A stretch of 64,000 bases of DNA from Oscillospiraceae bacterium (lineage in GTDB: Bacteria; Bacillota; Clostridia; Oscillospirales; CAG-382): the NCBI GenBank assembly GCA_015065165.1, contig SVQU01000009.1, positions 66 through 64,065 on the forward strand, written 5' to 3'. This document shows, one piece after another, positions 1-64,000 of the stretch (positions are counted from its first letter, which is position 1; each line of letters opens with the position of its first letter). The notes below the pieces were generated by a model, which worked only from the letters and a program-made list of their open reading frames with translations, had not been told where the DNA came from and ran no database searches. Made by a program: the position numbers and the translations under genes.

Positions 1-14
1 TCATTGCCCTTTGA

Positions 15-89
15 TGGCAGCGGAATAGGGATTCGAACCCCAACAAACAGAGTCAGAGTCTGTCGTGCTAACCGTTACACAATTCCGCT
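15..89 (-). tRNA. tRNA-Gln (anticodon CUG)
   Basis: The reverse complement folds by eye into a 75-nt cloverleaf. Acceptor stem AGCGGAA/TTCCGCT. Anticodon stem ACAGA/TCTGT with 7-nt loop C-T-CTG-A-C. T arm TGGGG-TTCGAAT-CCCTA. Discriminator G plus encoded CCA. Confidence 0.8.
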
Positions 90-119
90 ATACTGCACGC
101 CGTATTCGGCGCACGAGTT

Positions 120-148
120 ATTCTAACACTGAAAAAACAAAAAGTCAA
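120..148 (-). promoter_or_regulatory. sigma-A-type promoter candidate for tRNA-Gln
   Basis: On the minus strand: TTGACT (148-143), 17-nt spacer, TAGAAT (125-120), about 25-30 nt upstream of the tRNA 5' end. Confidence 0.45.
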
Positions 149-156
149 GTGGTTTT

Positions 157-690
157 TTACTTCTTTTTTATTTTATTTGTGATTTTTTTCATAGCAGTTA
201 ATGCTTTTTGGGTTATTTTCTCTCTTTTTGCGGTTTCGCCCAAGGCAAAAAGAGCCATATTAAGCGCCATTTTTGCCGATTGACGTCTTATTTCACCGCG
301 CTTGCCCGAGAAAACAAAGGTTTTTGCCAAGGTGGTTTCTTTTGTGGCAACGCCGATACAAACCGTACCCACAGGCTTGCCCTCGCTGGGCTCGGGCCCT
401 GCAACCCCCGTAACCGAAACGGCGATATCACCGCCCGAAAGCTTCAAAGCGCCTTCTGCCATTTCCTTTGCCGTTTCCTCCGAAACCGCGCCGAAATTGT
501 CAAGAGTTTCGGGTTTTACCCCAAGCAAAGCCGTCTTCGCTTGGTTGGAATAGGTAACCACACCATATTCGAAAACCGAGCTTGCCCCCGAAATATCGGT
601 TATCATCTTTGCCACCAAGCCACCTGTGCAGGATTCGGCTGTGGCTATTTTAAAACCCAGCGATTTAAGGGTTTTAACGAGAATTTTCAT
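157..690 (-). CDS. pncC: CinA C-terminal-domain protein / nicotinamide-nucleotide amidohydrolase PncC-like
   Basis: 177-aa ORF with the CinA-C signature 'KIATAESCTGGLVAKMITDISGASSVFEYGVVTYSNQAKTALLGV' and 'VSVTGVAGP'. Confidence 0.85.
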   Translation of the reverse strand: MKILVKTLKSLGFKIATAESCTGGLVAKMITDISGASSVFEYGVVTYSNQAKTALLGVKPETLDNFGAVSEETAKEMAEGALKLSGGDIAVSVTGVAGPEPSEGKPVGTVCIGVATKETTLAKTFVFSGKRGEIRRQSAKMALNMALFALGETAKREKITQKALTAMKKITNKIKKK

Positions 691-739
691 AAATATTTAC
701 CCCATTTAATCTATCGAATACACCAAAAGAGGTGTAAAA

Positions 740-1909
740 TCAACCTAATCTAACGAAATGGTCGGTTGCCAAAGCCCTTTCCACAAGCCCTGCTACGTCA
801 AGCTTTGCTTCCTCCGCAAGGATTTCCTCCATATCGGGGCGTGTGTCGGGGTGCTTGGGTGTGAAAACGGTACAGCAATCCTCATAGGGAAGTATAGAGG
901 TTTCAAAGGTGCCGATTTCTCTTGCTCTAACAACAATTTCCTCTTTATCCAAGCCAATACAGGGGCGCAAAACGGGAACTGTCGCCACCGCATCGGTAAC
1001 CGCCAAGGATTGCATAGTCTGGCTGGCAACCTGCGCCAAGCTTTCACCCGTAACGATACAGCCCGCGCCGTATCTTTCAGCCAAAGCCGAGGCGCAACGC
1101 ACCATAAATCTGCGAAGGAGAAGTGTAAAAAGTCTTTCCTTGCAGGTGGAAACCAAGGTTTCCTGAATTTCGGTAAGGCTAACCGAATGTAAATACATTT
1201 CTCCGCAATATTCGGTAAGCTTTTCGGCAAGAGTTCTAACCTTTTCTGCCGCGGCTTCGCCTGTGTAAGGGGGAGTTTCGAAATAAACGGCATCCATCGC
1301 CGCACCGCGACGGGCAATCATATGTCCTGCAACGGGGCTGTCGATACCTCCCGAAAGCATAAGCATCGCTCTGCCGCTGCTGCCCACGGGTACACCCCCC
1401 GCGCCCTTTTCGCCGTTACCGTGAACAAAGGCGGCGCGGTCGCGGATTTCAATGGTAATAACCCTTTCGGGGTTGATAACGTCAACCTTCATATCGGGGC
1501 GGTTTTCCAAAACTATACCGCCGCAAATAGCGCAAATTTCGGGAGATTTCAAGGGGAATTTCTTGTCGCTTCGCTTTGCATCGCATTTAAAGGTTTTTGC
1601 ATCTCCAAGAAGCTCGTCGATATTTTCGGCGATTTTCGCGGATATGTCGTCCATATCCTTTTCGCACTGAATACCGCGGCAAACGGTGGCAACGCCGAAA
1701 ACCTTTTTCACCTTTTCATAGGCGGTGTCCATATCTGCATCGTCGGATGCGGAAATACAAAGGGTGGATTGAGCGTAATCGAAATAAAATTCACCGTCAA
1801 CAGGCTTTAAAGCTCTGCGAACCCGCTTTTCCAAAACCGAGTTGAAATAACCGCGGTTAAGCCCCTTTAATACTATTTCCCCGTATTTTAAAAGTAATAC
1901 TTCTTTCAT
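740..1909 (-). CDS. thiI: tRNA 4-thiouridine(8) synthase ThiI (no rhodanese domain)
   Basis: 389-aa ORF with a THUMP-like N-terminus and PP-loop 'MLMLSGGIDSPVAGHMIARRG'. It lies immediately downstream of a cysteine desulfurase, as in the Bacillus nifZ-thiI pair. Confidence 0.9.
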   Translation of the reverse strand: MKEVLLLKYGEIVLKGLNRGYFNSVLEKRVRRALKPVDGEFYFDYAQSTLCISASDDADMDTAYEKVKKVFGVATVCRGIQCEKDMDDISAKIAENIDELLGDAKTFKCDAKRSDKKFPLKSPEICAICGGIVLENRPDMKVDVINPERVITIEIRDRAAFVHGNGEKGAGGVPVGSSGRAMLMLSGGIDSPVAGHMIARRGAAMDAVYFETPPYTGEAAAEKVRTLAEKLTEYCGEMYLHSVSLTEIQETLVSTCKERLFTLLLRRFMVRCASALAERYGAGCIVTGESLAQVASQTMQSLAVTDAVATVPVLRPCIGLDKEEIVVRAREIGTFETSILPYEDCCTVFTPKHPDTRPDMEEILAEEAKLDVAGLVERALATDHFVRLG

Positions 1910-1916
1910 AAAAAAC

Positions 1917-3035
1917 CTACCGTTTCAACCGCTTTGCGGTTTCTTCTAATTTTTCTGCAAGGGTGATGCAATCTTCCTTGGTGTTTCCCGCGCCGAAGCT
2001 TATTCGTACAGCCGATTCCAGCATTTCCTTGGAAAGCCCAAAGGATGCCATTGCGTGGGTAACCCCTTTTCTTGCCGAGCAGGCACTGCCCGCCGAAACA
2101 CAAATACCCAACGCGTTAAGAGCGTTAAGCATAACCTCGCTTCTAACTCCCGGAACCGAGATTAAAAGTATAGAATCTATATGGCTTTCGGGTATGTGAA
2201 GCGTAACAAAATCCTTGCCCGAAAGCAAATTTACCGTGTAATTATAAAGCTCGCTTATGTGGGAGGTAACGTTGGAATCAAATTCCTCCACCGCCCCCGC
2301 AAAAGCCGAAATACCAACCAAATTCTCGGTGCCCGAGCGCAAGCCGCCCTCCTGCCCGCCGCCGTGGATATAGGGCGCAAGCCTTACACCGCTTTTTACA
2401 TAAAGTGCGCCCACACCCTTAAAACCGCCGATTTTGTGGGCGGAGATAGATGCCACGTCGCAGTTTTTAACAATTTCACGCTTGTCCGAAACCTTTAAAA
2501 ACCCCTGAACAGCATCGCAATGAAGCAAAGCACCGCAACCGCTTTTGTCGATAGCCTTACGAACCGCCGAAATATCATATTTCGCCCCGGTTTCGTTGTT
2601 GGCAAGCATAATCGTTACAAACGCCGCGCCCTTGGAAAGCTCGGCTTGAAGAAAATCCATATCAAGTTTTCCACCAAGGGTGGGAACACGCGCAATCTCC
2701 CAACCTTCATCCTCCAAAACCGAAAGAGGGGAAGAAACCGAAGGATGCTCGCTGTCGGAGGTGATAATGCGCTTGCTTCGCCTTGCCCTTAGCTTTGCCA
2801 ACCCGAAAATGGCTTGGTTGTTGCTTTCGCTTCCGCAAGAGGTGAAAATAACCTCCTCGGGCTTTGCAGACAGCGCTTTCGCAACAGCCTTTCTGGCATT
2901 GTCCAAAAGCTTTTTCGCGTTTATCCCCGCCGAATGTACCGAGGATGGGTTGCCGTATATTTCAATTGCGTTCTTTGCGGCATTAACCGCGCCCTCGCTT
3001 GGATGGGTGGTCGCCGCCGAATCAAAATAAATCAT
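1917..3035 (-). CDS. cysteine desulfurase (class V aminotransferase, NifS/NifZ/IscS-like)
   Basis: The track ORF is 419 aa. I trimmed the start to ATG at 3035 ('MIYFDSAATTHP...'), preceded by GGAGA. PLP-lysine motif 'SISAHKIGGFKGVGALYV' and active-site Cys loop 'SAGSACSARK'. Confidence 0.88.
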   Translation of the reverse strand: MIYFDSAATTHPSEGAVNAAKNAIEIYGNPSSVHSAGINAKKLLDNARKAVAKALSAKPEEVIFTSCGSESNNQAIFGLAKLRARRSKRIITSDSEHPSVSSPLSVLEDEGWEIARVPTLGGKLDMDFLQAELSKGAAFVTIMLANNETGAKYDISAVRKAIDKSGCGALLHCDAVQGFLKVSDKREIVKNCDVASISAHKIGGFKGVGALYVKSGVRLAPYIHGGGQEGGLRSGTENLVGISAFAGAVEEFDSNVTSHISELYNYTVNLLSGKDFVTLHIPESHIDSILLISVPGVRSEVMLNALNALGICVSAGSACSARKGVTHAMASFGLSKEMLESAVRISFGAGNTKEDCITLAEKLEETAKRLKR

Positions 3036-3209
3036 AAATTCTCCAAAAGTTTCGTTAAATTCTATTATAACTCTTTGAACGCAAATAGTCAATAACCACA
3101 GAAAAAAGCCACGGGTAAAATCCGTGGCTTTTGTTTTTTGACAAGAAGCATATCTTTCGTTGTTATAGACTTTCAAGCACGTAAAGAACGAGTTTGTCTT
3201 GGGTATATA

Positions 3210-4013
3210 TCACGAACGGGCTAAGCAATTAAGCAGTCGTTCTCTGTCATCGGGGGCAGGGAGCCACGTATAACCAATTTCACCATATTCCTCTCCCAGC
3301 TTTTCCAAACCGTCAAGAGTTATATATCCCGTAGCGTCATAGCGAAGTTTGTATAGTCGCTTAAAGTCCGCATACTTTGAAATATCTGCGTCGGGAGCAA
3401 GATTTTGGGCGTGCTCACGGAATTTATCTTCAAATTCATCTTTAAATTCTTCCGACCAAATGTCAATATTGGAATAATCTAAAACCTCGGCGTGATACTT
3501 AATTTGTAGATATTTGTCGTCCACGGGAATAAACCCAACGGATTCGAGGATTTCGTCCTTTTGGCTTAATTTATTTTCTAATATATTCAGTCCTTCATCA
3601 GAAACGTCCGTTGTGAAGAACGTAATTCCTACGTAATAATATACGTTTGTTTTGTCAAGGGAGGGTTCGTGGTCAAATAACAAGTGTGAGATACCTTGCC
3701 CGGTTATTTCACAGCTGTACCATTCGTTTATCCCCCCGCCGCTATGCTCAAGGACTTGAGGCTCCCACGTATAGTATTGGTACTTGCCGGTGAAATAAGC
3801 CACTTTTTCGGGTATAGCAGGTGTGGTTTCGGGTTCGCTGCTTTCTTCGGAGGATTCAACGGAACTTTCAAGGCTTTCGGTTTCACTTTCCGCAACCGAG
3901 CTTGATGAAATTTCGCTTGAAATATTACTTGACGAATCGCCCGTGCCCTTGCAGGACACCAAAGCCGAGAAACACATTACAATACAAAGAATTAATGCGA
4001 TTCTTGATTTCAT
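3210..4013 (-). CDS. putative lipoprotein, function unknown
   Basis: 267-aa ORF with a signal peptide and lipobox 'SALVSC', followed by a Ser/Glu-rich low-complexity linker. No recognisable catalytic motif. Confidence 0.6.
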   Translation of the reverse strand: MKSRIALILCIVMCFSALVSCKGTGDSSSNISSEISSSSVAESETESLESSVESSEESSEPETTPAIPEKVAYFTGKYQYYTWEPQVLEHSGGGINEWYSCEITGQGISHLLFDHEPSLDKTNVYYYVGITFFTTDVSDEGLNILENKLSQKDEILESVGFIPVDDKYLQIKYHAEVLDYSNIDIWSEEFKDEFEDKFREHAQNLAPDADISKYADFKRLYKLRYDATGYITLDGLEKLGEEYGEIGYTWLPAPDDRERLLNCLARS

Positions 4014-4024
4014 ATAAATTCCTC

Positions 4025-5929
4025 CTATTTTATGTTAGAAGTATGTTTAATCCATGCTGCGCCGTATAGAATATCGTGATAATCAACGGAATTTTGCTTT
4101 TTTAGCTTTTTTATGACAAGATAATATTCAATATTACTTTCGGGAACAAACGTTACTTTTTCTAAATTATTATTTACGCTGATACTTCGGTAAATATAGG
4201 TATAGTCGTTTGGGTCTACGTAAAGACTTTTGTCAAACGTAGCAATACCCATTTGAATTCTTGGAACTATATAAATATCCAAATCTGGCAAAGGTGTATC
4301 CACATCGGGGGCAAAATTGCCGTGTCCTGCGCTTGAAAACATGGTGCGTTTTAAGAAGTTCATAGAAACGGTAACCTTTTGACCTTTTTGAAGCGCCCCA
4401 AGCGGGATGATATCTGTATCTTCGGTGGAGGTTATGGTACCGCTTACGTACGTGCCGCCATTTATTAAATAGGTTGCATTCGAAGCGTTTGCTATGCCGG
4501 CGCCATATTGATGATATCCGGTATCGTCAGTATTATAGTTGTGTTGAGTGTTTTCGGTTTTTTGTAATACAGAACAAGTTAATATAGCCTTTGTTAAATC
4601 CATAGCCGTTAAAAGTTCGGGCTCCAACGAACATAACGTTGCAACCATTCCGGCTATTTGTGGCGCGGCGAAACTTGTGCCGTTAAAAGCTTCTTCGGGA
4701 TTTGTGGAAATGGAAGGAATGAGTATATTGCCACCATAAGAGCAAATATCGGGTTTGTAGGGGCGATCTTCGTTTGTATTATAAGCCGATCTCGGAACGG
4801 TGTCGTCGGAGAATGAACTGCTTTGTACGTAATACCATTGCATATCATCGCTGTATGAGGCGGTATTTTGATCATCGACAGCGCCTACAGTGATTGCGTT
4901 ATATGCCATCGCGGGAAGAGCCACTTTGTTTCTGCCGTGATTTCCGCTTGCAATCACTATATGAACAGAATGGTTATACGCTATATGATCTATCCATTTT
5001 GCATATGACCAATATCTGTTTGAAGAATTTTCGTCTCCGCTGCTCATGTTAATTACATTCACGCCTTGCGTCAACAACCATTCGATCCTTAACACCATAT
5101 TGCCATACGTATCACAAGATGCGCTATATAAATGTTCAAATCCTTTTGCAAAACCATAATTTGGGTCAACCATTATGGATGCAACTGCCGTAGCGTGGGG
5201 TTTTACTTCTGCGCTAGATGATTGAAATGTGATTTTTTCACTAAGAGCAGCCAACACACTGTTGTTCAAATCAGGACGCCCTGTTTCCAACATACCGAGC
5301 TTAATACCTTGTCCGCCGTACCCCAATAAATATGGGAACCCTATATTTGTATTCGTATAAGCCAAGGAAGCGCAGTCTTCCATCTCTATATCACCGCGAA
5401 CCAATGATGAAACTTTATCATTTCTTGCCACGTTAAGGGCCTCGGATTTTGTAAGACTGCATATCAAAATCGGTGAATATTCGCTTATATAGGTAACCTC
5501 TCCGCATTTGGAAAGTTTTTCGGCGACCGCGGTATTGTGCTCTAAATATATTTCACGGGCAATACGGCGGTTTTCCATAATTTCAGCTTGTTTTTCTTCG
5601 ATTCTTTCCAATCTTTCTTCCAGCGAAACTTTAGTTGACGAGAGATTGGAGTTGATAATGTCATCGAGATTAACGATTGAACCCTCTTTTGTTAAGCTTG
5701 ATGAGGTTTTAGGTACAGCTTTTTGATATTCCTCGGTGGCAGTATCGTTAAGCCAAACTATAACGTCGGTTTTTTCGCTGCTGCTTCTTTGGTTATATAC
5801 AGCCATAAGGTCATCGGAAATTTTTGAATATGCTAATTGAACCTCTGCGGATGCTATGGGTGAAACTGACAAAATAAGTAAAACAGCGCAAAGCATAATA
5901 GAAATATATGCAATTTTTTTATGTTTCAT
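4025..5929 (-). CDS. secreted subtilisin-like (S8 family) serine peptidase
   Basis: Start trimmed to 'MKHKKIAYISIML...' (AAAGGA RBS upstream). Signal peptide ending 'ASAEV'. S8 motif order: 'GMLETGRPDL' (Asp-position box), 'KPHATAVASIM' (His box), 'INMSSGD' (oxyanion Asn), 'NGTSFAAPQIAGMVA' (Ser box). Confidence 0.8.
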   Translation of the reverse strand: MKHKKIAYISIMLCAVLLILSVSPIASAEVQLAYSKISDDLMAVYNQRSSSEKTDVIVWLNDTATEEYQKAVPKTSSSLTKEGSIVNLDDIINSNLSSTKVSLEERLERIEEKQAEIMENRRIAREIYLEHNTAVAEKLSKCGEVTYISEYSPILICSLTKSEALNVARNDKVSSLVRGDIEMEDCASLAYTNTNIGFPYLLGYGGQGIKLGMLETGRPDLNNSVLAALSEKITFQSSSAEVKPHATAVASIMVDPNYGFAKGFEHLYSASCDTYGNMVLRIEWLLTQGVNVINMSSGDENSSNRYWSYAKWIDHIAYNHSVHIVIASGNHGRNKVALPAMAYNAITVGAVDDQNTASYSDDMQWYYVQSSSFSDDTVPRSAYNTNEDRPYKPDICSYGGNILIPSISTNPEEAFNGTSFAAPQIAGMVATLCSLEPELLTAMDLTKAILTCSVLQKTENTQHNYNTDDTGYHQYGAGIANASNATYLINGGTYVSGTITSTEDTDIIPLGALQKGQKVTVSMNFLKRTMFSSAGHGNFAPDVDTPLPDLDIYIVPRIQMGIATFDKSLYVDPNDYTYIYRSISVNNNLEKVTFVPESNIEYYLVIKKLKKQNSVDYHDILYGAAWIKHTSNIK

Positions 5930-6238
5930 ACAGTGAATCCTTTCTCTTTGTTGTTGATATGTTGTTTTTTGCAAATTGTATAACCGAAAACTCTGAAACT
6001 TCGTTATCCATTGGATTCACCTCCTAACATGTTGCTTGATGAGTTTGCATTGTTCTACGTTTAGCGTACCACAAATAACAAGAAAAACAAGATTGAAAAA
6101 TAGAATTCGTGATGTTTTACAACGGTTTTGGCGTTTTATACAAAATAATTCTTTGGGCAAACGGAAAACCCTTGAATTTTTTGTTTAAAAAAGATTGAAA
6201 AATTTAATGGACATTTTGTAAAAATTACGCATTTACTA

Positions 6239-6267
6239 TTTACATATTAATAATATAGTTGTATAAT
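6239..6267 (+). promoter_or_regulatory. consensus sigma-A promoter upstream of rny
   Basis: TTTACA (6239-6244), 17-nt spacer, TATAAT (6262-6267). This leaves a ~145-nt leader before the rny ATG. Confidence 0.6.
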
Positions 6268-6416
6268 TAGTGTGAATACTAATATAAAGTTTTTGCAGCG
6301 GCGAAATAACTATTGGAGTTGTTTTGTTTGCCTTAATAAGCAAAACGGCGGAAAAGAACTTATCAGTCGGGCAAAATGTCTTTATATTGGGATAAAATAA
6401 ATTTCAGGAGGCAAAA

Positions 6417-7964
6417 ATGGACAATCCTATTTTAATTGGCATCATTGTGGGTGTCATCGCTGCCGCCTTAGGTTTCTTAATAGGCTATGTTTTACGCAAG
6501 AAGCTTGCCGAAAAATCCATCGGAAGCGCAGAAGCAGAGGCTAAAAGGATAATCGAGGACGCTACAAAAGCCGCAGAAACGGCGAAGAAAGAAAAGCTCG
6601 TTGAAGCAAAGGAAGAAGCTCTTAAAATTAAGAACGATACCGAACGCGAGCTTAAAGAACGCAGAAACGACCTTCAACGTATGGAGCGCAGAACCATTCA
6701 GAAGGAAGAAAATCTGGACAAAAAGTATGAAGCTCTGGAAAAGAAAGAGGAAGTACTTAACGAAAAAATTCGTGAAAACGAAGAATTGAAAACCAAAAAC
6801 GAAGAACTCGTTGCTCAGCAATCCGAGGTATTACAGAAAATTTCGGGTATGTCTGTTGAGGATGCACGCGCGATGCTTATCGAGCGTGTGGAAAGTGAAG
6901 CAAGACACGAAATGGCGATGAAGCTGCTTGAGGTTGAGCAGGAATGCAAGGACAAAGCAGAAGAATCCGCCAAGAACATAATTGCGTTGGCAATCCAGCG
7001 TTGCGCTGCCGACAGTGTTTCGGAAGCCACCGTTTCGGTTGTTGACCTTCCCAGCGACGAAATGAAGGGTAGAATTATCGGTAGAGAGGGCAGAAATATC
7101 CGCGCTATCGAAACGCTTACGGGGGTTGACCTTATTATCGACGATACGCCCGAGGCTATTGCGATTTCCACCTTCGACCCTGTTCGCCGTGAAGTTGCAA
7201 GAATGACTTTGGAAAAACTTATCTCCGACGGCAGAATTCACCCCTCCAGAATTGAGGAAACCGTTGAAAAGAGCCGTAAAGAGGTTGAAGCGGTTATTAA
7301 GAAAGAGGGCGAACAAGCCACCTATGAAACCGGTGTTCACGGTATCAATCCCGAGCTTATTAAACTTCTCGGTAGATTGAAATACCGCACAAGCTACGGT
7401 CAGAACGTGCTTAAGCACTCCATCGAGGTTGCGCATATCGCAGGTATGATTGCGGCTGAATTGGGTGTGGACGTTAACCAGGCGAAGCGCGCAGGCTTGC
7501 TGCACGATATCGGTAAGGCAATGACACACGAAATCGACGGATCTCACGTTCAGATTGGTGTTGACGTTGCAAGAAAATATAAAGAAAGCCGCGAGATTGT
7601 TCACGCTATCGAGGCTCACCACGGCGACGTAGAGCCCAACACCCTTGTTGCTATGATTGTTCAGGCGGCAGACGCAGTTTCTGCGGCACGTCCCGGCGCA
7701 AGACGTGAAAATCTCGAATCCTACATTAAACGCTTGCAGAAGCTTGAGGAAATCGCAACAAGCTTTAAGGGCGTTGAAAAATCCTTTGCAATTCAGGCGG
7801 GCAGAGAAGTTCGTATTATGGTTAAGCCCGACGAGGTGAACGACGACGAAATGGTATTTATCGCCCGTGATATTGCAAAGAAGATTGAAGAAGAGCTTGA
7901 ATATCCCGGACAGATTAAGGTTAACCTTATTCGCGAAATGCGTCAGGTAGATTACGCGAAGTAA
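6417..7964 (+). CDS. rny: ribonuclease Y
   Basis: 515-aa ORF with an N-terminal TM helix, a Lys/Glu-rich coiled coil, KH motif '[15 protein letters not shown]' and HD motif '[10 protein letters not shown]'. GGAGG RBS. Confidence 0.95.
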
Positions 7965-8153
7965 ACGCTACGCTACGCTTCGCTATCGCCCGAAAACACT
8001 TATTTTCGGGCGGATTTGCGCCTTCGTGCGCTTAACCCTAAAAATGCAAGCATTTTCAGGGAACCCATTTACTCGCGCCGAATTTGTGCATAAATGTCCA
8101 AATTCGCGAAGGCGTAAGGTATATTATCCAAGGCACGTGTCCTTGGATAATAT
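7965..8153 (-). repeat. structured interspersed repeat, copy D (family 'S')
   Basis: On the minus strand it shows the same ordered blocks as copies A-C. These are hairpin H0 (8121-8153), ATACCTTA, helix P1 (8107-8114 / 8019-8026), hairpin P2 (8079-8106), GCGCGAG box, hairpin CCCTGAAAAT..ATTTTTAGGG (8036-8061), hairpin H4 (7987-8012) and tail ..AGCGAAGCGTAGCG. The tail ends at 7965, directly against the rny stop codon (7962-7964). Confidence 0.7.
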
Positions 8154-8226
8154 GAATTTTAATTGTATTTGCTTTATTGTATTTTTTGTTGATGCTTTTA
8201 ACGGTATCAGCGATTAGATTGGAGTA

Positions 8227-9027
8227 TTGGATTTGATAAAAATACTCGCGGTGGGCGACGTATTCGGCGCGCCCGGTTGCAATTTTGTTAAAAAGCATTT
8301 GCGAAAAATAATTAATGCCGAGGGGGCGGATTTCGTCATCGTTAACGGCGAAAACGCCTGCGGAGGCAACGGTCTTGACAGGGCGGAGGCGGATTTGATT
8401 TTTTCAAGCGGCGCCGACGTTATCACGGGGGGCAACCATTCCTTCCGCAGATATGCCTTGATGGATTTTATCGAGGATGAACCGAGAATTTTAAGACCGT
8501 TGAATTTTCCCGTAGGTTCCCCCGGCGAAGGATTTTGTATCGTTCCCGTTAAAAACGGGCTTAGGGCAATGGTTATTTCGGTTTGCGGTCAGGTTTTTAT
8601 GGACCCTGCCGATTCACCCTTCACGGCGGTAAACCGCCTTTTGGAATCGCAAAAAGGCAAATATGATATTGCCATTTGTGATTTCCACGGTGAGGCAACC
8701 AGCGAAAAGCTTGCCTTTGCCCACGAGTTTGACGGCAGAATACAAATTATTTACGGCACACACACCCACGTGCAAACCGCGGATGAACGCTTAACCCCAA
8801 GGGGCGGCGGATATATCAGCGATATCGGTATGGTGGGCAGTGAAGATTCGGTTATCGGCATAAGCTATGAAACCGCGGTGCCCAGGTTCACACGGAACGT
8901 GCGTATGAAGGGTATCCCCGCCGCTGAAAACGTATCCCTTAGGGGCGCGGTGTTCACCTTGGACGAAAAAACCCTTTATTGTACAGACGTAAAGAGAATT
9001 AATTATAACGAGGAAGATTTAAAATGA
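8227..9027 (+). CDS. ymdB: YmdB-like metallophosphoesterase (2',3'-cyclic-nucleotide 2'-phosphodiesterase family)
   Basis: 266-aa ORF with a TTG start. Motifs 'ILAVGDVFG', 'VNGENACGGNG', 'TGGNH', 'DFHGEATSEK' and 'GTHTHVQTADE'. It lies downstream of rny as in Bacillus. The exact start (8227 vs 8233) is uncertain. Confidence 0.85.
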   Translation: MDLIKILAVGDVFGAPGCNFVKKHLRKIINAEGADFVIVNGENACGGNGLDRAEADLIFSSGADVITGGNHSFRRYALMDFIEDEPRILRPLNFPVGSPGEGFCIVPVKNGLRAMVISVCGQVFMDPADSPFTAVNRLLESQKGKYDIAICDFHGEATSEKLAFAHEFDGRIQIIYGTHTHVQTADERLTPRGGGYISDIGMVGSEDSVIGISYETAVPRFTRNVRMKGIPAAENVSLRGAVFTLDEKTLYCTDVKRINYNEEDLK

Positions 9028-9377
9028 ATTTTACAAATATGATGATGTTTTTCGAGGGTGAACCCGCAACAACAGGCTCGCTTGTTTCGTTGTTCATCCC
9101 TATGATTCTGCTTGCGGTGGTGTTCTATTTCTTCATCTACCGTCCCCAGAAAAAGCAGGAAAAGGAAACCGCAGATATGCGCTCCTCTATCGAAAAGGGC
9201 GACGTTGTGGTTACCACCGGCGGTATCGTTGGTATGGTTGTTAAGGTTACCGATGATATGCTTCTTATCGAATCCAGCGGTAACAGAACCAAAATTCAAA
9301 TTCAGAAATGGGCTGTTCACAGCGTTCTCGAAAGAGCCAACGCTCCCGAACCCGCAGAAGATTCTAAAAAGAAATAA
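9024..9377 (+). CDS. yajC: preprotein translocase subunit YajC
   Basis: 117-aa ORF with one TM helix, then 'YRPQKKQ...IEKGDVVVTTGGIVGMVVKV'. Its ATG overlaps the ymdB stop (ATGA). Confidence 0.85.
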   Translation: MNFTNMMMFFEGEPATTGSLVSLFIPMILLAVVFYFFIYRPQKKQEKETADMRSSIEKGDVVVTTGGIVGMVVKVTDDMLLIESSGNRTKIQIQKWAVHSVLERANAPEPAEDSKKK

Positions 9378-9434
9378 AAAAACAACGAGGCTGTGTAAAA
9401 ACAGCCTCTAATCATTGAATAAAGGAAACTTATT

Positions 9435-10661
9435 ATGAAAAAGTCGTTGCAAAGAAAATACGCAAAGCTTCTTATAAAGCAGGGCGTAAATATACAAAAA
9501 GGTCAACAGCTTAACATTCGCGCCGATATCGAGGCGGCAGAGTTTGTAACTCTCCTTGCCGAAGAAGCCTACCGCGCGGGTGCGGGCAAGGTTCGAGTGG
9601 ATTGGTCGTCGACGGAATTAACCAAGCTTTCCTACCGCCACAGAACTATGAAATCCCTTTGCGATATTCCCGCTTGGGAAATAGAAAAGGCAAAGCTTGA
9701 CAGCGAGATTCTTCCCGCGCAAATCCGTCTTATCTGCGAGGACCCCGACGGATTGGCAAAGGTAAACCAAGAAAAGGTCAGCCGCGCAACTATCGCCGCA
9801 AATAAGGTGCTAAAGCCCTTTAGAGATGCGATGGACAACAAAAACCAATGGCTTGTTTGCGCTATCCCCGGCAAGGCTTGGGCAAAAAAGGTGTTCCCAA
9901 AGGACAGAACGAGCGTTGCGGTTGAAAAGCTTTGGAAGGCTATACTTTCCACGGTTATGTGCGATGACGAAACCGATTGTATCGCTGCTTGGGATAACAA
10001 AAATAAGACTTTTAAAGAAAAGTGCGATTGGCTTAATAAACAGCAGTTCGATTATCTTCATTATAAATCCGCAAACGGCACCGATTTTAAATGTGAGCTT
10101 ATGAAGGAAAGCCTTTGGTGCGGCGGCGGAGAATATACCTTGGGTGGTGTTTATTACAACCCCAATATGCCCACCGAGGAAATTTTCACAACACCTATGA
10201 AGGGCAAATGCGAGGGCAGATTGGTTTCCTCCATGCCTTTGTCTTCAAGAGGAACTTTGATAGAAAACTTTTATATCGATTTCGAAAACGGCAAGGCGGT
10301 TTCCTGGCACGCCGAAAAGGGCGAGGAAGCGTTGGGCAAGCTTATTTCCACCGATGAGGGCAGCTGTATGCTGGGCGAGCTTGCTTTGGTACCCACCGAT
10401 TCGCCTATTTCTCAAAGCGGTCTTTTATATTACAACACCCTTTTCGATGAAAACGCATCCTGCCACGTGGCGCTGGGCTCGGGATATACGGGTTGTGTAA
10501 AGGGCTTTGAAAATATGTCCTTCGATGAGCTTTGCGAAAAAGGTGTTAACGATTCGATGATACACGTTGACTTTATGATAGGTACAGAGGATATGTGTAT
10601 TACGGGATATAAAGACGGCAAGGCAACCCCCATTTTCGTAAACGGTAAGTGGGCGGAATAA
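9435..10661 (+). CDS. aminopeptidase, M29 (AmpS/PepS) family
   Basis: 408-aa ORF. Its length and motifs ('EEIFTTP', 'NASCHVALG', 'HVDFMIG') fit thermophilic-metalloprotease M29 aminopeptidases. Confidence 0.75.
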   Translation: MKKSLQRKYAKLLIKQGVNIQKGQQLNIRADIEAAEFVTLLAEEAYRAGAGKVRVDWSSTELTKLSYRHRTMKSLCDIPAWEIEKAKLDSEILPAQIRLICEDPDGLAKVNQEKVSRATIAANKVLKPFRDAMDNKNQWLVCAIPGKAWAKKVFPKDRTSVAVEKLWKAILSTVMCDDETDCIAAWDNKNKTFKEKCDWLNKQQFDYLHYKSANGTDFKCELMKESLWCGGGEYTLGGVYYNPNMPTEEIFTTPMKGKCEGRLVSSMPLSSRGTLIENFYIDFENGKAVSWHAEKGEEALGKLISTDEGSCMLGELALVPTDSPISQSGLLYYNTLFDENASCHVALGSGYTGCVKGFENMSFDELCEKGVNDSMIHVDFMIGTEDMCITGYKDGKATPIFVNGKWAE

Positions 10662-10691
10662 ATTAAAAGCGTTATACACAGAGGTGAAATT

Positions 10692-11450
10692 ATGAAATTA
10701 CCCATAGGTATTCAACTTTATTCGGTTAGGGATTTTTGCGATACCGACCTTGAATCTACCCTTAAGTCTGTTAAAGAAATGGGCTATGAGGGTGTTGAGC
10801 TTGCAGGCTTTTACGGCAGAACACCCGAGGAGTTTGCCGACCTTTTAAACAAATACGGTCTTAAGGCTATGTCTGCCCACGTTTCTTATTATGAAATGCG
10901 GGACGATATGGCAAAGGTTATTGAAAATTGCAAAACCGTGGGATGTGAATATATCGCAGTTCCTTGGCTTGATCCCGATTACCGTATAGACGGTATATAC
11001 GGCAAGGAAATGGTAGATAATATATGTAAGTTTTCCAAAATGGCAAAAGAAGCAGGTCTTGGGCTTTTATACCACAACCACGAATTCGAATTTCAAAAAA
11101 TCGGCGATGAATATATGTTTGATATCCTCTATGCTCAGGTCCCCGACCTTTTGGCAGAGCAGGACAGCTGTTGGGTTCACTACGGCGGTGTAGACCCTGC
11201 GGAATATCTTAAAAAATATTCAAACCGCACCCCCGTTCTTCACCTTAAGGATTACGTTGGCAGAAAAGACCAAGGCAACTTCGAGCTTCGTCCCAACGGA
11301 TGCGGTATCGTTGACATAAAGGCACTTGTGGATATTGCCCCCGAAAATGGTGTTAAGTGGCTCGTTGTCGAGCAGGATCACCCCTCTATGGGTATGAATT
11401 CCCTTGAATGTGCCCAAAAGAGCATAGAATATTTAAAACAGATTGTATAA
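10692..11450 (+). CDS. sugar phosphate isomerase/epimerase (xylose-isomerase-like TIM barrel)
   Basis: 252-aa ORF starting 'IGIQLYSVRD...MGYEGVELAGF...', with 'YHNHEFEF' and 'LHLKD', typical of the AP_endonuc_2/TIM-barrel family. Confidence 0.75.
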   Translation: MKLPIGIQLYSVRDFCDTDLESTLKSVKEMGYEGVELAGFYGRTPEEFADLLNKYGLKAMSAHVSYYEMRDDMAKVIENCKTVGCEYIAVPWLDPDYRIDGIYGKEMVDNICKFSKMAKEAGLGLLYHNHEFEFQKIGDEYMFDILYAQVPDLLAEQDSCWVHYGGVDPAEYLKKYSNRTPVLHLKDYVGRKDQGNFELRPNGCGIVDIKALVDIAPENGVKWLVVEQDHPSMGMNSLECAQKSIEYLKQIV

Positions 11451-11483
11451 ATCCCTTTGAAATACACAGAAAGAGGTAAAACA

Positions 11484-12293
11484 ATGAGCGAATGTACTCA
11501 CGATTGCTCCAGCTGTAGCGCAAACTGCGCCAGCCGCGACCAAAAACAAATTATACAAACCGAAAAGCTCCGCGAGGGCAGTAAAATCGGCAAGGTTATT
11601 GCCGTTGTCAGCGGTAAGGGCGGTGTTGGTAAATCCCTTGTAACCTCCCTTTTGGCGGTTAACGCCCAGCGTGAGGGTAAAAGAGTTTGTATCCTCGATG
11701 CAGACATAACAGGCCCCTCTATCCCCAAGATTTTCGGCGTAAAGGCGGGGGTTGAAAGCGACGGCGAGGCAATGATGCCCGCTGTTTCCCAAACGGGTAT
11801 TAAAATCATGTCCCTTAACCTGCTTCTTCCCAACGAAAGCGACCCCGTTGTATGGCGCGGTCCCGTTATCGGCGGTGCGGTAAAGCAGTTCTGGACCGAC
11901 GTAAACTGGGGCGAAAACGACGTTATGTTTATCGATATGCCTCCCGGAACGGGCGACGTGCCTTTAACGGTGTTCCAATCCTTGCCCGTTGACGGTATGG
12001 TTATCGTAACCAGCCCTCAGGATTTGGTTTCGATGATTGTGGGCAAGGCTGTGAGAATGGCAGAGCTTATGAACAAGCCTATACTCGGCTTGGTGGAAAA
12101 CTATTCCTATTTTAAATGCCCCAACTGTGAAGAAAAGCATTATATCTACGGCGAAAGCAAGGTTGATGCGGTTGCAGAGGCTCACGGCATTAAAAAGGTT
12201 GCCAAGCTTCCCATCGACCCTTCAATTGCGGCGGCTTGCGACGGCGGTATGATAGAACTCTATAAGGGCGACCTTTTGAACGACCTTATTTAA
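11484..12293 (+). CDS. Mrp/NBP35 (ApbC) family iron-sulfur cluster carrier ATPase
   Basis: Start trimmed to ATG 11484 (AGAGG RBS). Cys-rich N-terminus 'CTHDCSSCSANC', deviant Walker A 'VVSGKGGVGKS' and a 'CPNCEEKH' motif. Confidence 0.88.
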   Translation: MSECTHDCSSCSANCASRDQKQIIQTEKLREGSKIGKVIAVVSGKGGVGKSLVTSLLAVNAQREGKRVCILDADITGPSIPKIFGVKAGVESDGEAMMPAVSQTGIKIMSLNLLLPNESDPVVWRGPVIGGAVKQFWTDVNWGENDVMFIDMPPGTGDVPLTVFQSLPVDGMVIVTSPQDLVSMIVGKAVRMAELMNKPILGLVENYSYFKCPNCEEKHYIYGESKVDAVAEAHGIKKVAKLPIDPSIAAACDGGMIELYKGDLLNDLI

Positions 12294-12312
12294 TTTTATT
12301 GGTTTTGGTTTT

Positions 12313-12448
12313 AAAAAAGGGGGACTTTTTAAAAAAAGTCCCCCTTTTAAATTCCCCCAAAAAATTTTTATCCCCGAAAATGAAATTTTCGGCAGTAAAG
12401 GTTTTTGGGGATTTCAAAAGGGGTGTTTTTTCAAAAACACCCCTTTTG
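12313..12448. repeat. palindromic intergenic repeat cluster (family 'E') acting as bidirectional terminators
   Basis: Three A/T-flanked hairpins: GGGGGAC..GTCCCCC (12319-12344), CCCCGAAAATGAAATTTTCGG (12372-12392) and AAAAGGGGTG..CACCCCTTTT (12417-12448). The last two modules recur at 16591-16637 and, inverted, at 21761-21828. Confidence 0.65.
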
Positions 12449-12460
12449 GTCATTTATTTT

Positions 12461-15400
12461 TTAGTTAATTGCGTAAATGCCGAAGTAAGCACGCTTAAGC
12501 ATTGTGTAGTCAACTGCGTCGATATCGCCGTTGCCGTTGATATCGCCTGCGGTAAGGTCAACCGCGTAGATGCCGAAGTAAGCACGCTTGAGCATTGTAT
12601 AGTCAACAGCATCGATTTCGCCGTTGCCGTTGATGTCACCCTTAAGGGTGGGTTCGGGTTCGTCTTCGGTAACAAGCTTAAAGCCGGGAGCCACGTTGAA
12701 TTCCCAAGTATCGGTGTCGATACCAACAAACTGAATCTTCTGACCAACGGTAGCGTTAGAAAGCATCATCTTGTTAAATGCACTGCCTACAACCGCCTGC
12801 TGACCTGCCAAGTTGGATTCCCAATCGTGTGCAGCAAGAAGAATTTCGTCGCTTGCGAGATTGAAGGTCTTGCCGTCGGTGTTGGAGGAATAGGTTTCCT
12901 TAATAACGTATGCACCTTCTGCGCTATCCCACTTTGCGATAACGAAAGCGGTATATTTGATGTTTGCGGTGGAGTTTGTAATTTCACCGAAGCTGCTGTT
13001 AAACACGGTGCAATCGCCTGCGGCAATCTTGGTGTTAACGTTGGAAACGTAAGACAAGGAAGCGTTGCTATCGAGAAGCTCGATTTCATCAACCCAGATA
13101 AAGCCGTTGGAGTAGCCGGGAGTGATGGTGAATCGGAAATATCTTGCCGTAATGGGGGTTGCGGAGGTTGCGGTAACGGTGCTTAACGCCCAAGGTAAAT
13201 CTGTGGTGGCATCCTTGGTTTTCTCGGTAGAGAGAGTTACGTTGGCTTTTGTCCAGGTGCTGCCGTTGTCGGAATAATAAATATCCATTGCAGAGGGACA
13301 GTATACACCCCAGTTATCGTGTGCGAAATAGCCCTTGAAGGTATCCTTGGTAGCAGAGGTGGAATAGTCAACAGTGATATCAACAACGCCTGCAGAGGTC
13401 TTGGTCCATGCGGAATATGCCGAGCTGTCGCCGGTGATGGATTGCTTCTTGCCGTCCATCAAACGTATGCCGTCGTCATAGAACATATTTGCAGCAGAGG
13501 CATCCCAATAGTCATAGTTGGGGGCGGTGGTGGTGTAGCTTACGGTAGCGAATGCTTCGATAAGCTTGGACATAGCGGAAGCGGTGTTCTTAACCTCGTC
13601 TTCAGAGGGGTTGTCGGAAGCGAGAAGAGCCTTTGCCTTGGTGTAAAGCTGACGGAGAGAATCAAGGTCAGCTTCGGAAAGGGAGTTGAGAGTAGCGGTT
13701 TCAGCCATTTCAACCAAAGGTCTGAGAACGCTTGCGCTGTTGCCGCCAACGGTAACGTCAACGGGCTGGGTGTAAACAACGTATTCAGAGCCCATATAGG
13801 TGTTGGTCTTGCAACCGAAGATAACCTTTGCGGTACCTTCCTTAACAGCAACCAACTTGCCGTTTTCAACCTTAACTGCATCGCCGCTTACAACAGCAGC
13901 AACAGTGTTTGCACCGCTAACGTTAAAGGAATAACGGCTGTAGGTTGTTGCGGTAAGTGCGCCGCCGGTGTAGGTCTGACCAACGAACATTTCAAGATTG
14001 TCAACCGAAACGGTTTTAACCATATCCTTAAGGTCCTGAGCGTTAATCATAGTCATACCGTCAACGCAAGCAAAGAACGCATCGTTGGTGGATTTGGTGT
14101 CGTAAGTCCAGGGCCAAACTGTCATACCTCTGTCGGTAGCAGCCTGCATAAGGTCGTTGGTGATGGGAACGTAACGGGGACAGCTGATGGTACTCTTATA
14201 ATACTGAGAATTGGAAATCCAATGGTCAAGAGAGAGGAGGGACTGTGCATAGGTTGCGTTAGTACCCTTAATATCGGTGCTGTTGTTGTTATAGATAAAG
14301 CTGGTGGATGCGCCGGGAGCCAAGGAAAGAACTGCGTTTAGACAGTTGCCGTAGAAGCTGAGGAAGTCGCACTGGTCCAACATATCGTATTTCTTGATAA
14401 GCTCGATAGACTTGGGAATCATATCGTGAGCATTCCATTTGTATTCAACAAACAACTTAAGGTCTTTGCCCTTAACGAACTGCAAAAGCTCTTCGAATTT
14501 GGGAATGGGCTTTCCTGTGTTAACGCCGGTTCTGGTGTTAACAACAGGGTATTGCTGAACCTCTGCCCAGGTCATTTCCCAAATGTTCTTGGTGCCTGTA
14601 TAGGTGGTGGTACGGTTAAGGGTGTTATCGTGAAGAAGAACGGGAACACCGTCGCTGGTGATACCCATATCAAGCTCGAGAATATCTGCGCCGTTTTCAT
14701 AAGCAGCGATAAAGCTTTCCATGGTGTTTTCTTCTGCTACGTCATAGTTACCTGCGTGGCCGATACCTGCAGAAAGACGTGTGAAGGTGTTGGGCGCGAA
14801 ATCGTTAGCGATAATTTCTTCAATTGCGCTTGCGCTGCCCGAAATAATACCGTGTGCGCCGGAGGTGAGAGCTGTGATAGCTTCAAGTCTGAACGCATCT
14901 GTGCCCTGGGTAGAAGCGACGTTTACCCAAACTGCAACTGCAAGCTCGTTAAGTGCGTTAACTGCCTGCGCGGATGCATATTTGCTGTCTACAACCGCAA
15001 ATGTCGCGGGCGCGGAACGAACCTTCTTACGAACCGCATCAGCTTCTTTAGAGGTGAGAACGCCGTCGGCAAGCTCGGTAGAAAGGCTAACTACAAGACC
15101 TCTGCGAACCTTGCTGTTCTTTCCGTGGAGGTAAGCAAGAACGCTTGCGGTGTTGGAAATAACGTTAACGTCATATTTACCTGCGGAAGAAATTGCGGCA
15201 ACCACTTTGTCAACCTGAGCGTTGGTGGTTACGTAGAAGGTAGGAACAACGTTTGCCGCAACAGCAGCCTTCAAAGCGGCGGTCGCGTCGATACTTGTGG
15301 TAAGGTCGAAATATGCAACAGAGAGGTTAGAAAGATTAGCCGCGCTAACCGAGGTAACCTTCTGAACGTTTGCAATAGGAGTTACAAGGTTTTCGGTGGG

Positions 15401-16363
15401 GTGATAGTTGTTGTAAATAAGGTTAAGACCGCTGGGAAGCTGTTCGGGAACGCTTTCCTGAAGAACAACCTTAACGCTCTTAACAGAAAGGGTGGTACCC
15501 GAAGCGGTCAAGCCGAGGTGGCCCTTTGTAAGACCGGTCTTGGAGGTATAGCTGCTGCCTGCCATATACAAAACCTGAGTGCCGCCGATGGAATATTTAA
15601 CGTCATTGCCCGAAACCTTAACGTCGATAACGCGGTATGCATCTGCCATGGTAGAATAAGATGCTGCCGCCTTGGAAATAACGTTCCAGCCCGAGGTGGT
15701 GAATTCGGAAAATTCAATGCCGTTTGCTGCGGTGGTGTTGTTACGGATACACATCTGGTAATGGCTTGCGGTACCTGCGCGGTTGTCGGAACGGTAAACC
15801 AAAGCGAACCAACGGGTATCTTCGTTAACAGAAGTGAGCTTAACGTTTGCAGAGAAGCCGTAGTTACCGAAATCGCCCAGCCATGCAGGGAGATATGCGG
15901 TGGACTGAACAGCGTTACCCTTGATAGAAAGGGCGCTGTCTGCAATACTTGCGGTGTCGGGAAGTGTCCAACCTGCGCTTGTAAGTGCAGAGGTGCTTGC
16001 AAAATCAGCCAAGTTTGCTTCGTAAAGTACATATTCGCTGTCGGAAGCATTCTTCGCAACAACGTAAATGTTCTTGGTTTTGCTGCCGCTTGTAGCGGTA
16101 AGGGTGGTTACACCCTTTGCGGTAGGTGTAAATTCGGTGATGGTGGTGCTGCCGTTCTTCCAGGTAACGTTGGAAGTAGCAGAGGTATCACCGTCAAAGG
16201 TAACCGAATAGTTGGAAAGAGCAATCTTTGTGCCAACTGTTGCGGTTATAGCGGGGGAGTTGTTCTTGATTACTGTTGCCGCAGAAGCGGGTGTAACTGC
16301 AAAAACAGTAAGCATAGAAACCAACATTGCCAACGCTAAAATGACGCTTAATGCACGTTTCAT
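12461..16363 (-). CDS. secreted multidomain glycerophosphodiester phosphodiesterase (GDPD) with C-terminal dockerin (paralog 1)
   Basis: 1300-aa ORF with AAAGGAG RBS and signal peptide '...VFAVTPASA'. It contains Ig-like (Big_2-type) segments and a GDPD core 'GHAGNYDVAEENTMESFIAAYENGADILELDMGITSDGVPVLLHDNTLNRTT'. It also has a discoidin/F5-8-type-C-like module ('ARYFRFTI...WVDEIEL'). The C-terminus carries a duplicated dockerin segment 'GDINGNG(E/D)IDAVDYTMLKRAYFGIYA'. Confidence 0.85.
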   Translation of the reverse strand: MKRALSVILALAMLVSMLTVFAVTPASAATVIKNNSPAITATVGTKIALSNYSVTFDGDTSATSNVTWKNGSTTITEFTPTAKGVTTLTATSGSKTKNIYVVAKNASDSEYVLYEANLADFASTSALTSAGWTLPDTASIADSALSIKGNAVQSTAYLPAWLGDFGNYGFSANVKLTSVNEDTRWFALVYRSDNRAGTASHYQMCIRNNTTAANGIEFSEFTTSGWNVISKAAASYSTMADAYRVIDVKVSGNDVKYSIGGTQVLYMAGSSYTSKTGLTKGHLGLTASGTTLSVKSVKVVLQESVPEQLPSGLNLIYNNYHPTENLVTPIANVQKVTSVSAANLSNLSVAYFDLTTSIDATAALKAAVAANVVPTFYVTTNAQVDKVVAAISSAGKYDVNVISNTASVLAYLHGKNSKVRRGLVVSLSTELADGVLTSKEADAVRKKVRSAPATFAVVDSKYASAQAVNALNELAVAVWVNVASTQGTDAFRLEAITALTSGAHGIISGSASAIEEIIANDFAPNTFTRLSAGIGHAGNYDVAEENTMESFIAAYENGADILELDMGITSDGVPVLLHDNTLNRTTTYTGTKNIWEMTWAEVQQYPVVNTRTGVNTGKPIPKFEELLQFVKGKDLKLFVEYKWNAHDMIPKSIELIKKYDMLDQCDFLSFYGNCLNAVLSLAPGASTSFIYNNNSTDIKGTNATYAQSLLSLDHWISNSQYYKSTISCPRYVPITNDLMQAATDRGMTVWPWTYDTKSTNDAFFACVDGMTMINAQDLKDMVKTVSVDNLEMFVGQTYTGGALTATTYSRYSFNVSGANTVAAVVSGDAVKVENGKLVAVKEGTAKVIFGCKTNTYMGSEYVVYTQPVDVTVGGNSASVLRPLVEMAETATLNSLSEADLDSLRQLYTKAKALLASDNPSEDEVKNTASAMSKLIEAFATVSYTTTAPNYDYWDASAANMFYDDGIRLMDGKKQSITGDSSAYSAWTKTSAGVVDITVDYSTSATKDTFKGYFAHDNWGVYCPSAMDIYYSDNGSTWTKANVTLSTEKTKDATTDLPWALSTVTATSATPITARYFRFTITPGYSNGFIWVDEIELLDSNASLSYVSNVNTKIAAGDCTVFNSSFGEITNSTANIKYTAFVIAKWDSAEGAYVIKETYSSNTDGKTFNLASDEILLAAHDWESNLAGQQAVVGSAFNKMMLSNATVGQKIQFVGIDTDTWEFNVAPGFKLVTEDEPEPTLKGDINGNGEIDAVDYTMLKRAYFGIYAVDLTAGDINGNGDIDAVDYTMLKRAYFGIYAIN

Positions 16364-16590
16364 AAATTTTCTCCTTTGTGCTTATTTTGCAAAAAAGCCA
16401 TTGCCTTTCTGCATAAATGTATAGTCAATTAATTATAACAGATAACTTCAATTTAATCAACGTGATTTTGGACAAAATGTTATATAAATTATTGGAAGAT
16501 TTGCTAAAGCGCCTTTGGTGTTCGGGGATTATCAAAACTTTTGTCGAGAACCTTTTGTTGACAAATCAAAAACAGTTCGGGGGATAAAAA

Positions 16591-16637
16591 GTTTTTGGGG
16601 ATTTTAAAAGAGGGCTTTTTTCAAAAAGCCCCCTTTT
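16591..16637. repeat. family 'E' repeat copy / terminator downstream of the symporter gene
   Basis: GTTTTTGGGGATTTTAAAAGAGGGCTTTTTTCAAAAAGCCCCCTTTT closely matches 12401-12448. Confidence 0.6.
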
Positions 16638-16670
16638 GTATATAAACTATTTAAAAACTAAGAATTAAGC

Positions 16671-18179
16671 CTATTCCTGTTCTTCGCTTGTGGCGGTATC
16701 GTAGATAGCCAAAACCTCTGCCGAGGGAGCTTTGTCCAAAAGTGTAACAACCACGCAGGCGATCAAGCAAACCGCGAAACCGGGGATAAGCTCGTAAAGA
16801 CCTGTGGAGCTCTTAAGGAAGATAAGCCACAAAACGTCGGTAACCGCACCTGCGATAACGCCTGCCAGCGCACCCTTGTAGGTGAATCTGCGCCAGAAGA
16901 GAGAAAGGATTACAACGGGACCGAACGCAGAACCAAAACCTGCCCAAGCGTTTTCAACGAGGTTCATAATCGCCTGTGCGCCTTCGGCTTTACTGCTTGC
17001 GATAAAGTAAGCAATAACCGCAACGATAAGAACAACGATTCTGCCTATCCAAAGGGTTTCCTTGTCGCTGGCATTCTTGCGGATAAGAGGCTTGTAGATA
17101 TCGGAGGTGAAGGAGGAGGAAGCAACCAAAAGCTGGCTGTCTGCGGTAGACATAGATGCCGCGATAATTGCCGAAAGGAGCAAGCCTGCCACAAATGCGG
17201 GGAAGAGCTTTCTTGCAAGGGTGATAAATACCATACTCTGTGCGCCGTTTTCAAGCAATTCTGCACCAACCATAACTCTACCCATAACGGCAAGAATGAT
17301 AACTGCCGCAAGAGCTAGAACAACCCAAACGATAGCAACGGTAGCCGACTTTTTAACCATCGAGGGCTTTTCGATAGACATAAAGCGAACCAAAATGTGG
17401 GGCATACCAAAGTAACCCAAGCCCCAAGCCAAGCCGCTGGCGATTTCGGTGGCGGGTGCGGAGAACAAATCTCTTACAAAGCCATATTCGGTAACCTCGC
17501 CGGTTGCGGAGGTGGAAGAAACCACAACGTCAAGAACAGAATAATCCAAATCCTTGGTGATAGCGATAATAATCGGAACCGCAAGAACGGCAACTATCAT
17601 AAGCATACCCTGGAAAAAGTCTGTCCAGCAAACCGCCTTATAACCGCCGAGGAAGGTATAAATAATAAGAATTGCGGCGAAAATAAGCATAGCAACGCTT
17701 TTGTCGATCTGGGGGAAGATGGATGTAAACACGTTTGTACCCGCAACAAAGGCAGATGCAACGTAAACGGTAAAGCAAACCAAGAAAACGATTGCGCAAA
17801 CAACCTGCAACGCCTTGCTCTTTGTTGCAAAACGGTTAGAGAGATATTGGGGCAGAGTGATGGAATCGTTTGCTGCCTGAGAAAAACGGCGCAAGCGACG
17901 TGCCACCAAAATCCAGTTAAGGGCGGTACCCAAGGCAAGACCGATACCGATCCAAGCCTGACCTAAACCGAAAGCCAAAATACTTCCGGGCAGACCCATA
18001 AGCAGCCAAGCGCTCATATCCGACGCCTGCGCGCTCATCGCGGTAACCCAAGGGCCCATACTTCTGCCGCCAAGGAAATAATCCTTGTCGGTCTTGCTTT
18101 TGTTTTTCAAAAAGAAAAATATGCCGATAGAAAGCATTGCAGCAAAATAAACTATCAATGCCAAAACTTCTGCATTCAT
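16671..18179 (-). CDS. putP: sodium:solute (proline-type) symporter, SSS family
   Basis: 502-aa polytopic membrane ORF. It starts 'DYFLGGRSMGPWVTAMSAQASDMSAWLLMGLPG' and contains 'GGYKAVCWTDFFQG', typical of PutP-like SSS transporters. The substrate is not provable from sequence. Confidence 0.75.
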   Translation of the reverse strand: MNAEVLALIVYFAAMLSIGIFFFLKNKSKTDKDYFLGGRSMGPWVTAMSAQASDMSAWLLMGLPGSILAFGLGQAWIGIGLALGTALNWILVARRLRRFSQAANDSITLPQYLSNRFATKSKALQVVCAIVFLVCFTVYVASAFVAGTNVFTSIFPQIDKSVAMLIFAAILIIYTFLGGYKAVCWTDFFQGMLMIVAVLAVPIIIAITKDLDYSVLDVVVSSTSATGEVTEYGFVRDLFSAPATEIASGLAWGLGYFGMPHILVRFMSIEKPSMVKKSATVAIVWVVLALAAVIILAVMGRVMVGAELLENGAQSMVFITLARKLFPAFVAGLLLSAIIAASMSTADSQLLVASSSFTSDIYKPLIRKNASDKETLWIGRIVVLIVAVIAYFIASSKAEGAQAIMNLVENAWAGFGSAFGPVVILSLFWRRFTYKGALAGVIAGAVTDVLWLIFLKSSTGLYELIPGFAVCLIACVVVTLLDKAPSAEVLAIYDTATSEEQE

Positions 18180-18287
18180 AAAAAATCCTCACTTTCGGGT
18201 AAATATTAAGAAAATTATACCATAGCTTTCATCAAAATGCAATAGCGTTTTATCAATTCATCCCAATAAAGCGAAAAAATATTAAAA

Positions 18288-18320
18288 AAGAACCCTTTGG
18301 AAAACCCAAAAGGTTCTTTG
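18288..18320 (-). terminator. rho-independent terminator after murA
   Basis: On the minus strand: AAAGAACCTTTTGGG..CCAAAGGGTTCTTT followed by a T-run. Confidence 0.65.
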
Positions 18321-18324
18321 GTGA

Positions 18325-19593
18325 TTATGCTCTTATATCGTCGCTGACAATTTTAATGTCCGCGCCCACACCACGAAGCTTGCCGACCATATCCTCATAG
18401 CCGCGCTGTATGTGGTGGATATCCTCGATAATTGTGGTGCCGTTGGCAGCCAAGGCGGCGATAACCATTGCGGCGCCTGCGCGCAAATCCACCGCGCGAA
18501 CGTTTGCGGGGGTAAGCTCGGGCACGCCGTCGATAATTGCATCTCTGCCCTGAACGCTGATTTTTGCGCCCATACGTATAAGCTCGTCGGTGTATTTAAA
18601 ACGGAAGTCCATAACGCTCTCTGTAAGCTTGCTTTGACCCTCTGCCAAGCAAAGAAGAACGCAGAACTGGGGGTTCATATCCGTGGGAAAACCGGGGTAA
18701 AAATCGGTCTTAACACGAACCTTTTTAAGGTTTCCGTCAGAGGAAACTCTGACAAAATCGTCCCCTTCCTCAACGGTAACGCCCATTTCCTCCAGCTTTC
18801 TGGTGGTGGCTTCAAGATGTCGGGGAATAACGTTTTTAACCGTAAGGTCGCCCTTGGTTGCGGCGGCGGCAATCATATATGTGCCTGCCTCTATCATATC
18901 GGGAATTATCGCGTAAGTACCGCCGTGTAAGGATTCCACCCCGCGGATTTTAATAACCTCGGTACCTGCGCCCGAAATGTTCGCCCCGCAGGAGTTAAGG
19001 AAGTTTGCAAGGTCAACAATATGAGGCTCGCGGGCGGCGTTGTCAATAACCGTCATACCCTTTGCGGTGGTGGCGGCAAGCATAATGTTACAGGTTGCGC
19101 CAACCGATGCCACGTCGAGATAAATCGAGGTGCCCTCCAAGGGCTTGTCGGTATAACAGCTTATGGTGGTGTTGCAGTTTACCGTTGCGCCCAAAGCCTC
19201 AAAGCCTTTTATGTGCTGGTCGATAGGTCTTGCGCCGAGGTTACAACCGCCGGGCAACGCCGTTGCCGACCTGCCGAATCTGCCCAATTCCGCACCCAAA
19301 ACGTAATAAGAACCGCGCATTATACGGGCGAGGTCAAGGGGTACGCTGTTGCTGCGTACGGTGCGTGTGTCGATACGGTAGGTAAAGCGCTCGATTTGCT
19401 CTACCTCTGCCCCCATACGTCTTACAATTTCAAGGGCGGAATAAATATCGCTAACCTCGGGGAGGTTTTCGAGAATACAAACGTCATTAACCAAAATGGT
19501 GGCGAATATAATAGGTAAAGCGGCGTTTTTCATACCGCCGATTGTAACCGAGCCCAAAAGAGGCTTGCCACCCGAAACATAAAGTCTATCCAT
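18325..19593 (-). CDS. murA: UDP-N-acetylglucosamine 1-carboxyvinyltransferase
   Basis: 422-aa ORF starting 'MDRLYVSGGKPLLGSVTIGGMKNAALPI', with active-site region 'LPGGCNLGARPIDQH' and EPSP-synthase-fold length. Confidence 0.95.
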   Translation of the reverse strand: MDRLYVSGGKPLLGSVTIGGMKNAALPIIFATILVNDVCILENLPEVSDIYSALEIVRRMGAEVEQIERFTYRIDTRTVRSNSVPLDLARIMRGSYYVLGAELGRFGRSATALPGGCNLGARPIDQHIKGFEALGATVNCNTTISCYTDKPLEGTSIYLDVASVGATCNIMLAATTAKGMTVIDNAAREPHIVDLANFLNSCGANISGAGTEVIKIRGVESLHGGTYAIIPDMIEAGTYMIAAAATKGDLTVKNVIPRHLEATTRKLEEMGVTVEEGDDFVRVSSDGNLKKVRVKTDFYPGFPTDMNPQFCVLLCLAEGQSKLTESVMDFRFKYTDELIRMGAKISVQGRDAIIDGVPELTPANVRAVDLRAGAAMVIAALAANGTTIIEDIHHIQRGYEDMVGKLRGVGADIKIVSDDIRA

Positions 19594-19721
19594 TTATAAA
19601 ACACCTTTCGGTTGAATTTTAAAAGTTAAATCTATATAGGTATATACATTATACATCATATCATTACATTATGTAAATGTCAAGAAGTAACCCCATTACA
19701 TTTTATGCGAATTTTCGCAAC

Positions 19722-19750
19722 TTGACATTTTTTGGTTTTTAGGGCATAAT
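19722..19750 (+). promoter_or_regulatory. sigma-A promoter candidate for RNase J gene
   Basis: TTGACA (19722-19727), 17-nt spacer, CATAAT (19745-19750). The ~90-nt leader contains hairpin CTGCCGTAACTCGGGCAG. Confidence 0.55.
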
Positions 19751-19843
19751 GTGTAATGTCAGTTTTAATTTTCTGCCGTAACTCGGGCAGGTCTATCGCC
19801 CGATACATATAACATTCTGTAAACTTAACAAGAAAGGACAATT

Positions 19844-21670
19844 ATGGCAAAAATCAAAGAAGAAAAGAAAGCCAAAAACAGCAAAGCCGATAAAAAAACG
19901 GCGCCTCAAAAGCCTAAAAAGGCAAAAACAAAAAACGCCTCTGCAAAGGCGCAAACCAAAAAGGCAAAGAACGAGAGTTTCTTTGAAAATAAAGGCCCTC
20001 GCTCTAAAAAATCCAACGTAAAAATTATTTTTCTGGGCGGTGTGGACGGTATCGGTATGAACTGTACCGCCTTTGAATACGATGACGATATTATTTTGGT
20101 GGATTGCGGTGTTTCCTTCCCCGAGGACGATATGCTGGGGGTAGATTTGGTTATCCCCGATTTCACCTATTTAGAGGATAATATTAACAAAATCAAGGGT
20201 TTGCTTATAACCCACGGCCACGAGGACCACATTGGCGCAGTGCCCTACTTTTTAAAGAAATTCCCCCAAGTTCCCGTGTTCGCCACAAGGCTCACCTTGG
20301 GCATAATCGAGGGCAAGATTTCCGAACACGGAATCCGCAATGCCAAACTTGAGGAAGTACACGCGGGTATGATTGTGGGCTTGGGCAATTTCGATTGCGA
20401 ATTTATCCACGTGAACCATTCTATGCCCGACGCCTGCGCTATTTGTATAACCACTCCCAACGGAAGAATTCTTCACACAGGCGACTTCAAGGTGGATTTC
20501 ACCCCTGTTGAAGAAAAGCCTATCGATTTGGCGCGTATCGCCGAGCTTGGCAGAAAGGGAATTCGCCTTTTGCTTTGCGACAGTACAAACGCCGAGAGGG
20601 CGGGATATACCCCCAGCGAAAGCAGTGTGGCGGTTAGCTTCGACAGAATTTTCAACAACGAATCCCGCCGTGTGGTTATCGCCACCTTCTCCTCTAACGT
20701 TCACCGCGTTCAGCAGATTATAAACGCTTCCGAAAAATATGGCAGAAAGGTTGCCGTTTCGGGCAGAAGTATGCTAAACTTCGTTAACGCGGCGACAAAA
20801 TTGGGTTATCTTTATATCCCCGAAAATATGATGATAGACCTTAACGATGCCCAGAAATATCCCCCCGAAATGGTTACGGTTATCACCACGGGCAGTCAGG
20901 GTGAGCCTATGAGCGCCCTTTACCGTATGGCTTTCGGCGAGCATAATCAGGTTAGCCTTGGCAGTAACGATTTGGTTGTGCTTTCCTCCTCGGCAATCCC
21001 CGGCAACGAAAAGTTAATTACAAAAATTATCAACGAGCTTTTCAAGCGCGGCACAGAGGTTATTACCTACAGCAATTATGACGTTCACGTTTCGGGCCAC
21101 GCCTGCCGTGAGGAATTAAAGCTTATTCATTCCTTAACCTCTCCCGAATTCTTTATGCCCGTTCACGGCGAATATAAGCATCTTATCGCCCACGCAAACC
21201 TTGCCCACGAAATGGGTATGGCTGAAAACCGCATTGTTATCCCCGAAATCGGCAGGGTTGTGGAAATGGGCAAAAGAGGTATCGTTCCCACCGACCACGT
21301 TCAGGCAGGCGCGGTTATGGTTGACGGTACAGGCGCAGGCGAGGTTAGCGATATTGTGCTTCGGGACAGAAAACGCCTTTCCGAGGACGGTATTATTATC
21401 GTTACCGCAGGGGTGGATTTGGATTTTATGGCAATTTCGGTTTATCCCGAGGTTATTTCCCGTGGCTTTGTTTACGAAAAAGAAAACGAGGACCTTATTG
21501 GCAGAATTACCGAATCGGCGCGTAATTCCCTTATCCGCAACCTTGCAAAGGGTATCGACGATATCGAGGTTTTGCGCTCGAAGCTTCGCGATGACGTTGC
21601 CGAATATGCCCGCAAACGTACAAAGCACAGACCGATGATTGTAGTTATGCTCTCCGACATACAGCAATAG
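19844..21670 (+). CDS. rnj: ribonuclease J with a Lys-rich N-terminal extension
   Basis: 608-aa ORF with metallo-beta-lactamase motif 'LLITHGHEDHIGAVP' and beta-CASP/RNase J core ('DFKVDFTP', 'HVSGHACREEL'). The first ~55 aa are a basic low-complexity tract. Confidence 0.92.
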   Translation: MAKIKEEKKAKNSKADKKTAPQKPKKAKTKNASAKAQTKKAKNESFFENKGPRSKKSNVKIIFLGGVDGIGMNCTAFEYDDDIILVDCGVSFPEDDMLGVDLVIPDFTYLEDNINKIKGLLITHGHEDHIGAVPYFLKKFPQVPVFATRLTLGIIEGKISEHGIRNAKLEEVHAGMIVGLGNFDCEFIHVNHSMPDACAICITTPNGRILHTGDFKVDFTPVEEKPIDLARIAELGRKGIRLLLCDSTNAERAGYTPSESSVAVSFDRIFNNESRRVVIATFSSNVHRVQQIINASEKYGRKVAVSGRSMLNFVNAATKLGYLYIPENMMIDLNDAQKYPPEMVTVITTGSQGEPMSALYRMAFGEHNQVSLGSNDLVVLSSSAIPGNEKLITKIINELFKRGTEVITYSNYDVHVSGHACREELKLIHSLTSPEFFMPVHGEYKHLIAHANLAHEMGMAENRIVIPEIGRVVEMGKRGIVPTDHVQAGAVMVDGTGAGEVSDIVLRDRKRLSEDGIIIVTAGVDLDFMAISVYPEVISRGFVYEKENEDLIGRITESARNSLIRNLAKGIDDIEVLRSKLRDDVAEYARKRTKHRPMIVVMLSDIQQ

Positions 21671-21722
21671 GTTCAGAACGAACTGGACGGATTATTTACG
21701 TGCTTGAAATAATTCAACAAAT

Positions 21723-21758
21723 AACGCTTCTCGAAAACGGGAAGCGTTGAATTTTTTA
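21723..21758 (+). terminator. rho-independent terminator after rnj
   Basis: AACGCTTC-TCGAAAACGG-GAAGCGTT followed by GAATTTTTT. Confidence 0.7.
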
Positions 21759-21760
21759 TC

Positions 21761-21828
21761 AAGGGGTATTTTCAAAAAATACCCCTTAAACCCCAAAATT
21801 TTTTACCCCCCCGAAAATTACATTTTCG
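21761..21828. repeat. family 'E' repeat copy (inverted relative to 12372-12448)
   Basis: AAGGGGTATTTTCAAAAAATACCCCTT, then AAACCCCAAAA, then CCCCCGAAAATTACATTTTCGG. These are the same modules, in reverse-complement order, as at 12.4 kb. Confidence 0.6.
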
Positions 21829-21923
21829 GAAAAAGATTTTATTACTGTAGCGAAAACTCATTTGCGCCGAAGCTAAAGGATATGCATAATAGGAAATGCA
21901 ATTCGAAAATGAAGGTTATATGC

Positions 21924-22142
21924 GGGTCGTCGAGGACGCCGACCCCTACAATTCTGTTTGAAACGTATTCGAAAAAACAAAGATACATCTAATTGAAAAG
22001 AATATGCTTCGCTCATTCGTAGCTTTTTAGTTATATTGAATGCTTACATTTTGATTCTGTAGGGAACGGCGTCCCCGACGTTCCGTTTTTTAACATAAGA
22101 TATACCAAAACAAAAAAGTAGGGGCGATTCACGAATCGCCCG
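21924..22142. repeat. REP-like palindromes (families 'TGTAGGG..GGCGTCC(T/C)CGAC' and 'GGGGCGATTCNNGAATCGCCC')
   Basis: GGGTCGTCGAGGACGCCGACCCCTACA (21924-21950), TGTAGGGAACGGCGTCCCCGACGTTCCG (22058-22085) and GTAGGGGCGATTCACGAATCGCCCG (22118-22142). Related copies occur at 44037-44060 and 49790-50039. Confidence 0.65.
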
Positions 22143-22156
22143 TTTCCACCTAAAAT

Positions 22157-22188
22157 AAAAAAGTCAGCGTATTTTCGCTGACTTTTTA
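22157..22188 (-). terminator. rho-independent terminator ending the leuS operon
   Basis: Hairpin GTCAGCG..CGCTGAC flanked by A- and T-runs, about 40 nt after the stop of the 22225-22944 CDS. Confidence 0.65.
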
Positions 22189-22224
22189 TTGTGTTGCTTT
22201 TATCCCAAAATCCCAAGTCGAGAA

Positions 22225-22944
22225 TTATTCAAGGATGTTGGAGGTAATAAACTGCACACCCCAAGAAATAAGCTCTTCTGCGCGTGCAGGGTTGTCAACC
22301 GTCCAAACGTTAACCTTAATGCCTTCTTCAAGGAATCTCTTAACGTGTTCTTCGGTGAGGTCCTTGGACCAGATATCAACGTCCATCTTGTTGTCCTTAA
22401 GGCGCTGAACAAGCTCTTCCGAGAAAGCACCGGTAAGGAACTGGCAATTTGCCTCGGGGCAGATGGTACGAAGAATCTGAAGGTTCTCAAAGGCGAAGGA
22501 GATGAAAATCATCATTTCAAGGCAATATTCCGCCTTAACGATTTCTACAACCTTTTTCATCTGTTCTTCGGTGTAATAACCCTTAAATTCAAGAACGCAA
22601 ACCTTATTATAACGCTTGCAGATGTGGAGATAATCCTCCATGGTGGGGATGCGAAGGTCGGTTCTGCCGCGCTTGCCGTCCATATCGAAAAGCTGAACCG
22701 ATTGGATGGTCTGAAGTGTGGATTGCTCGGGGATAAGCATATCGCCGCCGCAACGAACGGGGTTGTCATCGTGAAGAAGAATGAATTTGCCGTCTGCGGT
22801 GGGGCGTACGTCGGTTTCAATACCGAAATAGCTTCTGTTGCCTGCCGCAACGAAAGCCGAAGCGGTATTTTCACGTTCCAAGCCCGAAAGACCTCTGTGT
22901 GCTACGATTTGTGCGTTGCCTTTGTTAATTTTAATGGTATCCAT
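22225..22944 (-). CDS. cytoplasmic glycerophosphodiester phosphodiesterase (GDPD family)
   Basis: The track ORF (315 aa) overlaps leuS. I trimmed it to ATG 22944 (GGAGG RBS), giving 240 aa that start 'MDTIKINKGNAQIVAHRGLSGLERENTASAFVAAGNRSYFGIETDVRPTADGKFILLHDD'. No signal peptide. Confidence 0.85.
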   Translation of the reverse strand: MDTIKINKGNAQIVAHRGLSGLERENTASAFVAAGNRSYFGIETDVRPTADGKFILLHDDNPVRCGGDMLIPEQSTLQTIQSVQLFDMDGKRGRTDLRIPTMEDYLHICKRYNKVCVLEFKGYYTEEQMKKVVEIVKAEYCLEMMIFISFAFENLQILRTICPEANCQFLTGAFSEELVQRLKDNKMDVDIWSKDLTEEHVKRFLEEGIKVNVWTVDNPARAEELISWGVQFITSNILE

Positions 22945-22975
22945 TTGAACCTCCGTTTTACGGTAGAAACCGTTT

Positions 22976-25372
22976 TTATTTTGCAACGATGTTGAAAATT
23001 TTGTCTTTAATGTAAATCTTTTTAATAATCTGCTTGCCCTCGAGGTTTGCCATAATGCCTGCGTTTTGGGTGATAATTTCCCAAGCGGTGTCTTCCTCGG
23101 CGCCTGCGGGGATAACCACAGTGCCCTTAAGCTTACCGCAAATCTGCACGGCGATTTCAATTTCGTTATCAACCGTCAATGCTTCGTCATAGCCGGGCCA
23201 TTCTGCGGTAGAGCAGAAACCGTTCATACCCAATTTTTCCCACATTTCTTCGCAAACGTGGGGTGCGAAGGGACACAAAATACGGGTTAATACAAGCAAG
23301 CTGTTTTTATCGATAGAGCCAACGGCATAAACGTCGTTAAGGAAGCTCATCATTGCCGCGATAGCGGTGTTGAACTTCATACCGTCGATGTCCGAAGAAA
23401 CCTTTTTAACGGTTTTGTGCAAGGAACGGATAAGCTTTTCGTCCTCCTTGCCCAGCATTTCGTCCAAAGCGGCAAATCTTTCGAGAAAACGCTTACAACC
23501 TCTAACGCTGTTTTGCGACCAAGGCGCGGCAGAGCCGTAATCGCCCATAAACAAGGTGTAGGTACGCAAAACGTCTGCGCCGTATTCGTCAACAACGTCG
23601 TTGGGGTCAACAACGTTGCCCTTGGATTTACTCATTTTTTCGCCGTCGGGACCAAGAATCAAGCCCTGTGCGGTACGCTTTGCATAGGGTTCCGCAACGG
23701 GAACAAGACCAAGGTCATAAAGGAATTTATGCCAGAATCTGGAATAAATCATATGACGGGTAACGTGCTCCATACCGCCGTTGTACCAATCGACGGGAAG
23801 CCAATAATTAAGCTTTTCCTCCGAAGCAAAGAAATCGCTGTTCTTGGGGTCGCAATATCTTAAGAAATACCAGGAAGAACCCGCCCACTGGGGCATGGTG
23901 TCGGTTTCACGCTTTGCATCGCCGCCGCATTTGGGACATTTGCAATTTACGTATTCCTCAATCCTTGCCAAGGGCGATTCGCCGCCCTGACCGGGGGCAA
24001 ATTCTGTCATGTTGGGCAATCTCAAGGGAAGTTCCTCGTAAGGAACGGCAACCATACCGCATTTTTCACAGTGAACAATGGGAATAGGCTCGCCCCAATA
24101 ACGCTGACGGTTGAACGCCCAGTCCTTCATTTTAAACTGAACACCGCCTTCGCCGCAGCCAAGCTTTTCAAGCTCTTCAATAGCTCTGCGGATAGAATCC
24201 GCCTTGTTATCATATCCGTTAAGGAAATCCGAATTGACCATTACACCGCTTTCGGTGTATGCTTCTTCTTCGATATTTCCGCCTTTGATAACCTCGATAA
24301 TATCAATACCGAACTTCTTTGCAAATTCCCAGTCGCGGGTGTCGTGGGCAGGAACAGCCATAATTGCGCCCGTGCCGTAACCCATCATAACGTAATCGGC
24401 GATGTAAATGGGAATTTCCTTGCCGTTCAAGGGGTTAATTGCCGAAAGACCGTCGATTCTAACACCGGTTTTTTCTTTAACAAGCTGGGTTCTTTCAAAT
24501 TCGGTTTTCTTTGCACATTCCGCGCGGTAGTCTTCGATATCCTTTATGTTTGCGATAGAATCGGCATATTTGTCTATCATAGGATGCTCGGGTGCCATAA
24601 CCATAAAGGTTACGCCGAACAAGGTATCGGGACGGGTGGTATAAATACGCAGAGTTTCGTCCTTACCTGCGATTTTAAAGTTAACGAATGCGCCCTCGGA
24701 TTTGCCGATCCAGTTAACCTGCTGTTGCTTGATGTTGGGGAGATAATCAACCTCCTCCAAGCCTTTAAGAAGCTTATCGGCATATTCGGTAATACGCAAA
24801 TACCAAACGTCCTTGGATTTCTGAATTATATCGCTGTGGCAAACGTCGCATTTGCCCCCTTGGGAATCCTCGTTGGAAAGTACAACCTTACATTCGGGAC
24901 AGTAGTTAACAAGGGCGGTATCTCTGAAAGCTAAGCCCTTTTCGAACATTTTAAGGAAAATCCACTGAGTCCACTTGTAATAATCCTCTTCGGTGGTGTC
25001 CACAACTCTGGACCAATCGAAGGCGAAGCCAACGCGTTTAAGCTGGCTTGTGAATTTTTCGATGTTTTTGTCGGTAACAGCTCTGGGGTGCATACCGGTT
25101 TTTATAGCGTAGTTTTCGGTGGGCAGACCGAAGGCGTCAAACCCCATAGGGAACATAACGTTAAAGCCTTCCATTCTGCGCTTGCGGGAAACTACCTCAA
25201 GGCCGGAATAAGCCTTGATATGTCCAACGTGCATACCTGCACCGCTGGGATAGGGGAATTCAACCAAAGCAAAAAACTTGGGCTTTTTGCTGTTGTCATC
25301 CGCTTCGAAAATCTTGGCATCGTCCCAACGGGATTGCCATTTTTGTTCTATATCCTTAAATTCGTGTTTCAT
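22976..25372 (-). CDS. leuS: leucine--tRNA ligase
   Basis: 798-aa ORF with class I motifs 'PYPSGAGMHVGHIKAY' (HIGH) and 'KMSKSKGN' (KMSKS). Confidence 0.97.
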   Translation of the reverse strand: MKHEFKDIEQKWQSRWDDAKIFEADDNSKKPKFFALVEFPYPSGAGMHVGHIKAYSGLEVVSRKRRMEGFNVMFPMGFDAFGLPTENYAIKTGMHPRAVTDKNIEKFTSQLKRVGFAFDWSRVVDTTEEDYYKWTQWIFLKMFEKGLAFRDTALVNYCPECKVVLSNEDSQGGKCDVCHSDIIQKSKDVWYLRITEYADKLLKGLEEVDYLPNIKQQQVNWIGKSEGAFVNFKIAGKDETLRIYTTRPDTLFGVTFMVMAPEHPMIDKYADSIANIKDIEDYRAECAKKTEFERTQLVKEKTGVRIDGLSAINPLNGKEIPIYIADYVMMGYGTGAIMAVPAHDTRDWEFAKKFGIDIIEVIKGGNIEEEAYTESGVMVNSDFLNGYDNKADSIRRAIEELEKLGCGEGGVQFKMKDWAFNRQRYWGEPIPIVHCEKCGMVAVPYEELPLRLPNMTEFAPGQGGESPLARIEEYVNCKCPKCGGDAKRETDTMPQWAGSSWYFLRYCDPKNSDFFASEEKLNYWLPVDWYNGGMEHVTRHMIYSRFWHKFLYDLGLVPVAEPYAKRTAQGLILGPDGEKMSKSKGNVVDPNDVVDEYGADVLRTYTLFMGDYGSAAPWSQNSVRGCKRFLERFAALDEMLGKEDEKLIRSLHKTVKKVSSDIDGMKFNTAIAAMMSFLNDVYAVGSIDKNSLLVLTRILCPFAPHVCEEMWEKLGMNGFCSTAEWPGYDEALTVDNEIEIAVQICGKLKGTVVIPAGAEEDTAWEIITQNAGIMANLEGKQIIKKIYIKDKIFNIVAK

Positions 25373-25749
25373 TCCTGCTCCTCGTTATTTATAGAAATTA
25401 CCTCGGCGCCGTTCCAAAGCCTTTCCAATTTATAAAATTCTCTTGCCTGCGATGTGAATATATTTACAACCACACAGCCGTAATCAAGCAAGGTCCAAGC
25501 GTTGCCCGCCGAGCCCTCGATGTGGTTGGGAGTTACGCCAAGTTGTTCCTTAAGCTGAAATTCAACCTCGTCGGCAAGGGCGCGAACGTGGGTGTTGGAG
25601 GTACCCGTTGCGAGAACAAAATAGTCTGCCAAAATGGTCTGGTTGCCCACCTCGAGGGTGGTAACGTCAATACCCTTTTTGTTGTCAAGGGTGGTTGCCG
25701 CAATCTCCGCAATTTTCTTTGCCGTTTCTTTTTGAATGTTTTCGCTCAT
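25369..25749 (-). CDS. rsfS: ribosome silencing factor RsfS
   Basis: 126-aa ORF with the iojap-like motif 'ADYFVLATGTSNTHVRALADEV...GNAWTLLDYGCVVVNIF'. It overlaps the leuS start by 4 nt. Confidence 0.9.
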   Translation of the reverse strand: MSENIQKETAKKIAEIAATTLDNKKGIDVTTLEVGNQTILADYFVLATGTSNTHVRALADEVEFQLKEQLGVTPNHIEGSAGNAWTLLDYGCVVVNIFTSQAREFYKLERLWNGAEVISINNEEQE

Positions 25750-25773
25750 TTATAGTTTCCTTTCAGTGTTTGT

Positions 25774-26376
25774 TTATAATTCCGCAAGACGGCGCAGATA
25801 AAAATTTCTTGCCGCAATGGTGTTGCGGTCCACAAGACTGCCCTTATCGATAAGATGCTTAAGAGTGGTATCGAAGGAGCGCACCAGAGTGTTTATTAAA
25901 ACTGCGTTTTTGTCGCATTTGCGGTTTAGATTCTTCAGATAGAATTCGCGAAGCTTCACACAGGAAGGATCATCTCTGAATTCCTCTATGTAATCGGCAA
26001 GGTATATAACTATTTCAAAGGGTGTCATATCCGCCCTGCCCGTGGTGTGATAATAAATTGCCGAGCAGGCATCCTTGGGCAAACCGAAATGGTGGGATGC
26101 AATAGCCGCAGCGGTTTTGGAATGTAAAAGCTTCGGGGTTAGCCTTTCTTCCTCGGTAATCTCGATATGGTATTGTTCGCAAAGCTCAAACTGTTTTTCC
26201 ACAGAGTATTCCTTGGTGTAATCGTGCATAAGCGCCGCAAGCTCGACCATATTAAGGTCTAACTGGGGAAAGTGGGTTTTTGCAAGCTCTTTTGCGCATA
26301 CTGCCACACCCATAGTGTGCTTAAGACGTCTTTCCGAAACCTTAATGGAAGAAAGAATTCTGTTTGCATCTGTCAT
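25774..26376 (-). CDS. yqeK: HD-domain bis(5'-nucleosyl)-tetraphosphatase YqeK
   Basis: Start trimmed to ATG 26376 (ATGA overlap with the nadD stop). 'RLKHTMGVAVCAKELA...AALMHDYTKE' HD motif. Conserved nadD-yqeK-rsfS order. Confidence 0.85.
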   Translation of the reverse strand: MTDANRILSSIKVSERRLKHTMGVAVCAKELAKTHFPQLDLNMVELAALMHDYTKEYSVEKQFELCEQYHIEITEEERLTPKLLHSKTAAAIASHHFGLPKDACSAIYYHTTGRADMTPFEIVIYLADYIEEFRDDPSCVKLREFYLKNLNRKCDKNAVLINTLVRSFDTTLKHLIDKGSLVDRNTIAARNFYLRRLAEL

Positions 26377-26957
26377 AATCCGTATAACCCCCGTTTTTTG
26401 ATATATTCGTAAACCCCTTGGGGTAAACTGCTGTGGTCGGGATTCCTTCTGAAGCTCGAGGATGAACATTCAAAAGCCTCGTTATGCAGAAAATCCACGC
26501 TTGTTTGGGCAAAGCCTTTTATATTTTCTGCCAAGGGCAAAAGGTTTTCGCAATTTCGGGTGGCTATCACAAGATTAACGTTTTCCAAAATAAACTTTGC
26601 GTTTTTCCATCTTGTAAAGCCCTCTGCCAAATCGTCGCCGATAAGCAAAAACAGTTGGCTGTGTGGGTGAAGCTTTTTAATTTCTTCAACGGTGTCGCAG
26701 GTATAGCTTCTGCCACCGCGCTTAAGCTCCATATCGCCGATAGCGATTTTACTATTCCCCGAAAAGGCGATTTTTAACATTTCAATACGGTCCTCGCCCG
26801 AAACGTTTTCCAAATCTTTAAAGGGCGAAATATGGTTTGGGATAATATAAAGTAAATCAAGCCCAAGCTCTTTTATAAATTTTTCGGCAACTAAAATATG
26901 CCCCTTGTGAACGGGGTTAAAGCTTCCGCCGAAAATGCCGATTTTATTCGCCGTCAT
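26373..26957 (-). CDS. nadD: nicotinate-nucleotide adenylyltransferase
   Basis: 194-aa ORF starting 'IGIFGGSFNPVHKGHILVAE' (HxGH motif), with 'SSSSFR' near the C-terminus. Confidence 0.93.
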   Translation of the reverse strand: MTANKIGIFGGSFNPVHKGHILVAEKFIKELGLDLLYIIPNHISPFKDLENVSGEDRIEMLKIAFSGNSKIAIGDMELKRGGRSYTCDTVEEIKKLHPHSQLFLLIGDDLAEGFTRWKNAKFILENVNLVIATRNCENLLPLAENIKGFAQTSVDFLHNEAFECSSSSFRRNPDHSSLPQGVYEYIKKRGLYGL

Positions 26958-27666
26958 CCCAGTTGTGCCAAACCTCGGTAACGTCGTCGTTATCCTCCAA
27001 CGCCTCCAAAAGTCTGTTCATTTTAACAATCTGGTCCTCGTCGTCAAGACGAACGTAGTTAGAGGGGACCTTTTCGGGGTCTGCCGATTCGATGGTATAA
27101 CCCTTTGCTTCAAGGGCTTCTCTAACAGAAGAAAGCTCGCTTACGTCGGTGAAAACCTCGCCGTGGCCGTCCTCGCTGGTGAAATCCAACGCGCCGCAAT
27201 CCATACAAGCTTCCATAAACGCATCTTCATCTTCAACCCCCGAAACAACCACAACGCCCTTATCTGCGAAAAGGTAAGAAACGCAACCGCTTGTGCCAAG
27301 GTTTCCGCCGAACTTGTCGAAGTAATGGCGAACCTCACCTGCGGTTCTGTTACGGTTGTCGGTTGCGGCATCAACGATAATTGCCACACCGCCGGGGCCG
27401 TAGCCTTCGTAGGTAAGAACCTCGTATTGCACACTGTCCGCGCCCGAAGCCTTTTTTATAACTCTGTCTATGTTGTCATTAGGTACGTTAAGGCTTTTTG
27501 CCTTTGCGATAAGGTCGCGAAGACGGGTGTTAGAGGTGGGTTCGGGACCGCCGTCTCTAACAGCAATAGCAATTTCCTTGCCTATTTTGGTAAACACCTT
27601 TGCTCTTTGTGCATCGGTCTTTTCCTTTTTATGCATTATATTTTTCCATTTGGAATGTCCTGACAT
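26944..27666 (-). CDS. yebC: YebC/PmpR family DNA-binding transcriptional regulator
   Basis: 240-aa ORF starting 'MSGHSKWKNIMHKKEKTDAQRAKVFTK'. Confidence 0.93.
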   Translation of the reverse strand: MSGHSKWKNIMHKKEKTDAQRAKVFTKIGKEIAIAVRDGGPEPTSNTRLRDLIAKAKSLNVPNDNIDRVIKKASGADSVQYEVLTYEGYGPGGVAIIVDAATDNRNRTAGEVRHYFDKFGGNLGTSGCVSYLFADKGVVVVSGVEDEDAFMEACMDCGALDFTSEDGHGEVFTDVSELSSVREALEAKGYTIESADPEKVPSNYVRLDDEDQIVKMNRLLEALEDNDDVTEVWHNWDDGE

Positions 27667-27713
27667 AGTAAAACTCCTTAGTGGTTATTAAAAGCAAATT
27701 TATGTATTTTGGT

Positions 27714-27904
27714 ATTTTTCGGCGACCTGTGATTTACCCCACAAAATTTCATTTTGCGGGGGCCCCGTCGCGTCGAAAAATACACCTTAGAGTGCTGAGG
27801 ATTCGGACAACGAGCGTTAGCGAGGCGCACGAATCCTGCGCGAGCGAACGGCACTCACAAAAGACAATCAAAAACAAGTGTTTTTGATTGAGAGCGTAAG
27901 CGAC
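27714..27904 (+). repeat. structured interspersed repeat, copy A (family 'S')
   Basis: H0 arms ATTTTTCGGCGAC/GTCGCGTCGAAAAAT enclose a CCCCACAAAAT..ATTTTGCGGGG module. Then follow ACACCTTAGAG, P1 (27790-27795/27851-27856), P2 (27798-27805/27830-27837), GCGCGAGCGAACGG, H4 (27865-27890) and tail AGAGCGTAAGCGAC. The tail ends at 27904, directly against the argS stop codon (27905-27907, opposite strand). Confidence 0.7.
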
Positions 27905-29599
27905 TTAAATTTCCTCTGTTCTTCTCATACCAAGCAAATCAAGGCATCTGCCCAAAATGTTGCGGGTTGCGGAGGTAAGAGCAAGACGGAACTGTTCGGT
28001 TTCACCGTCCGAGCCGAGAATTCTGCAATTGTGATAGAACTGGTTATAAAGTGTACAAACACCAAGAGCAAAACGGGAAATATGGCTGGGCTCGTAATCA
28101 TTTGCGGCACGCTCTACAACGTTTTCAAATTCGCAAAGCTTACGGATAAGCTCGGTTTCTTCACCAACGGGGGTGTAGGATTTCCAATCGCCCTCCATAT
28201 TGCCGCGGCGCAAAACGCTGGCGGCACGTGCATAGGTATATTGAACGTAAGGACCTGTGTTGCCCTCGAAGGAAAGTGCGCTTTCCCAGGTGAAGTTGGT
28301 ATCCTTAATACGGCTGTTGGAAAGTGCACCGAAGATAACCGCGCCCAAGCCTACCGCCTCGGCGATATCCTTGTTGTCCTCTCCTGCCTTCTTTTCGTCG
28401 ATAATAGCCAATGCCTTTGCAACGGCTTCGTCGAAAACGTCGTTAAGCAAAATAATGTTGCCTGTACGGGATGCAAGCTTTTCGCCCCCGAAGCTCATTG
28501 TGCCATAGGGGATGTGAACCAAATCCTTTGCCCATTCCTTGCCCATAAGCTCGGTAACCTTAAACCATTGGGCAAAGTGCAAGGACTGACCTGCGCTGGT
28601 AACGTAAGCGCAAATATCAAAATTATAGGTGTTGTATCTATAGTTTGCCGCTGCAATATCGCGGGTGGGATAAAGGGTACTGCCGTCGCGCTTAAGGATA
28701 AGTGCGGGAGGCATATTATATTCCGAAAGGTCAACTATAGATGCGCCGTCGTCGATTTTAAGAAGCTCTTTTTCTCTAAGCTCATCTACAATAGCGGGCA
28801 TTTTGTCGGTATAAAGGCTTTCGCCGTCCCAAACGTCAAAATCAATGCCCAAGCGTTTGTAGGTCTGGGTATATTCGCGAAGGGAAATATCCTTAAACAA
28901 TTGCCATATTTCAAGATATTCCTTGTTGCCGTTTTCAAGTTCGCGGAAGGCGGCACGGGCTTGGTCGTTAAGAGAGGGGTCTTTTTCCGCCTCCTTGCCG
29001 AACATAACGTAAATACGTTCAAGCTCCTTAATGCCCTCTTTTTCAAGCTGTTCCTTGCTTGACCACTTTTTAAAAGCCACAATCTGCTTGCCGTTTTGTG
29101 TGCCCCAGTCGCCAAGATAGTTTAAAGCTACGGTTTTATAACCGCAGAATTTATAAATGTTTCTAACGGCGTTACCGATAACGGTTGTGCCCAAATGTCC
29201 CAAATGAAAACGCTTTGCGATGTTGGGGGAGGAGAAGTCCAAAACAATGGTTTTGTTTTCTCCCATTTTGGTAAGGTTGGGATATTCGTCGGAAAGCAAG
29301 CCTTCCAAATCCGAAATATATTTGTCCCCCGCAAAGAAGAAGTTAAGATAAGGGCCTGTGGGTGCAATTTTTTCTATACCGTCAACAGCGTTGAATCTTT
29401 CTGCAAGCTCGGCAGAAATCATCGCGGGATTACCCCTTAAAAGCTTTGAAAGCCTAAAGCAGGGCAATGCAAGGTCGCCAAGCTTGGAATCTGCAGGGGT
29501 TTCAAGAAAATCCGCCACCTCGTCTGCCGAAAGGGATGCGCCCTTGGAAGCAACATATTCCGCAACGGTTTCGCATATAATTGTTTTTATATCCGCCAT
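27905..29599 (-). CDS. argS: arginine--tRNA ligase
   Basis: The track ORF is 568 aa. I prefer the second ATG ('MADIKTII...', 29599) because GGAGA lies 5 nt upstream. Class I motifs 'SSPNIAKRFHLGHLGTT' (HIGH-like) and a DALR anticodon-binding C-terminus. Confidence 0.93.
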   Translation of the reverse strand: MADIKTIICETVAEYVASKGASLSADEVADFLETPADSKLGDLALPCFRLSKLLRGNPAMISAELAERFNAVDGIEKIAPTGPYLNFFFAGDKYISDLEGLLSDEYPNLTKMGENKTIVLDFSSPNIAKRFHLGHLGTTVIGNAVRNIYKFCGYKTVALNYLGDWGTQNGKQIVAFKKWSSKEQLEKEGIKELERIYVMFGKEAEKDPSLNDQARAAFRELENGNKEYLEIWQLFKDISLREYTQTYKRLGIDFDVWDGESLYTDKMPAIVDELREKELLKIDDGASIVDLSEYNMPPALILKRDGSTLYPTRDIAAANYRYNTYNFDICAYVTSAGQSLHFAQWFKVTELMGKEWAKDLVHIPYGTMSFGGEKLASRTGNIILLNDVFDEAVAKALAIIDEKKAGEDNKDIAEAVGLGAVIFGALSNSRIKDTNFTWESALSFEGNTGPYVQYTYARAASVLRRGNMEGDWKSYTPVGEETELIRKLCEFENVVERAANDYEPSHISRFALGVCTLYNQFYHNCRILGSDGETEQFRLALTSATRNILGRCLDLLGMRRTEEI

Positions 29600-29727
29600 A
29601 TTTATCTCCATGTTGAGTTATTTCTGATTATTCAAATAATATACCATATTTTCACATTAAAATCAAGAGAAAACCGCCGATTTTCCGTTGATTTTAAACC
29701 GTATTTTTCAATTAAGGGGGAGTAATA

Positions 29728-31026
29728 ATGATTATACACATCGTAAAAGAAGGCGAAACACTTTTTTCTATCGCCAACCAATACGGCGTAGACCCAACAG
29801 TTCTTGCCTTCGACAACGATATTGCCGACCCGTTACGCCTTCCCGTGGGGCAACCCGTTGCGGTGGTTTTTCCAAGGGTTACCCATACCGTTCAATCGGG
29901 GGAAACCCTTTTTTCGGTGGCAGAACTTTATGGTACAACCGTTGAAAACCTTTTTCGAAACAACCTTTTTCTAAACGGAAAACCCGAAATCTCGCCGGGG
30001 CAGGTTTTGTATATTGAAATCGAGAGAGAGCTTTTGGGCACTTATTCCACGGGCGGTTACGCTTATCCCTTTATAAACGAGGTACTTTTAAGACGTGCTT
30101 TGCCCTTTATGGGCGCTCTTATGCCTTTTACCTACGGATTTCGCCCCGACGGTACCCTTATATCTCCCGAGGACGGGGAAATGCTTAAAATCTGCGCCGA
30201 TTATTCTACCCAACCCGTAATGCACATTTCCACCCTTACCGATAACGATAATTTCTCGGTAGAACTTGCCGAATCGCTTTTTAATTCTTCGGATTTGCAG
30301 GAAAAGCTTTTGGATGAAATTATTATGAATATGCAAACCAAGGGTTATACCGCCCTGGACGTGGATTTTGAATTTTTGGGCAGAGAAAACGCGGTGAAAT
30401 ATGCCCAATTCGTTGCCTATTGCCGCGAAAGATTGCGCCCCTATGGCTATGGGGTTATGACAGCTTTAGCCCCCAAAACCTCCGATGACCAAACGGGCGC
30501 ACTTTACGAGGGGCACGATTATCAATTGCTGGGTGAGGCGGCAGACGCGGTTTTGCTTATGACCTACGAATGGGGTTACACCTACGGTCCGCCTATGGCG
30601 GTTTCCCCCATAAAGCCTGTTGCCGACGTGGTGGATTATGCCCTAACGCGAATCCCCGCCGAAAAAATTCTTTTGGGTATATCCAATTACGGTTATGATT
30701 TCACTCTGCCCTATACCCAAGGTGTTTCCCGCGCGCCCTCGGTTTCCACAAAACAGGCATTTTCCCTTGCCGCCCAATACGGCGCGGAAATATTCTTTGA
30801 CGAAACGGTGTTCGCCCCTTATTTCGATTATACCGCCGAGGGGAACCAACACCGAGTTTGGTTCGAGGACGTGCGCTCTATATCCGCAAGACTTCGGCTT
30901 ATGGCTGAAAAAAATCTCAGGGGCGCTTTGTGGTGGAACCTAAATCGGGAAAATAACCAAAGTTTAATAGCAATAAACAATTTAATCGACAGCGAAGGTT
31001 TAAATCTCTATATCAACGACGGCTGA
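29728..31026 (+). CDS. LysM x2 + GH18 spore-cortex/peptidoglycan hydrolase (YaaH/SleL-like)
   Basis: 432-aa ORF with two LysM repeats ('HIVKEGETLFSIANQYGV', 'HTVQSGETLFSVAELYGT'). The GH18 core includes 'YTALDVDFEFL' (DxxDxDxE-type motif). Confidence 0.8.
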   Translation: MIIHIVKEGETLFSIANQYGVDPTVLAFDNDIADPLRLPVGQPVAVVFPRVTHTVQSGETLFSVAELYGTTVENLFRNNLFLNGKPEISPGQVLYIEIERELLGTYSTGGYAYPFINEVLLRRALPFMGALMPFTYGFRPDGTLISPEDGEMLKICADYSTQPVMHISTLTDNDNFSVELAESLFNSSDLQEKLLDEIIMNMQTKGYTALDVDFEFLGRENAVKYAQFVAYCRERLRPYGYGVMTALAPKTSDDQTGALYEGHDYQLLGEAADAVLLMTYEWGYTYGPPMAVSPIKPVADVVDYALTRIPAEKILLGISNYGYDFTLPYTQGVSRAPSVSTKQAFSLAAQYGAEIFFDETVFAPYFDYTAEGNQHRVWFEDVRSISARLRLMAEKNLRGALWWNLNRENNQSLIAINNLIDSEGLNLYINDG

Positions 31027-31116
31027 AACCCTTTTTGAATTTAATGGCACAAAATAACCCAAGCGGTAATAATCCTAAACAAAAACAGAAAAAAACATCC
31101 AAAAAATTCGGTTCGG

Positions 31117-31151
31117 CTTCGACAAATCCAAACATCTCCTTTGGGCTATAA
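31117..31151 (+). promoter_or_regulatory. candidate Spo0A box + -10 element upstream of spoIIE
   Basis: TTCGACA (31117-31123) is the reverse of the 0A-box consensus TGTCGAA. It sits at the -35 position relative to TATAAT (31146-31151). Confidence 0.4.
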
Positions 31152-31187
31152 TGAACACCCAAAACACAAAGAAACGGATTTGAAAAA

Positions 31188-33350
31188 ATGGAAAGAACCA
31201 ACCAAAAAACAACCACACTCGCCCCGAAATTGCAAATAGCTTATGCCCTTTTGGGGTTCTTGTTGGGGATTGCCCCCCTTGCCGTGGGGGTAATGCCCTT
31301 TGGGTGCGCCCTCCTTTGCGCTATGCCCAAAAAGGGGCGAAAGGAAACCTTTTTCGGGGTGTTGATTTCGGCATTCTTCGATGCCTGCATACCTCTTGCT
31401 CTGTTTTGCGCGGTGTATATTTATCTTGTACTCTCATCAAAGGAAAAAAGCGGCGGGGTTTACACCTTTGTCCGTTTGTTGCTTTCCTTTTCCATAAGCG
31501 CTCTGCGGGCATCCTATATCGCCATAACGGGTATAAACGATATTGCGGGGATGTTCCGTCTTATTGCGGCAATAATCGCTTACCCTGCCTTTACCTATGC
31601 CTTTATCGGCTTTTTCCATAAGAAAAAGGAAATTCGCCAAAAGCATTACGATATCTCTCTTTTGTCCTTTGCTTTTGCCTTTACTTTGTTGCTTTCGCCC
31701 TTTGAAATAGGGGGTGTTTCCCTCGCTATTGCACCCGCAACGGCGTTTACCCTTTGCGCGGCGCGAATTAAAGGCTTTGCCTTTGGGGGTGTTTACGGTA
31801 TCGCCTGCGGTTTGGTTTCGGGGGGTGCGGCAACGGGGGCTTTGGGTGTGTTGGGTATGACCTACGGCTTGCTGGCAAACGAAATCGAGCCCCTTGCCCT
31901 TGTCCTTGCCTTTATGCTTTCTGTCAGCGGATATTTTTATCTTGCAGGGGTGGACGGCACCTTAACGGCGGGGGTAATTTTCCTTGCGGTGTTCCTTGCT
32001 TTCGTTCCTTTGCGTAAAAATTTGCCCATTCTCCGCCGTGAAACCACAAGCGCCGAAAAACGCGCCTACGACCGCCGTTTGGCACGCTATGCCGCCACGT
32101 TTTCATCACTTTCCTCGCTGTTTTATACCGTTTCGGATGCTACAAAAGAAGAAAGCATAACCGATTTAAACGGACGTATAGTAAAAACCGTAGATTCCTA
32201 TTGCTCCCATTGTGATGGATGCGAGCTGGATAAAAGCGAAATTTCAAACTTCTTTACCAGCGAATACCGCCGAAACGGCGTTACCGCCTATAACCGCATT
32301 CCCGTGCACATAAGCTCCAAATGTCCCAACGCCTGCGCTATGGCAAGGTCGGTGAACAATCTTCAGGCGGTTCGCGAGAGGGATGGGGAAAAGGGGTTAC
32401 GGCAAATAGCCGACGAATATTCCGCCATATCCTCCATACTTATCGAGGGGGCAAAAAAGCAGGATAACACACATTTTACAGATAAAATTCTCGGAGATAA
32501 AATAAAAAACTCGCTTTCCGAGGTGGGGGTTTCCTGCGACGGTGTTCGGGTTCAGGGCACAAGACTTCGCACGGTTACCGCCTATGGGGTTCAGCCCGAC
32601 AAAATAAAGCGTACACCCAACGAAATTTCAAACGCAGTGGCTTCGCAAATGAAAACCTGTGTGTCTGCCCCCGAGCTGGTTATGCACGACGATTATACCC
32701 TGATGCGCTTTAAAACAATCCCCGCCTTTAAGGTGGAATGTGCCAAGATTTCCGAGGCGAAAAGCGGCGAAACCGTTTGCGGAGATACCGTTAGCGTTTT
32801 TGAAAACGATGAAAAATATTTCTATTGCCTTGTTTCCGACGGAATGGGAAGCGGGCGTGATGCGGCGTTAACAAGCCGACTTTCGGCGATAATGCTTGAA
32901 AAGCTTTTAAACGTTGGGGCAGAAAAGGAAAGCGCGTTGCGCCTTTTAAATAAAGCGCTTTCGGAAAAGGACCAAGAGGTTTTCGCCACGGTGGATTTGT
33001 TGGAAATCGACCGTATAAATTCCACCGCCACGTTAATAAAAGCGGGCGCCGCCCCCACAATTTTAATCCGTGGGGGAAAAACCGCCCTTATCGAATCCCG
33101 CACACCCCCCGCAGGGATAATGGACAAGGTTATCGCCGACAGAAAAACCTTTAGAATTCAAAAGGGGGATATGATTGTTATGGTCAGCGACGGGATTTTG
33201 CAAACGGGAAGTGAATTTAATCTGCTTCCCAAGGAAAATCTCCCCCAAATGCCTGCCGCCCGTGCCCTTGCAAGCAAAATTATGCGGGAGGCGCAGAAGA
33301 ACGCCCAAGTTTCGGACGATATGTCGGTTTGTGTGCTTCGTATTTATTAA
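31188..33350 (+). CDS. spoIIE: stage II sporulation protein E (PP2C phosphatase)
   Basis: 720-aa ORF with ~10 N-terminal TM helices, a central regulatory region and a C-terminal PP2C domain ('CGDTVSVF', 'LVSDGMGSG', 'MVSDGI'). Confidence 0.9.
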   Translation: MERTNQKTTTLAPKLQIAYALLGFLLGIAPLAVGVMPFGCALLCAMPKKGRKETFFGVLISAFFDACIPLALFCAVYIYLVLSSKEKSGGVYTFVRLLLSFSISALRASYIAITGINDIAGMFRLIAAIIAYPAFTYAFIGFFHKKKEIRQKHYDISLLSFAFAFTLLLSPFEIGGVSLAIAPATAFTLCAARIKGFAFGGVYGIACGLVSGGAATGALGVLGMTYGLLANEIEPLALVLAFMLSVSGYFYLAGVDGTLTAGVIFLAVFLAFVPLRKNLPILRRETTSAEKRAYDRRLARYAATFSSLSSLFYTVSDATKEESITDLNGRIVKTVDSYCSHCDGCELDKSEISNFFTSEYRRNGVTAYNRIPVHISSKCPNACAMARSVNNLQAVRERDGEKGLRQIADEYSAISSILIEGAKKQDNTHFTDKILGDKIKNSLSEVGVSCDGVRVQGTRLRTVTAYGVQPDKIKRTPNEISNAVASQMKTCVSAPELVMHDDYTLMRFKTIPAFKVECAKISEAKSGETVCGDTVSVFENDEKYFYCLVSDGMGSGRDAALTSRLSAIMLEKLLNVGAEKESALRLLNKALSEKDQEVFATVDLLEIDRINSTATLIKAGAAPTILIRGGKTALIESRTPPAGIMDKVIADRKTFRIQKGDMIVMVSDGILQTGSEFNLLPKENLPQMPAARALASKIMREAQKNAQVSDDMSVCVLRIY

Positions 33351-33433
33351 TATTCCCCGTATGTGGGGAATTGTCAATATAATGAGAATGTTTTAACATA
33401 TTTTCAGAATAATTGCATTTACAGAGGTAGGCT

Positions 33434-33640
33434 ATGATTGTTTACGACAAGCTGTGGGAAACTATGAAACTCAAGGGCATTTCTCAATATAAGCTTATAA
33501 ACCATTATCACATAAGCCGCGGACAGATAGACAGGCTTCGCCATAACGAGCACGTGAGCACCTATACGTTAGACCAATTTTGCGCTATTTTGGGATGTCA
33601 GCTTTCGGATATTGCCGAATATATCCCCGAGGAAAAATAG
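33434..33640 (+). CDS. small XRE/Cro-type helix-turn-helix protein
   Basis: 68-aa ORF with AGAGG RBS. 'MKLKGISQYKLINHYHISRGQIDRLRHNEHVSTYTLDQFCAILGCQLSDI' fits an HTH_26/XRE fold. Confidence 0.7.
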   Translation: MIVYDKLWETMKLKGISQYKLINHYHISRGQIDRLRHNEHVSTYTLDQFCAILGCQLSDIAEYIPEEK

Positions 33641-33643
33641 GTT

Positions 33644-34591
33644 ATGAAGCTTAATTTAAACGCCGTTGTTGATACGGGTTTTCAACGCTTTTTTGAAACC
33701 GTTGGCAATTCGAGGGACCCTGCGATTATTCTTGATGACAGCCTTAAGGTTTTTTCTAAAAATAAAATAGCTGCGCGTATTTTTCCAAACCTGCGAAAAG
33801 GGCGCTCGGTGGGCGGCTTGATGGTTGCCTCCGACAAAGAAAAACTGCGTTCTCTTTCGGCGGGGCAAACGGTTTTGGTTAAGCTTTTAAGCGGCGAAAC
33901 CGTTTACGGCGCAACGGCTGTGCGGTTTTCAAATGAAATTTTGTTAATCGTCCGTCCCTTGTCGGCAGGCCTTAGAGAAAGGCTGGAAACCGTTTATTCC
34001 AAGGCTTCGGGGTATGATATAAATATCCTTTCCGAGGAACCCGACAAAGAGGAATTTATGGCGTTTTCCTTGAAGAATCTCTGCTTTCCCAAGGAAACCC
34101 GTTATTTCAACGTCGCCGCCGTTTCCGAATCCGTGATAAATCAATTAAGCCTGAACCATCCGTCGGTTCGCGAAAAAATCACGGTTAATTCTTCTCTGAA
34201 AAATAATTACGCCTGTGGCTCGGAATATGATTTTTCTATAGTTCTCACCTATATAGTATCCTTTTGTATGTATTGTACCAAGGAAAAAGTCGTTTTGGAG
34301 CTTTCGGATAAAAACGGCAGTTCGGTGGTGAAAATCAGCGCAATTCCTCCCGAGGATATGGATGAATCCGAGGAGTTGGTAAATGCATATCCCAAGGACA
34401 ATGTATCTTGGCATAATCTTATAAAACTGCTGTGCGACGGAAATTTATGGGATCTGGAAATAGAATGCGGTTATAAAAAACCTCTTCTGTTTACGTTTGA
34501 GCTGCCCGCCGCCGAGGAGAAACAACCCTTTGTTCTTTCGGATTCCTTCAAGAAAACCGTTGCAAAAATTCTTTCCGCATTTTTTGGTTAA
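33644..34591 (+). CDS. hypothetical protein (possible degenerate PAS + GHKL-ATPase-like architecture)
   Basis: 315-aa ORF starting 3 nt after the HTH gene, with GAGGAAAAA RBS. No catalytic motif is recognised. The C-terminal third ('VVLELSDKNGSSVVKISA...LWDLEIECGYKKPLLFTFELP') loosely resembles the end of a histidine-kinase ATPase domain. Confidence 0.5.
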   Translation: MKLNLNAVVDTGFQRFFETVGNSRDPAIILDDSLKVFSKNKIAARIFPNLRKGRSVGGLMVASDKEKLRSLSAGQTVLVKLLSGETVYGATAVRFSNEILLIVRPLSAGLRERLETVYSKASGYDINILSEEPDKEEFMAFSLKNLCFPKETRYFNVAAVSESVINQLSLNHPSVREKITVNSSLKNNYACGSEYDFSIVLTYIVSFCMYCTKEKVVLELSDKNGSSVVKISAIPPEDMDESEELVNAYPKDNVSWHNLIKLLCDGNLWDLEIECGYKKPLLFTFELPAAEEKQPFVLSDSFKKTVAKILSAFFG

Positions 34592-34603
34592 AAACAGCAT
34601 AAT

Positions 34604-34632
34604 AAAAAGTCAGCGAATTGCTGACTTTTTTG
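34604..34632. terminator. bidirectional rho-independent terminator
   Basis: AAAAAGTCAGC-GAATT-GCTGACTTTTTT between convergent genes. Confidence 0.7.
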
Positions 34633-34714
34633 TTTATGAAAATTCAACTGATGAATTAACGGCAAGTCGATTTATAATATGGAAATTCATTGATAGGCGC
34701 CTTTCGGACACTTA

Positions 34715-35935
34715 TCATCCTTGCGAGCTTCCTGCCACAAATCCTGTGGAAAATGCTATCTGCAAATTAAATCCGCCTGTATAGGCATCCAAATCCATAA
34801 CCTCGCCCGCAAAATAAAGCCCCGAAACTATCTTGGATTCCATTGTTTTTGGGTCAATCTCTTTACAATCCACACCGCCGCCCGTAACGATAGCCTCGTC
34901 AATAGGACGTGTGCCCACAATTTTCACGGGCAGAGCCTTCATAAGCGAAAGTATTTTGCCCCTTTGCTCCTTTGTAAGGCTGTTAAGCCGTGTTTCGGGG
35001 GGGATACCCGTAAGCTTTATAAAGGGCTCGATAAGCTTTGATGGAAGTAAAGCCGAAAAGCCGTTTTTCAGTTCGCGGTTTTGGTTTTCGGAAAAATCCC
35101 GCAACAACCGCTTGTCAAGGGTTTTTTCATCCAAGGCGGGTTTAAGGTCGATAAATGCCTCAAAAGGGAAACCGCCCGTTAAATGGGCAGATGCCGAAAG
35201 AATAACCGGACCTGTCAAGCCGAAATGGGTAAACATCATTTCCCCTTGCTCGTAATAAACCTTTTTACTATCTTTATAAAAGGAAACGCCAACGTTTTTA
35301 AGGGAAAGTCCCATACATTCTCCGCAGATTTTATCCCTTGAAACCAAGGGAACAAGGGAGGGACGTATGGTTGTAATTTTATGCCCCGCGCTTTCGGCAA
35401 GCCTATGGCCGCCTCCGTCCGAGCCTGTGCGGGGGTAGGATGCGCCGCCGCAGGCGATTATAACCGATTTGGAAGTGAATTCATCCTTACCGCACCGAAC
35501 GCCTAAAATTTTGCCGTCGGATATAATAAGGGACGAAACCTTTCGGTGAATAATCTCCACCCCAACGGTTTTAACCGCGTTTACCAATGCGTCGGTTATG
35601 TCGGATGCCTTGTCGCTTTGGGGGAAAACTCGGTTGCCGCGCTCGGTTTTAAGGGGAACACCAAGGGATTCGAAAAACGCTTTCGTATCTTCGGTGGAAA
35701 ACCTTGAAATTGCCCCCATTAAAAACCTTGGGTTGGCAATAACGTTTTGCAAAAATTCCTCGCGATCGCAATCGTTGGTAAGGTTACAGCGCCCTTTTCC
35801 CGTGATATTCAGTTTTCTTCCGCAACGGTCGTTTTTTTCAAACAGAATTACGCTGTTTCCGTTTATTGCGGCGTGGTATGCGGCAAATAACCCCGCAGGA
35901 CCTCCGCCGATGATGATAACGTCTGTCATTTTCAC
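34715..35935 (-). CDS. FAD-dependent oxidoreductase, HI0933/BaiN-like family
   Basis: 406-aa ORF with dinucleotide-binding 'VIIIGGGPAGLFAA' and C-terminal 'LYFAGEVMDLDAYTGGFNLQIAFSTG'. Confidence 0.8.
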   Translation of the reverse strand: MKMTDVIIIGGGPAGLFAAYHAAINGNSVILFEKNDRCGRKLNITGKGRCNLTNDCDREEFLQNVIANPRFLMGAISRFSTEDTKAFFESLGVPLKTERGNRVFPQSDKASDITDALVNAVKTVGVEIIHRKVSSLIISDGKILGVRCGKDEFTSKSVIIACGGASYPRTGSDGGGHRLAESAGHKITTIRPSLVPLVSRDKICGECMGLSLKNVGVSFYKDSKKVYYEQGEMMFTHFGLTGPVILSASAHLTGGFPFEAFIDLKPALDEKTLDKRLLRDFSENQNRELKNGFSALLPSKLIEPFIKLTGIPPETRLNSLTKEQRGKILSLMKALPVKIVGTRPIDEAIVTGGGVDCKEIDPKTMESKIVSGLYFAGEVMDLDAYTGGFNLQIAFSTGFVAGSSQG

Positions 35936-35998
35936 AACCCATTATAAATAGATATACAAAAACGGCGAAAACCGCCGTTTTTGTTTTATTCAATACAA

Positions 35999-37405
35999 TT
36001 AAAATGCAATCTTGCTTTCGATATATGCGCGTACCTCGGAAATGGGCATTCTAACCTGTTCCATGGTATCTCTGTCGCGAACGGTAACACAATTGTCCTC
36101 TACAGAATCAAAGTCGTAGGTTATGCAGAAGGGAGTACCGATTTCGTCCTCACGGCGGTAGCGTTTGCCGATAGAGCCTGCTTCATCATAATCAACGGGG
36201 AAGTATTTGCAAAGCTCGTTGGCAAGCTCGTGGGCTTGTTCGCCAAGCTTTTTGGAAAGGGGAAGAACTGCCGCCTTAAAGGGAGCAAGTGCAGGGTGGA
36301 AACGCAATACTGTGCGGATATCCTCTGCGCCGTCCTTGCCGATGTTTTCTTCGTCGTAAGCATCAACCAAGAAGGCAAGCACCGAACGTTCAACACCCAA
36401 AGAGGGTTCGATAACGTAGGGGATATATTTTTCGCCCTTTTCTTGGTCGAAATAGGTCATATCCTCGCCGGAGGTGTTTTGGTGCTGGGTAAGGTCATAA
36501 TCGGTTCTGTCCGCAACGCCCCAAAGCTCGCCCCATCCGAAGGGGAACATAAATTCAAAGTCGGTGGTAGCCTTGGAATAGAAGCAAAGCTCATCGGGAT
36601 CGTGGTCGCGCAATCTGAGATTTTCTTCCTTCATACCCAAGGAAAGCAACCAATCACGGCAGAAGCCGCGCCAATATTCAAACCATTCAAGGTCTGTGCC
36701 GGGCTGACAGAAGAATTCAAGCTCCATCTGTTCGAATTCACGCACACGGAAAATAAAGTTACCGGGGGTGATTTCGTTTCTGAAGCTCTTACCGATCTGA
36801 CCGATACCAAAGGGAAGCTTCTTTCTGGTGGTACGCTGAACGTTGTTGAAGTTTACAAAAATACCCTGTGCGGTTTCGGGACGGAGATAAACGGTGTTCT
36901 TCGCATCCTCGGTAACGCCCTGGAAGGTTTTAAACATAAGGTTAAATTGACGGATGTCGGTGAAGTTGTGCTTTCCGCAGGTGGGGCACTTAATGTTCTT
37001 TTCTTCAACAAATTCCTTCATTTCTGCCTGAGAAAAAGCATCGATAGGCTTGGGAAGGGTAAAATTGTTTTCTGCGCACCAATCCTCGATAAGCTTGTCT
37101 GCGCGGAAGCGCTCCTTACATTCGCGGCAGTCCATCAAAGGGTCGGAAAATCCGCCAAGGTGGCCCGAAGCAACCCAAGTCTGGGGGTTCATAAGAATAG
37201 CGGCATCCAAACCCACGTTATAGGGGTTTTCCTGCACGAACTTCTTCCACCAAGCTTTTTTAATGTTGTTCTTAAGCTCTACGCCCAAGGGGCCATAGTC
37301 CCAAGTGTTTGCAAGGCCGCCGTAAATTTCGCTGCCCGCAAATATAAAGCCTCTGCCCTTGCAAAGGGCAACTAACTTATCCATTGTTTTTTCGGTATTC
37401 TTCAT
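35999..37405 (-). CDS. glyQS: glycine--tRNA ligase (homodimeric GlyQS type)
   Basis: 468-aa ORF starting '[46 protein letters not shown]'. Class II motifs are present. Confidence 0.95.
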
Positions 37406-37447
37406 TTTTATCCTCCGATATTAAATCGCGATATATAAAATCACATT

Positions 37448-37476
37448 ATTATATACCATTTTAAAAAATATTGCAA
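37448..37476 (-). promoter_or_regulatory. sigma-A promoter candidate for glyQS
   Basis: On the minus strand: TTGCAA (37476-37471), 17-nt spacer, TATAAT (37453-37448). The leader is too short for a T-box. Confidence 0.55.
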
Positions 37477-37532
37477 TAGGAAAATTATCATCGCTTTTTA
37501 AGGCGGACTTTTTTAAAAATCCGCCTTTTGTT

Positions 37533-39746
37533 TTACATTTTATTAACCTGCCGTTGCGCCATAACAAGGCGGTAATATCTGCCCTGCTTACGCATAAGCT
37601 CATCGTGAGAGCCGATTTCCTCAATCTGTCCCTTTTCGAACACAACGATTTTCGTTGCGTTTCGAAGGGTGGAAAGTCTGTGGGCAATTGCAACGGTGGT
37701 ACGTCCGCCCGAAAGCCTTGCGATAGCCTCTTGAATCTGCTTTTCGGTTTCGGTATCCAGCGAGCTGGTTGCCTCGTCGAGAATAAGAATTCTCGGGTTA
37801 CGAAGTATGGCGCGGGCAATGGCAATTCTTTGCTTTTCGCCCCCCGAAAGGGTGTTGCCCCTGTCGCCCACGTAGGTGTTATAGCCGTCGGGCTGTTTCA
37901 TAATAAATTCGTGAGCGTTGGCAAGCTTGGCGGCGCGGATAACCTCGTCGCGGGTGGCATCCGGCTTGGCATAGGCGATATTGGAGAAAATTGTGCCGTT
38001 AAACAGGAAGGTTTCCTGCAATACCACGCCGATTTGGGAACGGCAGGCGTGGGCATCAATATCCCGAAGGTCCACACCGTCGATGGTAAGACTGCCGTCG
38101 TTTATGTCATAAAGCCTTAAAATAAGGTTGGCGGCGGTGGTTTTTCCCACACCGCTTCGTCCCACAAAACCGATAAAGTCGCCCTTGTTTATTTTAAGGT
38201 CGATGTTTTTCAAAACGTATTCGGCATCGTTATATCCAAAGGAAACGTTTTTAAACTCTATGTCGCCGTTTATGTTTTCCATAACCCTGCCTTGGGTTAC
38301 AATTTCGCTTTCCTCGTCAAGAAGCTCGGCAATTTTCGAAAGGGCGGTGGCGGCGCGGGTGATACGTCTGGGCACAAAGGACATCCAACGTATGGGTTGA
38401 TAAATCAAAGCCACGTAGGACAAAAATTGGGTAAGGTCGCCAAGGGTAAAGTTAGGGTTGCCCGAAGTGATAAACGAGGGGTCGCCGATAAGCTCACAGC
38501 CAAGGAAGAAAAGCACCGCGTATTCACCAAAGCTTAAAAGGAATGAAGCAAAGGGAATCGTCAGGTTCCAAATAAGCTCGTTTCTTCGGCTTATGTCGGC
38601 AATACGTTTTGCCGCAACGGCAAAGCGTTCCTCCTCGCGCTTTTCGGTACCGTAGGTTTTAACAACGCGCATACCCGAAAAAACGTCGTGCATTAAAGTA
38701 CCTGCGTCGCTTTCCACGTTCCACTGTCTGCGATAGCGTTTGTGGTTGGAACGGTGGATAAGACGGAACATAACCACCAAAAAAGGAACGGGAATAACCA
38801 CCAAAACAGTAAGACGCCAATTTATTGCAAGCATCATTACCGCAACCGACAAAAGCGTTATACTGTGCTGAATAAGCTCGGGCACAAGCCAGGTTATAAA
38901 CTCGCGAAGCTCGTCGGTATCGCTTGAAACGCGCTTTATAAGCTCGCCCGCGCTTTGCTTGTTAAGGGCGGAAAGCGAAAGGCTTTGAACCTTGGCATAT
39001 ACGTCCTCACGAAGCTTTATAAGAATGTTTTTCGAAGCGAAGGTAACAAAATATCTTCGCAAAGCGTTTATAAGGGCGGCGAAAAGACCGATTAATGCCA
39101 TACCGCCAATAAGCCAGAAGAATCCGCTTTTATCTGTGGGAAAAGGGTCGGCTGTTAAATAATCATCCACAATCGTCTTGTTAAAGAAAGGCAAAACAAG
39201 GTTGGCTGCCGAAACAACCACAAGACAAAGGGCGGCAAGTAAAAGAAGCTTCATTTGCGGCTTTGCATAGGGAACAAGAAGCGCAAAAAGCTTTGCTTTA
39301 GAAGTGTTTTTGCCTTTTTTATTTTCGGGGCGATTTTCCTTTGTTTTGGGTTTGATTTCCTTTTCGCCCTCGTTTGAATTTTCTTTGAGGGCGTTTTCGA
39401 TTTCCTTAACCGCGGCGCGGATCTGGTTGGAAAGCCTCATTTCGGCGCGGCAGATTTCGATTTCACCCTTTTCGGTTTTTGCCTCTACCGAAACACAACC
39501 CCAGTTGTTTACAAAATAAACCTCGTTAATGCTTTCTAAATCGATAACCCTGGTTTCGGGGTTGTCCTTTTCCTTTAAATAAAGCTTTTTCTCAAAAAGG
39601 GCGCAAACACCCAAGACCTTTTGGTTGGTATAGGAAAGGTCGTAGTTAAAAGTATAGGGTTGTGAATTTTCGCCAAGCTCCTTCAAAAGCGCTGTCTTAA
39701 CTGGCTCGAAGGGCGAAGGCTTTTCTTTTTTCTTGAAAAATCTCAT
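37533..39746 (-). CDS. ABC exporter (fused TMD-NBD) with ~150-aa N-terminal cytoplasmic extension
   Basis: 737-aa ORF with six TM helices, Walker A 'GRSGVGKTT', signature 'LSGGEKQR' and Walker B 'ILILDEATS'. The N-terminal 'ALFEKKLYLKE...VSVEAKTEKGEIEICRAEM' segment looks like a small beta-rich (PH-like) domain followed by a Lys/Glu linker. Confidence 0.85.
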   Translation of the reverse strand: MRFFKKKEKPSPFEPVKTALLKELGENSQPYTFNYDLSYTNQKVLGVCALFEKKLYLKEKDNPETRVIDLESINEVYFVNNWGCVSVEAKTEKGEIEICRAEMRLSNQIRAAVKEIENALKENSNEGEKEIKPKTKENRPENKKGKNTSKAKLFALLVPYAKPQMKLLLLAALCLVVVSAANLVLPFFNKTIVDDYLTADPFPTDKSGFFWLIGGMALIGLFAALINALRRYFVTFASKNILIKLREDVYAKVQSLSLSALNKQSAGELIKRVSSDTDELREFITWLVPELIQHSITLLSVAVMMLAINWRLTVLVVIPVPFLVVMFRLIHRSNHKRYRRQWNVESDAGTLMHDVFSGMRVVKTYGTEKREEERFAVAAKRIADISRRNELIWNLTIPFASFLLSFGEYAVLFFLGCELIGDPSFITSGNPNFTLGDLTQFLSYVALIYQPIRWMSFVPRRITRAATALSKIAELLDEESEIVTQGRVMENINGDIEFKNVSFGYNDAEYVLKNIDLKINKGDFIGFVGRSGVGKTTAANLILRLYDINDGSLTIDGVDLRDIDAHACRSQIGVVLQETFLFNGTIFSNIAYAKPDATRDEVIRAAKLANAHEFIMKQPDGYNTYVGDRGNTLSGGEKQRIAIARAILRNPRILILDEATSSLDTETEKQIQEAIARLSGGRTTVAIAHRLSTLRNATKIVVFEKGQIEEIGSHDELMRKQGRYYRLVMAQRQVNKM

Positions 39747-39787
39747 AATAAACCCTAAATAATCCCAAAGGGGATAATAAAACTAAT

Positions 39788-40348
39788 TTAAAGATAAAGC
39801 TCTATCTTTTTATAGCTCTTTTTGTCAAGCTCGGCAACGTTTTGAATTTTGTATCTGTTGCCGTCAACGTCGGTAACAATAACCGTTCCGTCCCCGACCT
39901 TTGCCATATTGCGATAGGTATCGTGGGTGGAGAATGTCATTTCTCCCATATCGGTTTCCACTTCCCAATAGGAATAACCCAATTTATCCTTTAAGGAATT
40001 TATCTTTTTAATAACGGGGCACAGATATTTTCTGTCAAGCTCGTCCGAAATGATTTTTCTTGCGTCCTCGGGAAACTCCGAAAGCTTTAAAATCAACCCG
40101 TATTCTCTGCCGTCCTTATCCAAAACCGAAATAAATTCGTTTGGGGTTTCAAAGGGGAAGCAACGGTGAAAGTAAACCCTGCCGAAATCCTGCTTAACGG
40201 GGGTGTTATCGGCAGAAAGCTCTAAATCGTCATTTCGTTTGGGAATAACCGCCTCCATAGCGGGAAATCCGTTTTGGGTAAGATAAAAACGGGCGTTATC
40301 CTTTGTTAAATATAAAATTTCGGCTAAATCCAAATAATTGTCGCTCAT
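39788..40348 (-). CDS. DUF1854-family protein
   Basis: 186-aa ORF between the two exporter genes. 'VYFHRCFPFETPNEFISVLDKDGREYGLILKLSEFPEDARKIISDELDRKYLCPVIKKI' matches my recollection of the DUF1854 pattern (R..FP...P..fISv.d..g.E...I.dl..l). Confidence 0.6.
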   Translation of the reverse strand: MSDNYLDLAEILYLTKDNARFYLTQNGFPAMEAVIPKRNDDLELSADNTPVKQDFGRVYFHRCFPFETPNEFISVLDKDGREYGLILKLSEFPEDARKIISDELDRKYLCPVIKKINSLKDKLGYSYWEVETDMGEMTFSTHDTYRNMAKVGDGTVIVTDVDGNRYKIQNVAELDKKSYKKIELYL

Positions 40349-40394
40349 AATAACAAATCCTTTTTAAGTTAGATTTGAAGAATCAAAACGGAGA

Positions 40395-42695
40395 TTATTC
40401 CCCGATACCCACGTTTTTCAATGCCTCCGCCTGAAGCTTGTAAAGCTTGTGGTAAACACCCTTTTGCTTTAAAAGCTCCTGCGCCGTACCGCTTTCGGCA
40501 ACCTTGCCGTTTTCAATGGCAACAAGGTTGTCGGCGTTTCGAAGGGTGGAAAGTCTGTGGGCGATTATAACCGTGGTGCGGTTTTTGGTAAGTCTGTCCA
40601 AAGCCGCTTGGATGTTTCTTTCGGTTTGGGTATCCATGGCGGCGGTGGCTTCGTCAAGAATAAGAATCTTCGGGTCGCGAAGCAACGCGCGGGCAATAGA
40701 AACTCTCTGCTTTTCGCCCCCCGAAAGCTCTTTTTTGCCAAATCCGATTTCGGTATTGTAACCGTCGGGCAGTTTAATTATAAAATCGTGGGCAGATGCG
40801 GATTTTGCCGCGTTTATAACCTGCTCTTTTGTTGCATTGGGGCAGGCGTAGCGTATGTTTTCCAAAATACTGCCTCTGAAAAGATAGGTTTCCTGAGAAA
40901 CGATAGCCACGTTTTGTCTTAAATAGTCAAAGGGCAAATCCTTAATATTAACGCCGTCGATAAAAATTCCGCCGCTTTTAACGTCGTAAAGGCGGGTTAA
41001 AAGGTTTGCCAAGGTGCTTTTGCCTGCACCCGTTTGCCCAACAATGCCAAGGGTTTTCCCTGCGGGGATAGAAAAGCTTACATCATCGATAACCTTGCGG
41101 TTTTCCACATAAGAGAAGCAAACGTTTTTGAACTCCACCTCGCCCCTGCTTTCCTTGGGGATAATCGGGTTTTCAGATTCCATAACGTCGGGCTTCGCAT
41201 CGCGGATTTCAAAAAGACGCTGTAATGCGTTAAGAGTCTGGCTCCACCAGTTGGTAACGTCCGCCAATTGCTCGATAGGGCCGTATATAAGGGCAAAATA
41301 GCCGATAAATGCCATTAATCTGCCGTAGGACATATCCCCAACGGAGTTCATAACCTGCCAACCGCCCACGCCCCAAACCACGTAAGAGCCAATCCGAAGC
41401 AAATAGTGAAGCAGAGGGAACACTCTCGCATCCCAAACGCGAATATCGTTCCAGGTTTCGGCGGCTTCGCGGCTTCGGCGGTCAAAGCGTTTTATCTCCT
41501 CGTCCTCGCGGGAGAAGGTTTTTACAACCCTCATACCGTTTAAAACGTCGGAAATAAGCGAGTTTAACGAGCGCGATTTGGAATAACCCTTCGCGTGGAG
41601 CTTGGAGAACATATTGTGTATACTGCGGAAGGATACGAAAAATATAGGAACGGTTATAAAGGTATAAAGGGCAAGCAGGGTGTTTTGGGCGAACATAACC
41701 GCCATAATAACCAACAACTGCAAAACGTTCATCACCAAAAAGGGGAACCCGTCGCAGAAGAACCAATAAAGTGTAAGGCTGTCGCTGTTAACCTGTGTCA
41801 TCAATCCGCCGGTTTGACGGTTGGTAAAGAAACCCAGCGAAAGGTCGCTTATGGTGTTGAATATCATCTTTTTAAGGTCGTAAGTAACCTTTGCCGCAAC
41901 GGTAGAGCTTATCGCCCCCGACAAAAGGTTAATAAACAGCGAAAGAACCCTTACGGCAACGATAAGCATAACTATTTTCAAAACGTCCGCCGCCGTGGAA
42001 TTGATATTGCCCAAAACGTCATCATAAAGAAGCTCGTTGCTGATATAAGGGGTTACAACCGCCAGCCCTGCCATAAGGGCAAAGGAAAGAATTATCATAA
42101 GCATAGAGCTTTTATATCTGAAGAACAAAACCGAAAGCCGTTTTACAAGCCTTGCCGTGTCGGCGCAGTGAGGGCAAACCTTCAATTCTCCGTCGGGATA
42201 TCTGCGCTTACATTTAGGGCAGCAGTGCTTTTTATAATCCTCTGCCCCGTAAACCTCTTCTTCAAGCTCGCCCTTGGATTTCAAATCGTTAACGGCGCGG
42301 CAAAATACACCTGCGGAATGCTTGCAAGCCGAGGTAAAGTTGAAAAGAAGCAAGGATTCGCCCTCTGCTTGGGCAACCACTCTGCCCGTGGAAATAAGCT
42401 GTTCGACAATAGGATTTTCGATTTCTTCAAGAGAAATTGTTTCAAAACGGGAAATTCTCAAATCCTCGTTTCGCACACTTCTTCCCGAAAGGTCCTTTCC
42501 TGCCGAGGTGAAAACGGTAAGGGATTCCAAAATTATAAATCTGTCTTTAAAAAGGGCGATAACTCCGTCCCCTAAATTGCCGTCCTTATGCATATCCAAA
42601 CGCAACACCAAAAGGGCATCCGTCAAAGGTGTGCCCCGGTTTGCAAAATATGCTTTTATATTGTCGGGTATAAGGTCGGTAAAAACGGTTTTCAT
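40395..42695 (-). CDS. ABC exporter (fused TMD-NBD) with N-terminal PH-like domain + Cys4 zinc ribbon
   Basis: The track ORF is 874 aa. I trimmed it to ATG 42695 ('MKTVFTDLIP...'), giving 766 aa. Zinc ribbon 'CCPKCKRRYPDGELKVCPHC' (about 42165-42221). Walker A 'GQTGAGKST', signature 'LSGGEKQR', Walker B 'ILILDEATA'. Confidence 0.85.
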   Translation of the reverse strand: MKTVFTDLIPDNIKAYFANRGTPLTDALLVLRLDMHKDGNLGDGVIALFKDRFIILESLTVFTSAGKDLSGRSVRNEDLRISRFETISLEEIENPIVEQLISTGRVVAQAEGESLLLFNFTSACKHSAGVFCRAVNDLKSKGELEEEVYGAEDYKKHCCPKCKRRYPDGELKVCPHCADTARLVKRLSVLFFRYKSSMLMIILSFALMAGLAVVTPYISNELLYDDVLGNINSTAADVLKIVMLIVAVRVLSLFINLLSGAISSTVAAKVTYDLKKMIFNTISDLSLGFFTNRQTGGLMTQVNSDSLTLYWFFCDGFPFLVMNVLQLLVIMAVMFAQNTLLALYTFITVPIFFVSFRSIHNMFSKLHAKGYSKSRSLNSLISDVLNGMRVVKTFSREDEEIKRFDRRSREAAETWNDIRVWDARVFPLLHYLLRIGSYVVWGVGGWQVMNSVGDMSYGRLMAFIGYFALIYGPIEQLADVTNWWSQTLNALQRLFEIRDAKPDVMESENPIIPKESRGEVEFKNVCFSYVENRKVIDDVSFSIPAGKTLGIVGQTGAGKSTLANLLTRLYDVKSGGIFIDGVNIKDLPFDYLRQNVAIVSQETYLFRGSILENIRYACPNATKEQVINAAKSASAHDFIIKLPDGYNTEIGFGKKELSGGEKQRVSIARALLRDPKILILDEATAAMDTQTERNIQAALDRLTKNRTTVIIAHRLSTLRNADNLVAIENGKVAESGTAQELLKQKGVYHKLYKLQAEALKNVGIGE

Positions 42696-42884
42696 TTTAT
42701 AAACCCTTTTCGTGAAATAAAAACTTACTGCATAATTTATTACAAAACATATTTTACACCCCGAACCCCCAAAAATCAATATAAAATCCGCGAAAAACTT
42801 AAGAAAAAACCCCAATTTGGGGGTTGAAAAACACGGTTTGTTGTGATAGAATGGCTGTATATAACGTTTTGGAGTAGATGTCTT

Positions 42885-43931
42885 ATGGTAAATATAGCAA
42901 TTCTCGGCTTCGGCACGGTTGGCGGCGGCGTTTATGAGGTTATCAGCCACGCAAATAAAAAAACCTTGTCCGAAGTAAATATTAAATACATTCTCGACCT
43001 CCGCACCTTCCCCGACCATCCTCTTGCAGACAGAGTTACCTCTGATTTCGACAAGATTCTTGCGGACGAAACCGTTTCTATCGTTGTAGAAACCATGGGC
43101 GGTACGGGCGCGGCTTATAAATTCAGCCTTGCGGCTTTACAGGCAGGCAAAAGCGTTGTTACCTCTAACAAAGCTTGCGTTGATAAATACGGCGCGGAAT
43201 TAGAGCGTGTTGCGGTTGAAAACGGCGCGGTTTATCTTTACGAAGCCAGCGTCGGCGGCGGTATTCCCGTTATCGCGCCCCTTAAGGATTGCTTCACGGG
43301 GGACGATATACTTCGCGTTGCGGGTATACTTAACGGTACAACAAACTATATTTTAACTCATATGCAGTCCGAGGGCAAAACCCTTGAGGAAGCATTGAAA
43401 ATCGCTCAGGAACTCGGCTATGCCGAGGCAGACCCCCACGCAGACCTTGCGGGCTTGGATTCTGCGAGAAAAATCGCTATCCTTGCGGGCATCGCCTTTG
43501 ATAAATACATTTCCTACGAAAGCGTTTCTTATATCGAGGGTATCGAAAACGTAACCAGCGAGGATATCCGCCTTGCCGAGGAAATGGGTTGTGTTATCCG
43601 CCTTATCGCAAAGGCAGAAAAGAAGGGCGACAAGGCATCCCTTTTGGTTGCGCCTCACTTGGTTGCAAGCACAAGCCTTTTCCACGCTATCCGCGAAGCA
43701 TTTAACGCAGTGAGCGTTACCGGCAGTGCCGTTGGCGAGGTTGTTTTCTACGGTCAGGGCGCAGGTAGCCTTCCCACCGCGGCGGCTGTTTGTGCGGATA
43801 TTGCCCGTGTTGCTTCGGGTACGGGCGTTACCACTGTTCGTAAGGAATGCGAAGCCGATTTCTTGGTTGAAGCAACCGACGAAAAGTTTGTAACCCTTAA
43901 AAACGGCAAGAAATATAGATATTTCGAATAA
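42885..43931 (+). CDS. hom: homoserine dehydrogenase (short form, no obvious ACT domain)
   Basis: Start trimmed to ATG 42885 ('MVNIAILGFGTVGGGVYEV'). Motifs 'VTSNKA', 'YEASVGGGIPVI', 'ILNGTTNYILT' and 'GYAEADP'. Confidence 0.88.
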   Translation: MVNIAILGFGTVGGGVYEVISHANKKTLSEVNIKYILDLRTFPDHPLADRVTSDFDKILADETVSIVVETMGGTGAAYKFSLAALQAGKSVVTSNKACVDKYGAELERVAVENGAVYLYEASVGGGIPVIAPLKDCFTGDDILRVAGILNGTTNYILTHMQSEGKTLEEALKIAQELGYAEADPHADLAGLDSARKIAILAGIAFDKYISYESVSYIEGIENVTSEDIRLAEEMGCVIRLIAKAEKKGDKASLLVAPHLVASTSLFHAIREAFNAVSVTGSAVGEVVFYGQGAGSLPTAAAVCADIARVASGTGVTTVRKECEADFLVEATDEKFVTLKNGKKYRYFE

Positions 43932-43949
43932 TTTAAGCGATTTTATATT

Positions 43950-43979
43950 AGACAGAGGTTTTTGCCTCTGTCTTTTTTT
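43950..43979 (+). terminator. rho-independent terminator after hom
   Basis: AGACAGAGG-TTTTTG-CCTCTGTCT followed by TTTTTTT. Confidence 0.75.
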
Positions 43980-44120
43980 GCGATGCGGGTGGATTCAACT
44001 TTGCAAGTCTCTTACGTGCGAGAATTTTTGGCGGTCGATTCTTGAATCGCCCTTACTCTTGCTCTCGCTGAAAATTTAATTTGTTGGGGAACACCACTAT
44101 AAATAAAAATGATAAAACAC

Positions 44121-44156
44121 AAAAAACAAACGGCAGAAGAAAATCTCTGCCGTTTT
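44121..44156 (-). terminator. rho-independent terminator after proA
   Basis: On the minus strand: AAACGGCAGAG-ATTTTCT-TCTGCCGTTT followed by GTTTTTT. Confidence 0.7.
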
Positions 44157-44161
44157 GCGTG

Positions 44162-45391
44162 TTATCTAATTTGTCCGTTGCCGTTGATTACGTATTTATA
44201 TGTGGTCATTTCAGAAAGCCCCATAGGACCGCGGGCATGCATTTTCTGGGTAGAAATGCCGATTTCCGCACCAAAGCCGAATTCCTCGCCGTCGGTAAAG
44301 CGGGTGGAGGCGTTAACGTATACCGCCGCCGCATCAACGGTGTTGCAGAAAAGAAGCGCATTTTCTTGGTTTTGGGTGATAATCGCCTCGCTGTGCCCCG
44401 TACCGTGGATATTTATGTGGGAAATCGCTTCTTCGGTGCTTTCCACAACCTTAACGGTGAGAATGTAATCGTTATATTCCGTAAAGAAATCCTCATTAGT
44501 GGCGGGGGTGATATCCCCAAGAATTTCAAGGGTTTTTTCGCAACCGCGAAGCTCTACGTTGTCAAGCCTTTCCTTAACCAAGGGCAAAATTGTGTTTGCG
44601 ATATTTTTGTGCACCAATAAGCTTTCAGCCGCGTTGCAAACCGAGGGGCGGGAGCGTTTTGCGTTGTCGATAACGTCAAGTGCGGTTTTTACGTCCGCGC
44701 TTTCGTCGAAATAAATATGGCAATTTCCCGCGCCCGTTTCAATAACGGGGACGGTGGCATTGTCAACTACCGAGCGAATAAGCGATTTGCCGCCGCGGGG
44801 GATAAGTAAATCGATACCGCCCTTCATTTTCATCAATGCGTTGGCGGTTTCTCTGGAGGTGTCGGTTACAATCTGAACACATTCCTTGGGCAGACCAACA
44901 CTTGAAATCGCATCTGCAAGGACGTTGGCAATGGCGATATTAGAGTTTATCGCCTCTTTGCCGCCGCGAAGTATAACCGCGTTGCCCGATTTAACACACA
45001 AAGCCGCCGCATCCGCCGTAACGTTGGGGCGCGCCTCGTAAATAATGGCGATAACTCCAAAGGGAACTCTCTTTTTAACAATTTTAAGTCCGTTGGGACG
45101 TTCCCATTCCTCGCAGCTTGACAAAGGGTCGGGAAGAGCGATAACCTTTAAAACTGCCTTGGAAATAGCCTCGATTCGTTGGCTGTTAAGTGTCAATCTG
45201 TCTATCATCGCATCCGAAATGCCGTTTTCCTTTGCTTTTTCCAAATCGGCTTGGTTTGCTTTAATAATTTCATCCTGGCGGGCGATTAATGCCTTCGCCA
45301 TGGCTTCGAGGGCAAGATTTCTCTTTTCGCCGTTGCAGTTTCCCAAAACGGCAGAGGCCCTTTTTGCGTTTTCACACATTAATTTAAGCAT
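44162..45391 (-). CDS. proA: glutamate-5-semialdehyde dehydrogenase (gamma-glutamyl phosphate reductase)
   Basis: Start taken at ATG 45391 ('MLKLMCENAKRA...'), overlapping the proB stop. Aldehyde-dehydrogenase-fold motifs 'IIPRGG'-like ('LLIPRGGKSLI') and 'NASTRFTDG'. Confidence 0.92.
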   Translation of the reverse strand: MLKLMCENAKRASAVLGNCNGEKRNLALEAMAKALIARQDEIIKANQADLEKAKENGISDAMIDRLTLNSQRIEAISKAVLKVIALPDPLSSCEEWERPNGLKIVKKRVPFGVIAIIYEARPNVTADAAALCVKSGNAVILRGGKEAINSNIAIANVLADAISSVGLPKECVQIVTDTSRETANALMKMKGGIDLLIPRGGKSLIRSVVDNATVPVIETGAGNCHIYFDESADVKTALDVIDNAKRSRPSVCNAAESLLVHKNIANTILPLVKERLDNVELRGCEKTLEILGDITPATNEDFFTEYNDYILTVKVVESTEEAISHINIHGTGHSEAIITQNQENALLFCNTVDAAAVYVNASTRFTDGEEFGFGAEIGISTQKMHARGPMGLSEMTTYKYVINGNGQIR

Positions 45392-46187
45392 TGGCGTTCT
45401 CCTTTGCGGCGAAATACGTACCGACAAATTCGCCGTCGAATATATCGTAAAGAATTTCGGGGTCCGCGCCGTTGCAGATAATCATAGGTATACCTCTTTC
45501 GGTGGTATATTTTGCGCTTTCAAGCTTGGCTGTCATACCGCCGGTGCCTCTTGCCGTACCCGCGCCACTACCAAACGAAGAAATCGTGTCGTCAATTTCG
45601 GCAACGTATTCTATAAACTTGGCGTCCTTGTTGCTTCTGGGGTCGGAATCGTAAAGACCGTCCACGTCGGACATATTAATAAGCAAATCGGCGTTACTTA
45701 AAACCGCAACCGTTGCCGCAAGGGTATCGTTACTTCCTATGTTAATCTGCTCGTCGGAAATGGTGTCGTTTTCGTTAACGATAGGGATAATGCCTTGCTC
45801 AAGCAAAATTTTAATGGTGGTGCTTGCGTGGGCACGGCGGTCCTTTTGGTCGATAACACCGCGGGTTAGCAAAATTTGGGCGATGTTCGTGCCGAAATCG
45901 GCAAATCTGCGGGCGTACATATCTATAAGCTGACATTGTCCCACAGCCGCCGCCGCTTGCTTTTGCTCGGTGGTGAGGGTTTCGCGGCGGAAGCCGATTT
46001 TTGCAAGACCGCAGCTTACCGCACCCGAGGAAACCAAAATAACGTCCTTACCGCTGTTGTGTAAATCGGCAAGAATCGAAACGATTTTTTCTATTTTGCG
46101 GATATTTATATATCCCGAATTGTGGGTCAGGGTAGAGGAGCCCACCTTTATAACTATTCTTTTGAAATTTTCGGTTGATATTTTCAT
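45384..46187 (-). CDS. proB: glutamate 5-kinase (short form without PUA domain)
   Basis: 267-aa ORF with 'RIVIKVGSSTLT', 'VILVSSGAV' and 'IPIVNENDT'. Confidence 0.92.
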   Translation of the reverse strand: MKISTENFKRIVIKVGSSTLTHNSGYINIRKIEKIVSILADLHNSGKDVILVSSGAVSCGLAKIGFRRETLTTEQKQAAAAVGQCQLIDMYARRFADFGTNIAQILLTRGVIDQKDRRAHASTTIKILLEQGIIPIVNENDTISDEQINIGSNDTLAATVAVLSNADLLINMSDVDGLYDSDPRSNKDAKFIEYVAEIDDTISSFGSGAGTARGTGGMTAKLESAKYTTERGIPMIICNGADPEILYDIFDGEFVGTYFAAKENANA

Positions 46188-46283
46188 TTTTTCACCTATA
46201 ATATATAACGTGCTGTTAATTCTGCATTATAATATAAATGAAATAAACAATCAAGAGATTTTAAAAATTTAAAGAGGCAAACA

Positions 46284-46874
46284 ATGAAAAAAACACTTAT
46301 ACTTGCTTCCGCATCGCCCAGAAGAAGAGAACTGCTTTCGGTTGCGGGGTATGAATTTGAAATTATGCCCTCGGGGGCAGAGGAAATCGAAAAGGGGATT
46401 CCCGCCAAGGACCTTGCGGTTAAAAATGCCCTTGCCAAGGCAAGGGACGTGTATAAGCAAAGCAACGGGGAATCGGTTGTTATCGGCGCGGATACCGTTG
46501 TTTGCGTTGGCGACCGAGTTTTGGGCAAGCCCAAAAGCAGAGAACACGCAAAGGAAATGCTTATAATGTTATCGGGCAGTGAGCACAGCGTTATAACGGG
46601 TTATGCCGTTGTGGGCAAGGATGGGGAAAAATCGGGCTATTGCGAAACTATCGTTAAATTCCGCCACCTTACCGAAACGGAAATAGACAGCTATATCGCC
46701 ACGGGAGAATGCGATGACAAGGCAGGGGCATACGGTATTCAGGAAAGAGCAAGCCTGTTTGTTCAGGGCATTTCTGGGGATTATTTTAACGTTATGGGTC
46801 TGCCTGTGGCAAGCCTGTATCCTATACTTTCGGATTTTGGCATTTTGCCGAATTGGCAAAAAGTTCTTGGATGA
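46284..46874 (+). CDS. maf: Maf-like nucleoside triphosphate pyrophosphatase
   Basis: 196-aa ORF with 'LILASASPRRRELL', 'VIGADTVV' and 'DKAGAYGIQ'. Confidence 0.92.
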   Translation: MKKTLILASASPRRRELLSVAGYEFEIMPSGAEEIEKGIPAKDLAVKNALAKARDVYKQSNGESVVIGADTVVCVGDRVLGKPKSREHAKEMLIMLSGSEHSVITGYAVVGKDGEKSGYCETIVKFRHLTETEIDSYIATGECDDKAGAYGIQERASLFVQGISGDYFNVMGLPVASLYPILSDFGILPNWQKVLG

Positions 46875-46888
46875 ATCGTGCAAAGATA

Positions 46889-46917
46889 TTGACATAAGAA
46901 AATTATTTTTGTATAAT
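46889..46917 (+). promoter_or_regulatory. consensus sigma-A promoter for the 46961 gene
   Basis: TTGACA (46889-46894), 17-nt spacer, TATAAT (46912-46917). Confidence 0.6.
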
Positions 46918-46960
46918 AAATAGGAACGTAAAAAAACGTAAAATAAAAGGAGAATTAACC

Positions 46961-49645
46961 ATGAACTTGGCAAAACGTTTAATTGCTTTGGCTGTTGTTG
47001 CGGTTTTGCTTGCTTCCTCTTGCATTTTTGTAAGTGCGGCAATGCTTACCTCCAAGGGCGGTCATAACGTAACCAGCGACGGCGCGGTAGTTTATAAAAA
47101 ATTCAGCGCTGCCGGTGCACATACCGAAGATGCAACCGTGCTTGAATTTAACCCTAAAAACGGCTATATTCCCGTTGCATTCGACGGAGCACCCACCAGC
47201 GTTGCTTCTATCCCCACCCAATACAGCACCGCTGTTAATACTTACGGCTATGAGGTTGCAGGCGTAATCAACGCAGGCTACTTCACCATGTCCACCAGCA
47301 CTCTCGAGGGTATGGTTATCACCGACGGCAAGCTTGTTGCCGCTACCAGAGGTGCGTCTACCATTGTTGCTTTCGGTAACAACGGCAGTATGGATATCGT
47401 TACCACCCAGCCTAAATATACCGTTGGTATCAACGGCAAAAGCCTCGAAAACCCCATTTGGTTCTTCAATAAGGAATATAAGGATGCAGGCTCTACCGAA
47501 AGAGGCGCTTATATGTTCTATTATGACTACAGCGCAAACGCAAAGACCTCTTATTCCGAATCCGGTACCGAAGTTCTTTTCGAAAAGCTTGACAATTCCG
47601 AGCTTTCTTACGGCGAAACCTTGGTTGGTAGAGTTGTAAGCAAAAAGACCTCTACCACAGGCAGCACCACTATCGCTAAAAACCAGTTCGTTCTTTTTGC
47701 AAAGAACGGCTCTACCTATGTAAACGAGCTTAACTCTCTTGCTGTGGGCAATAAGGTTACCATTAACATTACCGAAACCAACGCAGGCGCAGTTACCGTT
47801 ATGAACAACGCAAACAGCGTTCTTAACAATATCGACTATCTTGTTAAAGACGGTCAGAACTACACCATCGGCAAAACCTCTGTGGGCGGACATAACCCCA
47901 CAACCACCTATGCACGTTGGACTGCATACGGCGTTAAGGCAGACGGCACCTACGTATTCCTTACCACCGAAGGCGGCTCTACCGGTGTAAGCTCCCGTTC
48001 TCTTACTCTCAGAAACGTTGCCGATATCCTTATCGAGCTCGGCTGTGTAACCGCAGTTCGTCTTGACGGCGGCGGAAGTACAGGTATGTACGTTTCCAAC
48101 ACAGGCTCCGGCAACGCAGGCTGGGTTATGACGGGTCAGCGTTCTGTTGCAGATACCATTCTCGTTGTTAAGAAATCCAGTATGCACGATGCAACTCTTG
48201 AAACTAAGTTGAAATCTGCAATCGCCACCGCAAAGCAGACCGCAGGCTCTAACGCAGGTATTCTTAAAGCAATTTCCGAAGCAGAAGCAATGATTGGCAC
48301 CAACGCTACCGAAGGTCAGCTTCGTAAGGCTATCATCAGTCTTTCTCCCAAGGCAATGCTCGGCGCGGCTCTCGCAAAGTGCGACGTTTTGAACATCGGT
48401 GAATATACCGAAACCGACCTTGCGGCTCTCCGTACCGTTTACGATGCAGCAAAGGCTGTTTACAATTCCGATTCTGCTACCGATGCTCAATATTCCGCAC
48501 AGACCACCAAGGTTTACTCGGCATTGGATAAGAGCGCGAACGTTATTCTTTCCGCAGGCGCGGCTTACACCACCACCGCACCCAACCGCGGCGACGGACA
48601 CGACGACGACAAATATCGTCTTACCGACGGCACAAAGGGCGGCTTGGACCTTTCTCAGTACAGCTATTCCGGCTGGAACGTAAATTCTCTTTCCAACCGT
48701 ACCGTTAATATCGACGTAGACCTTGGCGCAGTTCAGTCCTCCAACACCTTTACCGTTTATATGGCGGCAGGTATGTGGGGTATCGGCGCACCCTCTGCTA
48801 CCTTAAGCGTTTACACCTCTACCGACGGTGTTAACTACACCTCTCTCGTAGGTACTTCTACCACCAGAACCTCTGTGGGCTCTGCTGTTGTGGGCTCCGA
48901 AACCTGCAATACCTATACCTACACCGTTAAGAGCAACTCCAACGTAAGCGCACGTTACGTTAGATTCGCCGTTAAGAACAGCGTTAACTTCACCTGGATT
49001 GACGAGGTTGAGGTTTCCCGCACCAACGGCAACGCAAGTAACGTAGTTACCAATTACACCAAGATTCAGAGCTTCAATACCAAGATTACCGCGGGCTCTT
49101 CCACCATCTTCACCCCCGATATGGGCGCGCTCACTCAGAGCAATGCAAACCACACCTGGTCCAGCAATATTATTTGCGAGCTTCAGTCCGACGGCAGCTA
49201 CGTTGTAGTTGAAAACGTAAGCTGGCATGCAGACAGCAACAAGACTATCACTCTTAAGAGCAACCAGATTATGATTTGTGCTCACAGCGATCCTACCGTT
49301 GCGGGAAGTGCTGCAAACGCATCCAACTTGGGCGCGGCGCAGGTTGGTCAGGTTCTTAAGGTTTACGGTATCGACCTTGCAAACAAAACAATCAGCGCGG
49401 CTGCATACGTTCAGTTTGAAAATCCCGCCGAGCCCGAACCCGATTATTACCTTGGCGATATTAACAACAACGGCAGCTTCGAGGCTATGGACTACAACCT
49501 TCTTAAGCGTGCATATTTCGGCGTTTACGGGTTGGCTATCGAAGCAGCGGGCGACCTTAACGGCAACGGCGAAATCGATGCAATCGACTATGCTATGCTT
49601 AAGCGCGCATACTTCGGCGTGTACCCCCTCGATTGGATTAACTAA
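46961..49645 (+). CDS. secreted phosphodiester glycosidase (NAGPA/DUF2233-like) with discoidin-like module and dockerin
   Basis: 894-aa ORF with AAGGAG RBS and a signal peptide. 'AGVINAGYF...GMVITDGKLV' and 'VTAVRLDGGGSTGMYV' fit the phosphodiester-glycosidase fold. It has a discoidin-like module ('ARYVRFAVKN..WIDEVEV'), a module shared with the GDPD paralogs, and C-terminal dockerin repeats 'GDINNNGSFEAMDYNLLKRAYFGVY' / 'GDLNGNGEIDAIDYAMLKRAYFGVY'. Confidence 0.7.
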   Translation: MNLAKRLIALAVVAVLLASSCIFVSAAMLTSKGGHNVTSDGAVVYKKFSAAGAHTEDATVLEFNPKNGYIPVAFDGAPTSVASIPTQYSTAVNTYGYEVAGVINAGYFTMSTSTLEGMVITDGKLVAATRGASTIVAFGNNGSMDIVTTQPKYTVGINGKSLENPIWFFNKEYKDAGSTERGAYMFYYDYSANAKTSYSESGTEVLFEKLDNSELSYGETLVGRVVSKKTSTTGSTTIAKNQFVLFAKNGSTYVNELNSLAVGNKVTINITETNAGAVTVMNNANSVLNNIDYLVKDGQNYTIGKTSVGGHNPTTTYARWTAYGVKADGTYVFLTTEGGSTGVSSRSLTLRNVADILIELGCVTAVRLDGGGSTGMYVSNTGSGNAGWVMTGQRSVADTILVVKKSSMHDATLETKLKSAIATAKQTAGSNAGILKAISEAEAMIGTNATEGQLRKAIISLSPKAMLGAALAKCDVLNIGEYTETDLAALRTVYDAAKAVYNSDSATDAQYSAQTTKVYSALDKSANVILSAGAAYTTTAPNRGDGHDDDKYRLTDGTKGGLDLSQYSYSGWNVNSLSNRTVNIDVDLGAVQSSNTFTVYMAAGMWGIGAPSATLSVYTSTDGVNYTSLVGTSTTRTSVGSAVVGSETCNTYTYTVKSNSNVSARYVRFAVKNSVNFTWIDEVEVSRTNGNASNVVTNYTKIQSFNTKITAGSSTIFTPDMGALTQSNANHTWSSNIICELQSDGSYVVVENVSWHADSNKTITLKSNQIMICAHSDPTVAGSAANASNLGAAQVGQVLKVYGIDLANKTISAAAYVQFENPAEPEPDYYLGDINNNGSFEAMDYNLLKRAYFGVYGLAIEAAGDLNGNGEIDAIDYAMLKRAYFGVYPLDWIN

Positions 49646-49666
49646 AGCAAAATAACGATATGCCCA

Positions 49667-49697
49667 AAAGGACGGAGGCTTTCCCTCTGTCCTTTTT
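49667..49697 (+). terminator. rho-independent terminator
   Basis: AAAAGGACGGAGG-CTTTC-CCTCTGTCCTTTTT. Confidence 0.75.
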
Positions 49698-49728
49698 CTG
49701 TTTTGAAAATATTGTAAGGAAACCTAAT

Positions 49729-50118
49729 GTCATCCCAAGCGAAGGTGATTTTTAATCACCGTAGCCGAAGGATATAGGCAACCTTTTTCGGTCGGTCGAG
49801 GACGCCCGACCCTACAAATAATGTTAAAACGGGCGATTCGTGAATCGCCCCTACCATCTTGAGAGTGGGCAATCTTATTGCCGTAGCCGAAGGATATAGA
49901 ATGATGAAGAATGAAAAATGAAAAATGAAAAATGAAGAATGAAGAATGAAAAATTGAGGTAGGCTTTCGGATTTTTTCCTCCGAAAGCCATTTTTATTTT
50001 AAAATATTGTAGGGGTGGGCGTCCTCGACCACCCGCAGGATAACGTTACGTATAAACCCACGTTAAAGCTTGTATCCTTCGATTGCGTCGGTTGCGCCGC
50101 CTCGGCTTGGGATGACAG
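49729..50118. repeat. dense cluster of REP-like palindromes and short repeats
   Basis: GTCATCCCAAGCGAAGG..CCGTAGCCGAAGGATATAG occurs at 49729-49777, partially at 49867-49900 and inverted at 50071-50118. GGTCGGTCGAGGACGCCCGACCCTACA is at 49790-49816. GGGCGATTCGTGAATCGCCCCTAC is at 49831-49854. TGTAGGGGTGGGCGTCCTCGACCACCC is at 50008-50034. Confidence 0.7.
49899..49954. repeat. 7-bp tandem repeat A(G/A)AATGA, ~8 units
   Basis: AGAATGA TGA AGAATGA AAAATGA AAAATGA AAAATGA AGAATGA AGAATGA AAAATTG, read directly from the sequence. Confidence 0.8.
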
Positions 50119-50238
50119 CGCAAAAAAATGCTCCCGCCGTTTCTGCTGTTTTCGGTGAGGAACGAGCCAAAAATATATCGAAAACATATTAAACATATAA
50201 ATAAATTGTAAACTTCGATTTAACTCCGCTATCCGCCA

Positions 50239-50267
50239 TTGACAAACACGTAACACCGTGATATCAT
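50239..50267 (+). promoter_or_regulatory. sigma-A promoter candidate
   Basis: TTGACA (50239-50244), 17-nt spacer, TATCAT (50262-50267). The same TTGACA-17-TATCAT layout occurs at 61018-61046. Confidence 0.55.
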
Positions 50268-50302
50268 CAAGTTAACATTATAACATAAAAGGAGATACAA
50301 AT

Positions 50303-53300
50303 ATGAAAAGATTAATTTCGTTTCTTGTTGTTGCCGCCATGCTTTTATCGCTTTTTGCGGTTGCACCTGCCGCGGCAGATTATGACACAACGGGAAATAT
50401 CGCGCTTGGCTGTTCCTATGAGGGAACGGGCTATGCGGTTTCCGGCGGTATGTGGCCTGCGTCCTACAACGCAAACCTTACCGACGGTTTGACAGCCACA
50501 GACCTTTACGGCACAGACAATTGGTTTGGTTTTTCCAGCAGCGAAAGCGACAACGGTATTAACGCTCCCGACAAAATCGGCGTCGTTATAATCGACCTTG
50601 GCGAAATTAAAAGCTTCAAATCCATCAAGGTTAACACCTTTGTTGGAAACGAATCGGGCATTACCAGACCTGAAAAAATCACTGCTTACGTTTCTGACAC
50701 CCGCGACGGTGTTTTCGAAACCCTTGGAGATTTCCAATACGGCGAAGTTGTAAATAATATCGCTTGGGCTATCCTTAACGCCGAAGCTTCCGGCAGATAT
50801 GTAGCTATTGAGGTTGAACTCGGCAGCGGCGTGTTCGCTTTCATCAACGAAGTTGCTGTTTACGAAGAAGAATCTGACGGCATCATTGAAGACCAGCCCG
50901 ACGTTCTTCCCGAATACAACGAAGCTTACGCTTATGACACCACCGGCAACGTGGCTCTTAACAAGACCTACGATGCTAAGGGTTACAAGCGCGGCGGCGA
51001 ATGGCCCGTTAACTACGTAGCTCCCCTTACCGACGGTCAGGCTTGCAACGAAGTTAAGTTCGACAACAACTGGTTTGCTTTCTGCACCAGCGCAGGCGAC
51101 TACGGTCCTAACACTAACAATGGTATTGGTACCGTTACCGTTGACCTCGAAAAGGTTCACAATATCGATTCTATCAAGGTTAACACCGTAGTTGGTAAAA
51201 ACGTTGAGGGTTCAGGCATAAACGGCCCCTATAAGATTTCCGCTTACATCAGCGATACTGCTGACGGAGATTTCACCTATCTCGGCGACCTTACCATCGG
51301 CGAAGGCGTAAATGGCGTTGCTTGGGCAGAGCTTTCTACCGAGGCTACGGGCAGATTTGTGAAAATCGAAATAATTCTTGACGGTTTTTTCGCTTTCATC
51401 AACGAAATCGCTGTTTACAGCGAAGATGCGAGCCAAGACGGTCCCTCCAAGCCTACCAACGACCAGGTAGATCCCGATCCTAACCCCGACCCCGAACCTC
51501 CTTTTGATGAGCTTCTCGGCGAAGAAAACGAAAACCCTGCGTTTACAATGGATATCACCGCGCCCGAAAGCTATGCCGCAGGCGAGGAGGTTGTTGTAAC
51601 CGTTACGGTTAATAACGCGAATACCGCCCTTCAATACGTAAATGGACATCTCTATTTCGACACCGACGTTCTTGGCTTTGACTTTGGATTGACAGAAGAC
51701 AGAGAACTAAGCGGTTCTCTTGTTGAATTTGCGGAATGGGAGGATTTCTGCGCCCTCAAAAAAGATGAAAACGGCAATTGGTACGTACGCATTCAAGCGC
51801 TCACCGCCGGTGATTACGATAATGATGGTAACTATATCTACACTGACAACCTAAACGACGGAGATATTACGTTTAACATCAAGTTCGTCGCCCTTGAGGA
51901 TGCAACCGATGACACTGTTGTATATATTCCTCACAACACCGTTATTGGTGCTTACGTAGACCCCCAAACCTACGAATCCTTCGACTACGTTGGTAACGGT
52001 TCCTTGGCGGAAATCAGTAAGGGCGAATCCAACGGTGCATACAACGGCCCGTTGACCTTTGAACTTGCGGAAAACGGCGAATATTACATCGTTTCGTATT
52101 GTGATGAAGAAGCAGTTTCGGTTGTTATTCCCGAAACCTACAACGGATTGCCCGTTAAGGAAATCGGCAATGATGCGTTCTGTTACTGCACTGAACTTAC
52201 CGACGTTACAATCCCCGATACCGTAACAAAAATAGACGATTATGCATTTGCTTTTTGCTTTAATTTGAATAACGTGATGTTCTCCGAAAACCTAACTTCT
52301 ATCGGTGAATATGCATTTGAAAGCTGCGACCTTTACAGCATATATATTCCCGATTCGGTTACTGAAATCGGATATCTTGCTTTTGACGGCAACTCGTATC
52401 TTACAAGTATAACCGTCGAAGACGGAAACCCCGTATATCATTCCGCGGGTAACTGTCTTATCGAAACCGCAACCGGAGCTCTTATTAAAGGCTGTAACAA
52501 GAGCGTTATTCCTGACGACGGAAGCGTTAAGACTATCTTCAATCATGCTTTCGCTTATTGCTACGGCTTGTCAAATATCAATATCCCCGATTCTGTAAAG
52601 TATATTCATAGCGAGGCGTTTATAAGCAGCGGGCTTGAAAAAATAACCATACCCGATTCGGTAGAGTTTATCGGCGATTTCGCTTTTTACGCTTGCGAAA
52701 ACCTTACCAAGGTAGAAATTTCCGCTTCGGTTGAAGTTATCGGAGTATACGCGTTTGTTTGCGGCGAAAGCCTTGAAAGTATAACCGTTGAAGACGGAAA
52801 TGAATTTTATCATTCTGCGGGAAACTGTCTTATTGAAACCGCAACAAAAACTCTGATTGCAGGCTGTAAAAACAGCGTTATCCCCACGGACGGAAGCGTT
52901 GAAATTATTGGCGATTATGCATTTTTCGGCGCTTGCCATTTAACCAGCATTACAATTCCCGAAACCATTATCTCTATTGGCAAATATACTTTCTATGATT
53001 GTTTCGGCTTGACGAGCATAATAATTCCCGATTCCGTGGAATTTATCGGTGAATACGCTTTTGCTTGGTGCTATAGCCTGACCGATATTTATTGCGAAGC
53101 CGAATCTCAACCCGAGGGTTGGGCAGTTAACGGTTACGATGATTATTTGGAAGAATGGCATGGTAGTTGGAATGACGATTGCGATGCAACCGTTCATTGG
53201 GGCTGGGTTATTGAAAACGACAACTCCTCTGACGTAGATTCTTCCGACATCGTAGATTCCTCCGACATTGAAGATTCCTCCGACATTGAAGATTCCTCCG

Positions 53301-53542
53301 ACGAATCCGACAACTCCGACATAACCGAACCCGAACCCGAAAAGGTTAACAAGGGCGACATTGACGGAGACAGCGATATCGATTCTATGGACTATCTCTA
53401 TCTTAAGAGAGTATACTTCAGCCAGTATAAGGTTGACGACATTACAATAGGCGATATCGATAACGACGGAGTAATCACCAGTATGGACTACCTCTATCTT
53501 AAGAGAGTATACTTCAGCCAATATATAATTAAGGAAAACTAA
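50303..53542 (+). CDS. secreted discoidin x2 - cohesin-like - BspA-type LRR - dockerin protein
   Basis: 1079-aa ORF with a signal peptide. It has two ~165-aa discoidin/F5-8-type-C-like modules ('YDTTGN(I/V)AL...NLTDG...DNWF(G/A)F...SIKVNT(F/V)VG...FAFINE(V/I)AVY'). A cohesin-like beta-sandwich segment 'NPAFTMDITAPESYAAGEEVVVTVTVNN...LYFDTDVLGFDF...ITFNIKFVALEDA' lies at about 51535-52020. LRR_5/BspA-type repeats ('IPD(S/T)V..IG.YAF..C..L') lie at about 52050-53100. An Asp/Ser linker follows, then dockerin repeats 'GDIDGDSDIDSMDYLYLKRVYFSQY' / 'GDIDNDGVITSMDYLYLKRVYFSQY'. Confidence 0.7.
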   Translation: MKRLISFLVVAAMLLSLFAVAPAAADYDTTGNIALGCSYEGTGYAVSGGMWPASYNANLTDGLTATDLYGTDNWFGFSSSESDNGINAPDKIGVVIIDLGEIKSFKSIKVNTFVGNESGITRPEKITAYVSDTRDGVFETLGDFQYGEVVNNIAWAILNAEASGRYVAIEVELGSGVFAFINEVAVYEEESDGIIEDQPDVLPEYNEAYAYDTTGNVALNKTYDAKGYKRGGEWPVNYVAPLTDGQACNEVKFDNNWFAFCTSAGDYGPNTNNGIGTVTVDLEKVHNIDSIKVNTVVGKNVEGSGINGPYKISAYISDTADGDFTYLGDLTIGEGVNGVAWAELSTEATGRFVKIEIILDGFFAFINEIAVYSEDASQDGPSKPTNDQVDPDPNPDPEPPFDELLGEENENPAFTMDITAPESYAAGEEVVVTVTVNNANTALQYVNGHLYFDTDVLGFDFGLTEDRELSGSLVEFAEWEDFCALKKDENGNWYVRIQALTAGDYDNDGNYIYTDNLNDGDITFNIKFVALEDATDDTVVYIPHNTVIGAYVDPQTYESFDYVGNGSLAEISKGESNGAYNGPLTFELAENGEYYIVSYCDEEAVSVVIPETYNGLPVKEIGNDAFCYCTELTDVTIPDTVTKIDDYAFAFCFNLNNVMFSENLTSIGEYAFESCDLYSIYIPDSVTEIGYLAFDGNSYLTSITVEDGNPVYHSAGNCLIETATGALIKGCNKSVIPDDGSVKTIFNHAFAYCYGLSNINIPDSVKYIHSEAFISSGLEKITIPDSVEFIGDFAFYACENLTKVEISASVEVIGVYAFVCGESLESITVEDGNEFYHSAGNCLIETATKTLIAGCKNSVIPTDGSVEIIGDYAFFGACHLTSITIPETIISIGKYTFYDCFGLTSIIIPDSVEFIGEYAFAWCYSLTDIYCEAESQPEGWAVNGYDDYLEEWHGSWNDDCDATVHWGWVIENDNSSDVDSSDIVDSSDIEDSSDIEDSSDESDNSDITEPEPEKVNKGDIDGDSDIDSMDYLYLKRVYFSQYKVDDITIGDIDNDGVITSMDYLYLKRVYFSQYIIKEN

Positions 53543-53555
53543 TTCCATAAACGAA

Positions 53556-53588
53556 AGAGCTGACACAATATGTGTCGGCTCTTTTTTG
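53556..53588 (+). terminator. rho-independent terminator
   Basis: AGAGCTGACACA-ATAT-GTGTCGGCTCT followed by TTTTTGTT. Confidence 0.75.
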
Positions 53589-53627
53589 TTGCCGTGGCTA
53601 TGGTGAAAACAACCCAAAATATTTTAC

Positions 53628-53656
53628 TTGAATAATGGGAAAACCTGTGTTATAAT
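53628..53656 (+). promoter_or_regulatory. sigma-A promoter candidate
   Basis: TTGAAT (53628-53633), 17-nt spacer, TATAAT (53651-53656). Confidence 0.55.
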
Positions 53657-53686
53657 GATAAAAAAGCAAAAAGGAGTATATAGTTT

Positions 53687-56038
53687 ATGAAAAAATCCAT
53701 CAGATTGCTTTCGGTTTTGTTGGCTGCCGTTATGATTACCGCCGTAATACCCTTCGGCGCAATGGCAACCACCACCGCTTTGAAAAACAAAACAGTTCTT
53801 GCCTTTGGCGATAGCCTTACGGCATTGGGCAACCCCACCTACGTAGGATACCTTTCGGATTTGTTGGGTATCAACGTTATTAACGCGGGTGTCGGCGGTA
53901 ATATGACCGCCCACGGTAAAGCGCGTTTCCAAGCCGACGTTCTCGATAAGAATCCCGACGTGGTTCTTATGTGCTTCGGTATGAACGACCAAGCCTGCAG
54001 CCTTCCTTCGGGCTATTGCTGGTCCTCTCCCGAGGTTTACCGTGCGGATATGACCTATTTCATCACCGAGCTTCAAAAGACCGGTTGCGACGTAATCCTT
54101 ATCACTCCCAACCCTGTTTGTGATGAAACCGGTTATTACGTTGCTCCCGAAGACTATACCTATAACTATCCCGGTTCGTTGGATAAGTTTGTAAAGGTTA
54201 TGCGCGAGCTTGCCCTTGAATTCGATTGCACTCTCATTGATATGCACCAAGAATTTATGACGGTTAAGGCAAGTAATATTGCTACCTATAAGAGCTATTA
54301 CGCCCCCAACGACGGTATTCACCAAAGCCAGCTTGGCAGACAGTTCTGGGCAGAAAAGGTTAACGCTCATCTTAACGCTGTTTATGATAACGTAAACAAA
54401 AAGACCATAACCGTTAACTGCGTTGATAAAAACAATAACGTTATTAAAACCTATAGCTATGTTGGCGCAAACGGTGCAAACGTTGTAATTGCGCCCCCCG
54501 CTATTCCCGCCTTCTCTACCGATAGTACGGCTGTGTCGGCTAAATATGGTACAGACAGCACCGTTACCTTCACTTTCGAGGCTAAAATCACTCCTTTGTT
54601 AGAGGCTGTTGAAAATATCGACGAATCCAAATACAGCGCAACCGCACTTTCTCTCATTCGCAAGGAATATAACACCGCGAAGAGCCTTCTTGCCGCTGAA
54701 AATATCGATTTTGAAGCGTTGGAAAAATGCGCTCAGGTTCTTGAATATTACCTTTCGGTAAACGGCGACGGTACCCTTGTTATCTCCTTGGGTAAGAGCT
54801 ATACCAGACCTGAACCCAACTATTATAAATGGGACAGCGCAACCGGCGGCCCCAGCACCGAGCTTAACGAGATGTATTCCGACGACTTTATTCGTCTTAC
54901 CGACGGTAAGAAGGGTATAGTTCCTGCCAATACAAGCGCATATTCCGCATGGCAGAGCAACGCCGATATCGTTGTGGATCTTGGCGAGGAAACTGCTTCC
55001 AACGTTTACCGCGCTTATTTCGCTTCCGGAATGTGGGGCGTTGCCGCACCTGCCGATATGAAGATTGCTTATTCCAACGATAAGACCAATTGGACTTATA
55101 TCGAAAAGGCATTTGTTAAGACCGATGTTGTTTCGGGCGGCGCCGACGCGTGGAGCTCTACCGAATATTCGGTTACCGCAGATTCCGAAATCACTGCAAG
55201 ATATATCAAGTTCGAAATCACCAAAACAGGTTCTTTTGTATGGATGGACGAGGTTGAGGTTGCGGTTAAGGGCAACGTTGAAGAAAAGTTTAACCTTGCT
55301 TACAACAAAACCTATGAAAAATCGCCTTTGTTCAGACAAAGCAATATAACTTGGGATTGGGACGAAACCTTCCCCGAGGCATATCCCGACGAGGGCGGAA
55401 TAACCCTTACCGACGGCAAGACCAATTCCATTAACGACCTTGGCGACGGCGCTTGGGTTGGCTTTAACTCCAAGACACCTATTCTCGAAACCAACTATAA
55501 CTACATCCGTGTTGACCTTGGCGACGTTTACGGCTTGACACAGCTTGACCTCCACGTGGGCAGCAACGGTCTTGGTTACGGTATTACCGCGCCCAACGTT
55601 GAATTCTTCGTTTCCGAGGACGGCGAGACCTACACCTCTGTGGGAACTGCCAACGGCGCAAACGGCGGCGCATATACCGAGCTTCTTTCGGTTGAATGTG
55701 AGGTTAACGCCCGTTACGTAGAAGCTCGTATTACCAGCATAGGCTGGGCGTTCGTTTCTGAAATTTACGCTTATGGCGGAGATTTGTTTGACGATAAAGA
55801 GCCTACTCCCGACCCCGACCCCGATCCCGATCCCGATCCCGATCCCGTTGTTATGAAGGGCGATATTAACGGCAACGAGGAAATCGATGCGGTTGACTAT
55901 GCAATGCTTAAACGCGCATATTATGGTATTTACAGCGTGGATGTGAAGGTTGGCGATATTAACGGCAATGAAGAAATCGATTCTGTAGACTACTCGATGC
56001 TTAAACGCGCATATTACGGTATCTATCAAATTCAGTAA
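53687..56038 (+). CDS. secreted SGNH/GDSL hydrolase with two discoidin-like modules and dockerin
   Basis: 783-aa ORF with a signal peptide. SGNH blocks 'VLAFGDSLT' (I), 'NAGVGGN' (II), 'MCFGMNDQ' (III) and 'NDGIHQS' (V). Discoidin-like modules ('ARYIKFEITK..WMDEVEV', 'ARYVEARITS..FVSEIYAY'). (PD)n linker. Dockerin repeats 'GDINGNEEID(A/S)VDY(A/S)MLKRAYYGIY'. Confidence 0.8.
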   Translation: MKKSIRLLSVLLAAVMITAVIPFGAMATTTALKNKTVLAFGDSLTALGNPTYVGYLSDLLGINVINAGVGGNMTAHGKARFQADVLDKNPDVVLMCFGMNDQACSLPSGYCWSSPEVYRADMTYFITELQKTGCDVILITPNPVCDETGYYVAPEDYTYNYPGSLDKFVKVMRELALEFDCTLIDMHQEFMTVKASNIATYKSYYAPNDGIHQSQLGRQFWAEKVNAHLNAVYDNVNKKTITVNCVDKNNNVIKTYSYVGANGANVVIAPPAIPAFSTDSTAVSAKYGTDSTVTFTFEAKITPLLEAVENIDESKYSATALSLIRKEYNTAKSLLAAENIDFEALEKCAQVLEYYLSVNGDGTLVISLGKSYTRPEPNYYKWDSATGGPSTELNEMYSDDFIRLTDGKKGIVPANTSAYSAWQSNADIVVDLGEETASNVYRAYFASGMWGVAAPADMKIAYSNDKTNWTYIEKAFVKTDVVSGGADAWSSTEYSVTADSEITARYIKFEITKTGSFVWMDEVEVAVKGNVEEKFNLAYNKTYEKSPLFRQSNITWDWDETFPEAYPDEGGITLTDGKTNSINDLGDGAWVGFNSKTPILETNYNYIRVDLGDVYGLTQLDLHVGSNGLGYGITAPNVEFFVSEDGETYTSVGTANGANGGAYTELLSVECEVNARYVEARITSIGWAFVSEIYAYGGDLFDDKEPTPDPDPDPDPDPDPVVMKGDINGNEEIDAVDYAMLKRAYYGIYSVDVKVGDINGNEEIDSVDYSMLKRAYYGIYQIQ

Positions 56039-56043
56039 AAAAC

Positions 56044-56231
56044 ATATTTTCCAAGGACAGGCGCCTTGGAAAATATACCTATGACGTTCGCGAGCTGTAA
56101 AGGGGGACCCTGAAAATCGGAAGATTTTTAGGGCATTACAGCGAGGTGCGAACGCACGAACGTCAAAAGGAAAAACGTAGTTTTTCGTCAAATCAATCAA
56201 AATGCTCGCATTTTGATTGAGAGCGTAGCGA
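56044..56231 (+). repeat. structured interspersed repeat, copy C (family 'S')
   Basis: H0 ATATTTTCCAAGG-ACAGGCG-CCTTGGAAAATAT (56044-56076), then ATACCTATG. P1 is 56083-56090/56157-56164. GCTGTAA/TTACAGC encloses CCCTGAAAAT..ATTTTTAGGG (56108-56133). H4 is 56194-56219 and the tail AGAGCGTAGCGA ends at 56231. Confidence 0.7.
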
Positions 56232-56290
56232 TAAACGCGCATATTACGGTATCTATCAAATTCAGTAAAAAACATATTTTCCAAGGACAG
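56232..56290 (+). pseudogene. orphan duplicate of the last 11 codons + stop + 3' flank of the 53687-56038 CDS
   Basis: The 59 bp at 56232-56290 are identical, base for base, to 56002-56060 ('TAAACGCGCATATTACGGTATCTATCAAATTCAGTAAAAAACATATTTTCCAAGGACAG'). Confidence 0.9.
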
Positions 56291-56317
56291 AGGCTAAACC
56301 CTCTGTCCTTTTGTTTT
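56283..56317 (+). terminator. rho-independent terminator (probably the original terminator of the SGNH gene)
   Basis: AAGGACAGAGG-CTAAAC-CCTCTGTCCTT followed by TTGTTTT. Confidence 0.7.
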
Positions 56318-56448
56318 GATACCGTTTGATTAAAGCCGATTTTGTGATATGTAAAAATACAGGACAGAACGTTTGGTTTTTGGGGTATAGCACAATTTTT
56401 TGGTGTGTTAATTGTATAAAGTGCCAATGCGAAAATGTCAAAAATCCA

Positions 56449-56477
56449 TTGAAAAGATAAAAGATTTTTGGTATAAT
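56449..56477 (+). promoter_or_regulatory. sigma-A promoter candidate
   Basis: TTGAAA (56449-56454), 17-nt spacer, TATAAT (56472-56477). Confidence 0.55.
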
Positions 56478-56518
56478 GATAAGCGCACATGCTATAAAAA
56501 CTCACAAAGGAGAAAATT

Positions 56519-59500
56519 ATGAAACGTACATTAAGCTTTATCGTTACGTTGGCGATGTTGCTTTCACTGTTCACCGTTTTTGCGGTTACACCCGCTTCTG
56601 CGGCAACAGTTATCGGCAATAATTCGCCCGCTATCCGTGCAAACGTTGGCGAGACAATCACTCTTTCCAACTATTCGGTTACCTTCGATGGCGATACTAC
56701 CGCTACCTCCAACGTTACTTGGAAGAACGGCAGCAGCACCATCACCACCTTTAAGCCTACCGCTAAAGGCGTAACCACTCTTACCGCTACCAGCGGCAGC
56801 AAAACCAAAAACATTTACGTTGTTGCAAAGAATTCTTCCGATACCGAATATGTTCTTTATGAAGCAACAATGTCTAACTTCAGCTCTGTTTCTGCTCTTA
56901 CAAGCGCAGGTTGGACCTTTACCAACTCCGCCAGAGCTTCCAAGGGCAGCGACGGCGCGTTGGTTCTCGGCGTTACCGGCAAATGGGATGCTACCAGCGC
57001 ATATCTTCCTTCCTGGTTGGGTGATTTCGGTAACTATAAGTTTTCCGCGAACGTAAAGTTCAGCGCCTTTGCCGAAAGCGATAAATCCCGTTGGTTCTCG
57101 CTTATGACACGTACGGAAAACCGTACCTGCACCGCCCACTATACTCACGCGGCTTTCCGTGGCAACAATACCGCCTCTAACGGTATCGAGTTTGCTGAAA
57201 GATACGCTACTGATTCCGGAAGCGATTGGAACGTTGCTCTTAAAACCCCCGGTACTTATACCGACCTTACCGATGCTTACCGCGATTTCAGCATTCTCTC
57301 TGTAGATAACACCTTCCGTGTGGATATCGCAGGCAAGCAGATGATTTACGTTGCTCCCTCCTCCTACCTCTCTTTGTCTAAAAAGCAGGTTTACAAGGGA
57401 CATCTCGGTTTCCAGGCTTCGGGCTGTACCATCGCAATAAAGAGCGTTAAGATCACTCTTGAGGATACCGTTCCCGAAGAAATTATCGATACAAAACTTA
57501 TTTATAACAGCTATCACGATGCGGATAACCTCGTTAACCCCATCGCTAATATTCAGAGAGTTTCCAGCGTTACCGCGGCAAACCTCGATAAGCTTTCGGT
57601 TGCATATATCGACCTTACCACCGGTGTAAATGCTCAGACCGCATTTAAAACCTGTATAGACAACAAGGTTGTACCTACCTTCTATGCAACCACCACCGCT
57701 CATGCAGATGCGATTATTGCGGCTTCTACCGCGTTGGGCTCTACCGACGCTACCGTTGTTTCCAACAACAAAACCGTTCTTAACCGTATCAGAGTTCACT
57801 CTACCGCTTATCCTATCCGTACAGGTCTTGTTGTGGATATTTCCACCCAGATGGCAGACGGCACCATGACCGATTACGAAGCCGACGAAATCCGTCGCGA
57901 CGTTCGTGCAATTCCCGCAACCTTCATTCTTATCGAAAGCAAATATGCCACCAAGCAGGCGGTTGCCGAGCTTCAGGAAATGGCTCTTGCGGTTTGGGTA
58001 AACGTTACTTCTACCCCCAACACCGATGCATTTAACATCGAAGCTATGAAGGCTATCACCTCCGGCGCAAACGGTCTTGTTTCCAACAGCGCGGCAGGCG
58101 TTTCTTCTCTTATTAAAACCCACATTCAGGCAAGAGCATTCACCCGTACACCTATCACCATCGGTCATAGAGGTAACCCCGGTGTTGCTGCCGAAAACAC
58201 TATCGAAAGCTTCCAGGCTGCTTATGAAAACGGCGGCGACGTTTTCGAAATCGACGTTGAATGTACCAAGGACGGCGTTATCGTTATTCTCCATGACGGT
58301 ACTCTTACCCGTACTACAACCTATACAGGCTCTACCTCTATCAGAAATATGACATGGGCGGAGGCTAAGAAATATCACGTTCTTGACCTTAACGGTAACT
58401 CCACCGGCAAGCCTATCCCCACCTTGAAAGAGGTTCTCGACTGGGCAAAGGGCAAGGATATTAAGATTTTCGTTGAATTTAAGGATAATTCCACCACCTG
58501 CGTAAACGGCACTATGGCTGATATCGTAGAACGCGGTATGACACAGCAGGTTGATATTATCTCCTTTAATACCACCGCACTTAAGCTTGCAAGAACTGCA
58601 GTTCCCGGTATCTCCACAGGTTATCTTAACGGTAACGATATTACCGGTTCTACCTATTCTATGGCTCTTAAGCTCTTCGAAGGCAGAATCGAACCCGCAC
58701 AGCGCGAATGGTCCACCGTTAACTGCGGCAGCTATAACAACCAGGTTACTAACCTTGCGGTTCAGGTTGCTACCGACCGCGGTATGACTATGTGGCCCTG
58801 GACCTATGGCTACAGCAACACCTCTGCTGCATTCTTCGACTGTCCCGACGGTATCACCACCGACAATATGGAAGTTATGAAGGATATGGTTAAGACCGTT
58901 CATGCAAAGAACTTTGTAATGCTTCCCGGTCAGACCTACGGCGGCGGCGCGCTTACCTCCGAAACCTACGGTAACACTCTTACCAGCGTTAGCGCAAACA
59001 ATACAATCGTTTCGGTTGTTGCAGGCGACAGCGTTAAGGTTGAAAACGGCAAGCTTGTTGCTGTTAAAGAAGGTATCTCCACCGTTGTTATGGCGGTTAA
59101 ATCCTGGACCTACCTCGGTAAAGAATATATCGTATACAGCCAGCCCGTTCAGGTAAGAGTAGGCACAGGCGACCCTGCGGTTCTCGAGCCTCTCGTTGAA
59201 ATGGCAAAATCGGCTACCATCAATTCTCTTTCCGAATCTGACCTCGCAACTCTCCGTGAATATTGCGACAAGGCTGTTGCACTTATCAACAGCTCTAACC
59301 CCAAGGAAGCCGAAGTTAAGGCAACCGCAGAAGCATTGAACAATATCATTGCTAAGTTCATCGTTGAAAAATATATCGCTCCTGCTCCCAACTATTATAA
59401 GTGGGACAGCGCAACAGGCGGCCCCAGCACCGAGCTTAACGAAACCTATGTCGACGACGGCGTTCGTCTTGTAGACGGTAAGAAGAGCCATGTTGCAGGT

Positions 59501-60460
59501 AATACCAATGCATATTCCGCATGGCAGAAGACCTCCGACGGCAAGATTGAAATCATTCTCGATTGCAGCAACCCTGCCCAGAGAGATACCTTCAAGGCAT
59601 ATTTCGCCTCTAACAGCATTTGGGGTGTTAAGGCGCCTGCAAATATGGAGGTTTCCTATTCTACCGATAACAAAACCTTTACACAGTTGGGCGGCGCTAC
59701 TCTTACCAAGCGTCAAATTCCCGACGTGGGCGAATTGAGCGACAACGTTTGGAGCCGTTGGGAATACACCGTAAAAGCTCCTTCGGTTGTTACCGCAAGA
59801 TATTATAAGTTCACCATCTATTTCGAGGGCAGCTTCATTTGGATTGATGAAATCGAAGCCGCTAACGAAAGCAGCGATCTTATTTATATTAATAAGGTTA
59901 ACAACAGAATTAATGCAGGCGAAGCGGGTATTTATACCTCCTCCTTCGGCGAATTGAACAAGCAAACCGCAAACAACATTTGGACAGTGAATATCACTGC
60001 AAAATGGGATGCTTCCAAGGATGCGTACGTGGTTAGCAACGTAGCCTTCGGCGACGGCACCGACAAGCCCGTAACTATTGCTTCGGATGAAATTTATATC
60101 GCTGTTCACGAATGGGAATTGAACACTCTTGATGAAATGCCCGTTGTCGGCAGTGCTCATAACTTGAATCTTGCAAAGGTTGCACAGGTTGGCGACGTGG
60201 TTGAATTCTACGGTATCGATACCGATACTTGGGAGTTCGGCCCTGCACCCAGCATTAAGTTTGTAAGCGAATCCAACAAGGGCGACCTCAACGACAACGG
60301 CGAAATCGATGCTGTTGACTACTCCTTGCTGAAGCGTGCATACTTTGGTATCTTTGCCAGTAATAGCAGTGTTTCTGATATTAATGGCAACGGTGAAGTG
60401 GATGCGGTAGACTACTCCTTGCTTAAACGTGCATACTTCGGTATTTACAGCCTTGCATAA
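56519..60460 (+). CDS. secreted multidomain glycerophosphodiester phosphodiesterase (GDPD) with C-terminal dockerin (paralog 2)
   Basis: 1313-aa ORF with the same architecture as 12461-16363; the N-terminal ~130 aa are nearly identical by eye. Canonical GDPD core 'GHRGNPGVAAENTIESFQAAYENGGDVFEIDVECTKDGVIVILHDGTLTRTT'. Discoidin-like module ('ARYYKFTIYF..WIDEIEA'). Dockerin repeats 'GDLNDNGEIDAVDYSLLKRAYFGIF' / 'DINGNGEVDAVDYSLLKRAYFGIY'. Confidence 0.88.
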   Translation: MKRTLSFIVTLAMLLSLFTVFAVTPASAATVIGNNSPAIRANVGETITLSNYSVTFDGDTTATSNVTWKNGSSTITTFKPTAKGVTTLTATSGSKTKNIYVVAKNSSDTEYVLYEATMSNFSSVSALTSAGWTFTNSARASKGSDGALVLGVTGKWDATSAYLPSWLGDFGNYKFSANVKFSAFAESDKSRWFSLMTRTENRTCTAHYTHAAFRGNNTASNGIEFAERYATDSGSDWNVALKTPGTYTDLTDAYRDFSILSVDNTFRVDIAGKQMIYVAPSSYLSLSKKQVYKGHLGFQASGCTIAIKSVKITLEDTVPEEIIDTKLIYNSYHDADNLVNPIANIQRVSSVTAANLDKLSVAYIDLTTGVNAQTAFKTCIDNKVVPTFYATTTAHADAIIAASTALGSTDATVVSNNKTVLNRIRVHSTAYPIRTGLVVDISTQMADGTMTDYEADEIRRDVRAIPATFILIESKYATKQAVAELQEMALAVWVNVTSTPNTDAFNIEAMKAITSGANGLVSNSAAGVSSLIKTHIQARAFTRTPITIGHRGNPGVAAENTIESFQAAYENGGDVFEIDVECTKDGVIVILHDGTLTRTTTYTGSTSIRNMTWAEAKKYHVLDLNGNSTGKPIPTLKEVLDWAKGKDIKIFVEFKDNSTTCVNGTMADIVERGMTQQVDIISFNTTALKLARTAVPGISTGYLNGNDITGSTYSMALKLFEGRIEPAQREWSTVNCGSYNNQVTNLAVQVATDRGMTMWPWTYGYSNTSAAFFDCPDGITTDNMEVMKDMVKTVHAKNFVMLPGQTYGGGALTSETYGNTLTSVSANNTIVSVVAGDSVKVENGKLVAVKEGISTVVMAVKSWTYLGKEYIVYSQPVQVRVGTGDPAVLEPLVEMAKSATINSLSESDLATLREYCDKAVALINSSNPKEAEVKATAEALNNIIAKFIVEKYIAPAPNYYKWDSATGGPSTELNETYVDDGVRLVDGKKSHVAGNTNAYSAWQKTSDGKIEIILDCSNPAQRDTFKAYFASNSIWGVKAPANMEVSYSTDNKTFTQLGGATLTKRQIPDVGELSDNVWSRWEYTVKAPSVVTARYYKFTIYFEGSFIWIDEIEAANESSDLIYINKVNNRINAGEAGIYTSSFGELNKQTANNIWTVNITAKWDASKDAYVVSNVAFGDGTDKPVTIASDEIYIAVHEWELNTLDEMPVVGSAHNLNLAKVAQVGDVVEFYGIDTDTWEFGPAPSIKFVSESNKGDLNDNGEIDAVDYSLLKRAYFGIFASNSSVSDINGNGEVDAVDYSLLKRAYFGIYSLA

Positions 60461-60493
60461 TAGAAAACCGTAAAAGTATAAAATAATATAACC

Positions 60494-60719
60494 ATAAAAG
60501 CCGAGGACACGTGATCCTCCCCGCAAAATGTAATTTTGCGGGGACCCCATTACTCGGCTTTTATACCTTAGAGGTTCGCAAGTTTGGACAAGATGCAAAG
60601 CATCGCGCACAAACTTGGCGCGAGCAACGGACCCTAAAAACGCCCGCGTTTTAAAGGGGTAGTGTCCGAACCTCAAAAAACGCACGAAAATAGGTGTTTT
60701 CGTGCGAGAGCGAAGCGAC
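60494..60719 (+). repeat. structured interspersed repeat, copy B (family 'S')
   Basis: H0 arms ATAAAAGCCGAG/CTCGGCTTTTAT (60494-60564) enclose ACACGTGATCC plus a CCCCGCAAAAT..ATTTTGCGGGG module. Then follow ACCTTAGAG, P1 (60571-60578/60667-60674), P2 (60579-60586/60610-60617), GCGCGAGCAACGG, hairpin ACCCTAAAAAC..GTTTTAAAGGGG, H4 (60681-60706) and tail AGAGCGAAGCGAC ending at 60719. Confidence 0.7.
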
Positions 60720-60722
60720 AAC

Positions 60723-60829
60723 CGTGCATACTTCGGTATCTACAGCCTTGCATAAAAGAAAATCGTAAAAGCATAAAACAAAATAAGTATATAACGATAA
60801 AAGCCGAGGCGTATGTCCTCGGCTTTTAT
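60723..60829 (+). pseudogene. orphan diverged duplicate of the last 10 codons + stop + terminator of the 56519-60460 CDS
   Basis: CGTGCATACTTCGGTATCTACAGCCTTGCATAA (60723-60755) differs at 1 of 33 positions from 60428-60460. The following 3' flank and terminator arms (AAAAGCCGAGG/CCTCGGCTTTT) are also duplicated, with a few substitutions and indels. Confidence 0.8.
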
Positions 60830-61017
60830 AGTTTTACTGACAGAACAAATGTTTCTGCGTCGTGCGCCATATTTTGCGCTTCGATTTTTTCTTGCTGTCT
60901 ATTTCTTGTGGTTTCGAGCAAACAGAGGTGTCCGAATGGGGCGATGGAAAAGCAGAAAACCAAGTATTTTGGCGGTTTTTTTGTACACATTTTGTCTATT
61001 AAAACCAATAAGTAATA

Positions 61018-61046
61018 TTGACAATAGGGCGATTTTGTGGTATCAT
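61018..61046 (+). promoter_or_regulatory. sigma-A promoter candidate
   Basis: TTGACA (61018-61023), 17-nt spacer, TATCAT (61041-61046). About a 90-nt leader precedes ATG 61139. Confidence 0.55.
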
Positions 61047-61138
61047 TACAATGTATATATGTGGACTTCGATATTTCGCTATTCGAACCGATTTCGGAAT
61101 ACCGTTTCCCAAAAAATCAAAAGAAAGGAACTCCCAGA

Positions 61139-64000
61139 ATGAAGAAGATTATTTCTATTCTTCTTGTTATAGCAATGCTTTCTACCATGTTCACAGCATT
61201 CGTATTTCCCGTTGCTGCGGCAGGTCAGTCTCTTGCTATTAACGCGATCAACCCTTCTGCGATGGCTCCCGGTATTTCTGCAATTTATACGCAGGCATAC
61301 ACCATCGACGGTTATCAGGAAAACGTGGCGTTTTCTCCCGTTTCCGGTAACACCTTTAAAGTAACCGCAAAATCCGGCTACAGCTGGGACGAAACTCAGG
61401 GCGATATTCTCTCCCAAGCACTCGCAATTCCTGCGGGCGGTTTCGTTTGGTCTGTACAGTGGTCCAGCGATTACTCTCTTGACGATGCAATTAAGTTTGC
61501 AAAGTCTTTGGTTGTTGGCGATACCTTTGAGGTTAGCGGCCTCGATATCGCAAACGGCACTTACACCGACGTAGTTCTTACTGCTGTTGCTGCTGACGGC
61601 GGTTATGACACCACCAACAACGTAGCACGCGGCAAAACATATGATGCTGTAGGTTACGGCGGATACACCGCAAACCTTACCGACGGTGTAGCTGCAAGCG
61701 AGCTTACTTATGACAACAATTGGTTTGCTTTCTATAACAACCCCGGCAACGAAGGCATAAACGCTCCCGACGGCGTTGGTACTGTTACCATCGACTTGGG
61801 CGCAGATTATGACCTCAGCGCTGTTAAGGTTAACACCTTTGTTGGCAGCGAATCCGGTATTGTTAAGCCCACCAAGATGGAAGCGTTCGTTGCATCCGCA
61901 ACCGGCGATTTCGTATCTGTTGGTGAATTGGCTTATACCGACAACGGCACCAACGTTCAGTGGGGTGTTGTAAACACCACCGCAAAGAGCGTTCGTTACG
62001 TTAAGGTTGCAGTTACTCTCAACGGCACCTTCGCGTTCATTAACGAAATTGCTGTTATCGGCGAAAAAGCTGCTAACGATACTTATGACACCACCGGCAA
62101 CGTGGCTCTCGGAGCAACTTACGATGCTAAGGGTTATAAGTCCAGCGGCGAATGGCCTTCTGAATATAACGCAAACCTTACCGACGGTAAGGCTGCACAG
62201 GCTCTTTCCTATGATAACAACTGGTTCGGCTTCTGCAAAACCGATGCAGGCGACAACGGTCTTAACGCTCCCGATGGCGTTGGTACCGTAACTCTCGACC
62301 TCGGCAAGAAGTGCGACATCAACTCTATTAAGGTTAACACCTTTGTAGGTAACGAATCCGGTATTGTTGCTCCCGAAAAGATGACCGCTTATATCAGCGA
62401 CACCGCTGACGGCGAGTTCACCTCTCTCGGCGACCTCACTATCGGTACCGGCGCAAATAACGTTGCTTGGGCAACTCTTAACAAGACCGCTTCCGGTCGT
62501 TTCGTTAAGATCGAAGTTACTGTAACCGGCAGCTTCGCGTTCATCAACGAAATTGCAGTTTACGGCGAAGAATCCAAGGAAGTTTCTCCCGAGGATCTTA
62601 TGGGTACTCCCCATGCTAACCCCAACTTCACTATGGACATCACTGCTCCTTCCACCTACAAAGCAGGTGAAGAAGTTGTAGTTACCGTAACCGTTAACAA
62701 CGTTAACGCTTCTACCGGTCTTCAGCACGTACACGGTAAGCTCTATTTCGACCACAACCTCTTCGGCTTCGATGTAGCGCTTAAGGATAAGCAGGAACTT
62801 AAGAATACCTTCCAGGGTTATGAAGAATGGGAAGATATGACCAGACTTCGTACCGATGGTTCCATCTGGTGGGTAGAACTTGACGCTACCACCGCCGGTT
62901 ATGAAGATCCCGATAACCCCGGTTCTTACCTTATCTCTGATGTAACCGAGGACGGTCTTCTCGTATTTAACGTTAAGTTCATCGCTCTTGCCGATGCAAG
63001 CGACGATACTATCGTTTATATCTCCAACGTTACTACCGACGGCAAGAATAACGTATACGGCGACCACTATGCGATGGAAGAACCTTACACTCACACTCCT
63101 TACGTAGGTAACGGTTCTTACGCTACTATCGCATTCAATGCAGATAGCGGCAACGAATCCTCCGAAGTAGTATCTTCCGAGGTTGAATCCTCCGAAGTGG
63201 TTTCTTCTGAAATCGAATCCTCCGAAGTAGTATCTTCCGAAGTAGTATCTTCCGAAGTTGAATCTTCTGAAGTAGTATCTTCCGAAGTAGTATCTTCCGA
63301 GGTTGAATCCTCTGAAGTAGTATCCTCCGAGGTTGAATCCTCTGAAGTAGTTTCTTCCGAAGTTGAATCCTCCGAAGAATCCTCTACTCCCGAAGTTTCC
63401 GAACCCGAAATCACCGACGACAGACCTTTCATCCCCTCTACCCCTGCAGCAACTCCCGGTTACGATACCACCGGTAACGTAGCACTCGGTAAGTCTTATA
63501 ACGAACAGGGCTTTGGTGGCTACACTGCAGGTCTTACCGACGGTTTGGCTGTTCAGGAACTTACCTATGATAACAACTGGTTTGCATTCTGCACCACTGC
63601 AAACGAAAACGGTTATACCAACGCTCCCAACGGTGTAGGCTCTGTTGTTGTTGACCTTGCTAAGGTTTACGACATCAGCTCTATCAAGGTTAACGCTATC
63701 GTTGGCGAAAACGTTGACAGCTCCGGCATTTACGGTCCCGCAAAGATTACTGCTTATATCAGCAACACTCTTAACGGCACCTATAAGCTTCTTGGCGACC
63801 TCACCATCGGTGCAGGCACCAATAACGTAACCTGGGCAACTCTTGACAAGACCGCTTCCGGTCAGTTCGTTAAGCTCGAAGTTGCTCTTAACGGCACCTT
63901 CGCATTTATCAACGAAATCGTTGTAATCGGCGAAGAACCCGCAAGCGTCGATGACCTTATGGGTACACCTGTTGCTAACCCCAACTTCACCATGGACATC
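61139..64000 (+). CDS. scaffoldin-like secreted protein with repeated discoidin + cohesin-like modules (3' end outside window)
   Basis: This ORF is not in the supplied track because it has no stop in the window. My hand translation from ATG 61139 (AAAGGAA RBS) stays open to 64000 (>950 codons). It has signal peptide 'MKKIISILLVIAMLSTMFTAFVFPVAAA'. After a ~130-aa N-terminal region come discoidin-like modules starting about 61606, 62083 and 63463. Cohesin-like segments 'NPNFTMDITAPSTYKAGEEVVVTVTVNNVNA...LYFDHNLFGFDV' start about 62620 and again at 63980. A (SSEVV/SSEVE)n linker is present. It is paralogous to 50303-53542. Confidence 0.8.
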   Translation, partial: MKKIISILLVIAMLSTMFTAFVFPVAAAGQSLAINAINPSAMAPGISAIYTQAYTIDGYQENVAFSPVSGNTFKVTAKSGYSWDETQGDILSQALAIPAGGFVWSVQWSSDYSLDDAIKFAKSLVVGDTFEVSGLDIANGTYTDVVLTAVAADGGYDTTNNVARGKTYDAVGYGGYTANLTDGVAASELTYDNNWFAFYNNPGNEGINAPDGVGTVTIDLGADYDLSAVKVNTFVGSESGIVKPTKMEAFVASATGDFVSVGELAYTDNGTNVQWGVVNTTAKSVRYVKVAVTLNGTFAFINEIAVIGEKAANDTYDTTGNVALGATYDAKGYKSSGEWPSEYNANLTDGKAAQALSYDNNWFGFCKTDAGDNGLNAPDGVGTVTLDLGKKCDINSIKVNTFVGNESGIVAPEKMTAYISDTADGEFTSLGDLTIGTGANNVAWATLNKTASGRFVKIEVTVTGSFAFINEIAVYGEESKEVSPEDLMGTPHANPNFTMDITAPSTYKAGEEVVVTVTVNNVNASTGLQHVHGKLYFDHNLFGFDVALKDKQELKNTFQGYEEWEDMTRLRTDGSIWWVELDATTAGYEDPDNPGSYLISDVTEDGLLVFNVKFIALADASDDTIVYISNVTTDGKNNVYGDHYAMEEPYTHTPYVGNGSYATIAFNADSGNESSEVVSSEVESSEVVSSEIESSEVVSSEVVSSEVESSEVVSSEVVSSEVESSEVVSSEVESSEVVSSEVESSEESSTPEVSEPEITDDRPFIPSTPAATPGYDTTGNVALGKSYNEQGFGGYTAGLTDGLAVQELTYDNNWFAFCTTANENGYTNAPNGVGSVVVDLAKVYDISSIKVNAIVGENVDSSGIYGPAKITAYISNTLNGTYKLLGDLTIGAGTNNVTWATLDKTASGQFVKLEVALNGTFAFINEIVVIGEEPASVDDLMGTPVANPNFTMDI
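63155..63390 (+). repeat. in-frame 15-bp tandem repeat encoding (SSEVV/SSEVE)n linker, ~15 units
   Basis: TCCTCCGAAGTAGTA / TCTTCCGAGGTTGAA units read directly from the sequence. The 104-aa minus-strand ORF 63118-63432 ('TSEDSTSEDTT...') is its mirror image. Confidence 0.85.

Follow-up and report, generated by a model that had tools for sequence, protein, structure and literature searches.

A modular, folded repeat family at gene 3′ ends in uncultured ruminant-gut Clostridia

A non-coding, folded and modular repeat of ~170-230 nt, here termed S, is an undescribed repeat family in uncultured Ruminococcus-like Clostridia of the rumen type and the ruminant hindgut. It is best read as a structured intergenic repeat of the REP/BOX/SPRITE/bcr1-like modular sort, a kind that is already known, with the family itself being new. 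The window, which is the whole 64,000-nt stretch of DNA that was analysed, has four copies, A to D, and all are present where a sequence-only reading had placed them; the pairwise identity among them is only 65-68%. The expectation that there would be further copies elsewhere was borne out. A pattern scan of species-representative genomes yielded 25 real loci beyond the window in 15 ruminant-gut Clostridia/Ruminococcus MAG species, and with a covariance model the total comes to ~40 copies in roughly 270 kb of sequence. A metagenome pattern scan gave 1 further real copy and 1 chance match. In the window the core pattern has 3 matches against 0 expected, and neither BLAST nor the covariance model revealed a further full copy there beyond the four. 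When viral contigs were scanned with two patterns, one had 0 matches and the other 1 chance match, and plasmids and phages gave no BLAST match.

The earlier reading had matched S to no named RNA family, and no Rfam 15 or IS-type match explains it. At the gathering threshold the single Rfam match in the window is a tRNA and none falls on the copies, while the matches at 20 loci are to OLE, tRNAs and the L10 leader only, with the S copies unmatched. E-value scans of copies B, D and L007 gave nothing better than Clostridiales-1, which scored 14.5 bits where the threshold is 48, and the Rfam omega-RNA/HEARO-type models have no match on S. Readings as a group I or II intron, a retron, attC or a riboswitch are ruled out by size, missing motifs, the missing RT or position.

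Anatomy and fold of S

On the forward strand there is often a TA[CT]AAT word, and then come hairpin H0 (13 bp with the loop ACATGCG), ACCTTA, a junction core, CACAAAA, one to three H4 hairpins and a tail of GCG(N)NAGC mini-hairpins. The junction core, ~110 nt with invariant loops and 16 covarying base pairs, is made up of P1, P2 with the cap GACA-[P2a]-GCA, an invariant mini-hairpin and an optional P3. The invariant word GCGCGAG is that 2-bp mini-hairpin, GC[GCGA]GC, and mini-hairpins of the GCG(N)NAGC type number three per element. The sequence itself shows the P1, P2 and H4 strands that the earlier reading listed. The block order that it took to be shared by all four copies holds for A, B and D, with C being rearranged. 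Its description of H0 as a hairpin whose arms differ between copies is correct as to the arms, but H0 is not free-form: it is a conserved module with a fixed ACATGCG-like loop, a fixed G·U pair and two polarities of its A/T runs.

Copy D lies in the rny-ymdB spacer on the minus strand and from H0 to tail occupies 7965..8153 (74.5 bits with the covariance model). A TACAAT word (8162..8167) is 8 nt 5′ of its H0 (8121..8153), which reads ATATTATCCAAGG / ACACGTG / CCTTGGATAATAT, and the invariant single-stranded ACCTTA (8115..8120) separates H0 from the core (8019..8114). Within the core P1 pairs 8107-8114 with 8019-8026, and P2 pairs 8099-8106 with 8079-8086 and has the cap GACATTTATGCA (8087-8098); the mini-hairpin GCGCGAGT is at 8071-8078 and the optional P3 hairpin at 8036-8061. 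H4 (7987..8012) reads CGCCCGAAAA / TAAGTG / TTTTCGGGCG. The tail, ATAGCGAAGCGTAGCGTAGCGT (7965..7986), has GCGNAGC mini-hairpins and a repeated AGCGW, with 0 nt between it and the rny stop codon (7962-7964).

The other copies are on the plus strand. Copy A (27714..27904) has a hairpin nested between its H0 arms (27714-27726 and 27767-27781), and then ACCTTA (27784-27789), P1 (27790-27797 with 27849-27856), P2 (27798-27805 with 27830-27837), GCGCGAGC (27838-27845), H4 (27865-27890) and a tail (27891-27904) that abuts the argS stop codon at 27905-27907. Its P1, previously given as 6 bp, is really 8 bp, GAGTGCTG/CGGCACTC, with one U·G. Copy B (60494..60719) has nested hairpins between its H0 arms (60494-60505 and 60553-60564), ACCTTA at 60565-60570, P1 at 60571-60578 with 60667-60674 and P2 at 60579-60586 with 60610-60617; GCGCGAGC recurs at 60618-60625, and P3 (60632-60658), H4 (60681-60706) and the tail (60707-60719) follow.

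Copy C (56044..56232; 61.8 bits with the covariance model) has H0 at 56044-56076, ACCTAT at 56077-56082 and P1 at 56083-56090 with 56157-56164. It is without the GACA...GCA-capped P2, and a GCTGTAA/TTACAGC stem (56094-56100 with 56136-56142) encloses the CCCTGAAAAT hairpin that is its P3 (56108-56133). It has an additional hairpin before H4 (56194-56219), and its tail is at 56220-56232. There is also a solo H0-like hairpin, ATAAAAGCCGAGG CGTATGT CCTCGGCTTTTAT, on the plus strand at 60797..60829 (27.4 bits), which has the shape of a bidirectional terminator, its arms being those of H0 in copy B.

All four copies fold far more stably than their shuffles (z of -4.8 for A, -6.7 for B, -6.9 for C and -6.9 for D). 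That selection acts on the fold rather than on the sequence was proposed from these copies, and it holds when more are added. The fold of H0, P1, P2/P2a and H4 is strongly supported, covariation having been computed on two sets, one of 17 independent copies and one of 42 sequences. Paired cells make up 97.6% of the first and 95.5% of the second, and pairs are changed on both sides in 26 of 34 and 29 of 33 cases, respectively. None of 500 shuffles reached the observed covariation, slid-register controls are only 30-46% paired, and RNAalifold independently finds the same helices. Pairing is 100% in the outer pairs of H4, of which 3 of 4 covary. Set against the covarying helices are the invariant single-stranded positions ACCTTA, GGACA..GCA and GCGCGAGCG. 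Much of the compensatory change between copies of one genome, though, reflects an old pool of variants that has been shuffled between sites and not substitution in place.

The fold is clearly strand-specific, as the helices contain 47 G·U against 6 A·C, with one G·U in H0 being fixed. The loops of the tail (GTCA, GTTA and GCTA, with GNA triloops) are nearer to the DNA rule GCG(N)NAGC than to the RNA GNRA rule. Mini-hairpins obeying that DNA rule have been called 'extraordinarily stable', and such words are known from G4/St-1 primase sites, ssiA and the N4 vRNAP promoters (PMC13037366).

Gene ends and the turnover of copies

The 3′ tail of S comes within 0-5 nt of where a convergent gene on the opposite strand ends, and this applies to 22 protein genes, a tRNA and an OLE RNA. 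For the 22 the convergent ORF has 147-769 codons and its stop is 0-5 nt beyond the last stem; for the RNA genes the docking is at the tRNA CCA end and at the OLE RNA 3′ end. A translation-linked cause of the stop codon adjacency is ruled out because the tRNA and the OLE RNA are docked likewise. Native terminators in the window are 15-25 nt from stop codons. The neighbours of S are unrelated housekeeping genes, as judged by Pfam tests in the window (rny/ymdB, argS/yebC and dockerin genes) and from translations at the other loci. Since they share no function, the idea of a regulon was rejected. Placement as a riboswitch or 5′ leader does not fit either, as most copies face the 3′ end of a convergent gene and only the one at L010:3472 precedes a co-oriented start codon.

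On the strand of the neighbouring gene the last hairpin with TTTTGTG looks like the terminator of that gene. A terminator scan flagged the reverse-complement H4 with its T-tract in copy A, and at least 5 A residues are within 8 nt 5′ of H4, equivalent to a T-tract on the opposite strand, in 12 of 18 copies; in one third of copies the gene-strand T-tract is weak. A search for an independent terminator module, hairpin and tail without the core, found none, and the 14 stray words that resemble the tail all belong to ordinary coding sequence. At the other end, H0 has an A-run/stem/T-run shape in about half of the copies. TA[CT]AAT is upstream of H0 in 20 of 33 copies at a distance of 2-13 nt, and in several copies conserved sequence continues upstream of the TACAAT word. 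Scans found no sigma-70-type promoter, and alignment of 33 upstream regions brought out no -35.

Comparison with orthologous loci shows sites that are filled in some species and empty in others. One empty site in the window is a 46-nt spacer (40349..40394), for which MAG locus L022 has S flush with the stop codon of the orthologous ABC-transporter gene. Another is a 39-nt operon spacer (11451..11489) that is filled in L025, the window junction reading TTATACAAT. A TACAAT-like word is exactly at the junction in 2 of 4 empty sites. Contigs with an exact match to the protein product of gene C gave no empty allele among the matches listed, which share the same 481-nt spacer.

On either side of copies B and C the tail of the upstream dockerin gene recurs as a long direct repeat, a feature absent from the earlier reading. 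The left repeat of C (56002..56060) comprises the gene tail, 3′ UTR and left H0 arm and is a perfect 59 bp match to the right repeat (56232..56290), after which comes the native terminator AAGGACAGAGG..CCTCTGTCCTT. For B the left repeat (60425..60506) has ~88% identity to the right one (60720..60809), over 82/90 bp; all four are on the plus strand. Local alignment of the flanks of 34 copies detected only four such duplications, irregular and of 36-90 bp (window B, window C = L021, and L029 twice), the flanks of the remaining copies being at shuffle level. A long target-site duplication as a rule is thereby ruled out, at 4 of 34 copies only, and the same flanks have no short duplication of fixed length. 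The flank duplications of B, C and L021 trace to one old event common to orthologues and paralogues. A DGR-like reading of the dockerin-tail repeats was rejected because their differences are not A-specific and there is no RT near.

Copies of S are clearly dynamic, with empty sites, swapped modules and near-identical cores at unrelated loci. Orthologous copies differ by whole helices or modules although identity in their flanks is 80-87%. Cores at unrelated loci of different MAGs share 94-96% identity, against 58-76% at orthologous sites. Between MAGs with coding flanks of ~80% identity, conservation of individual variants is 94-99%. With variants unrelated at orthologous sites and near-identical cores elsewhere, copies must therefore move or recombine. 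Modules and whole cores are exchanged between sites, the modules at short invariant linkers, and L010 is a chimera with a broken P1 and flanks 95% identical to those of L023. Concerted evolution within genomes was rejected, since copies of one genome have a median identity of 0.68 and those of different genomes 0.67. GC skew is uninformative for orienting copies with respect to replication.

The earlier reading allowed for a structured RNA or for a MITE/PATE/REP-like non-autonomous element recognised as folded ssDNA; S fails the defining tests for a MITE or PATE in the classical form. There are no terminal inverted repeats, the 5′ end (TA[CT]AAT..H0) and the 3′ end (..GAGAGCGWAGCGA) not being reverse complements in any of ~40 copies. 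The 5-bp flanking direct repeats of bcr1 are absent, as are the similar left and right subterminal hairpins of IS200/IS605 PATEs, with H0 and H4/tail sharing no sequence. The attC words RYYYAAC ... GTTRRRY are absent from the ends of aligned copies, and the neighbours of S are syntenic housekeeping genes and not integron cassettes. The remark that no transposase is next to any copy is correct for the window: Pfam searches of its ORFs saw no TnpA, TnpB or RAYT beside a copy. In roughly 270 kb no copy defined by the model has an ORF-sized gap. A classical GTAG-type REP, GTAGGGGCGATTCACGAATCGCCC, is present as an identical 24-mer in these genomes, and five copies of S have it as a neighbour. Among the window ORFs that were Pfam-tested, those beside S and those close to the REPs at 22118 and 44033 include no RAYT.

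Known relatives and competing explanations

Several repeats of cultured bacteria invite comparison. SPRITE is terminator-like and near the 3′ ends of genes; BOX is modular and transcribed, and is described as MITE-like, with end modules that are complementary and a mobility ascribed to an IS transposase; and bcr1, of ~155 nt, shows compensatory changes and is flanked by 5-bp direct repeats (PMC3184786). S shares with SPRITE a dispersed intergenic existence at ~100-200 nt, a terminator-like hairpin and a bias to gene 3′ ends (22 copies, the tRNA and the OLE RNA), a likeness of function only. It differs in being flush (0-5 nt) with gene ends, in belonging to another phylum-level lineage and in its 110-nt covarying core, which is on the strand opposite to the terminator reading. 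Like pneumococcal BOX (boxA-boxB(n)-boxC) it is modular and non-coding with a stable fold, a variable number of modules (one to three H4/tail units, an optional P3 and nested hairpins in H0) and no transposase of its own; unlike BOX, its ends are not complementary and its modules are swapped at short invariant linkers. With the bcr repeats of the Bacillus cereus group it has in common a Firmicute host, a non-conserved distribution and a multi-hairpin fold kept by compensatory changes among dispersed copies. Transposon-like ends with 5-bp direct repeats set bcr1 apart from S, which docks at gene 3′ ends with no regular target duplication.

REP/BIME elements of Gammaproteobacteria, with their RAYT transposases, occupy the same extragenic 3′-end niche in mosaic hairpin clusters with a fold recognisable in single strands, and both they and S may serve as terminators or mRNA-end structures. 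A REP unit, however, is a 20-40-nt palindrome headed by GTAG, whereas S is ~200 nt, multi-helix and without GTAG. The PATEs and TnpB omega-RNA regions of IS200/IS605 resemble S in being strand-specific with hairpins near both ends, no TIRs or target duplication, and a structured scaffold followed by unique flank. In contrast to them S has dissimilar end hairpins, no fixed spacing to a cleavage word, no tnpA or tnpB seen and no Rfam match. Left- and right-end hairpins bound by one TnpA resemble each other.

The best explanation overall, and on balance a probable one, is that S is a modular gene-end repeat in which a terminator cassette is combined with a folded antisense core. The reverse complement of H4 with TTTTGTG would be a Rho-independent terminator of the neighbouring gene, so that S, as a terminator cassette, would be tolerated at the ends of genes and in operon spacers or even be of use there. 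Its conserved core would fold on the antisense strand and be bound by a common trans-acting factor, and the folded molecule is somewhat likelier RNA than not, with transient ssDNA the appreciably less likely candidate. Spread and turnover may involve recombination between short invariant linkers, a trans-acting enzyme, or both, and presumably not cut-and-paste of the DDE type.

There are observations that sit uneasily with this explanation. Copy D is inside the rny-ymdB operon, where termination would harm, and a terminator role alone leaves the flush docking at gene ends unexplained. An H0 of the A-run/stem/T-run shape should terminate forward transcripts that start from TA[CT]AAT. A sigma-70-type promoter is missing, the gene-strand T-tract is weak in one third of copies, and the tail loops agree more closely with the mini-hairpin rule for DNA (PMC13037366) than with the GNRA rule for RNA.

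A serious though minority contender is that copies of S are paralogous small RNA genes, each with its own promoter (TA[CT]AAT serving as the -10) directing transcription at the neighbouring gene's end. Each would supply a protein- or ligand-binding scaffold, with H4 and the tail, and perhaps a read-through part, antisense to the 3′ UTR or end of the neighbour; the outcome would be genome-wide cis-antisense or 3′-end control, with mobility being secondary. Invariant single-stranded positions amid covarying helices, the excess of G·U with its fixed pair, and G(CUUG)C and GNRA-type loops on the forward strand count in its favour. Variants conserved at 94-99% against ~80% for the flanks recall paralogous RNA genes such as those for tRNAs. 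A TAnnnT-type hexamer precedes H0 by 7-13 nt in about two thirds of copies, but the -35 box is absent and the hexamer-H0 spacing ranges from 2 to 13 nt. Likewise the forward strand of B, C and L021 is certainly inside an mRNA 3′ UTR, yet a forward RNA would lack a terminator at its end and, in about half of copies, meet a terminator-shaped H0 right after its putative start. Different variants at orthologous sites are odd for a locus-specific regulator, neighbour genes have no common function, and the chimeric L010 has a broken P1.

It is rather doubtful that S is instead a non-autonomous derivative of a single-strand transposon (HUH/Y1, IS200/IS605-like or RAYT-driven) whose hairpins are recognised in folded ssDNA. 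Insertion would be 3′ of a TACAAT-like word without duplication, and the core may be a leftover omega-RNA-like guide scaffold with the flanking gene end as the guide. Strand-specific folding, DNA-type GCG(N)NAGC mini-hairpins and hairpins at both ends without TIRs or regular target duplication accord with this, and the near-identical cores at unrelated loci in different MAGs speak for movement; the GTAG-type REP that these genomes also contain hints at the presence of a RAYT-like enzyme. Hairpins unrelated in sequence at the two ends do not accord with it, and constraint spans the entire 110-nt core and not the ends alone. The TACAAT-like word is exactly at the junction in 2 of 4 empty sites, but its distance from H0 varies and in several copies conservation reaches upstream of it. 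No TnpA, TnpB or RAYT gene is seen by any window copy, the omega-RNA/HEARO-type models of Rfam have no match, and an orientation antisense to the neighbouring gene does not match the lagging-template bias that co-orientation of genes with replication, if it applies, would lead one to expect.

Improbable is a role purely at the level of DNA, be it a single-strand initiation or polymerase-entry signal of the primase/ssi-like type, or a site for a nucleoid protein or topoisomerase as proposed for BIMEs, with the mini-hairpins being key. We know of no multicopy chromosomal element with such a role. Each element does have three GCG(N)NAGC / CCGAAGG mini-hairpins, the words of primase sites, ssiA and N4 promoters (PMC13037366), as well as a strand-specific fold and bracketing terminator-shaped hairpins that would keep the core untranscribed. 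But the words are short and equally plausible as RNA tri- or tetraloops, orientation follows the neighbouring gene and not the direction of replication (GC skew being uninformative), and the docking at gene ends is left unexplained. That S amounts to no more than ordinary intrinsic terminators and a few duplicated spacers of common ancestry, with covariation due to relatedness, is scarcely credible: type I H0 and reverse-complement H4 are terminator-shaped, and a solo H0-like terminator exists, but the 110-nt core has invariant loops and 16 covarying base pairs, S is at >25 unrelated loci in 15 species, slid-register controls collapse, and copy identity follows neither locus nor genome.

Significance

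REP/BIME, BOX, SPRITE and bcr repeats are known mainly from cultured Proteobacteria and Bacilli, and their mode of spread is mostly unsolved. S merits attention as a test case, having very clear covariation for such repeats, a strand-specific fold, three mini-hairpin words per element and near nucleotide-exact docking at gene ends, those of RNA genes included. Tentatively, its core may represent a structured nucleic acid of a new class, in which a three-way junction is combined with the invariant mini-hairpin GC[GCGA]GC and an internal loop, GGACA/GCA. A genome would hold dozens of paralogous versions, each docked precisely on the 3′ end of an opposite-strand gene for an mRNA, tRNA or OLE RNA. 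The members of such a class could be genome-wide scaffolded cis-antisense RNAs that control transcript 3′ ends, or possibly a mobile element that recognises gene ends in an undescribed way via ssDNA mini-hairpins. On a practical level, annotation of these MAGs should mask or model S, which is a source of false ORF extensions, local gene-end duplications and assembly breaks. If its forward strand is transcribed, S would be a large new class of ncRNA missing from Rfam; if it acts as ssDNA, it would point to a mobility mechanism that targets gene ends.

A covarying, strand-specific fold shared by about 40 copies

The structured repeat family S is real, and its extent goes well beyond what the window alone shows. 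All four window copies lie where the sequence-only reading placed them: copy A (27714-27904, +) between argS and yebC, copies B (60494-60719, +) and C (56044-56231, +) each 3′ of a dockerin gene, and copy D (7965-8153, −) between rny and ymdB. No fifth full copy was found in the window, covariance model search included, and Pfam tests of the window genes agree with the claim that no transposase, reverse transcriptase or recombinase adjoins any of the four. The copies share only 65-68% pairwise identity, and each folds with a z-score of −4.8 to −6.9 against dinucleotide shuffles, 0 of 200 being as good. The helix strands quoted earlier are legible directly in the copies, though copy A has a P1 of 8 bp that includes one U·G; the common block order proposed for them fails for copy C, a rearranged variant lacking the capped P2. 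Rfam 15 provides no match to S at gathering or permissive thresholds and no family that explains it; within the window Rfam identifies just a tRNA gene (18-89, −; 60.3 bits).

A search pattern made from the unpaired conserved blocks (ACCTTA-N14-16-GGACA-N3-25-GCA-N8-GCGCGAG) matches copies A, B and D in the window, where the chance expectation is 0. When a collection with one genome per GTDB species was scanned with it, 26 loci were recovered, 25 of them clearly S, spread over 15 MAGs whose labels read Clostridia, Eubacteriales or uncultured Ruminococcus; the host hindguts are those of buffalo, sheep, goat and roe deer, nine MAG names being sample codes with the host not given. The 17 simple copies give a near gap-free alignment in which 97.6% of cells in H0, P1, P2 and P2a are paired and 26 of 34 pairs show both-sided changes. 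None of 500 shuffles reaches any of the measures, and with the 3′ partners slid by 1-3 columns only 30-46% are paired. RNAalifold, with the structure not supplied, recovers H0, P1 and P2 and, in addition, C61-G79 plus the GC[GCGA]GC stem of 2 bp. The covariance model R1, run on the window and the 25 loci (~237 kb), yields 42 hits at E-value ≤1. Real copies account for about 40 of the hits, and several of these copies lack a match to the search pattern. In this wider alignment the helices still covary (95.5% of cells paired, double changes in 29 of 33 pairs). H4 is intact at its four outer pairs in 18/18 copies, with covariation at three of the four. The proposal that selection acts on the fold rather than on the sequence is thus borne out on enlarged alignments by covariation and by the shuffle and slid controls.

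Anatomy and nature of the folded molecule

On the forward strand, taken from its 5′ side, a TA[CT]AAT word precedes H0 by 2-13 nt in 20 of 33 copies. Previously taken for a free hairpin, H0 is instead a conserved module of 13 bp with loop ACATGCG and two polarities, ATAAAAAT..ATTTTTAT, of terminator shape in both directions, and ATATTTTT..AAAAATAT, without that shape; either occurs with each GC-core type. An invariant ACCTTA leads to P1 (consensus GAGnnnCG/CGnnnCTC) and to P2, 8 bp with sequence free to vary, whose cap is GACA-[P2a hairpin]-GCA with P2a often GCGAAGC or GCCGAAGGC. The GCGCGAG block recognized earlier is indeed conserved and is itself a mini-hairpin, GC[GCGA]GC, invariant after P2; 3′ of it come the optional P3 (CCCTGAAAATGCTTGCATTTTTAGGG), the P1 3′ strand, CACAAAA, one to three hairpins of the H4 types and the tail, GAGA-GCG(N)NAGC-GA. 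Every element thus contains three GCG(N)NAGC/CCGAAGG words, the consensus of an ‘extraordinarily stable’ DNA mini-hairpin known from G4/St-1 primase sites, ssiA and N4 vRNAP promoters (PMC13037366). On the 3′ side of some cores (L007 2600-2800, L008 3105-3170, L025 1300-1385) hairpins of a second family (GGGGTCCCCGAAAAnGCTTGCnTTTTTGGGG) are arrayed in tandem, standing in for, or lengthening, H4 in those copies.

An A·C on one strand is a G·U on the other, and in the first 39 of the 42 R1 hits the forward-strand helices contain 47 G·U versus 6 A·C. At one pair of H0, 25 copies have G·U, 13 have A-U and none has G-C, and forward-strand hairpin loops are often G(CUUG)C, the complement of which is never seen. 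By these features the folded molecule is the forward strand.

That molecule is somewhat more likely to be RNA than single-stranded DNA. In favor of RNA, the helices covary around invariant loops, G·U pairs are in excess and one of them is fixed, CUUG and GNRA-type loops occur, and B, C and L021 are inside 3′ UTRs; however, scans found no sigma-70 promoter and no −35 emerges, in about half of the copies a terminator-shaped H0 directly follows the only candidate −10, and the forward RNA lacks a terminator. Single-stranded DNA, the somewhat less likely form, accords with tail loops (GTCA, GTTA, GCTA) and GNA triloops that follow the DNA mini-hairpin rule, not GNRA, and with the GTAG-type REP that adjoins S copies in five loci. 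This REP, GTAGGGGCGATTCACGAATCGCCC, is of classical build, GTAG plus a palindrome, and the identical 24-mer is present in the window (22118-22141, +; 49831-49854, −; with 3 mismatches at 44033-44056, −) and, ~55-150 nt 5′ of the S copies and on the strand opposite to them, in L007 (2395-2418), L010 (3365-3388), L013 (4107-4130), L022 (7374-7397) and L025 (4897-4920). Its identity across MAGs whose genes are only ~75-85% identical, beside S copies, suggests a RAYT-like ssDNA enzyme, or RAYT-type system, in the lineage.

Other repeats are also present in the window. The 650-nt gap after the dockerin gene 46961..49645 holds nested inverted repeats (49728-50117) with 29-, 18- and 14-nt arms, of which one reads GTAGGGGTGGGCGTCCTCGACC with the GTAG head again, and an (AATGA/AGAATGA)n run at ~49895-49950; the region has the look of a further mosaic built from repeat modules. 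Within a coding region (63127-63407) a 15-nt unit is repeated 13 times in tandem, probably specifying a Ser/Glu/Pro-rich linker in a large surface protein.

Docking on gene ends

In 22 copies a convergent ORF (147-769 visible codons) stops 0-5 nt past the last S stem, with TAA 17 times, TGA 3 and TAG 2, and in L014 and L029 the stop codon is within the tail mini-hairpin. In L019 the S tail ends at the base adjoining the encoded CCA of a tRNA, and in L011 the element reaches the 3′ end of OLE RNA, so that docking is onto gene ends rather than stop codons as such and translation-based accounts are ruled out. The L011 OLE RNA (3964-4618, +) is full length (396 bits) and is directly followed by two tandem S copies on the opposite strand. 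The docked genes, named from their translations (the Pfam tests covered window genes only), are functionally unrelated housekeeping genes: asnS-, queA-, rplA-, rpiB-, dut-, nagB-, hsp33-, aconitase- and ABC-like.

On the neighbor’s strand the gene end is followed by a linker of 13 nt, a hairpin and (G)TTTTGTG, the last two having the shape of an intrinsic terminator; a terminator scan flags copy A on this strand, and at least 5 A lie within 8 nt 5′ of H4 in 12 of 18 copies. The flush position is peculiar to S, because native terminators in the window are 15-25 nt from stop codons. A hairpin-plus-tail module without the core was not found. One solo hairpin, ATAAAAGCCGAGG-CGTATGT-CCTCGGCTTTTAT (60797-60829), has the arms of copy B H0 with a different loop and is the predicted native terminator 3′ of the duplicated gene tail. 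It appears that an H0 module can become an ordinary bidirectional terminator and the reverse.

Polymorphic sites, swapped modules and classification

Synteny between the window and the loci identifies sites filled in both genomes (A = L015, D = L025, C = L021; also L020 = L024) and four filled versus empty: window 40349-40394 and 11451-11489 are empty where L022 and L025, respectively, are filled, and L018 contrasts with two L032 copies and L029 with L013. Where the element is absent, the two genes of an operon are separated by a short spacer of 20-46 nt. The copies have neither a regular target duplication nor terminal inverted repeats. An IS200/IS605-type origin is an unlikely rival, kept alive by a TACAAT-like word at the junction in 2 of the 4 empty sites, but the end hairpins of S are dissimilar, the spacing of the word is variable, constraint extends over the whole core, and neither tnpA nor tnpB was seen among Pfam-tested window ORFs.

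At orthologous filled sites the invariant loops are kept while helices and modules are entirely different: coding flanks are 80-87% identical and cores 58-76%, the family background. The most similar cores are at unrelated loci of different MAGs (L022/L023, 96%; L016/L015, 94%). Concerted evolution is ruled out as the cause, since within-genome copies are no more alike than those of different genomes (median identity 0.68 versus 0.67). Three comparisons reveal sub-element exchange. L016 has H0 and core in common with L015 and different H4 modules, and has H4 in common with L023 and a different core; L010 (3083-3231, −) and L023 (3085-3182, −) have different S variants at the same site, with flanks ~95% identical. 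The L010 copy departs from L023 from P2 through to the tail and is a fresh chimera, as its two P1 strands no longer match. Orthologue divergence, near-identical cores at unrelated loci and sub-element exchange together show that exchange or re-insertion of copies and modules takes place within a short time.

Long flanking repeats are confined to B, to C (= L021) and to two places around rpiB in L029, and they resemble local tandem duplications that take in gene ends; the event at C, being shared with L021, is an old one. The 3′ end of a dockerin gene (coding tail and 3′ UTR) is duplicated around copy C (56002-56060 / 56232-56290), and that of the neighboring dockerin gene around copy B (60425-60506 / 60720-60809). 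L021 has the same dockerin-end duplication, and because its repeats are identical to each other yet unlike those of the window, the duplication is old and the repeats are kept alike within each genome. In L029 (4650-5730) the order rpiB 5′ fragment, S, full rpiB, S, rpiB 3′ fragment, S indicates that gene and element were amplified together in tandem, with deletions afterwards.

S falls short in tests that define a MITE, REP, PATE or attC and belongs to no Rfam family. Its best placement is as a new family of a known kind, structured, modular intergenic repeats, and it works like SPRITE, BOX, bcr1 and BIME (PMC3184786). On the gene strand it would serve as a terminator cassette, while on the antisense strand its core, somewhat likelier as RNA than as ssDNA, would be recognized by a common factor, and its spread may involve recombination at the invariant linkers, a trans-acting enzyme, or both.

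Follow-up and report, generated by a model that had tools for sequence, protein, structure and literature searches.

Family S is a multi-hairpin repeat with four copies in the 64-kb window (the whole stretch of DNA analyzed) and about 65 more in related MAGs, where they occupy 53 loci. In 18 of 71 copies the tag at one of its ends is placed at −1 to +3 nt relative to the stop of a convergent gene, and some 13 different housekeeping genes are represented among these 18. The chances are about even that it is a REP/BIME-like mosaic that enters ORF ends in one orientation and acts there as a 3′-UTR terminator or attenuator. The related carriers are uncultured Eubacteriales, Clostridia and Oscillospiraceae MAGs from ruminant guts, and within a single clade of uncultured gut Clostridia the element would be moving, or would recently have moved, both inside genomes and from one genome to another.

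Anatomy and conserved structure of family S

The unit is about 190–200 nt long with hairpin stems of 9–13 bp. In the orientation of the initial annotation, which is arbitrary but is kept here, its modules run from the head (TACAATAAAATCC) through hairpin H1, a linker (ACCTATGA), the branched domain P2 and hairpin H4 to a 14-nt tag, GAGAGCG-N(N)A-GCGAY. The two ends (TACAATAAAATCC... and ...GAGAGCGAAGCGAY) are not inverted repeats of each other. The smallest free-standing unit is a hairpin plus tag, and mosaic or tandem forms include tag-tag (L043, L078, L085), three tandem hairpin units (L013), hairpin plus tag (L055) and a lone tag (L119). The tag pattern occurs three times in the window, where 0.01 occurrences are expected.

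The three helices are conserved as structures: 97.7% of their cells are paired, changes are present on both sides in 23 of 31 pairs, and the covariation score of 0.60 (0.18 in shuffles) collapses once the partners are slid. H1 has one conserved irregular pair (G·T in 21 copies, A-T in 10); apart from it, the sporadic mismatched pairs are balanced (G·U 7, A·C 6), and an attempt to assign the strand from wobble pairs failed for this reason. One-sided (wobble) intermediates are almost absent from the stems, a scarcity that could reflect DNA-level palindrome correction instead of RNA selection. Because the conserved H1 G·T/A-T pair and the GNA/GNNA loops lie on the strand opposite the mRNA, terminator function at the RNA level cannot be the sole constraint on the family. 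The tag-bearing strand also carries the mini-hairpin motifs GCGNAGC, GCGNNAGC and GCGCGAGC. In DNA these motifs are much more stable than in RNA, a hint that the element moves via a folded single DNA strand, comparable to REP/RAYT or IS200/IS605-type movement.

At the gathering threshold, Rfam (release 15) recognizes only a tRNA-Gln in the window and no family for the element, and permissive-E-value searches with copies A and C gave matches that are all far below threshold. A scan of viral contigs with the tag pattern gave two chance matches, which the family HMM does not recognize. GC skew in the window is too weak to give the direction of replication.

Placement at gene ends and empty orthologous sites

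Copies A and D occupy the argS-yebC and rny-ymdB spacers, respectively, where the features are as follows.

26944..27666, minus strand: yebC, co-directional with argS and 3′ of copy A
27705..27711, plus strand: copy A head remnant, GTATTTT, which differs from the canonical TACAATAAAATCC
27712..27783, plus strand: copy A hairpin H1, with arms 27712-27726 and 27767-27783
27737-27761: small hairpin CCCCACAAAAT..ATTTTGCGGGG, nested within the loop of copy A H1
27784-27789: conserved ACCTTA, directly 3′ of copy A H1
27790..27856, plus strand: copy A central domain P2, with closing stem GAGTGC/GCACTC and inner stem GGATTCG/CGAATCC
27865..27890, plus strand: copy A hairpin H4, helix 3 of the family, terminator-like on the argS strand
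27890..27904, plus strand: copy A tag (T), GAGAGCGTAAGCGAC, with mini-hairpin motif GCGTAAGC inside; touches the argS stop codon
27905..29611, minus strand: argS, recognized by family domains on the translation; stop codon 27905-27907
6417..7964, plus strand: rny (RNase Y); stop codon 7962-7964
7965..7987, minus strand: copy D tag, GATAGCGAAGCGTAGCGTAGCGT in the orientation used here, with the AGCGT unit reiterated; touches the rny stop codon
7988..8011, minus strand: copy D hairpin H4 (GCCCGAAAA..TTTTCGGGC)
8019..8114, minus strand: copy D domain P2, with nested hairpin CCCTGAAAATGC..GCATTTTTAGGG
8121..8153, minus strand: copy D hairpin H1 (the last hairpin; 8120-8154 in the terminator scan), tail AATTTTAATT
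8154..8204, minus strand: copy D head (ATTGTAT on the plus strand), a second ATTGTAT remnant and filler
8227..9027, plus strand: ymdB, co-directional with rny and 3′ of copy D

The zero spacing first noticed at both genes is exact. In copy A the last nucleotide of the tag (GAGAGCGTAAGCGAC) is 27904, next to the argS stop codon at 27905-27907; in copy D the reverse-complemented tag (ACGCTACGCTACGCTTCGCTATC) begins at 7965, right behind the rny stop codon at 7962-7964. The description of these genes as convergent holds only under the arbitrary orientation given to the element, which in fact sits between co-directional genes (argS to yebC, rny to ymdB). The ArgS assignment is based on tRNA-synt_1d, DALR and N-terminal domains, with the DALR match ending at residue 567 of 568. 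Exact-protein look-ups gave no match for ArgS and YmdB, and for YebC a match to the same strain only, with an identical spacer.

The initial annotation had proposed a comparison of orthologous argS-yebC and rny-ymdB spacers, and this shows clear presence and absence of the element; empty orthologous sites are L139, L140, L124 and L063. In L139 the rny-ymdB spacer is only 26 nt long (TAA and then TATAGCG...), in a MAG that has family copies at other loci (L017, L027, L062, L066). At the window site the TAA is followed by exactly 240 nt of inserted DNA (7965-8204) and then by TATCAGCG..., with no target duplication. Since the whole 22-nt spacer of the empty site survives beyond the insert, the window insertion point is at offset 0. 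In the window, L135, L036 and L136/137 the rny-ymdB spacer holds copies of differing sub-types, each of them starting exactly behind the stop codon; in L136/137 the tag is absent and the hairpin itself is at the stop codon. The argS-yebC spacer exists in graded states: it is 14 nt long and empty in L124, has just the tag in L119, has H4 and the tag in L055 and, at the other end of the series, houses the full copy. Left of about 27704 the copy A flank aligns with the L119 spacer, which has no hairpins. Precise insertion at stop codons or terminators, one of two possibilities raised at the outset, is thus supported by the empty and filled rny-ymdB sites, by the argS-yebC series and by the terminator junctions described below. 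TA-duplicating (IS630/mariner-type) insertion was considered and rejected, since TGA stops are used too and TA duplication is absent at the empty/filled pair; copies A and D have no flanking repeat, the best flank-to-flank match being 8–10 nt.

Sequence is shared between loci in a way that does not follow the genes. The closest relative of copy A P2, which includes the conserved GCGCGAGC at 27838-27845, is L013 at another gene (90% over 105 nt), and a 52-nt stretch of copy D (H1 3′ arm, ACCTTA linker and P2 start) has 100% identity to L027, a copy beside a different gene of another genome. Copies at orthologous sites differ more than these long matches between different genes of different genomes and are not mutually closest relatives, and even unrelated genes have almost the same 14-nt tag and linkers beside them. 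On both strands copy A has a significantly better fold than its shuffles (z = −4.1 and −5.1).

Across the 71 tags the offsets from the stop codon of a convergent gene are −1 (n = 7), 0 (n = 6), +1 (n = 3) and +3 (n = 2), and in every −1 case the first purine of the element restores TAA or TAG. When the 28 tags with a convergent ORF end within 60 nt are considered, 18 lie at −1 to +3 (binomial p ∼2e-11 against uniform placement); 7–300 nt are left between tag and stop codon in 25 of 43 copies. The stop-abutted genes, named from their C-terminal translations as read and not by family search, include argS, rny, pnp, efp, tpiA, smc, nagB, rpiB and a type III glnA. Stop-codon adjacency goes with the tag: of the GGGGTCCCC-type hairpins that lack a tag, 4 of 32 touch a stop codon, and of those with a tag after them, 5 of 8. 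General spacer compaction does not explain the abutment, because the head side retains 50–75 nt of spacer before the next gene. A second junction class is found where the T-run of an already present terminator ends, 7–8 nt past the stem (L070, L094, L058), and in L087 the tag abuts the ribosome-binding site of a co-directional gene. No shared motif was found before the tag end at the junctions besides the stop codon or T-run; TACAAT is conserved at the head, and in the empty site L139 it does not adjoin the stop codon. In arrays L049, L013, L085 and L135 extra tag units separate an older copy from the stop codon, and in every case the closest unit touches the stop.

The other two window copies lie 3′ of dockerin genes.

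56044..56232, plus strand: copy B, with H1 56044-56076, H4 56195-56218 and tag 56219-56232
56002..56060, plus strand: copy B direct repeat 1, 59 nt, identical to 56232-56290
56232..56290, plus strand: copy B direct repeat 2, which continues into terminator AAGGACAGAGG..CCTCTGTCCTT and a T-run
60494..60719, plus strand: copy C, 3′ of a second dockerin gene, with tag 60706-60719 and head TATAAC 60487-60492
60425..60506, plus strand: copy C direct repeat 1, about 90% identical to 60720-60809
60720..60809, plus strand: copy C direct repeat 2, followed by a solo H1-type terminator hairpin

Copies B and C do not touch stop codons, have the opposite orientation relative to the gene from that of A and D (copy B being oriented like its dockerin gene), and are flanked by long direct repeats. 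Direct repeat 1 of copy B spans the final 11 codons of the dockerin gene with its stop codon, and the H1 left arm, and the dockerin gene end at 60797-60829 is a solo H1-type hairpin. This long-direct-repeat architecture, also present in L028 and L104, is outside the reach of a model of entry at stop codons. A diversity-generating retroelement was considered for the repeats of B and C and rejected, as the repeat differences are not adenine-specific and no reverse transcriptase is nearby.

Transcription signals, proposed mechanism and alternatives

Terminator features point in one direction. On the gene's strand the 8 nt after H4 contain a mean of 4.8 T (at least 5 T in 21 of 33 copies) and the 10 nt after H1 a mean of 5.0 T (at least 5 T in 21 of 33; 83% A+T), whereas on the opposite strand the 8 nt after each hairpin contain means of 0.4 and 2.0 T. 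The original proposal that H4 is the terminator of the abutted gene fits copy A, where TCTTTTGTGA (27855-27864) directly follows H4 on the minus (argS) strand and a terminator scan scores it as terminator-like. In copy D, H4 followed by GGATTTGCG on the rny strand is unscored, and it is H1, followed by GAATTTTAATTGTAT on the plus (rny) strand, that is terminator-like. Action of copy A as an internal attenuator of argS-yebC is plausible, since the gene order is conserved, the spacers of relatives are as short as 14 nt and a terminator-like hairpin has been added. The further suggestion that the element, transcribed in its own orientation, would make RNA antisense to argS or rny finds no support in the sequence: a promoter scan found no sigma-70-like promoter in the copy A or copy D region, and T-runs do not follow the hairpins in that direction. 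A −10-like hexamer, TACAAT/TATAAT, is conserved 7–9 nt upstream of H1, but there is no conserved −35, as the sequence upstream of TACAAT is variable flank.

The favored mechanism is entry in a single orientation where a functional unit ends on its 3′ side, right after a stop codon or an existing terminator's T-run, so that the upstream gene's transcript would read stop codon, 14-nt pyrimidine-rich tag, H4 and U-run, P2, H1 and U-run. On that strand the element would most likely be a 3′-UTR module that terminates or attenuates transcription and shields the mRNA 3′ end, and its first hairpin would be kept 14–15 nt from the stop codon, about the distance that just clears a terminating ribosome. 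Judged from these sequence features, terminator or attenuator function is a predicted one. Movement is presumably through a dedicated enzyme. A search of the 226 ORFs up to 400 nt away from copies (in 8-kb loci around them) turned up no transposase, RAYT or reverse transcriptase, and these ORFs cluster solely into orthologous housekeeping genes and dockerin proteins, with no recurrent non-housekeeping ORF. The window ORFs of about 400 aa, considered as possible partner enzymes, are all housekeeping enzymes, and no TnpB- or IscB-like ORF was found near copies.

Precise junctions might also arise by erosion after insertion, if the tag end were a recurrent nick or break site at which repeated resection and repair delete non-essential DNA until they meet an essential nucleotide, in a stop codon, terminator T-run or ribosome-binding site. 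Such erosion would suit the three kinds of boundary that the tag abuts, the wobble of the offsets from −1 to +3 with the stop restored by the element's first purine in every −1 case, the hairpin left in contact with the stop codon in tagless L136/137, and four dockerin loci in which the tag is joined to 5′-truncated gene fragments at short matches to the tag end (CGAC, AACG). It is nevertheless unlikely, as the empty-site spacer of 22 nt is intact on the far side of the window insert, entry at the stop is a simpler explanation of arrays whose stop-nearest tag unit always abuts, and 25 of 43 copies have 7–300 nt left between tag and stop. That the copies are ordinary, vertically inherited, lineage-specific 3′ UTRs or terminators, non-mobile and merely resembling a repeat family, has a close to negligible chance: argS, rny, efp, smc and a DUF1015 gene do carry the element at the stop in several species, with terminator-like hairpins on the gene's strand, but the empty sites, the near-identical tags and linkers at unrelated genes, the 105-nt and 52-nt matches across genes and genomes (with orthologous-site copies more different) and the three tags in the window against 0.01 expected all speak against it. 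Assembly artefacts aside, the cross-locus identity and the empty and filled sites already contradict this reading.

Two alternatives involve RNA. A small-RNA gene could start from the head TACAAT and its transcript could run past the tag into the neighbor's 3′ end as an antisense or guide RNA, much as a transposon-end guide RNA has the flank for its guide; H4 and the tag form no terminator in that direction, so that the transcript would enter the flank, and the conserved G·U pair and GNRA-like loops (GCGA, GUAA) lie on that strand with the −10-like hexamer. This is nonetheless very improbable. The −35 box and extended −10 are absent, the flank upstream of TACAAT is variable, the promoter scan was empty in both regions, and TACAAT can be explained just as well by the U-rich tail GGAUUUUUAUUGUAU behind H1 on the gene's strand, of which it is the reverse complement. 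None of the loops in the tag (GTTA, GTCA, GAA) is of the GNRA type, and they fit the DNA mini-hairpin class; there is neither an Rfam match nor a TnpB-/IscB-like ORF nearby. The other possibility is spread through RNA, in which element RNA with the tag as its 5′ end would be joined to transcript 3′ ends by reverse-transcriptase template switching or ligation and then recombined into the chromosome, the acceptors being mRNAs cut in the ribosomal A site at a stop codon or transcripts released at a terminator U-run. Both junction classes are such RNA 3′-end sites (±1 nt of the stop; 7–8 nt after a terminator stem), with the −1 class corresponding to cleavage behind the second base; the element begins with a purine, its other boundary is the end of the U-rich tail after H1, a natural transcript end, and in the dockerin loci the tag is joined to 5′-truncated gene 3′ ends with one side homologous. 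Yet no reverse transcriptase was seen near any copy, poly-A and other retro-element hallmarks are absent, several unobserved steps are needed and the mini-hairpin motifs are equally suited to a DNA transposition route, which leaves it only a very faint chance, if anything fainter than that of a small-RNA gene.

Related to this is the speculative idea, a long shot, that the hairpin plus tag unit is delivered where translation or transcription of the upstream gene ends, with machinery and not DNA sequence defining the site. The landing sites would then be the ribosomal A site at a stop codon or the release point past a terminator U-run, and a possible route would be the joining of element RNA to transcript 3′ ends followed by copying into DNA. 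If that were true, this would be a mobile element that reads gene boundaries; more generally, if stop-codon entry is real targeting, a small bacterial repeat has a gene boundary instead of a sequence motif as its landing site, which raises the question of the recognizer. On a conservative reading, family S reshapes the 3′ ends of core genes and the junctions inside their operons (argS-yebC, rny-ymdB, pnp, efp, tpiA) throughout a clade of uncultured rumen and hindgut Clostridia, where it probably sets termination, read-through and mRNA stability. The filled and empty sites are a clean set for use in experiments.

Comparison with known systems

Intrinsic (Rho-independent) terminators share with H4 and H1 of family S their G+C-containing stems and the U-rich runs on the gene's strand, but they lack a conserved 14-nt tag, a conserved branched linking domain and long identities between unrelated genes across genomes. 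Classical MITEs have a TIR and a TSD; family S has no TIR, its ends being unrelated, and no duplication is seen at copies A and D. Integron attC sites have a fold more conserved than their sequence, have their start at, or overlapping, the stop codon of the ORF before them, and are recognized as folded single-stranded DNA with extra-helical bases. They belong to cassette arrays beside an integrase gene (intI), whereas family S lies beside core housekeeping genes (argS, rny, pnp, efp); the RYYYAAC/GTTRRRY cores are absent from the common tag, with GTTRRRY in rare tag variants only (GTTAGGC, L005), and length and domain layout are also unlike those of family S. Single-strand initiation signals and origins (G4, St-1, ssiA) have GCGNAGC/GCGNNAGC mini-hairpins beside larger hairpins, as do the tag and P2 of family S. 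This motif class, and its occurrence as DNA next to larger hairpins at phage and plasmid priming sites, has been described (PMC13037366). Family S differs in being chromosomal, multi-copy, bound to gene ends and antisense to the neighboring gene, and a priming role is unsupported.

Non-autonomous elements derived from IS200/IS605 (palindrome-associated transposable elements) are in the same size class as family S and share with it differing sub-terminal hairpins (H1, H4), a lack of terminal inverted repeats and a lack of target duplication (copies A and D). The irregularity of H1 (a G·T pair and a bulged A) suggests, by analogy with IS200/IS605, recognition by a protein of folded single-stranded DNA. 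These elements insert 3′ of a fixed target of 4–5 nt that adjoins their left end. At the stop-codon end of family S no such conserved motif was found; TACAAT at the other end might be an IS200/IS605-like target motif, but the empty sites have no TACAAT beside the stop codon. A TnpA/TnpB partner is unseen near family S copies, and there is no Rfam match to transposon-end RNA families.

The REP/BIME elements of Proteobacteria (REPINs, moved by RAYTs, IS200-like Y1 tyrosine transposases whose genes the repeats flank) are likewise short imperfect palindromes with an unpaired conserved tag at one end, and are likewise extragenic and multi-copy, with mosaics and tandem arrays, in 3′ UTRs and between operon genes. 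In the summary that PMC12306157 gives of Liang et al. 2015, about half of Escherichia coli REPs are no more than 15 nt away from a stop codon and affect translation at that place, and in the passages of PMC12306157 and PMC3733652 that concern them, E. coli REPs near stops influence translation, mRNA stability and termination. REP super-families are defined by an unpaired GTAG or CGTC tetranucleotide at one end (PMC3733652), and the survey of REPs in the same paper makes no mention of Firmicutes or Clostridia. Family S differs in having a 14-nt tag (GAGAGCGNAGCGAY) with its own mini-hairpin and not GTAG or CGTC, a fixed array of about 190 nt of three different structured domains in place of pairs of inverted REPs, a Clostridia clade, from which REPs are not known to have been reported, as host, no RAYT gene among the 226 ORFs flanking copies, and a much sharper placement at stop codons (−1 to +1 nt). 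Family S would extend REP/BIME-type biology to Clostridia, with a new tag built on a DNA mini-hairpin.

Structure and distribution of family S

Family S is a multi-hairpin repeat of ~190-200 nt, present in the window as copies A, B, C and D, and its modules are listed here in the orientation used by the initial annotation.

Modules of family S, with coordinates of copies B and C and of hairpins nested in the four copies
Head: consensus (A)TACAATAAAATCC
H1: stem of 13 bp, apex GACA.G.GC invariant
Linker after H1: ACCTATGA
P2: closing stem of 8 bp, variable inner stems, GCGCGAGC invariant
Linker between P2 and H4: A-rich
H4: stem of 9 bp around GAAAAC...GTTTTC
Tag (14 nt): GAGAGCG-N(N)A-GCGAY
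56044-56232: copy B
60494-60719: copy C
56120-56150, 60634-60663, 8036-8066, 27737-27761, 60519-60545: nested small hairpins

A scan for the H4-tag pattern in one genome per species gave at least 118 loci, about half of them true copies; nearly all of the true copies among the matches listed belong to MAGs of uncultured Eubacteriales, Clostridia or Oscillospiraceae recovered from yak, sheep and buffalo guts. An HMM built from 21 copies recognized at least about 65 good copies among the matches listed. Conservation is of structure rather than sequence: 97.7% of 1022 helix cells are paired, 23 of 31 pairs display two-sided changes, and the covariation score is 0.60, compared with 0.18 in shuffles and no more than 0.20 when partners are slid. 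One-sided stem changes are almost absent, the exception being one conserved H1 pair (G.T in 21 copies, A-T in 10). Copy A folds better than its shuffles on both strands, and Rfam (the window at gathering threshold; copies A and C permissively) contains nothing like family S. The nested hairpins are of the GGGGTCCCC/CCCTGAAAA...TTTTAGGG type. Copies B, C and D carry one in P2, and A and C have one in the H1 loop; other genomes (loci L013 and L063 of related MAGs) contain tandem arrays of them. Their behavior is that of a separate small repeat able to replace H4.

Stop-codon junctions and orthologous spacers

The initial annotation placed copies A and D against the stop codons of argS and rny with zero spacing, and this is exact. 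The argS ORF (27905..29611, minus strand; DALR domain match to residue 567 of 568) has its reverse-complemented stop codon at 27905-27907, and the copy A tag GAGAGCGTAAGCGAC ends one base before it at 27904. The RNase Y ORF (rny, 6417..7964) ends with the usual ...YAK, and the reverse-complemented tag of copy D starts at 7965. The genes were called convergent, which is correct only with respect to the orientation in which the element was first read, since copy A lies between co-directional argS and yebC (minus strand) and copy D between co-directional rny and ymdB (plus strand).

Among the matches listed, 71 tags have sufficient flank, and for 43 of them the first feature is the end of a convergent long ORF, at offsets of -1 (7 tags), 0 (6), +1 (3) and +3 (2), the remainder being scattered from 7 to 319 nt. 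An ORF end lies within 60 nt of 28 tags, 18 of which are at -1 to +3 (p about 2e-11 against uniform placement); these 18 include L134, a contig of the same strain as the window, and without it, and with orthologues collapsed, about 13 different genes are represented. They include argS, rny, pnp, efp, tpiA, smc, nagB, rpiB and type III glnA (names across relatives are putative, having been read from C-terminal translations). In all -1 cases the element's first purine completes the TAA or TAG. In a second class of junction (L070, L094, L058) the tag follows an already existing terminator, 7-8 nt beyond its stem and where the T-run ends. Stop-codon association follows the tag: GGGGTCCCC-type hairpins abut the stop codon in 4 of 32 cases without a tag, and where a tag follows such a hairpin the tag does so in 5 of 8. 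Many "non-abutting" copies have an intervening hairpin/tag unit that abuts the stop codon instead (L049, L013, L085, L064). No target-marking sequence motif was found at the tag junctions of family S copies. At L063:687-740, in an orthologous site that is otherwise empty, a tag-like GGAGCGAAGCGAAT in the opposite orientation directly precedes the downstream gene's ATG, and the GGAG within it is a candidate ribosome-binding site.

Orthologous spacers in the window and in related MAGs
argS-yebC, L124: 14 nt, without element
argS-yebC, L131: 62 nt, without element
argS-yebC, L119: 57 nt, tag-like GAGAGCGACAGCTCT only, abutting TAA
argS-yebC, L055: 159 nt, H4 and tag abutting TAA, plus unrelated hairpins
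argS-yebC, window and L134: 238 nt, full copy
rny-ymdB, L139: 26 nt, empty, TAA then TATAGCGTGTTAGAACGGAG...
rny-ymdB, window: 262 nt, TAA, 240 nt (7965-8204), then TATCAGCGATTAGATTGGAG...
rny-ymdB, L135: 252 nt, copy of D type, variant tag abutting TAG, older tag unit farther out
rny-ymdB, L036: about 304 nt, different sub-type, abutting TAA
rny-ymdB, L136/137: 198 nt, tagless copy, H4 beginning 1-2 nt past TAA
rny-ymdB, L141: 355 nt, another hairpin 2 nt past TGA
rny-ymdB, L140: 82 nt, plain terminator

The element is thus present or absent at both sites among relatives, the spacers of L124 and L139 being without it, and the precise entry at stop codons that had been proposed is supported at rny-ymdB, where the window is filled exactly after the TAA relative to L139, with no target duplication. 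The L139 MAG (JAZRTL01) carries family S at four other loci, and in L119 (ArgS 91% identical) the rest of the spacer aligns with the window's flank. Reiterated ATTGTAT(TT), the element head as read on the gene's strand (that of the upstream gene, opposite to the first reading of the element), lies distal to the current rny-ymdB copy at 8163-8186 and at L136:1150-1180; these motifs may have been left behind by earlier copies displaced from the stop codon.

Copies at orthologous sites are not mutual nearest relatives at rny (D and L036), efp (L018/L030), smc (L034/L074) or a DUF1015 gene (L012/L102). P2 of copy A matches a copy at a different gene and in a different genome with 90% identity over 105 nt, and 52 nt of copy D, from the 3' arm of H1 into the start of P2, are 100% identical to a copy likewise at another gene and in another genome. 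This pattern excludes simple vertical inheritance and leaves two readings, recurrent entry at given sites or sequence exchange among copies. General spacer compaction is not the cause of stop-codon contact, since the head side retains 50-75 nt up to the next gene. Trimming from the tag end after insertion is a serious rival to precise entry, and an RNA-end-joining route has a low probability. No partner enzyme was found among the window ORFs of about 400 aa or among 226 ORFs within 400 nt of copies.

The tag variants GCGAAGC, GCGTAGC, GCGTAAGC, GCGTTAGC, GCC-GTAA-GGC and GCGC-GTCA-GCGC fit the mini-hairpin DNA class GCGNAGC/GCGNNAGC, as does the invariant GCGCGAGC of P2. By the account of the review defining the class (PMC13037366), such motifs have a much higher stability in DNA than in RNA form and are present at single-strand DNA priming sites. 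Here they lie, with the conserved H1 G.T pair, on the strand antisense to the neighboring gene, and may be a pointer to a single-stranded-DNA step, as a lead rather than proof.

Dockerin loci and other repeats

Copies B and C, and those at L028 and L104, lie after dockerin genes, with the relative orientation of gene and element opposite to that at argS and rny. In each of them the tag is joined to a duplicate of the dockerin 3' end, which is truncated on its 5' side and has its own stop codon and terminator.

Repeats at dockerin loci and elsewhere in the window
56002-56060 / 56232-56290: direct repeats at copy B, 59 nt, exact
60425-60506 / 60720-60809: direct repeats at copy C, about 90% identity
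L028:6400-6700 and L104:330-680: direct repeats at dockerin loci of relatives
12461-16363 (-) and 56519-60460 (+): very large dockerin-bearing paralogues, 1300 and 1313 aa
46961-56038: several further dockerin genes
21921-21952 with 50006-50037, and 22111-22145 with 49827-49861: second repeat family
12312-12346, 12412-12446, 16602-16636, 21753-21787, 37495-37529: A/T-flanked palindromes of type AAAAGGGGGACTTTTTAAAAAAAGTCCCCCTTTT
63127-63407: 15-nt tandem array

Each dockerin-locus repeat contains the gene's final 11-25 codons with the stop codon, as well as the 3' UTR and H1's left arm; the second repeat is an untranslated remnant that has a terminator of its own. At three of the four loci the tag is joined at the same dockerin codon (K/R-A). 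In copy B the H1 right arm is complementary to sequence of the duplicated flank, an indication of template switching or recombination at hairpins, not simple cut-and-paste. The two large paralogues are inverted, about 40 kb apart and 70-87% identical in long stretches.

The second repeat family, unrelated to S, is an inverted pair about 28 kb apart that contains hairpins GGGCGATTCACGAATCGCCC and CGGGTCGTCGAGGACGCCGACCC and adjoins family S heads in L013, L043, L056 and L106. The AAAAGGGGGACTTTTTAAAAAAAGTCCCCCTTTT-type palindromes look like bidirectional terminators, and many of the related-MAG loci examined contain similar copies (CGAGAGAGGGGCTTTTTGCAAAAAGCCCCTCTCTCG). The tandem array, of at least about 13 units, lies within a coding region and probably encodes a Ser/Glu/Pro-rich linker in a secreted protein.

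Predicted function and relation to known elements

T-rich runs follow both hairpins, H4 and H1, when these are read on the gene's strand: the 8 nt after H4 have a mean of 4.8 T (at least 5 T in 21 of 33 copies). For the other strand the corresponding 8-nt means are 0.4 (H4) and 2.0 (H1). Family S is therefore most likely a one-directional double terminator or attenuator of the upstream gene. The suggestion that H4 terminates the upstream gene holds for copy A, where H4 with TCTTTTGTGA is terminator-like in the scan, but in copy D it is H1, the last hairpin, that scores. The first hairpin lies 14-15 nt from the stop codon. According to the account of Liang et al. 2015 in PMC12306157, E. coli REPs less than 16 nt from a stop codon stall terminating ribosomes; by analogy, the tag length would put H4 at about this limit. 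The idea that the element's own orientation yields antisense RNA finds no support in the sequence, since scans of both strands of the copy A and D regions detected no sigma-70-like promoter and the sequence 5' of TACAAT is not conserved.

The closest known kind is the REP/BIME class, with which family S has in common a palindrome with an unpaired tag, mosaics, a 3' UTR location and frequent closeness to stop codons, but it lacks the GTAG/CGTC tag that defines that class (PMC3733652). Like IS200/IS605-derived elements it has no inverted ends, no duplication and sub-terminal hairpins, but unlike them it has no demonstrable fixed target. Family S is noteworthy for its association with stop codons at the nucleotide level in many genes and species.

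Follow-up and report, generated by a model that had tools for sequence, protein, structure and literature searches.

Genomic organization of the locus

The window, a stretch of DNA of 64,000 nucleotides, belongs to the MAG of an uncultured gut Oscillospiraceae bacterium and carries the NCBI locus tags E7586_03390 to 03525. Genes A to F, encoding dockerin- or cohesin-bearing proteins, lie here in clusters surrounded by housekeeping genes, as shown in Table 1, and the three cluster genes looked up in NCBI (A, D and F) are all annotated as 'hypothetical protein'. Contig L001 represents the same sequence, with 17482 nt that do not differ from the window, and supplied the complete translation of gene E.

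Table 1. Genes, modules and expression signals of the dockerin/cohesin locus
Feature	Gene	Position (nt)	Strand	Residues (aa)	Remark
Gene	F	12461..16363	-		1300 aa
Alpha-type dockerin	F	12491-12643	-		
GDPD	F	14084-14758	-	536-760	Pfam
Promoter-like site	A	46889..46917	+		TTGACA, 17-nt spacer, TATAAT, 12/12
Gene	A	46961..49645	+		894 aa
NAGPA	A	47627-48166	+	223-402	Pfam
Alpha-type dockerin	A	49451-49642	+		
Terminator-like hairpin	A	49666..49696	+		
Promoter-like site	B	50239-50267	+		
Gene	B	50303..53542	+		1079 aa
Group II cohesin	B	51503-52045	+	401-581	cohesin family HMM 1.4e-55
BspA-type LRR_5 region	B	about 52070-53182	+		Pfam 225 bits
Beta-type dockerin	B	53351-53539	+		
Promoter-like site	C	53628-53656	+		
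Gene	C	53687..56038	+		783 aa
SGNH/GDSL	C	53795-54361	+	37-225	blocks GDS, G, GxND, DxxH all present
Alpha-type dockerin	C	55856-56035	+		
Structured 3' UTR element, copy 1	C	56061..56231	+		~170 nt
Terminator	C	56283-56310	+		
Promoter-like site	D	56449-56477	+		
Gene	D	56519..60460	+		1313 aa
GDPD	D	58166-58873	+	550-785	HRG, E, D, HD motifs intact
Alpha-type dockerin	D	60278-60457	+		
Structured 3' UTR element, copy 2	D	60530..60719	+		
Terminator	D	60797-60829	+		
Promoter-like site	E	61018-61046	+		
Gene	E	61139..64000	+		primary scaffoldin, runs past window end; full protein 2349 aa
Cohesin 1	E	62588-63163	+	484-675	HMM

Catalytic and accessory modules

The preliminary description had recognised two GDPD domains, one NAGPA and one SGNH domain in the window and no glycoside hydrolase, and both statements were borne out by Pfam: GDPD scored 108.7 bits in D and 98.0 bits in F (cutoff 23.6), NAGPA 80.9 bits (cutoff 25) and the SGNH/GDSL module of C (Lipase_GDSL_2) 67.4 bits (cutoff 32.9), and none of the named window proteins exhibited a glycoside hydrolase module in this annotation. 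Proteins D and F are 51% identical over their full length, and each encompasses a signal peptide, an Ig-like and unknown N-terminal region, GDPD, a discoidin module (discoidin-like in D, F5_F8_type_C in F), an X module and an alpha-type dockerin. The PDB matches of the GDPD of D include GlpQ of B. subtilis (5t91), while HAG replaces HRG in the motif of F, so that the activity of the latter may be impaired or altered. Protein A is composed of a signal peptide, the NAGPA/phosphodiester glycosidase, a discoidin-like module, an X module and an alpha-type dockerin; it shares homology with D and F over its last 430 aa, and it weakly matches the human NAGPA structures 6pku/6pky and the DUF2233 structure 3ohg. 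In protein C the signal peptide is followed by the SGNH/GDSL hydrolase, two F5_F8_type_C modules, a Pro/Asp linker and an alpha-type dockerin. Among solved structures, its SGNH domain is most closely related to generic GDSL lipolytic proteins and to acetyl-xylan esterases, the nearest PDB neighbour being a 'G-D-S-L family lipolytic protein', and weak NCBIfam matches, all far under the curated cutoffs, were observed to lysophospholipase L1/TesA for C and to lysophosphatidylglycerol phospholipase D for D and F. A lipid or plant-acetyl role of the SGNH enzyme is possible in view of these relatives and of the weak lysophospholipase L1 match, and a teichoic-acid de-esterase is the role presumed for it here.

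Protein B comprises a signal peptide, two discoidin-like modules, a group II cohesin, the BspA-type LRR_5 region, an acidic Ser/Asp linker and a beta-type dockerin, with a partial NCBIfam match to the LRR adhesin HupY/LrrG, and it probably serves as adaptor and adhesin. Bacterial F5/8-type-C modules are usually carbohydrate-binding modules of the CBM32 type. The earlier claim that discoidin modules accompany all the catalytic proteins stands at the level of homology, as the discoidin modules of the window proteins are all mutually homologous, but the Pfam cutoff for F5_F8_type_C was exceeded only in C (77.4 bits) and F (36.2 bits); those of D, B (3.2e-5) and E are sub-threshold, and that of A has no Pfam match at all.

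Dockerins, cohesins and scaffoldins

The five window proteins described as ending in a dockerin-type repeat were all significant for Pfam Dockerin_1 (gathering cutoff 22.9 bits), with scores of 37.2 (A), 27.6 (B), 36.6 (C), 40.4 (D) and 41.8 bits (F). The calcium-binding-type repeat motif proposed for them applies in general, except that protein C has LKRAYYG in place of YF. At the DNA level the DYxxLKRAYFG pattern occurs six times in the window and the DYLYLKRVYF pattern twice, against 0.00 expected in each case. Two dockerin types are cleanly split: the alpha type (EIDAVDYxxLKRAYFGIY) is carried by all eight enzymes found, and the beta type (DIDSMDYLYLKRVYFSQY) by all three cohesin-bearing proteins.

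Pfam Cohesin had no match in the full-length window proteins, and the isolated cohesin module scored 20.0 bits, under the 24.1-bit cutoff; among 73 isolated domains of the family, 62 matched Pfam Cohesin at E<=0.01. The ten best PDB matches of the 73-sequence family profile were cohesins, as were 20 of the 22 matches listed (4ums at 3.2e-6, 6kg8, 5lxv, 1g1k and 2vn5 among others). The AF2 model of a gene E cohesin (pLDDT 95.6, pTM 0.90) likewise had cohesins as its best Foldseek PDB matches (2jh2 at 2.6e-6, 2vo8 with TM 0.79, 6kgd, 1g1k, 2vn5 and 4fl4). The cohesin-like modules noted earlier in B and E are thus, by profile, predicted structure and sub-threshold isolated-domain score, real but divergent cohesins. 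They belong to a small divergent family: 1.84 billion proteins yielded 83 representatives at 50% identity, most of them terminating in a dockerin or a conserved anchor (PxTGD/PGDAS, a hydrophobic stretch and KTRK). Two main groups were observed, with identities of 73–92% among the members of group I and of about 50% between group I and group II.

Gene E encodes four cohesin domains (about 4e-54 each with the family HMM) and its own beta-type dockerin. The protein starts with a signal peptide, an X module, two discoidin-like modules, cohesin 1 and an SSEV linker, followed by three repeats of a discoidin-like module plus cohesin, a last discoidin-like module and the dockerin. A second scaffoldin was found at another locus of the same MAG or in the same samples, and the anchored scaffoldin P0001, on another contig, contains one cohesin of each group. 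Two dockerin types, two cohesin groups and an anchored scaffoldin with both groups together indicate a hierarchical cellulosome layout, in which the pairing of alpha and beta dockerins with group I and II cohesins, respectively, is predicted from co-occurrence alone.

Dockerin enzymes beyond the window

A second SGNH esterase with a dockerin (E7586_00575) was detected at another locus of the window's MAG, and two PAP-like metallophosphoesterase-discoidin-dockerin proteins on further contigs; one of the additional dockerin enzymes is certainly from this MAG and the others probably are, contigs L057 and L061 being assigned presumptively to the same organism on the basis of common samples and kinds of module. 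Of the 11 cohesin- or dockerin-bearing proteins recovered for the window organism, none contains a plant-fibre glycoside hydrolase. This partial census was retrieved by a discoidin-X-dockerin query and is biased to proteins with the discoidin cassette, so that glycoside hydrolase dockerin proteins lacking discoidin would be missed. RGIG7271, a MAG of a different organism from buffalo caecum, was sampled by the dockerin DNA motif alone and is unbiased as to catalytic modules; its 26 motif-sampled dockerin proteins include two GDPD, one NAGPA, two PAP/Metallophos, one GH25, two CHAP and four LRR_5 proteins, and no fibre glycoside hydrolase. The same discoidin-X-dockerin cassette was also observed on a GH25 muramidase of another MAG. 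Among the enzymes found so far, the scaffold docks phosphodiesterases, phosphatases and esterases, not fibre-degrading enzymes.

Proposed function and alternative explanations

The modules, the scaffoldin and the payload, with no glycoside hydrolase among the dockerin proteins found for this organism, agree with the phosphodiester-targeted, cellulosome-style complex of the preliminary description, whose pairing and substrate are presumptive, as is its physiological role. A hierarchical cell-surface complex that takes apart envelope polymers with phosphodiester linkages, from other microbes or from dead cells, is the favoured reading, with odds slightly better than even. The alpha-dockerin enzymes (two GDPD, NAGPA-like, SGNH and PAP-like) would bind the group I cohesins of the four-cohesin scaffoldin E, and the beta dockerins of E, of the LRR adaptor B and of the second scaffoldin would bind group II cohesins, one of which lies on a scaffoldin ending in PxTGD and a transmembrane segment, a putative wall- or membrane-anchor signal. 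Discoidin (CBM32-like) modules on all enzymes and scaffoldins, together with the BspA-type LRR, may tether the complex to a glycan-bearing surface. The substrate is most likely a teichoic acid or phosphoglycan, the main targets being presumably wall and lipoteichoic acids of other microbes or dead cells: the SGNH esterase would remove acyl or D-alanyl substituents, GDPD would cleave off glycerol-phosphate units, the NAGPA-like enzyme would cut sugar-1-phosphate linkages (e.g., GlcNAc-1-P repeats or the GlcNAc-1-P-MurNAc linkage unit) and the PAP-like phosphatases would free inorganic phosphate. Phosphate and glycerol are the probable gain, drawn from teichoic acids or comparable polymers in the envelopes of other microbes; sugar could be scavenged as well, with a possible antagonistic side effect. 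When phosphate is limiting, the secreted GDPD enzyme GlpQ breaks down wall teichoic acid exolytically, S. aureus takes teichoic acid from other staphylococci via the GlpQ route, and the GDPD domain of WhyD frees teichoic acid from sacculi (PMC7086022, PMC9208761).

Alternatives to such a glycopolymer are phospholipid head groups, nucleic acids and the cell's own wall. The main rival substrate is phospholipid head groups, with the same complex acting on membrane phospholipid rather than glycopolymer: the SGNH enzyme as (lyso)phospholipase would deacylate, GDPD would cleave GPC, GPE and GPG, the PAP-like phosphatases would free phosphate, and the discoidin modules would bind membranes like the C domains of coagulation factors V and VIII. 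Small glycerophosphodiesters, including those derived from phospholipids, are the classical GDPD substrates, which favours this explanation, as do the weak NCBIfam matches of C, D and F and the lipolytic PDB neighbour of C. Lipid breakdown by cohesin-dockerin systems has moreover been proposed, according to a 2025 cellulosome review (PMC12484212). It is nevertheless considered unlikely, since NAGPA-like glycosidases take no part in the breakdown of phospholipids but accompany GDPD in both organisms, the NCBIfam scores are far under the cutoffs and the carbohydrate-binding habit of bacterial F5/8-type-C modules points elsewhere. GH25 and CHAP peptidoglycan hydrolases use the same dockerin system, GH25 also in the same cassette, indicating the bacterial wall as the target. 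Those two are also typical autolysin folds, and they would suit a surface display of autolysin-like enzymes and LRR adhesins remodelling the producer's own teichoic acids and peptidoglycan, with cohesin-dockerin pairs standing in for SLH or LysM anchoring; the clusters lie amid housekeeping genes, and WhyD and GlpQ-type GDPD trim the producer's teichoic acids (PMC9208761). Four cohesins, seven CBM-like modules and adaptor layers are elaborate for such a purpose and resemble substrate-targeting scaffoldins, each enzyme has its own discoidin module, and the paralogue pairs (two GDPD, two SGNH, two PAP) suggest nutrient acquisition, to which the strong individual promoters add a suggestive point only; this explanation was judged somewhat more doubtful still.

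An ordinary fibre-degrading cellulosome, of which these genes would be minor non-CAZyme passengers as in Ruminococcus flavefaciens or rumen metagenomes, is quite improbable. Non-carbohydrate dockerin proteins (peptidases, lysozyme) do occur in rumen metagenomes, where, according to the survey concerned, CAZy modules are found on only 24% of 649 dockerin proteins (PMC6487960), and the own-genome census is partial; however, the enzymes recur in both organisms without fibre glycoside hydrolases (0/11 own proteins, 0/26 in RGIG7271), which disfavours the passenger reading, and the scaffoldins bear discoidin-like modules, not CBM3-type cellulose binders. Least credible, with a very small chance, is that no complex forms, the dockerin-like segments being calcium-binding stabilisers or binding another partner and the cohesin-like beta-sandwiches being spacer or adhesion domains. 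The sub-threshold Pfam score of the window cohesin and the predicted nature of the interaction would fit this, but cohesin groups and dockerin classes co-vary, the multi-cohesin proteins across the 83 representatives mostly have a terminal dockerin or anchor, and the structural likeness to cohesins solved with dockerins (6kgd, 2vn5, 4fl4) is strong.

Comparison with known systems

The envelope-polymer complex proposed here resembles the cellulosome of R. flavefaciens (ScaA/ScaB/ScaC adaptors, sortase-anchored ScaE), which comes from the same family-level lineage (Oscillospiraceae/Ruminococcaceae), in its multiple dockerin/cohesin specificity groups, dockerin-bearing scaffoldins, LRR-bearing dockerin proteins, single-cohesin adaptor and anchoring scaffoldin with a C-terminal sorting signal, and the window cohesin-family profile matched the ScaC cohesin 5lxv. 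It differs in its payload, where phosphoesterases and esterases but no cellulases or hemicellulases were found, and in scaffoldins with repeated discoidin (CBM32-like) modules, divergent cohesins and an X module before the dockerin. The amylosome of Ruminococcus bromii is a gut Ruminococcaceae cohesin-dockerin complex re-purposed for starch, a non-plant-fibre substrate, with GH13 amylases as payload. It thereby offers a precedent of re-purposing, although phosphodiester and ester hydrolases replace GH13 here and presumably act on something other than a neutral polysaccharide. The Clostridium perfringens complexes (NagH, NagJ, NanJ, with CBM32 and FIVAR) are likewise non-cellulosomal, combine cohesin with F5/8-type-C and target glycoconjugates of other cells, and their cohesins 2jh2, 2vo8 and 2w1n are the best structural matches of the window cohesin; however, their enzymes pair mutually without a multi-cohesin scaffoldin, and GH84 and GH33 act there on host glycans, with no phosphodiesterases.

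The GlpQ-type teichoicases of Bacillus subtilis and Staphylococcus aureus and WhyD of S. pneumoniae share the extracellular GDPD fold and the proposed teichoic acid degradation and phosphate scavenging, including from other cells (PMC7086022, PMC9208761). Those enzymes are free single-domain or membrane-anchored proteins with a catalytic size of roughly 30 kDa, whereas the window GDPD domains form part of proteins of 1300 residues that also contain Ig-like, discoidin, X and dockerin modules and would assemble with partners on a scaffoldin. No published dockerin-GDPD system was found in the literature. The survey of Bensoussan et al. (2017) reports rumen dockerins fused to peptidases and lysozyme-like modules and suggests that they may serve for 'attack or defence' among competing microbes; it describes isolated ORFs with no coherent locus or scaffoldin, and phosphodiesterases and phosphatases are absent from its main text (PMC6487960).

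Expression signals and 3' UTR elements

Of the seven best promoter-like sites between 46000 and 64000, five lie 44–93 nt upstream of the start codons of the five genes there, with 12/12, 11/12, 10/12, 11/12 and 11/12 hexamer matches and an extended -10 TG in four, and the ribosome-binding site is AAAGGAG in A, B, C, D and F and AAAGGAA in E. The earlier statement that each gene has its own promoter, ribosome-binding site and terminator therefore applies to the promoter-like sites of A to E and to the ribosome-binding sites; terminator-like hairpins were observed after A, C and D, but none was flagged downstream of B. A structured 3' UTR element, which matched no family in an Rfam search, is present in two copies. 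After copy 1 come an exact duplicate, 59 nt long, of the end of gene C (56002-56060 = 56232-56290) and then the terminator; after copy 2 come an 87%-identical duplicate of the end of gene D (60425-60499, 60720-60794) and again the terminator.

Dockerin-bearing proteins and their catalytic domains

The five window proteins that the preliminary description had credited with dockerin-type C-terminal segments, namely A, B, C, D and F, all lie above the Pfam Dockerin_1 cutoff of 22.9 bits (27.6-41.8 bits, as listed in the table), and direct reading exhibited two repeats per module, that is, the C-terminal duplicated calcium-binding loop-helix of ~22 residues, as well as a signal-peptide-like N-terminus in all six of the proteins A-F. 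Dockerin-coding DNA motifs occur six and two times in the window against 0.00 expected from shuffles. Two dockerin classes were observed, an alpha class (EID[AS][VI]DYx[ML]LKRAY[FY]GIY) borne by all eight enzymes found, and a beta class (DIDSMDYLYLKRVYFSQY) borne by the three cohesin-bearing proteins B, E and Sca2, the last being a second scaffoldin on another contig. Two small dockerin proteins of other organisms, P0096 and P0097, were also considered and add nothing to the system.

The catalytic set named beforehand, comprising two GDPD, one NAGPA and one SGNH domain, was likewise recovered above the Pfam gathering cutoffs. The GDPD (glycerophosphodiester phosphodiesterase) domains of D and F score 108.7 and 98.0 bits, with distant PDB matches to B. 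subtilis GlpQ (5t91, 9.7e-11) and to 9euf/9eul ('GP-PDE domain-containing protein | ORF58', ~4e-14). The two proteins are full-length paralogues with 51% identity, and their N-terminal regions of ~540 residues have no Pfam match. The catalytic and metal motifs of the GDPD TIM barrel, HRG...E...D...HD, are all present in D, as HRG, ENT, EID and LHD. In protein F, GHAGN replaces the GHRGN of D and of the family consensus (Arg to Ala), ENT, ELD and LHD are retained, and by its sequence F may have an altered specificity or lowered activity. Protein A matches NAGPA (PF09992, DUF2233) with 80.9 bits against a cutoff of 25, and weakly the human NAGPA structures 6pku/6pky (5e-4) and the DUF2233 structure 3ohg; enzymes of this family cut the glycosidic bond of GlcNAc-1-phosphodiesters. 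Protein C scores 67.4 and 50.9 bits for Pfam GDSL and exhibits, on direct reading, all four SGNH blocks (FGDSLT, GVGGN, GMND and DGIHQS). In NCBIfam no match came near any curated cutoff, and no equivalog cutoff was reached for the GDPD proteins.

Positions of the genes, modules and repeated elements (window coordinates unless a contig is named)
Feature	Position	Strand	Remark
Gene A	46961-49645	+	NAGPA; Dockerin_1 37.2 bits
Gene B	50303-53542	+	cohesin and LRR, putative adaptor; Dockerin_1 27.6 bits
Gene C	53687-56038	+	SGNH; Dockerin_1 36.6 bits
Gene D	56519-60460	+	GDPD; Dockerin_1 40.4 bits
Gene E	61139-64000	+	four-cohesin scaffoldin, cut by the window end
Gene F	12461-16363	-	GDPD; Dockerin_1 41.8 bits
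X module of A	49046-49426	+	
X module of D	59873-60262	+	
X module of F	12668-13057	-	
X module of E	61223-61594	+	
GHAGN site of F	14700-14760	-	aa ~533-536
SSEV(V/E) linker repeat of E	63127-63407	+	15-nt period, 13 in-register copies
3' UTR element, gene C	56061-56231	+	
3' UTR element, gene D	60530-60719	+	
Gene-end duplicate, gene C	56002-56060 and 56232-56290	+	identical
Gene-end duplicate, gene D	60425-60499 and 60720-60794	+	
LysM + GH18 protein; SpoIIE phosphatase	29728-31026; 31188-33350		sporulation-type
ABC exporter genes with DUF1854 gene	37533-43019	-	737 and 874 aa
TAG codon in PAP-like gene	L061 9998-10000		in frame
DUF4855 and GH172 proteins	L057 18610-22288	-	

Discoidin, X and leucine-rich repeat modules

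The claim of discoidin modules throughout these proteins stands at the Pfam level for C (two F5/8-type-C modules, 77.4 bits) and F (36.2 bits), whereas D (0.021), B (3.2e-5; 24.5 vs 28.2 bits) and E (1.1e-3) remain under the cutoff and A gives no match. The discoidin modules of A-F are mutually homologous in BLAST and HMM comparisons, and those of A, B, D and E are assigned by their homology to the modules of C and F. Protein B additionally carries a BspA-type LRR_5 region (225 bits). A C-terminal cassette of 350-450 residues is common to A, C, D and F, in which a discoidin module is followed, with or without an X module, by the dockerin, and the same discoidin-X-dockerin cassette is borne by a GH25 enzyme of yet another MAG. 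The X module (~125 residues) is located immediately N-terminal of the dockerin in A, D, F and that GH25 enzyme, and also occurs N-terminally in scaffoldin E; neither Pfam nor the PDB gave a match for it, profile search included, and it may by analogy be a stabiliser of the X-Doc type.

A divergent cohesin family

Full-length B and E gave no Pfam Cohesin match even at E<=1, and a cohesin module searched as a single sequence against the PDB with phmmer returned only noise. With the modules of B and E as query, HMMER searched 1.84 billion representative proteins exhaustively and recovered a family of only 83 representatives, in nearly all of which HMM mapping located one to four copies of the module. 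A 73-sequence alignment of family modules was the base for a profile, an AlphaFold model and a Pfam scan of isolated domains. In the profile search against the PDB, cohesins made up the ten best matches and 20 of the 22 listed, with values from 3e-6 to 1e-3, including 4ums (3.2e-6), C. acetobutylicum 6kg8, R. flavefaciens ScaC 5lxv, 1g1k and 2vn5. The AlphaFold model rose from a pLDDT of 49 with two-sequence input to 95.6 (pTM 0.90) with the 73-member alignment, and its top Foldseek matches are cohesins (2jh2 at 2.6e-6, 2vo8 with a TM of 0.79, 6kgd, 1g1k, 2vn5 and 4fl4). As isolated domains, 62 of the 73 match PF00963 at E<=0.01, the best at 7.7e-14, and the first cohesin of E reaches 20.0 bits, under the 24.1 cutoff. 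The family members carry insertions that bring them to ~190 residues; cohesins are usually ~140 residues long. The modules earlier termed cohesin-like in B and E are hence, judging from family profile, Foldseek and a sub-cutoff Pfam score, genuine but divergent cohesins.

Two main groups were observed among the cohesins attributed to this organism. Group I contains the four cohesins of E (E1-E4), the second of Sca2 and the first of the anchored scaffoldin P0001, with 73-92% identity within the group; group II contains those of B and the second of P0001, which are 60% identical mutually and ~50% identical to group I; and the ninth, the first cohesin of Sca2, is intermediate with 52-58% identity to all others.

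Scaffoldins, anchoring and proposed wiring

The remainder of gene E is supplied by a 72-kb JGI contig identical to the window, and the full product of 2349 residues, with four cohesins and its own dockerin, encompasses a signal peptide, the X module, two discoidin-like modules, cohesin 1, three discoidin-like plus cohesin pairs, a last discoidin-like module and the dockerin, with Ser/Glu/Val-rich linkers between the modules. The SSEV(V/E) linker of E is coded by a short periodic repeat, and SSEVE or SSDIE-like linkers are found throughout the cohesin family; Ser-rich SSEV-type linkers are candidates for O-glycosylation and are liable to assembly collapse.

The C-termini of the 83 representatives are mostly either a dockerin or a conserved tail, P-x-T-G-D or P-G-D-A-S followed by a hydrophobic stretch and KTRK, which is by its sequence a predicted wall- or membrane-anchor signal. 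P0001, whose two cohesins are accompanied by a discoidin module, ends in such a tail (PVTGD, transmembrane stretch, KTRK). Its contig belongs to the same ENA study, and the protein probably comes from the same organism; with E, P0001 provides both a multi-cohesin scaffoldin and a predicted surface anchor. The tail consensus, as in P0001, P0007, P0011 and P0022-P0034 among others, is P-x-T-G-D-A-S or V-P-G-D-A-S, then SMIxFAIIALVAIAGSAVVIKTRK. The Thr of LPXTG is absent from many of these tails, and they may therefore represent a sorting signal distinct from the classical sortase A motif; the neighbourhood of the P0001 locus showed no sortase gene. About 6 kb from the anchored scaffoldin, the same contig (L057) encodes a secreted discoidin x2-DUF4855-Big_9 protein (869 aa, without dockerin) and a GH172 protein, which may be undocked glycan-processing enzymes of the same organism.

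The two dockerin classes co-vary with the two main cohesin groups, and this suggests how the parts could pair. In the simplest wiring, alpha dockerins would bind group I cohesins and beta dockerins group II cohesins, so that the enzymes would load onto E and Sca2, and these two would dock onto the anchored scaffoldin, directly or via the LRR adaptor B. The architecture is like that of the Ruminococcus-type hierarchical cohesin-dockerin systems.

Further loci attributed to the organism

The exact A, D and F proteins are present in NCBI as 'hypothetical protein' (E7586_03390, E7586_03510 and E7586_03525) in a MAG named Ruminococcaceae or Oscillospiraceae bacterium. Further loci were obtained by searching with the discoidin-X-dockerin cassette, followed by contig look-ups. 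A second cluster (L058), which belongs to the same MAG as it contains E7586_00575, encodes a 236-aa Metallophos protein, an SGNH-discoidin-discoidin-dockerin protein, the 1155-aa scaffoldin Sca2 (two discoidin modules, cohesin, discoidin, cohesin and beta dockerin) and a 1263-aa purple-acid-phosphatase-like (PAP-like) Metallophos-discoidin-dockerin protein. A third locus (L061), from the same sample and with the same dockerin class, contains a second PAP-like gene (Metallophos-discoidin-discoidin-dockerin) and a 760-aa protein with an unrecognised module, a discoidin module and a dockerin. At this locus the PAP-like gene is broken by an in-frame TAG, which leaves ORFs of 720 and 313 aa. The split recurs in at least two samples (L061 and L062) and could mean that the gene is a pseudogene, that a nonsense mutation is fixed in the strain, or that the codon is read through.

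One ENA contig (L003, ERZ27248351 k141_2108440) matches the window at 100% identity from position 53482 on and carries, upstream of the breakpoint, thrC, Metallophos, SGNH-dockerin and 1095-aa scaffoldin genes. Its use as evidence of a different gene order or of mobility was rejected, since the breakpoint falls inside the shared beta-dockerin repeat and the upstream part exists as a separate locus of the same MAG (L058); by sequence, its likeliest origin is an assembly join or chimera, or a recombination between the two clusters.

Payload of the dockerin proteins

In total, eight alpha-dockerin proteins were attributed to the organism, seven of them with a recognised catalytic domain (two GDPD, one NAGPA, two SGNH and two PAP-like), and no glycoside hydrolase occurs among the eight, in a census biased towards discoidin-bearing proteins. 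The organism's own dockerin DNA motif located a single unrelated contig in metagenome contigs, and a dockerin DNA-motif scan covered 185,579 GTDB species genomes, among which the window's species was not found. A sample unbiased as to catalytic module was provided by RGIG7271, a separate buffalo-caecum MAG, in which the DNA motif recovered 26 dockerin genes: two GDPD, one NAGPA, two PAP/Metallophos, one GH25 muramidase, two CHAP, four LRR_5, two cohesin plus dockerin adaptors, one Cthe_2159, three with discoidin only, one with Zn-ribbon repeats and seven with no recognised domain, with cellulases, xylanases and other fibre glycoside hydrolases at zero.

Fibre glycoside hydrolases are accordingly absent from the five window dockerin proteins, where the preliminary description had reported none and the Pfam scan agrees, from the four further dockerin enzymes attributed to this organism (three with a recognised domain, one without) and from the 26 proteins of RGIG7271. 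As the fibre-CAZyme payload that defines it was sought and not found, in a census that covers part of the organism's own genome, and the scaffoldin modules are discoidin-like, the system falls outside the strict definition of a cellulosome. The recurrence of the same set with two different dockerin and cohesin lineages speaks for a functional enzyme set rather than chance passengers.

Discussion

Secreted GlpQ-type GDPD enzymes attack unsubstituted wall teichoic acid exolytically, taking off glycerol phosphate, and sustain growth when phosphate is limiting, S. aureus scavenges the teichoic acid of other staphylococci via GlpQ, and the GDPD domain of WhyD frees teichoic acid from pneumococcal sacculi (PMC7086022; PMC9208761). 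Against this background, we tentatively propose a 'teichoicosome', a dedicated cellulosome-analogue surface nanomachine of uncultured herbivore-hindgut Oscillospiraceae and related Clostridia that would dismantle microbial envelopes, a reading that we hold to be possible rather than probable. Its divergent cohesins and two dockerin specificities would co-localise teichoic-acid or phosphoglycan phosphodiesterases, a linkage-unit 'uncovering' glycosidase, esterases and phosphatases, to which relatives would add GH25 and CHAP peptidoglycan hydrolases. In our best reading of the mechanism, which we consider somewhat more likely than not, a surface complex would be held on a glycan-bearing target by its discoidin (CBM32-like) modules and the LRR adhesin; SGNH enzymes would strip ester substituents, GDPD enzymes would depolymerise glycerol-phosphate chains, the NAGPA-like enzyme would cut linkages of the sugar-1-phosphate type, for instance in GlcNAc-1-P repeats or at the GlcNAc-1-P-MurNAc linkage unit, and the PAP-like enzymes would set phosphate free. 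The peptidoglycan hydrolases of the relatives point to bacterial walls as the target. For a 'teichoicosome', the targets would be envelopes of neighbouring Gram-positive or dead cells, exploited for phosphate and carbon, perhaps with contact-dependent antagonism via the LRR adhesin.

The same enzymes could also scavenge phospholipid head groups, with an SGNH lysophospholipase, a GDPD and a phosphatase acting in succession and the discoidin modules binding membranes; weak NCBIfam and PDB hints speak for such a pathway, whereas the recurrent NAGPA, GH25 and CHAP partners fit it badly, and we regard it as unlikely. The complex could also serve to display enzymes that remodel the cell's own wall, which appears decidedly unlikely. 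That the proteins are passengers in a cellulosome rich in glycoside hydrolases is improbable, since the payload censuses argue against it, that of this genome itself being partial; and the co-varying dockerin and cohesin classes, together with the layout of anchors and dockerins, make it extremely improbable that there is no complex at all.

Rumen dockerins with non-fibre modules, lysozyme-like ones included, are known, and a role in 'attack or defence' was suggested for them (PMC6487960), and a 2025 review mentions proposals that such systems break down proteins or lipids (PMC12484212). The full-text literature search returned no paper on a dockerin together with GDPD (under glycerophosphodiester or glycerophosphoryl diester phosphodiesterase) and nothing relevant on a dockerin together with teichoic acid or phosphodiesterase. 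What is new is the coherent payload and the divergent cohesin family; the assembly chassis is already known. Cohesin-dockerin complexes are the textbook solution to insoluble plant polysaccharides, and the amylosome re-uses the same chassis for starch. The 'teichoicosome', if true, would carry this principle over to insoluble substrates of a different chemical class, the phosphate-rich envelope polymers of other microbes, and would provide a concrete molecular route for the recycling of dead-cell material and phosphorus in gut ecosystems as well as a possible mechanism of interbacterial antagonism. Designer complexes would also gain new cohesin-dockerin specificities, the candidate teichoic-acid-degrading enzymes would be of interest for work on Gram-positive biofilms, and MAG genes called 'hypothetical protein' by the one source naming them would be given a testable function.

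Expression signals, repeated 3' UTR elements and remaining genes

Genes A-E are five same-strand genes spanning 46961-64000, with the related gene F on the minus strand. Each gene had been described as having its own promoter, ribosome-binding site and terminator: five of the seven best sigma-70-like sites of the region are located 44-93 nt upstream of the five start codons and the ribosome-binding sites are AAAGGAG (AAAGGAA for E), in line with that description, whereas terminator-like hairpins were found 3' of A, C and D and none was flagged after B.

A structured element of ~170-190 nt is present in two copies, in the 3' UTRs of C and D, with common termini, TATACCTWWGASGTTCGCRAG at the left end and GAGAGCGWAGCGAY at the right end, the latter having only these two matches in the window. 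Downstream of each copy lies a direct duplicate of the gene's last 59-75 nt, comprising the end of the coding sequence with its stop codon and a further 25-40 nt, followed by the real terminator. The outer stem displays an apparent compensatory change by eye (GACGTTCG/CGAACGTC vs GAGGTTCG/CGAACCTC); the two-sequence automatic alignment registered the copies poorly. The elements have no Rfam match, and neither a transposase nor a reverse transcriptase appeared among the annotated genes near the cluster; the elements could be small mobile elements or 3' UTR RNAs. A diversity-generating retroelement was considered for the duplicated gene ends and dropped, given the short repeats, one pair of which is identical, the lack of a reverse transcriptase, and differences in the other pair in which no adenine specificity was apparent by eye.

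A DUF1854 gene lies between two large fused ABC exporter genes, and these have no apparent link to the dockerin cluster. The only glycoside hydrolase module in the window belongs to a LysM + GH18 protein, which like the SpoIIE phosphatase is of sporulation type, has no dockerin and lies outside the complex. The remaining window genes are housekeeping genes, such as tRNA synthetases, RNase J, RNase Y, SpoIIE, proline biosynthesis, Maf and ABC exporters, and this part of the window indicates a spore-forming Firmicute.
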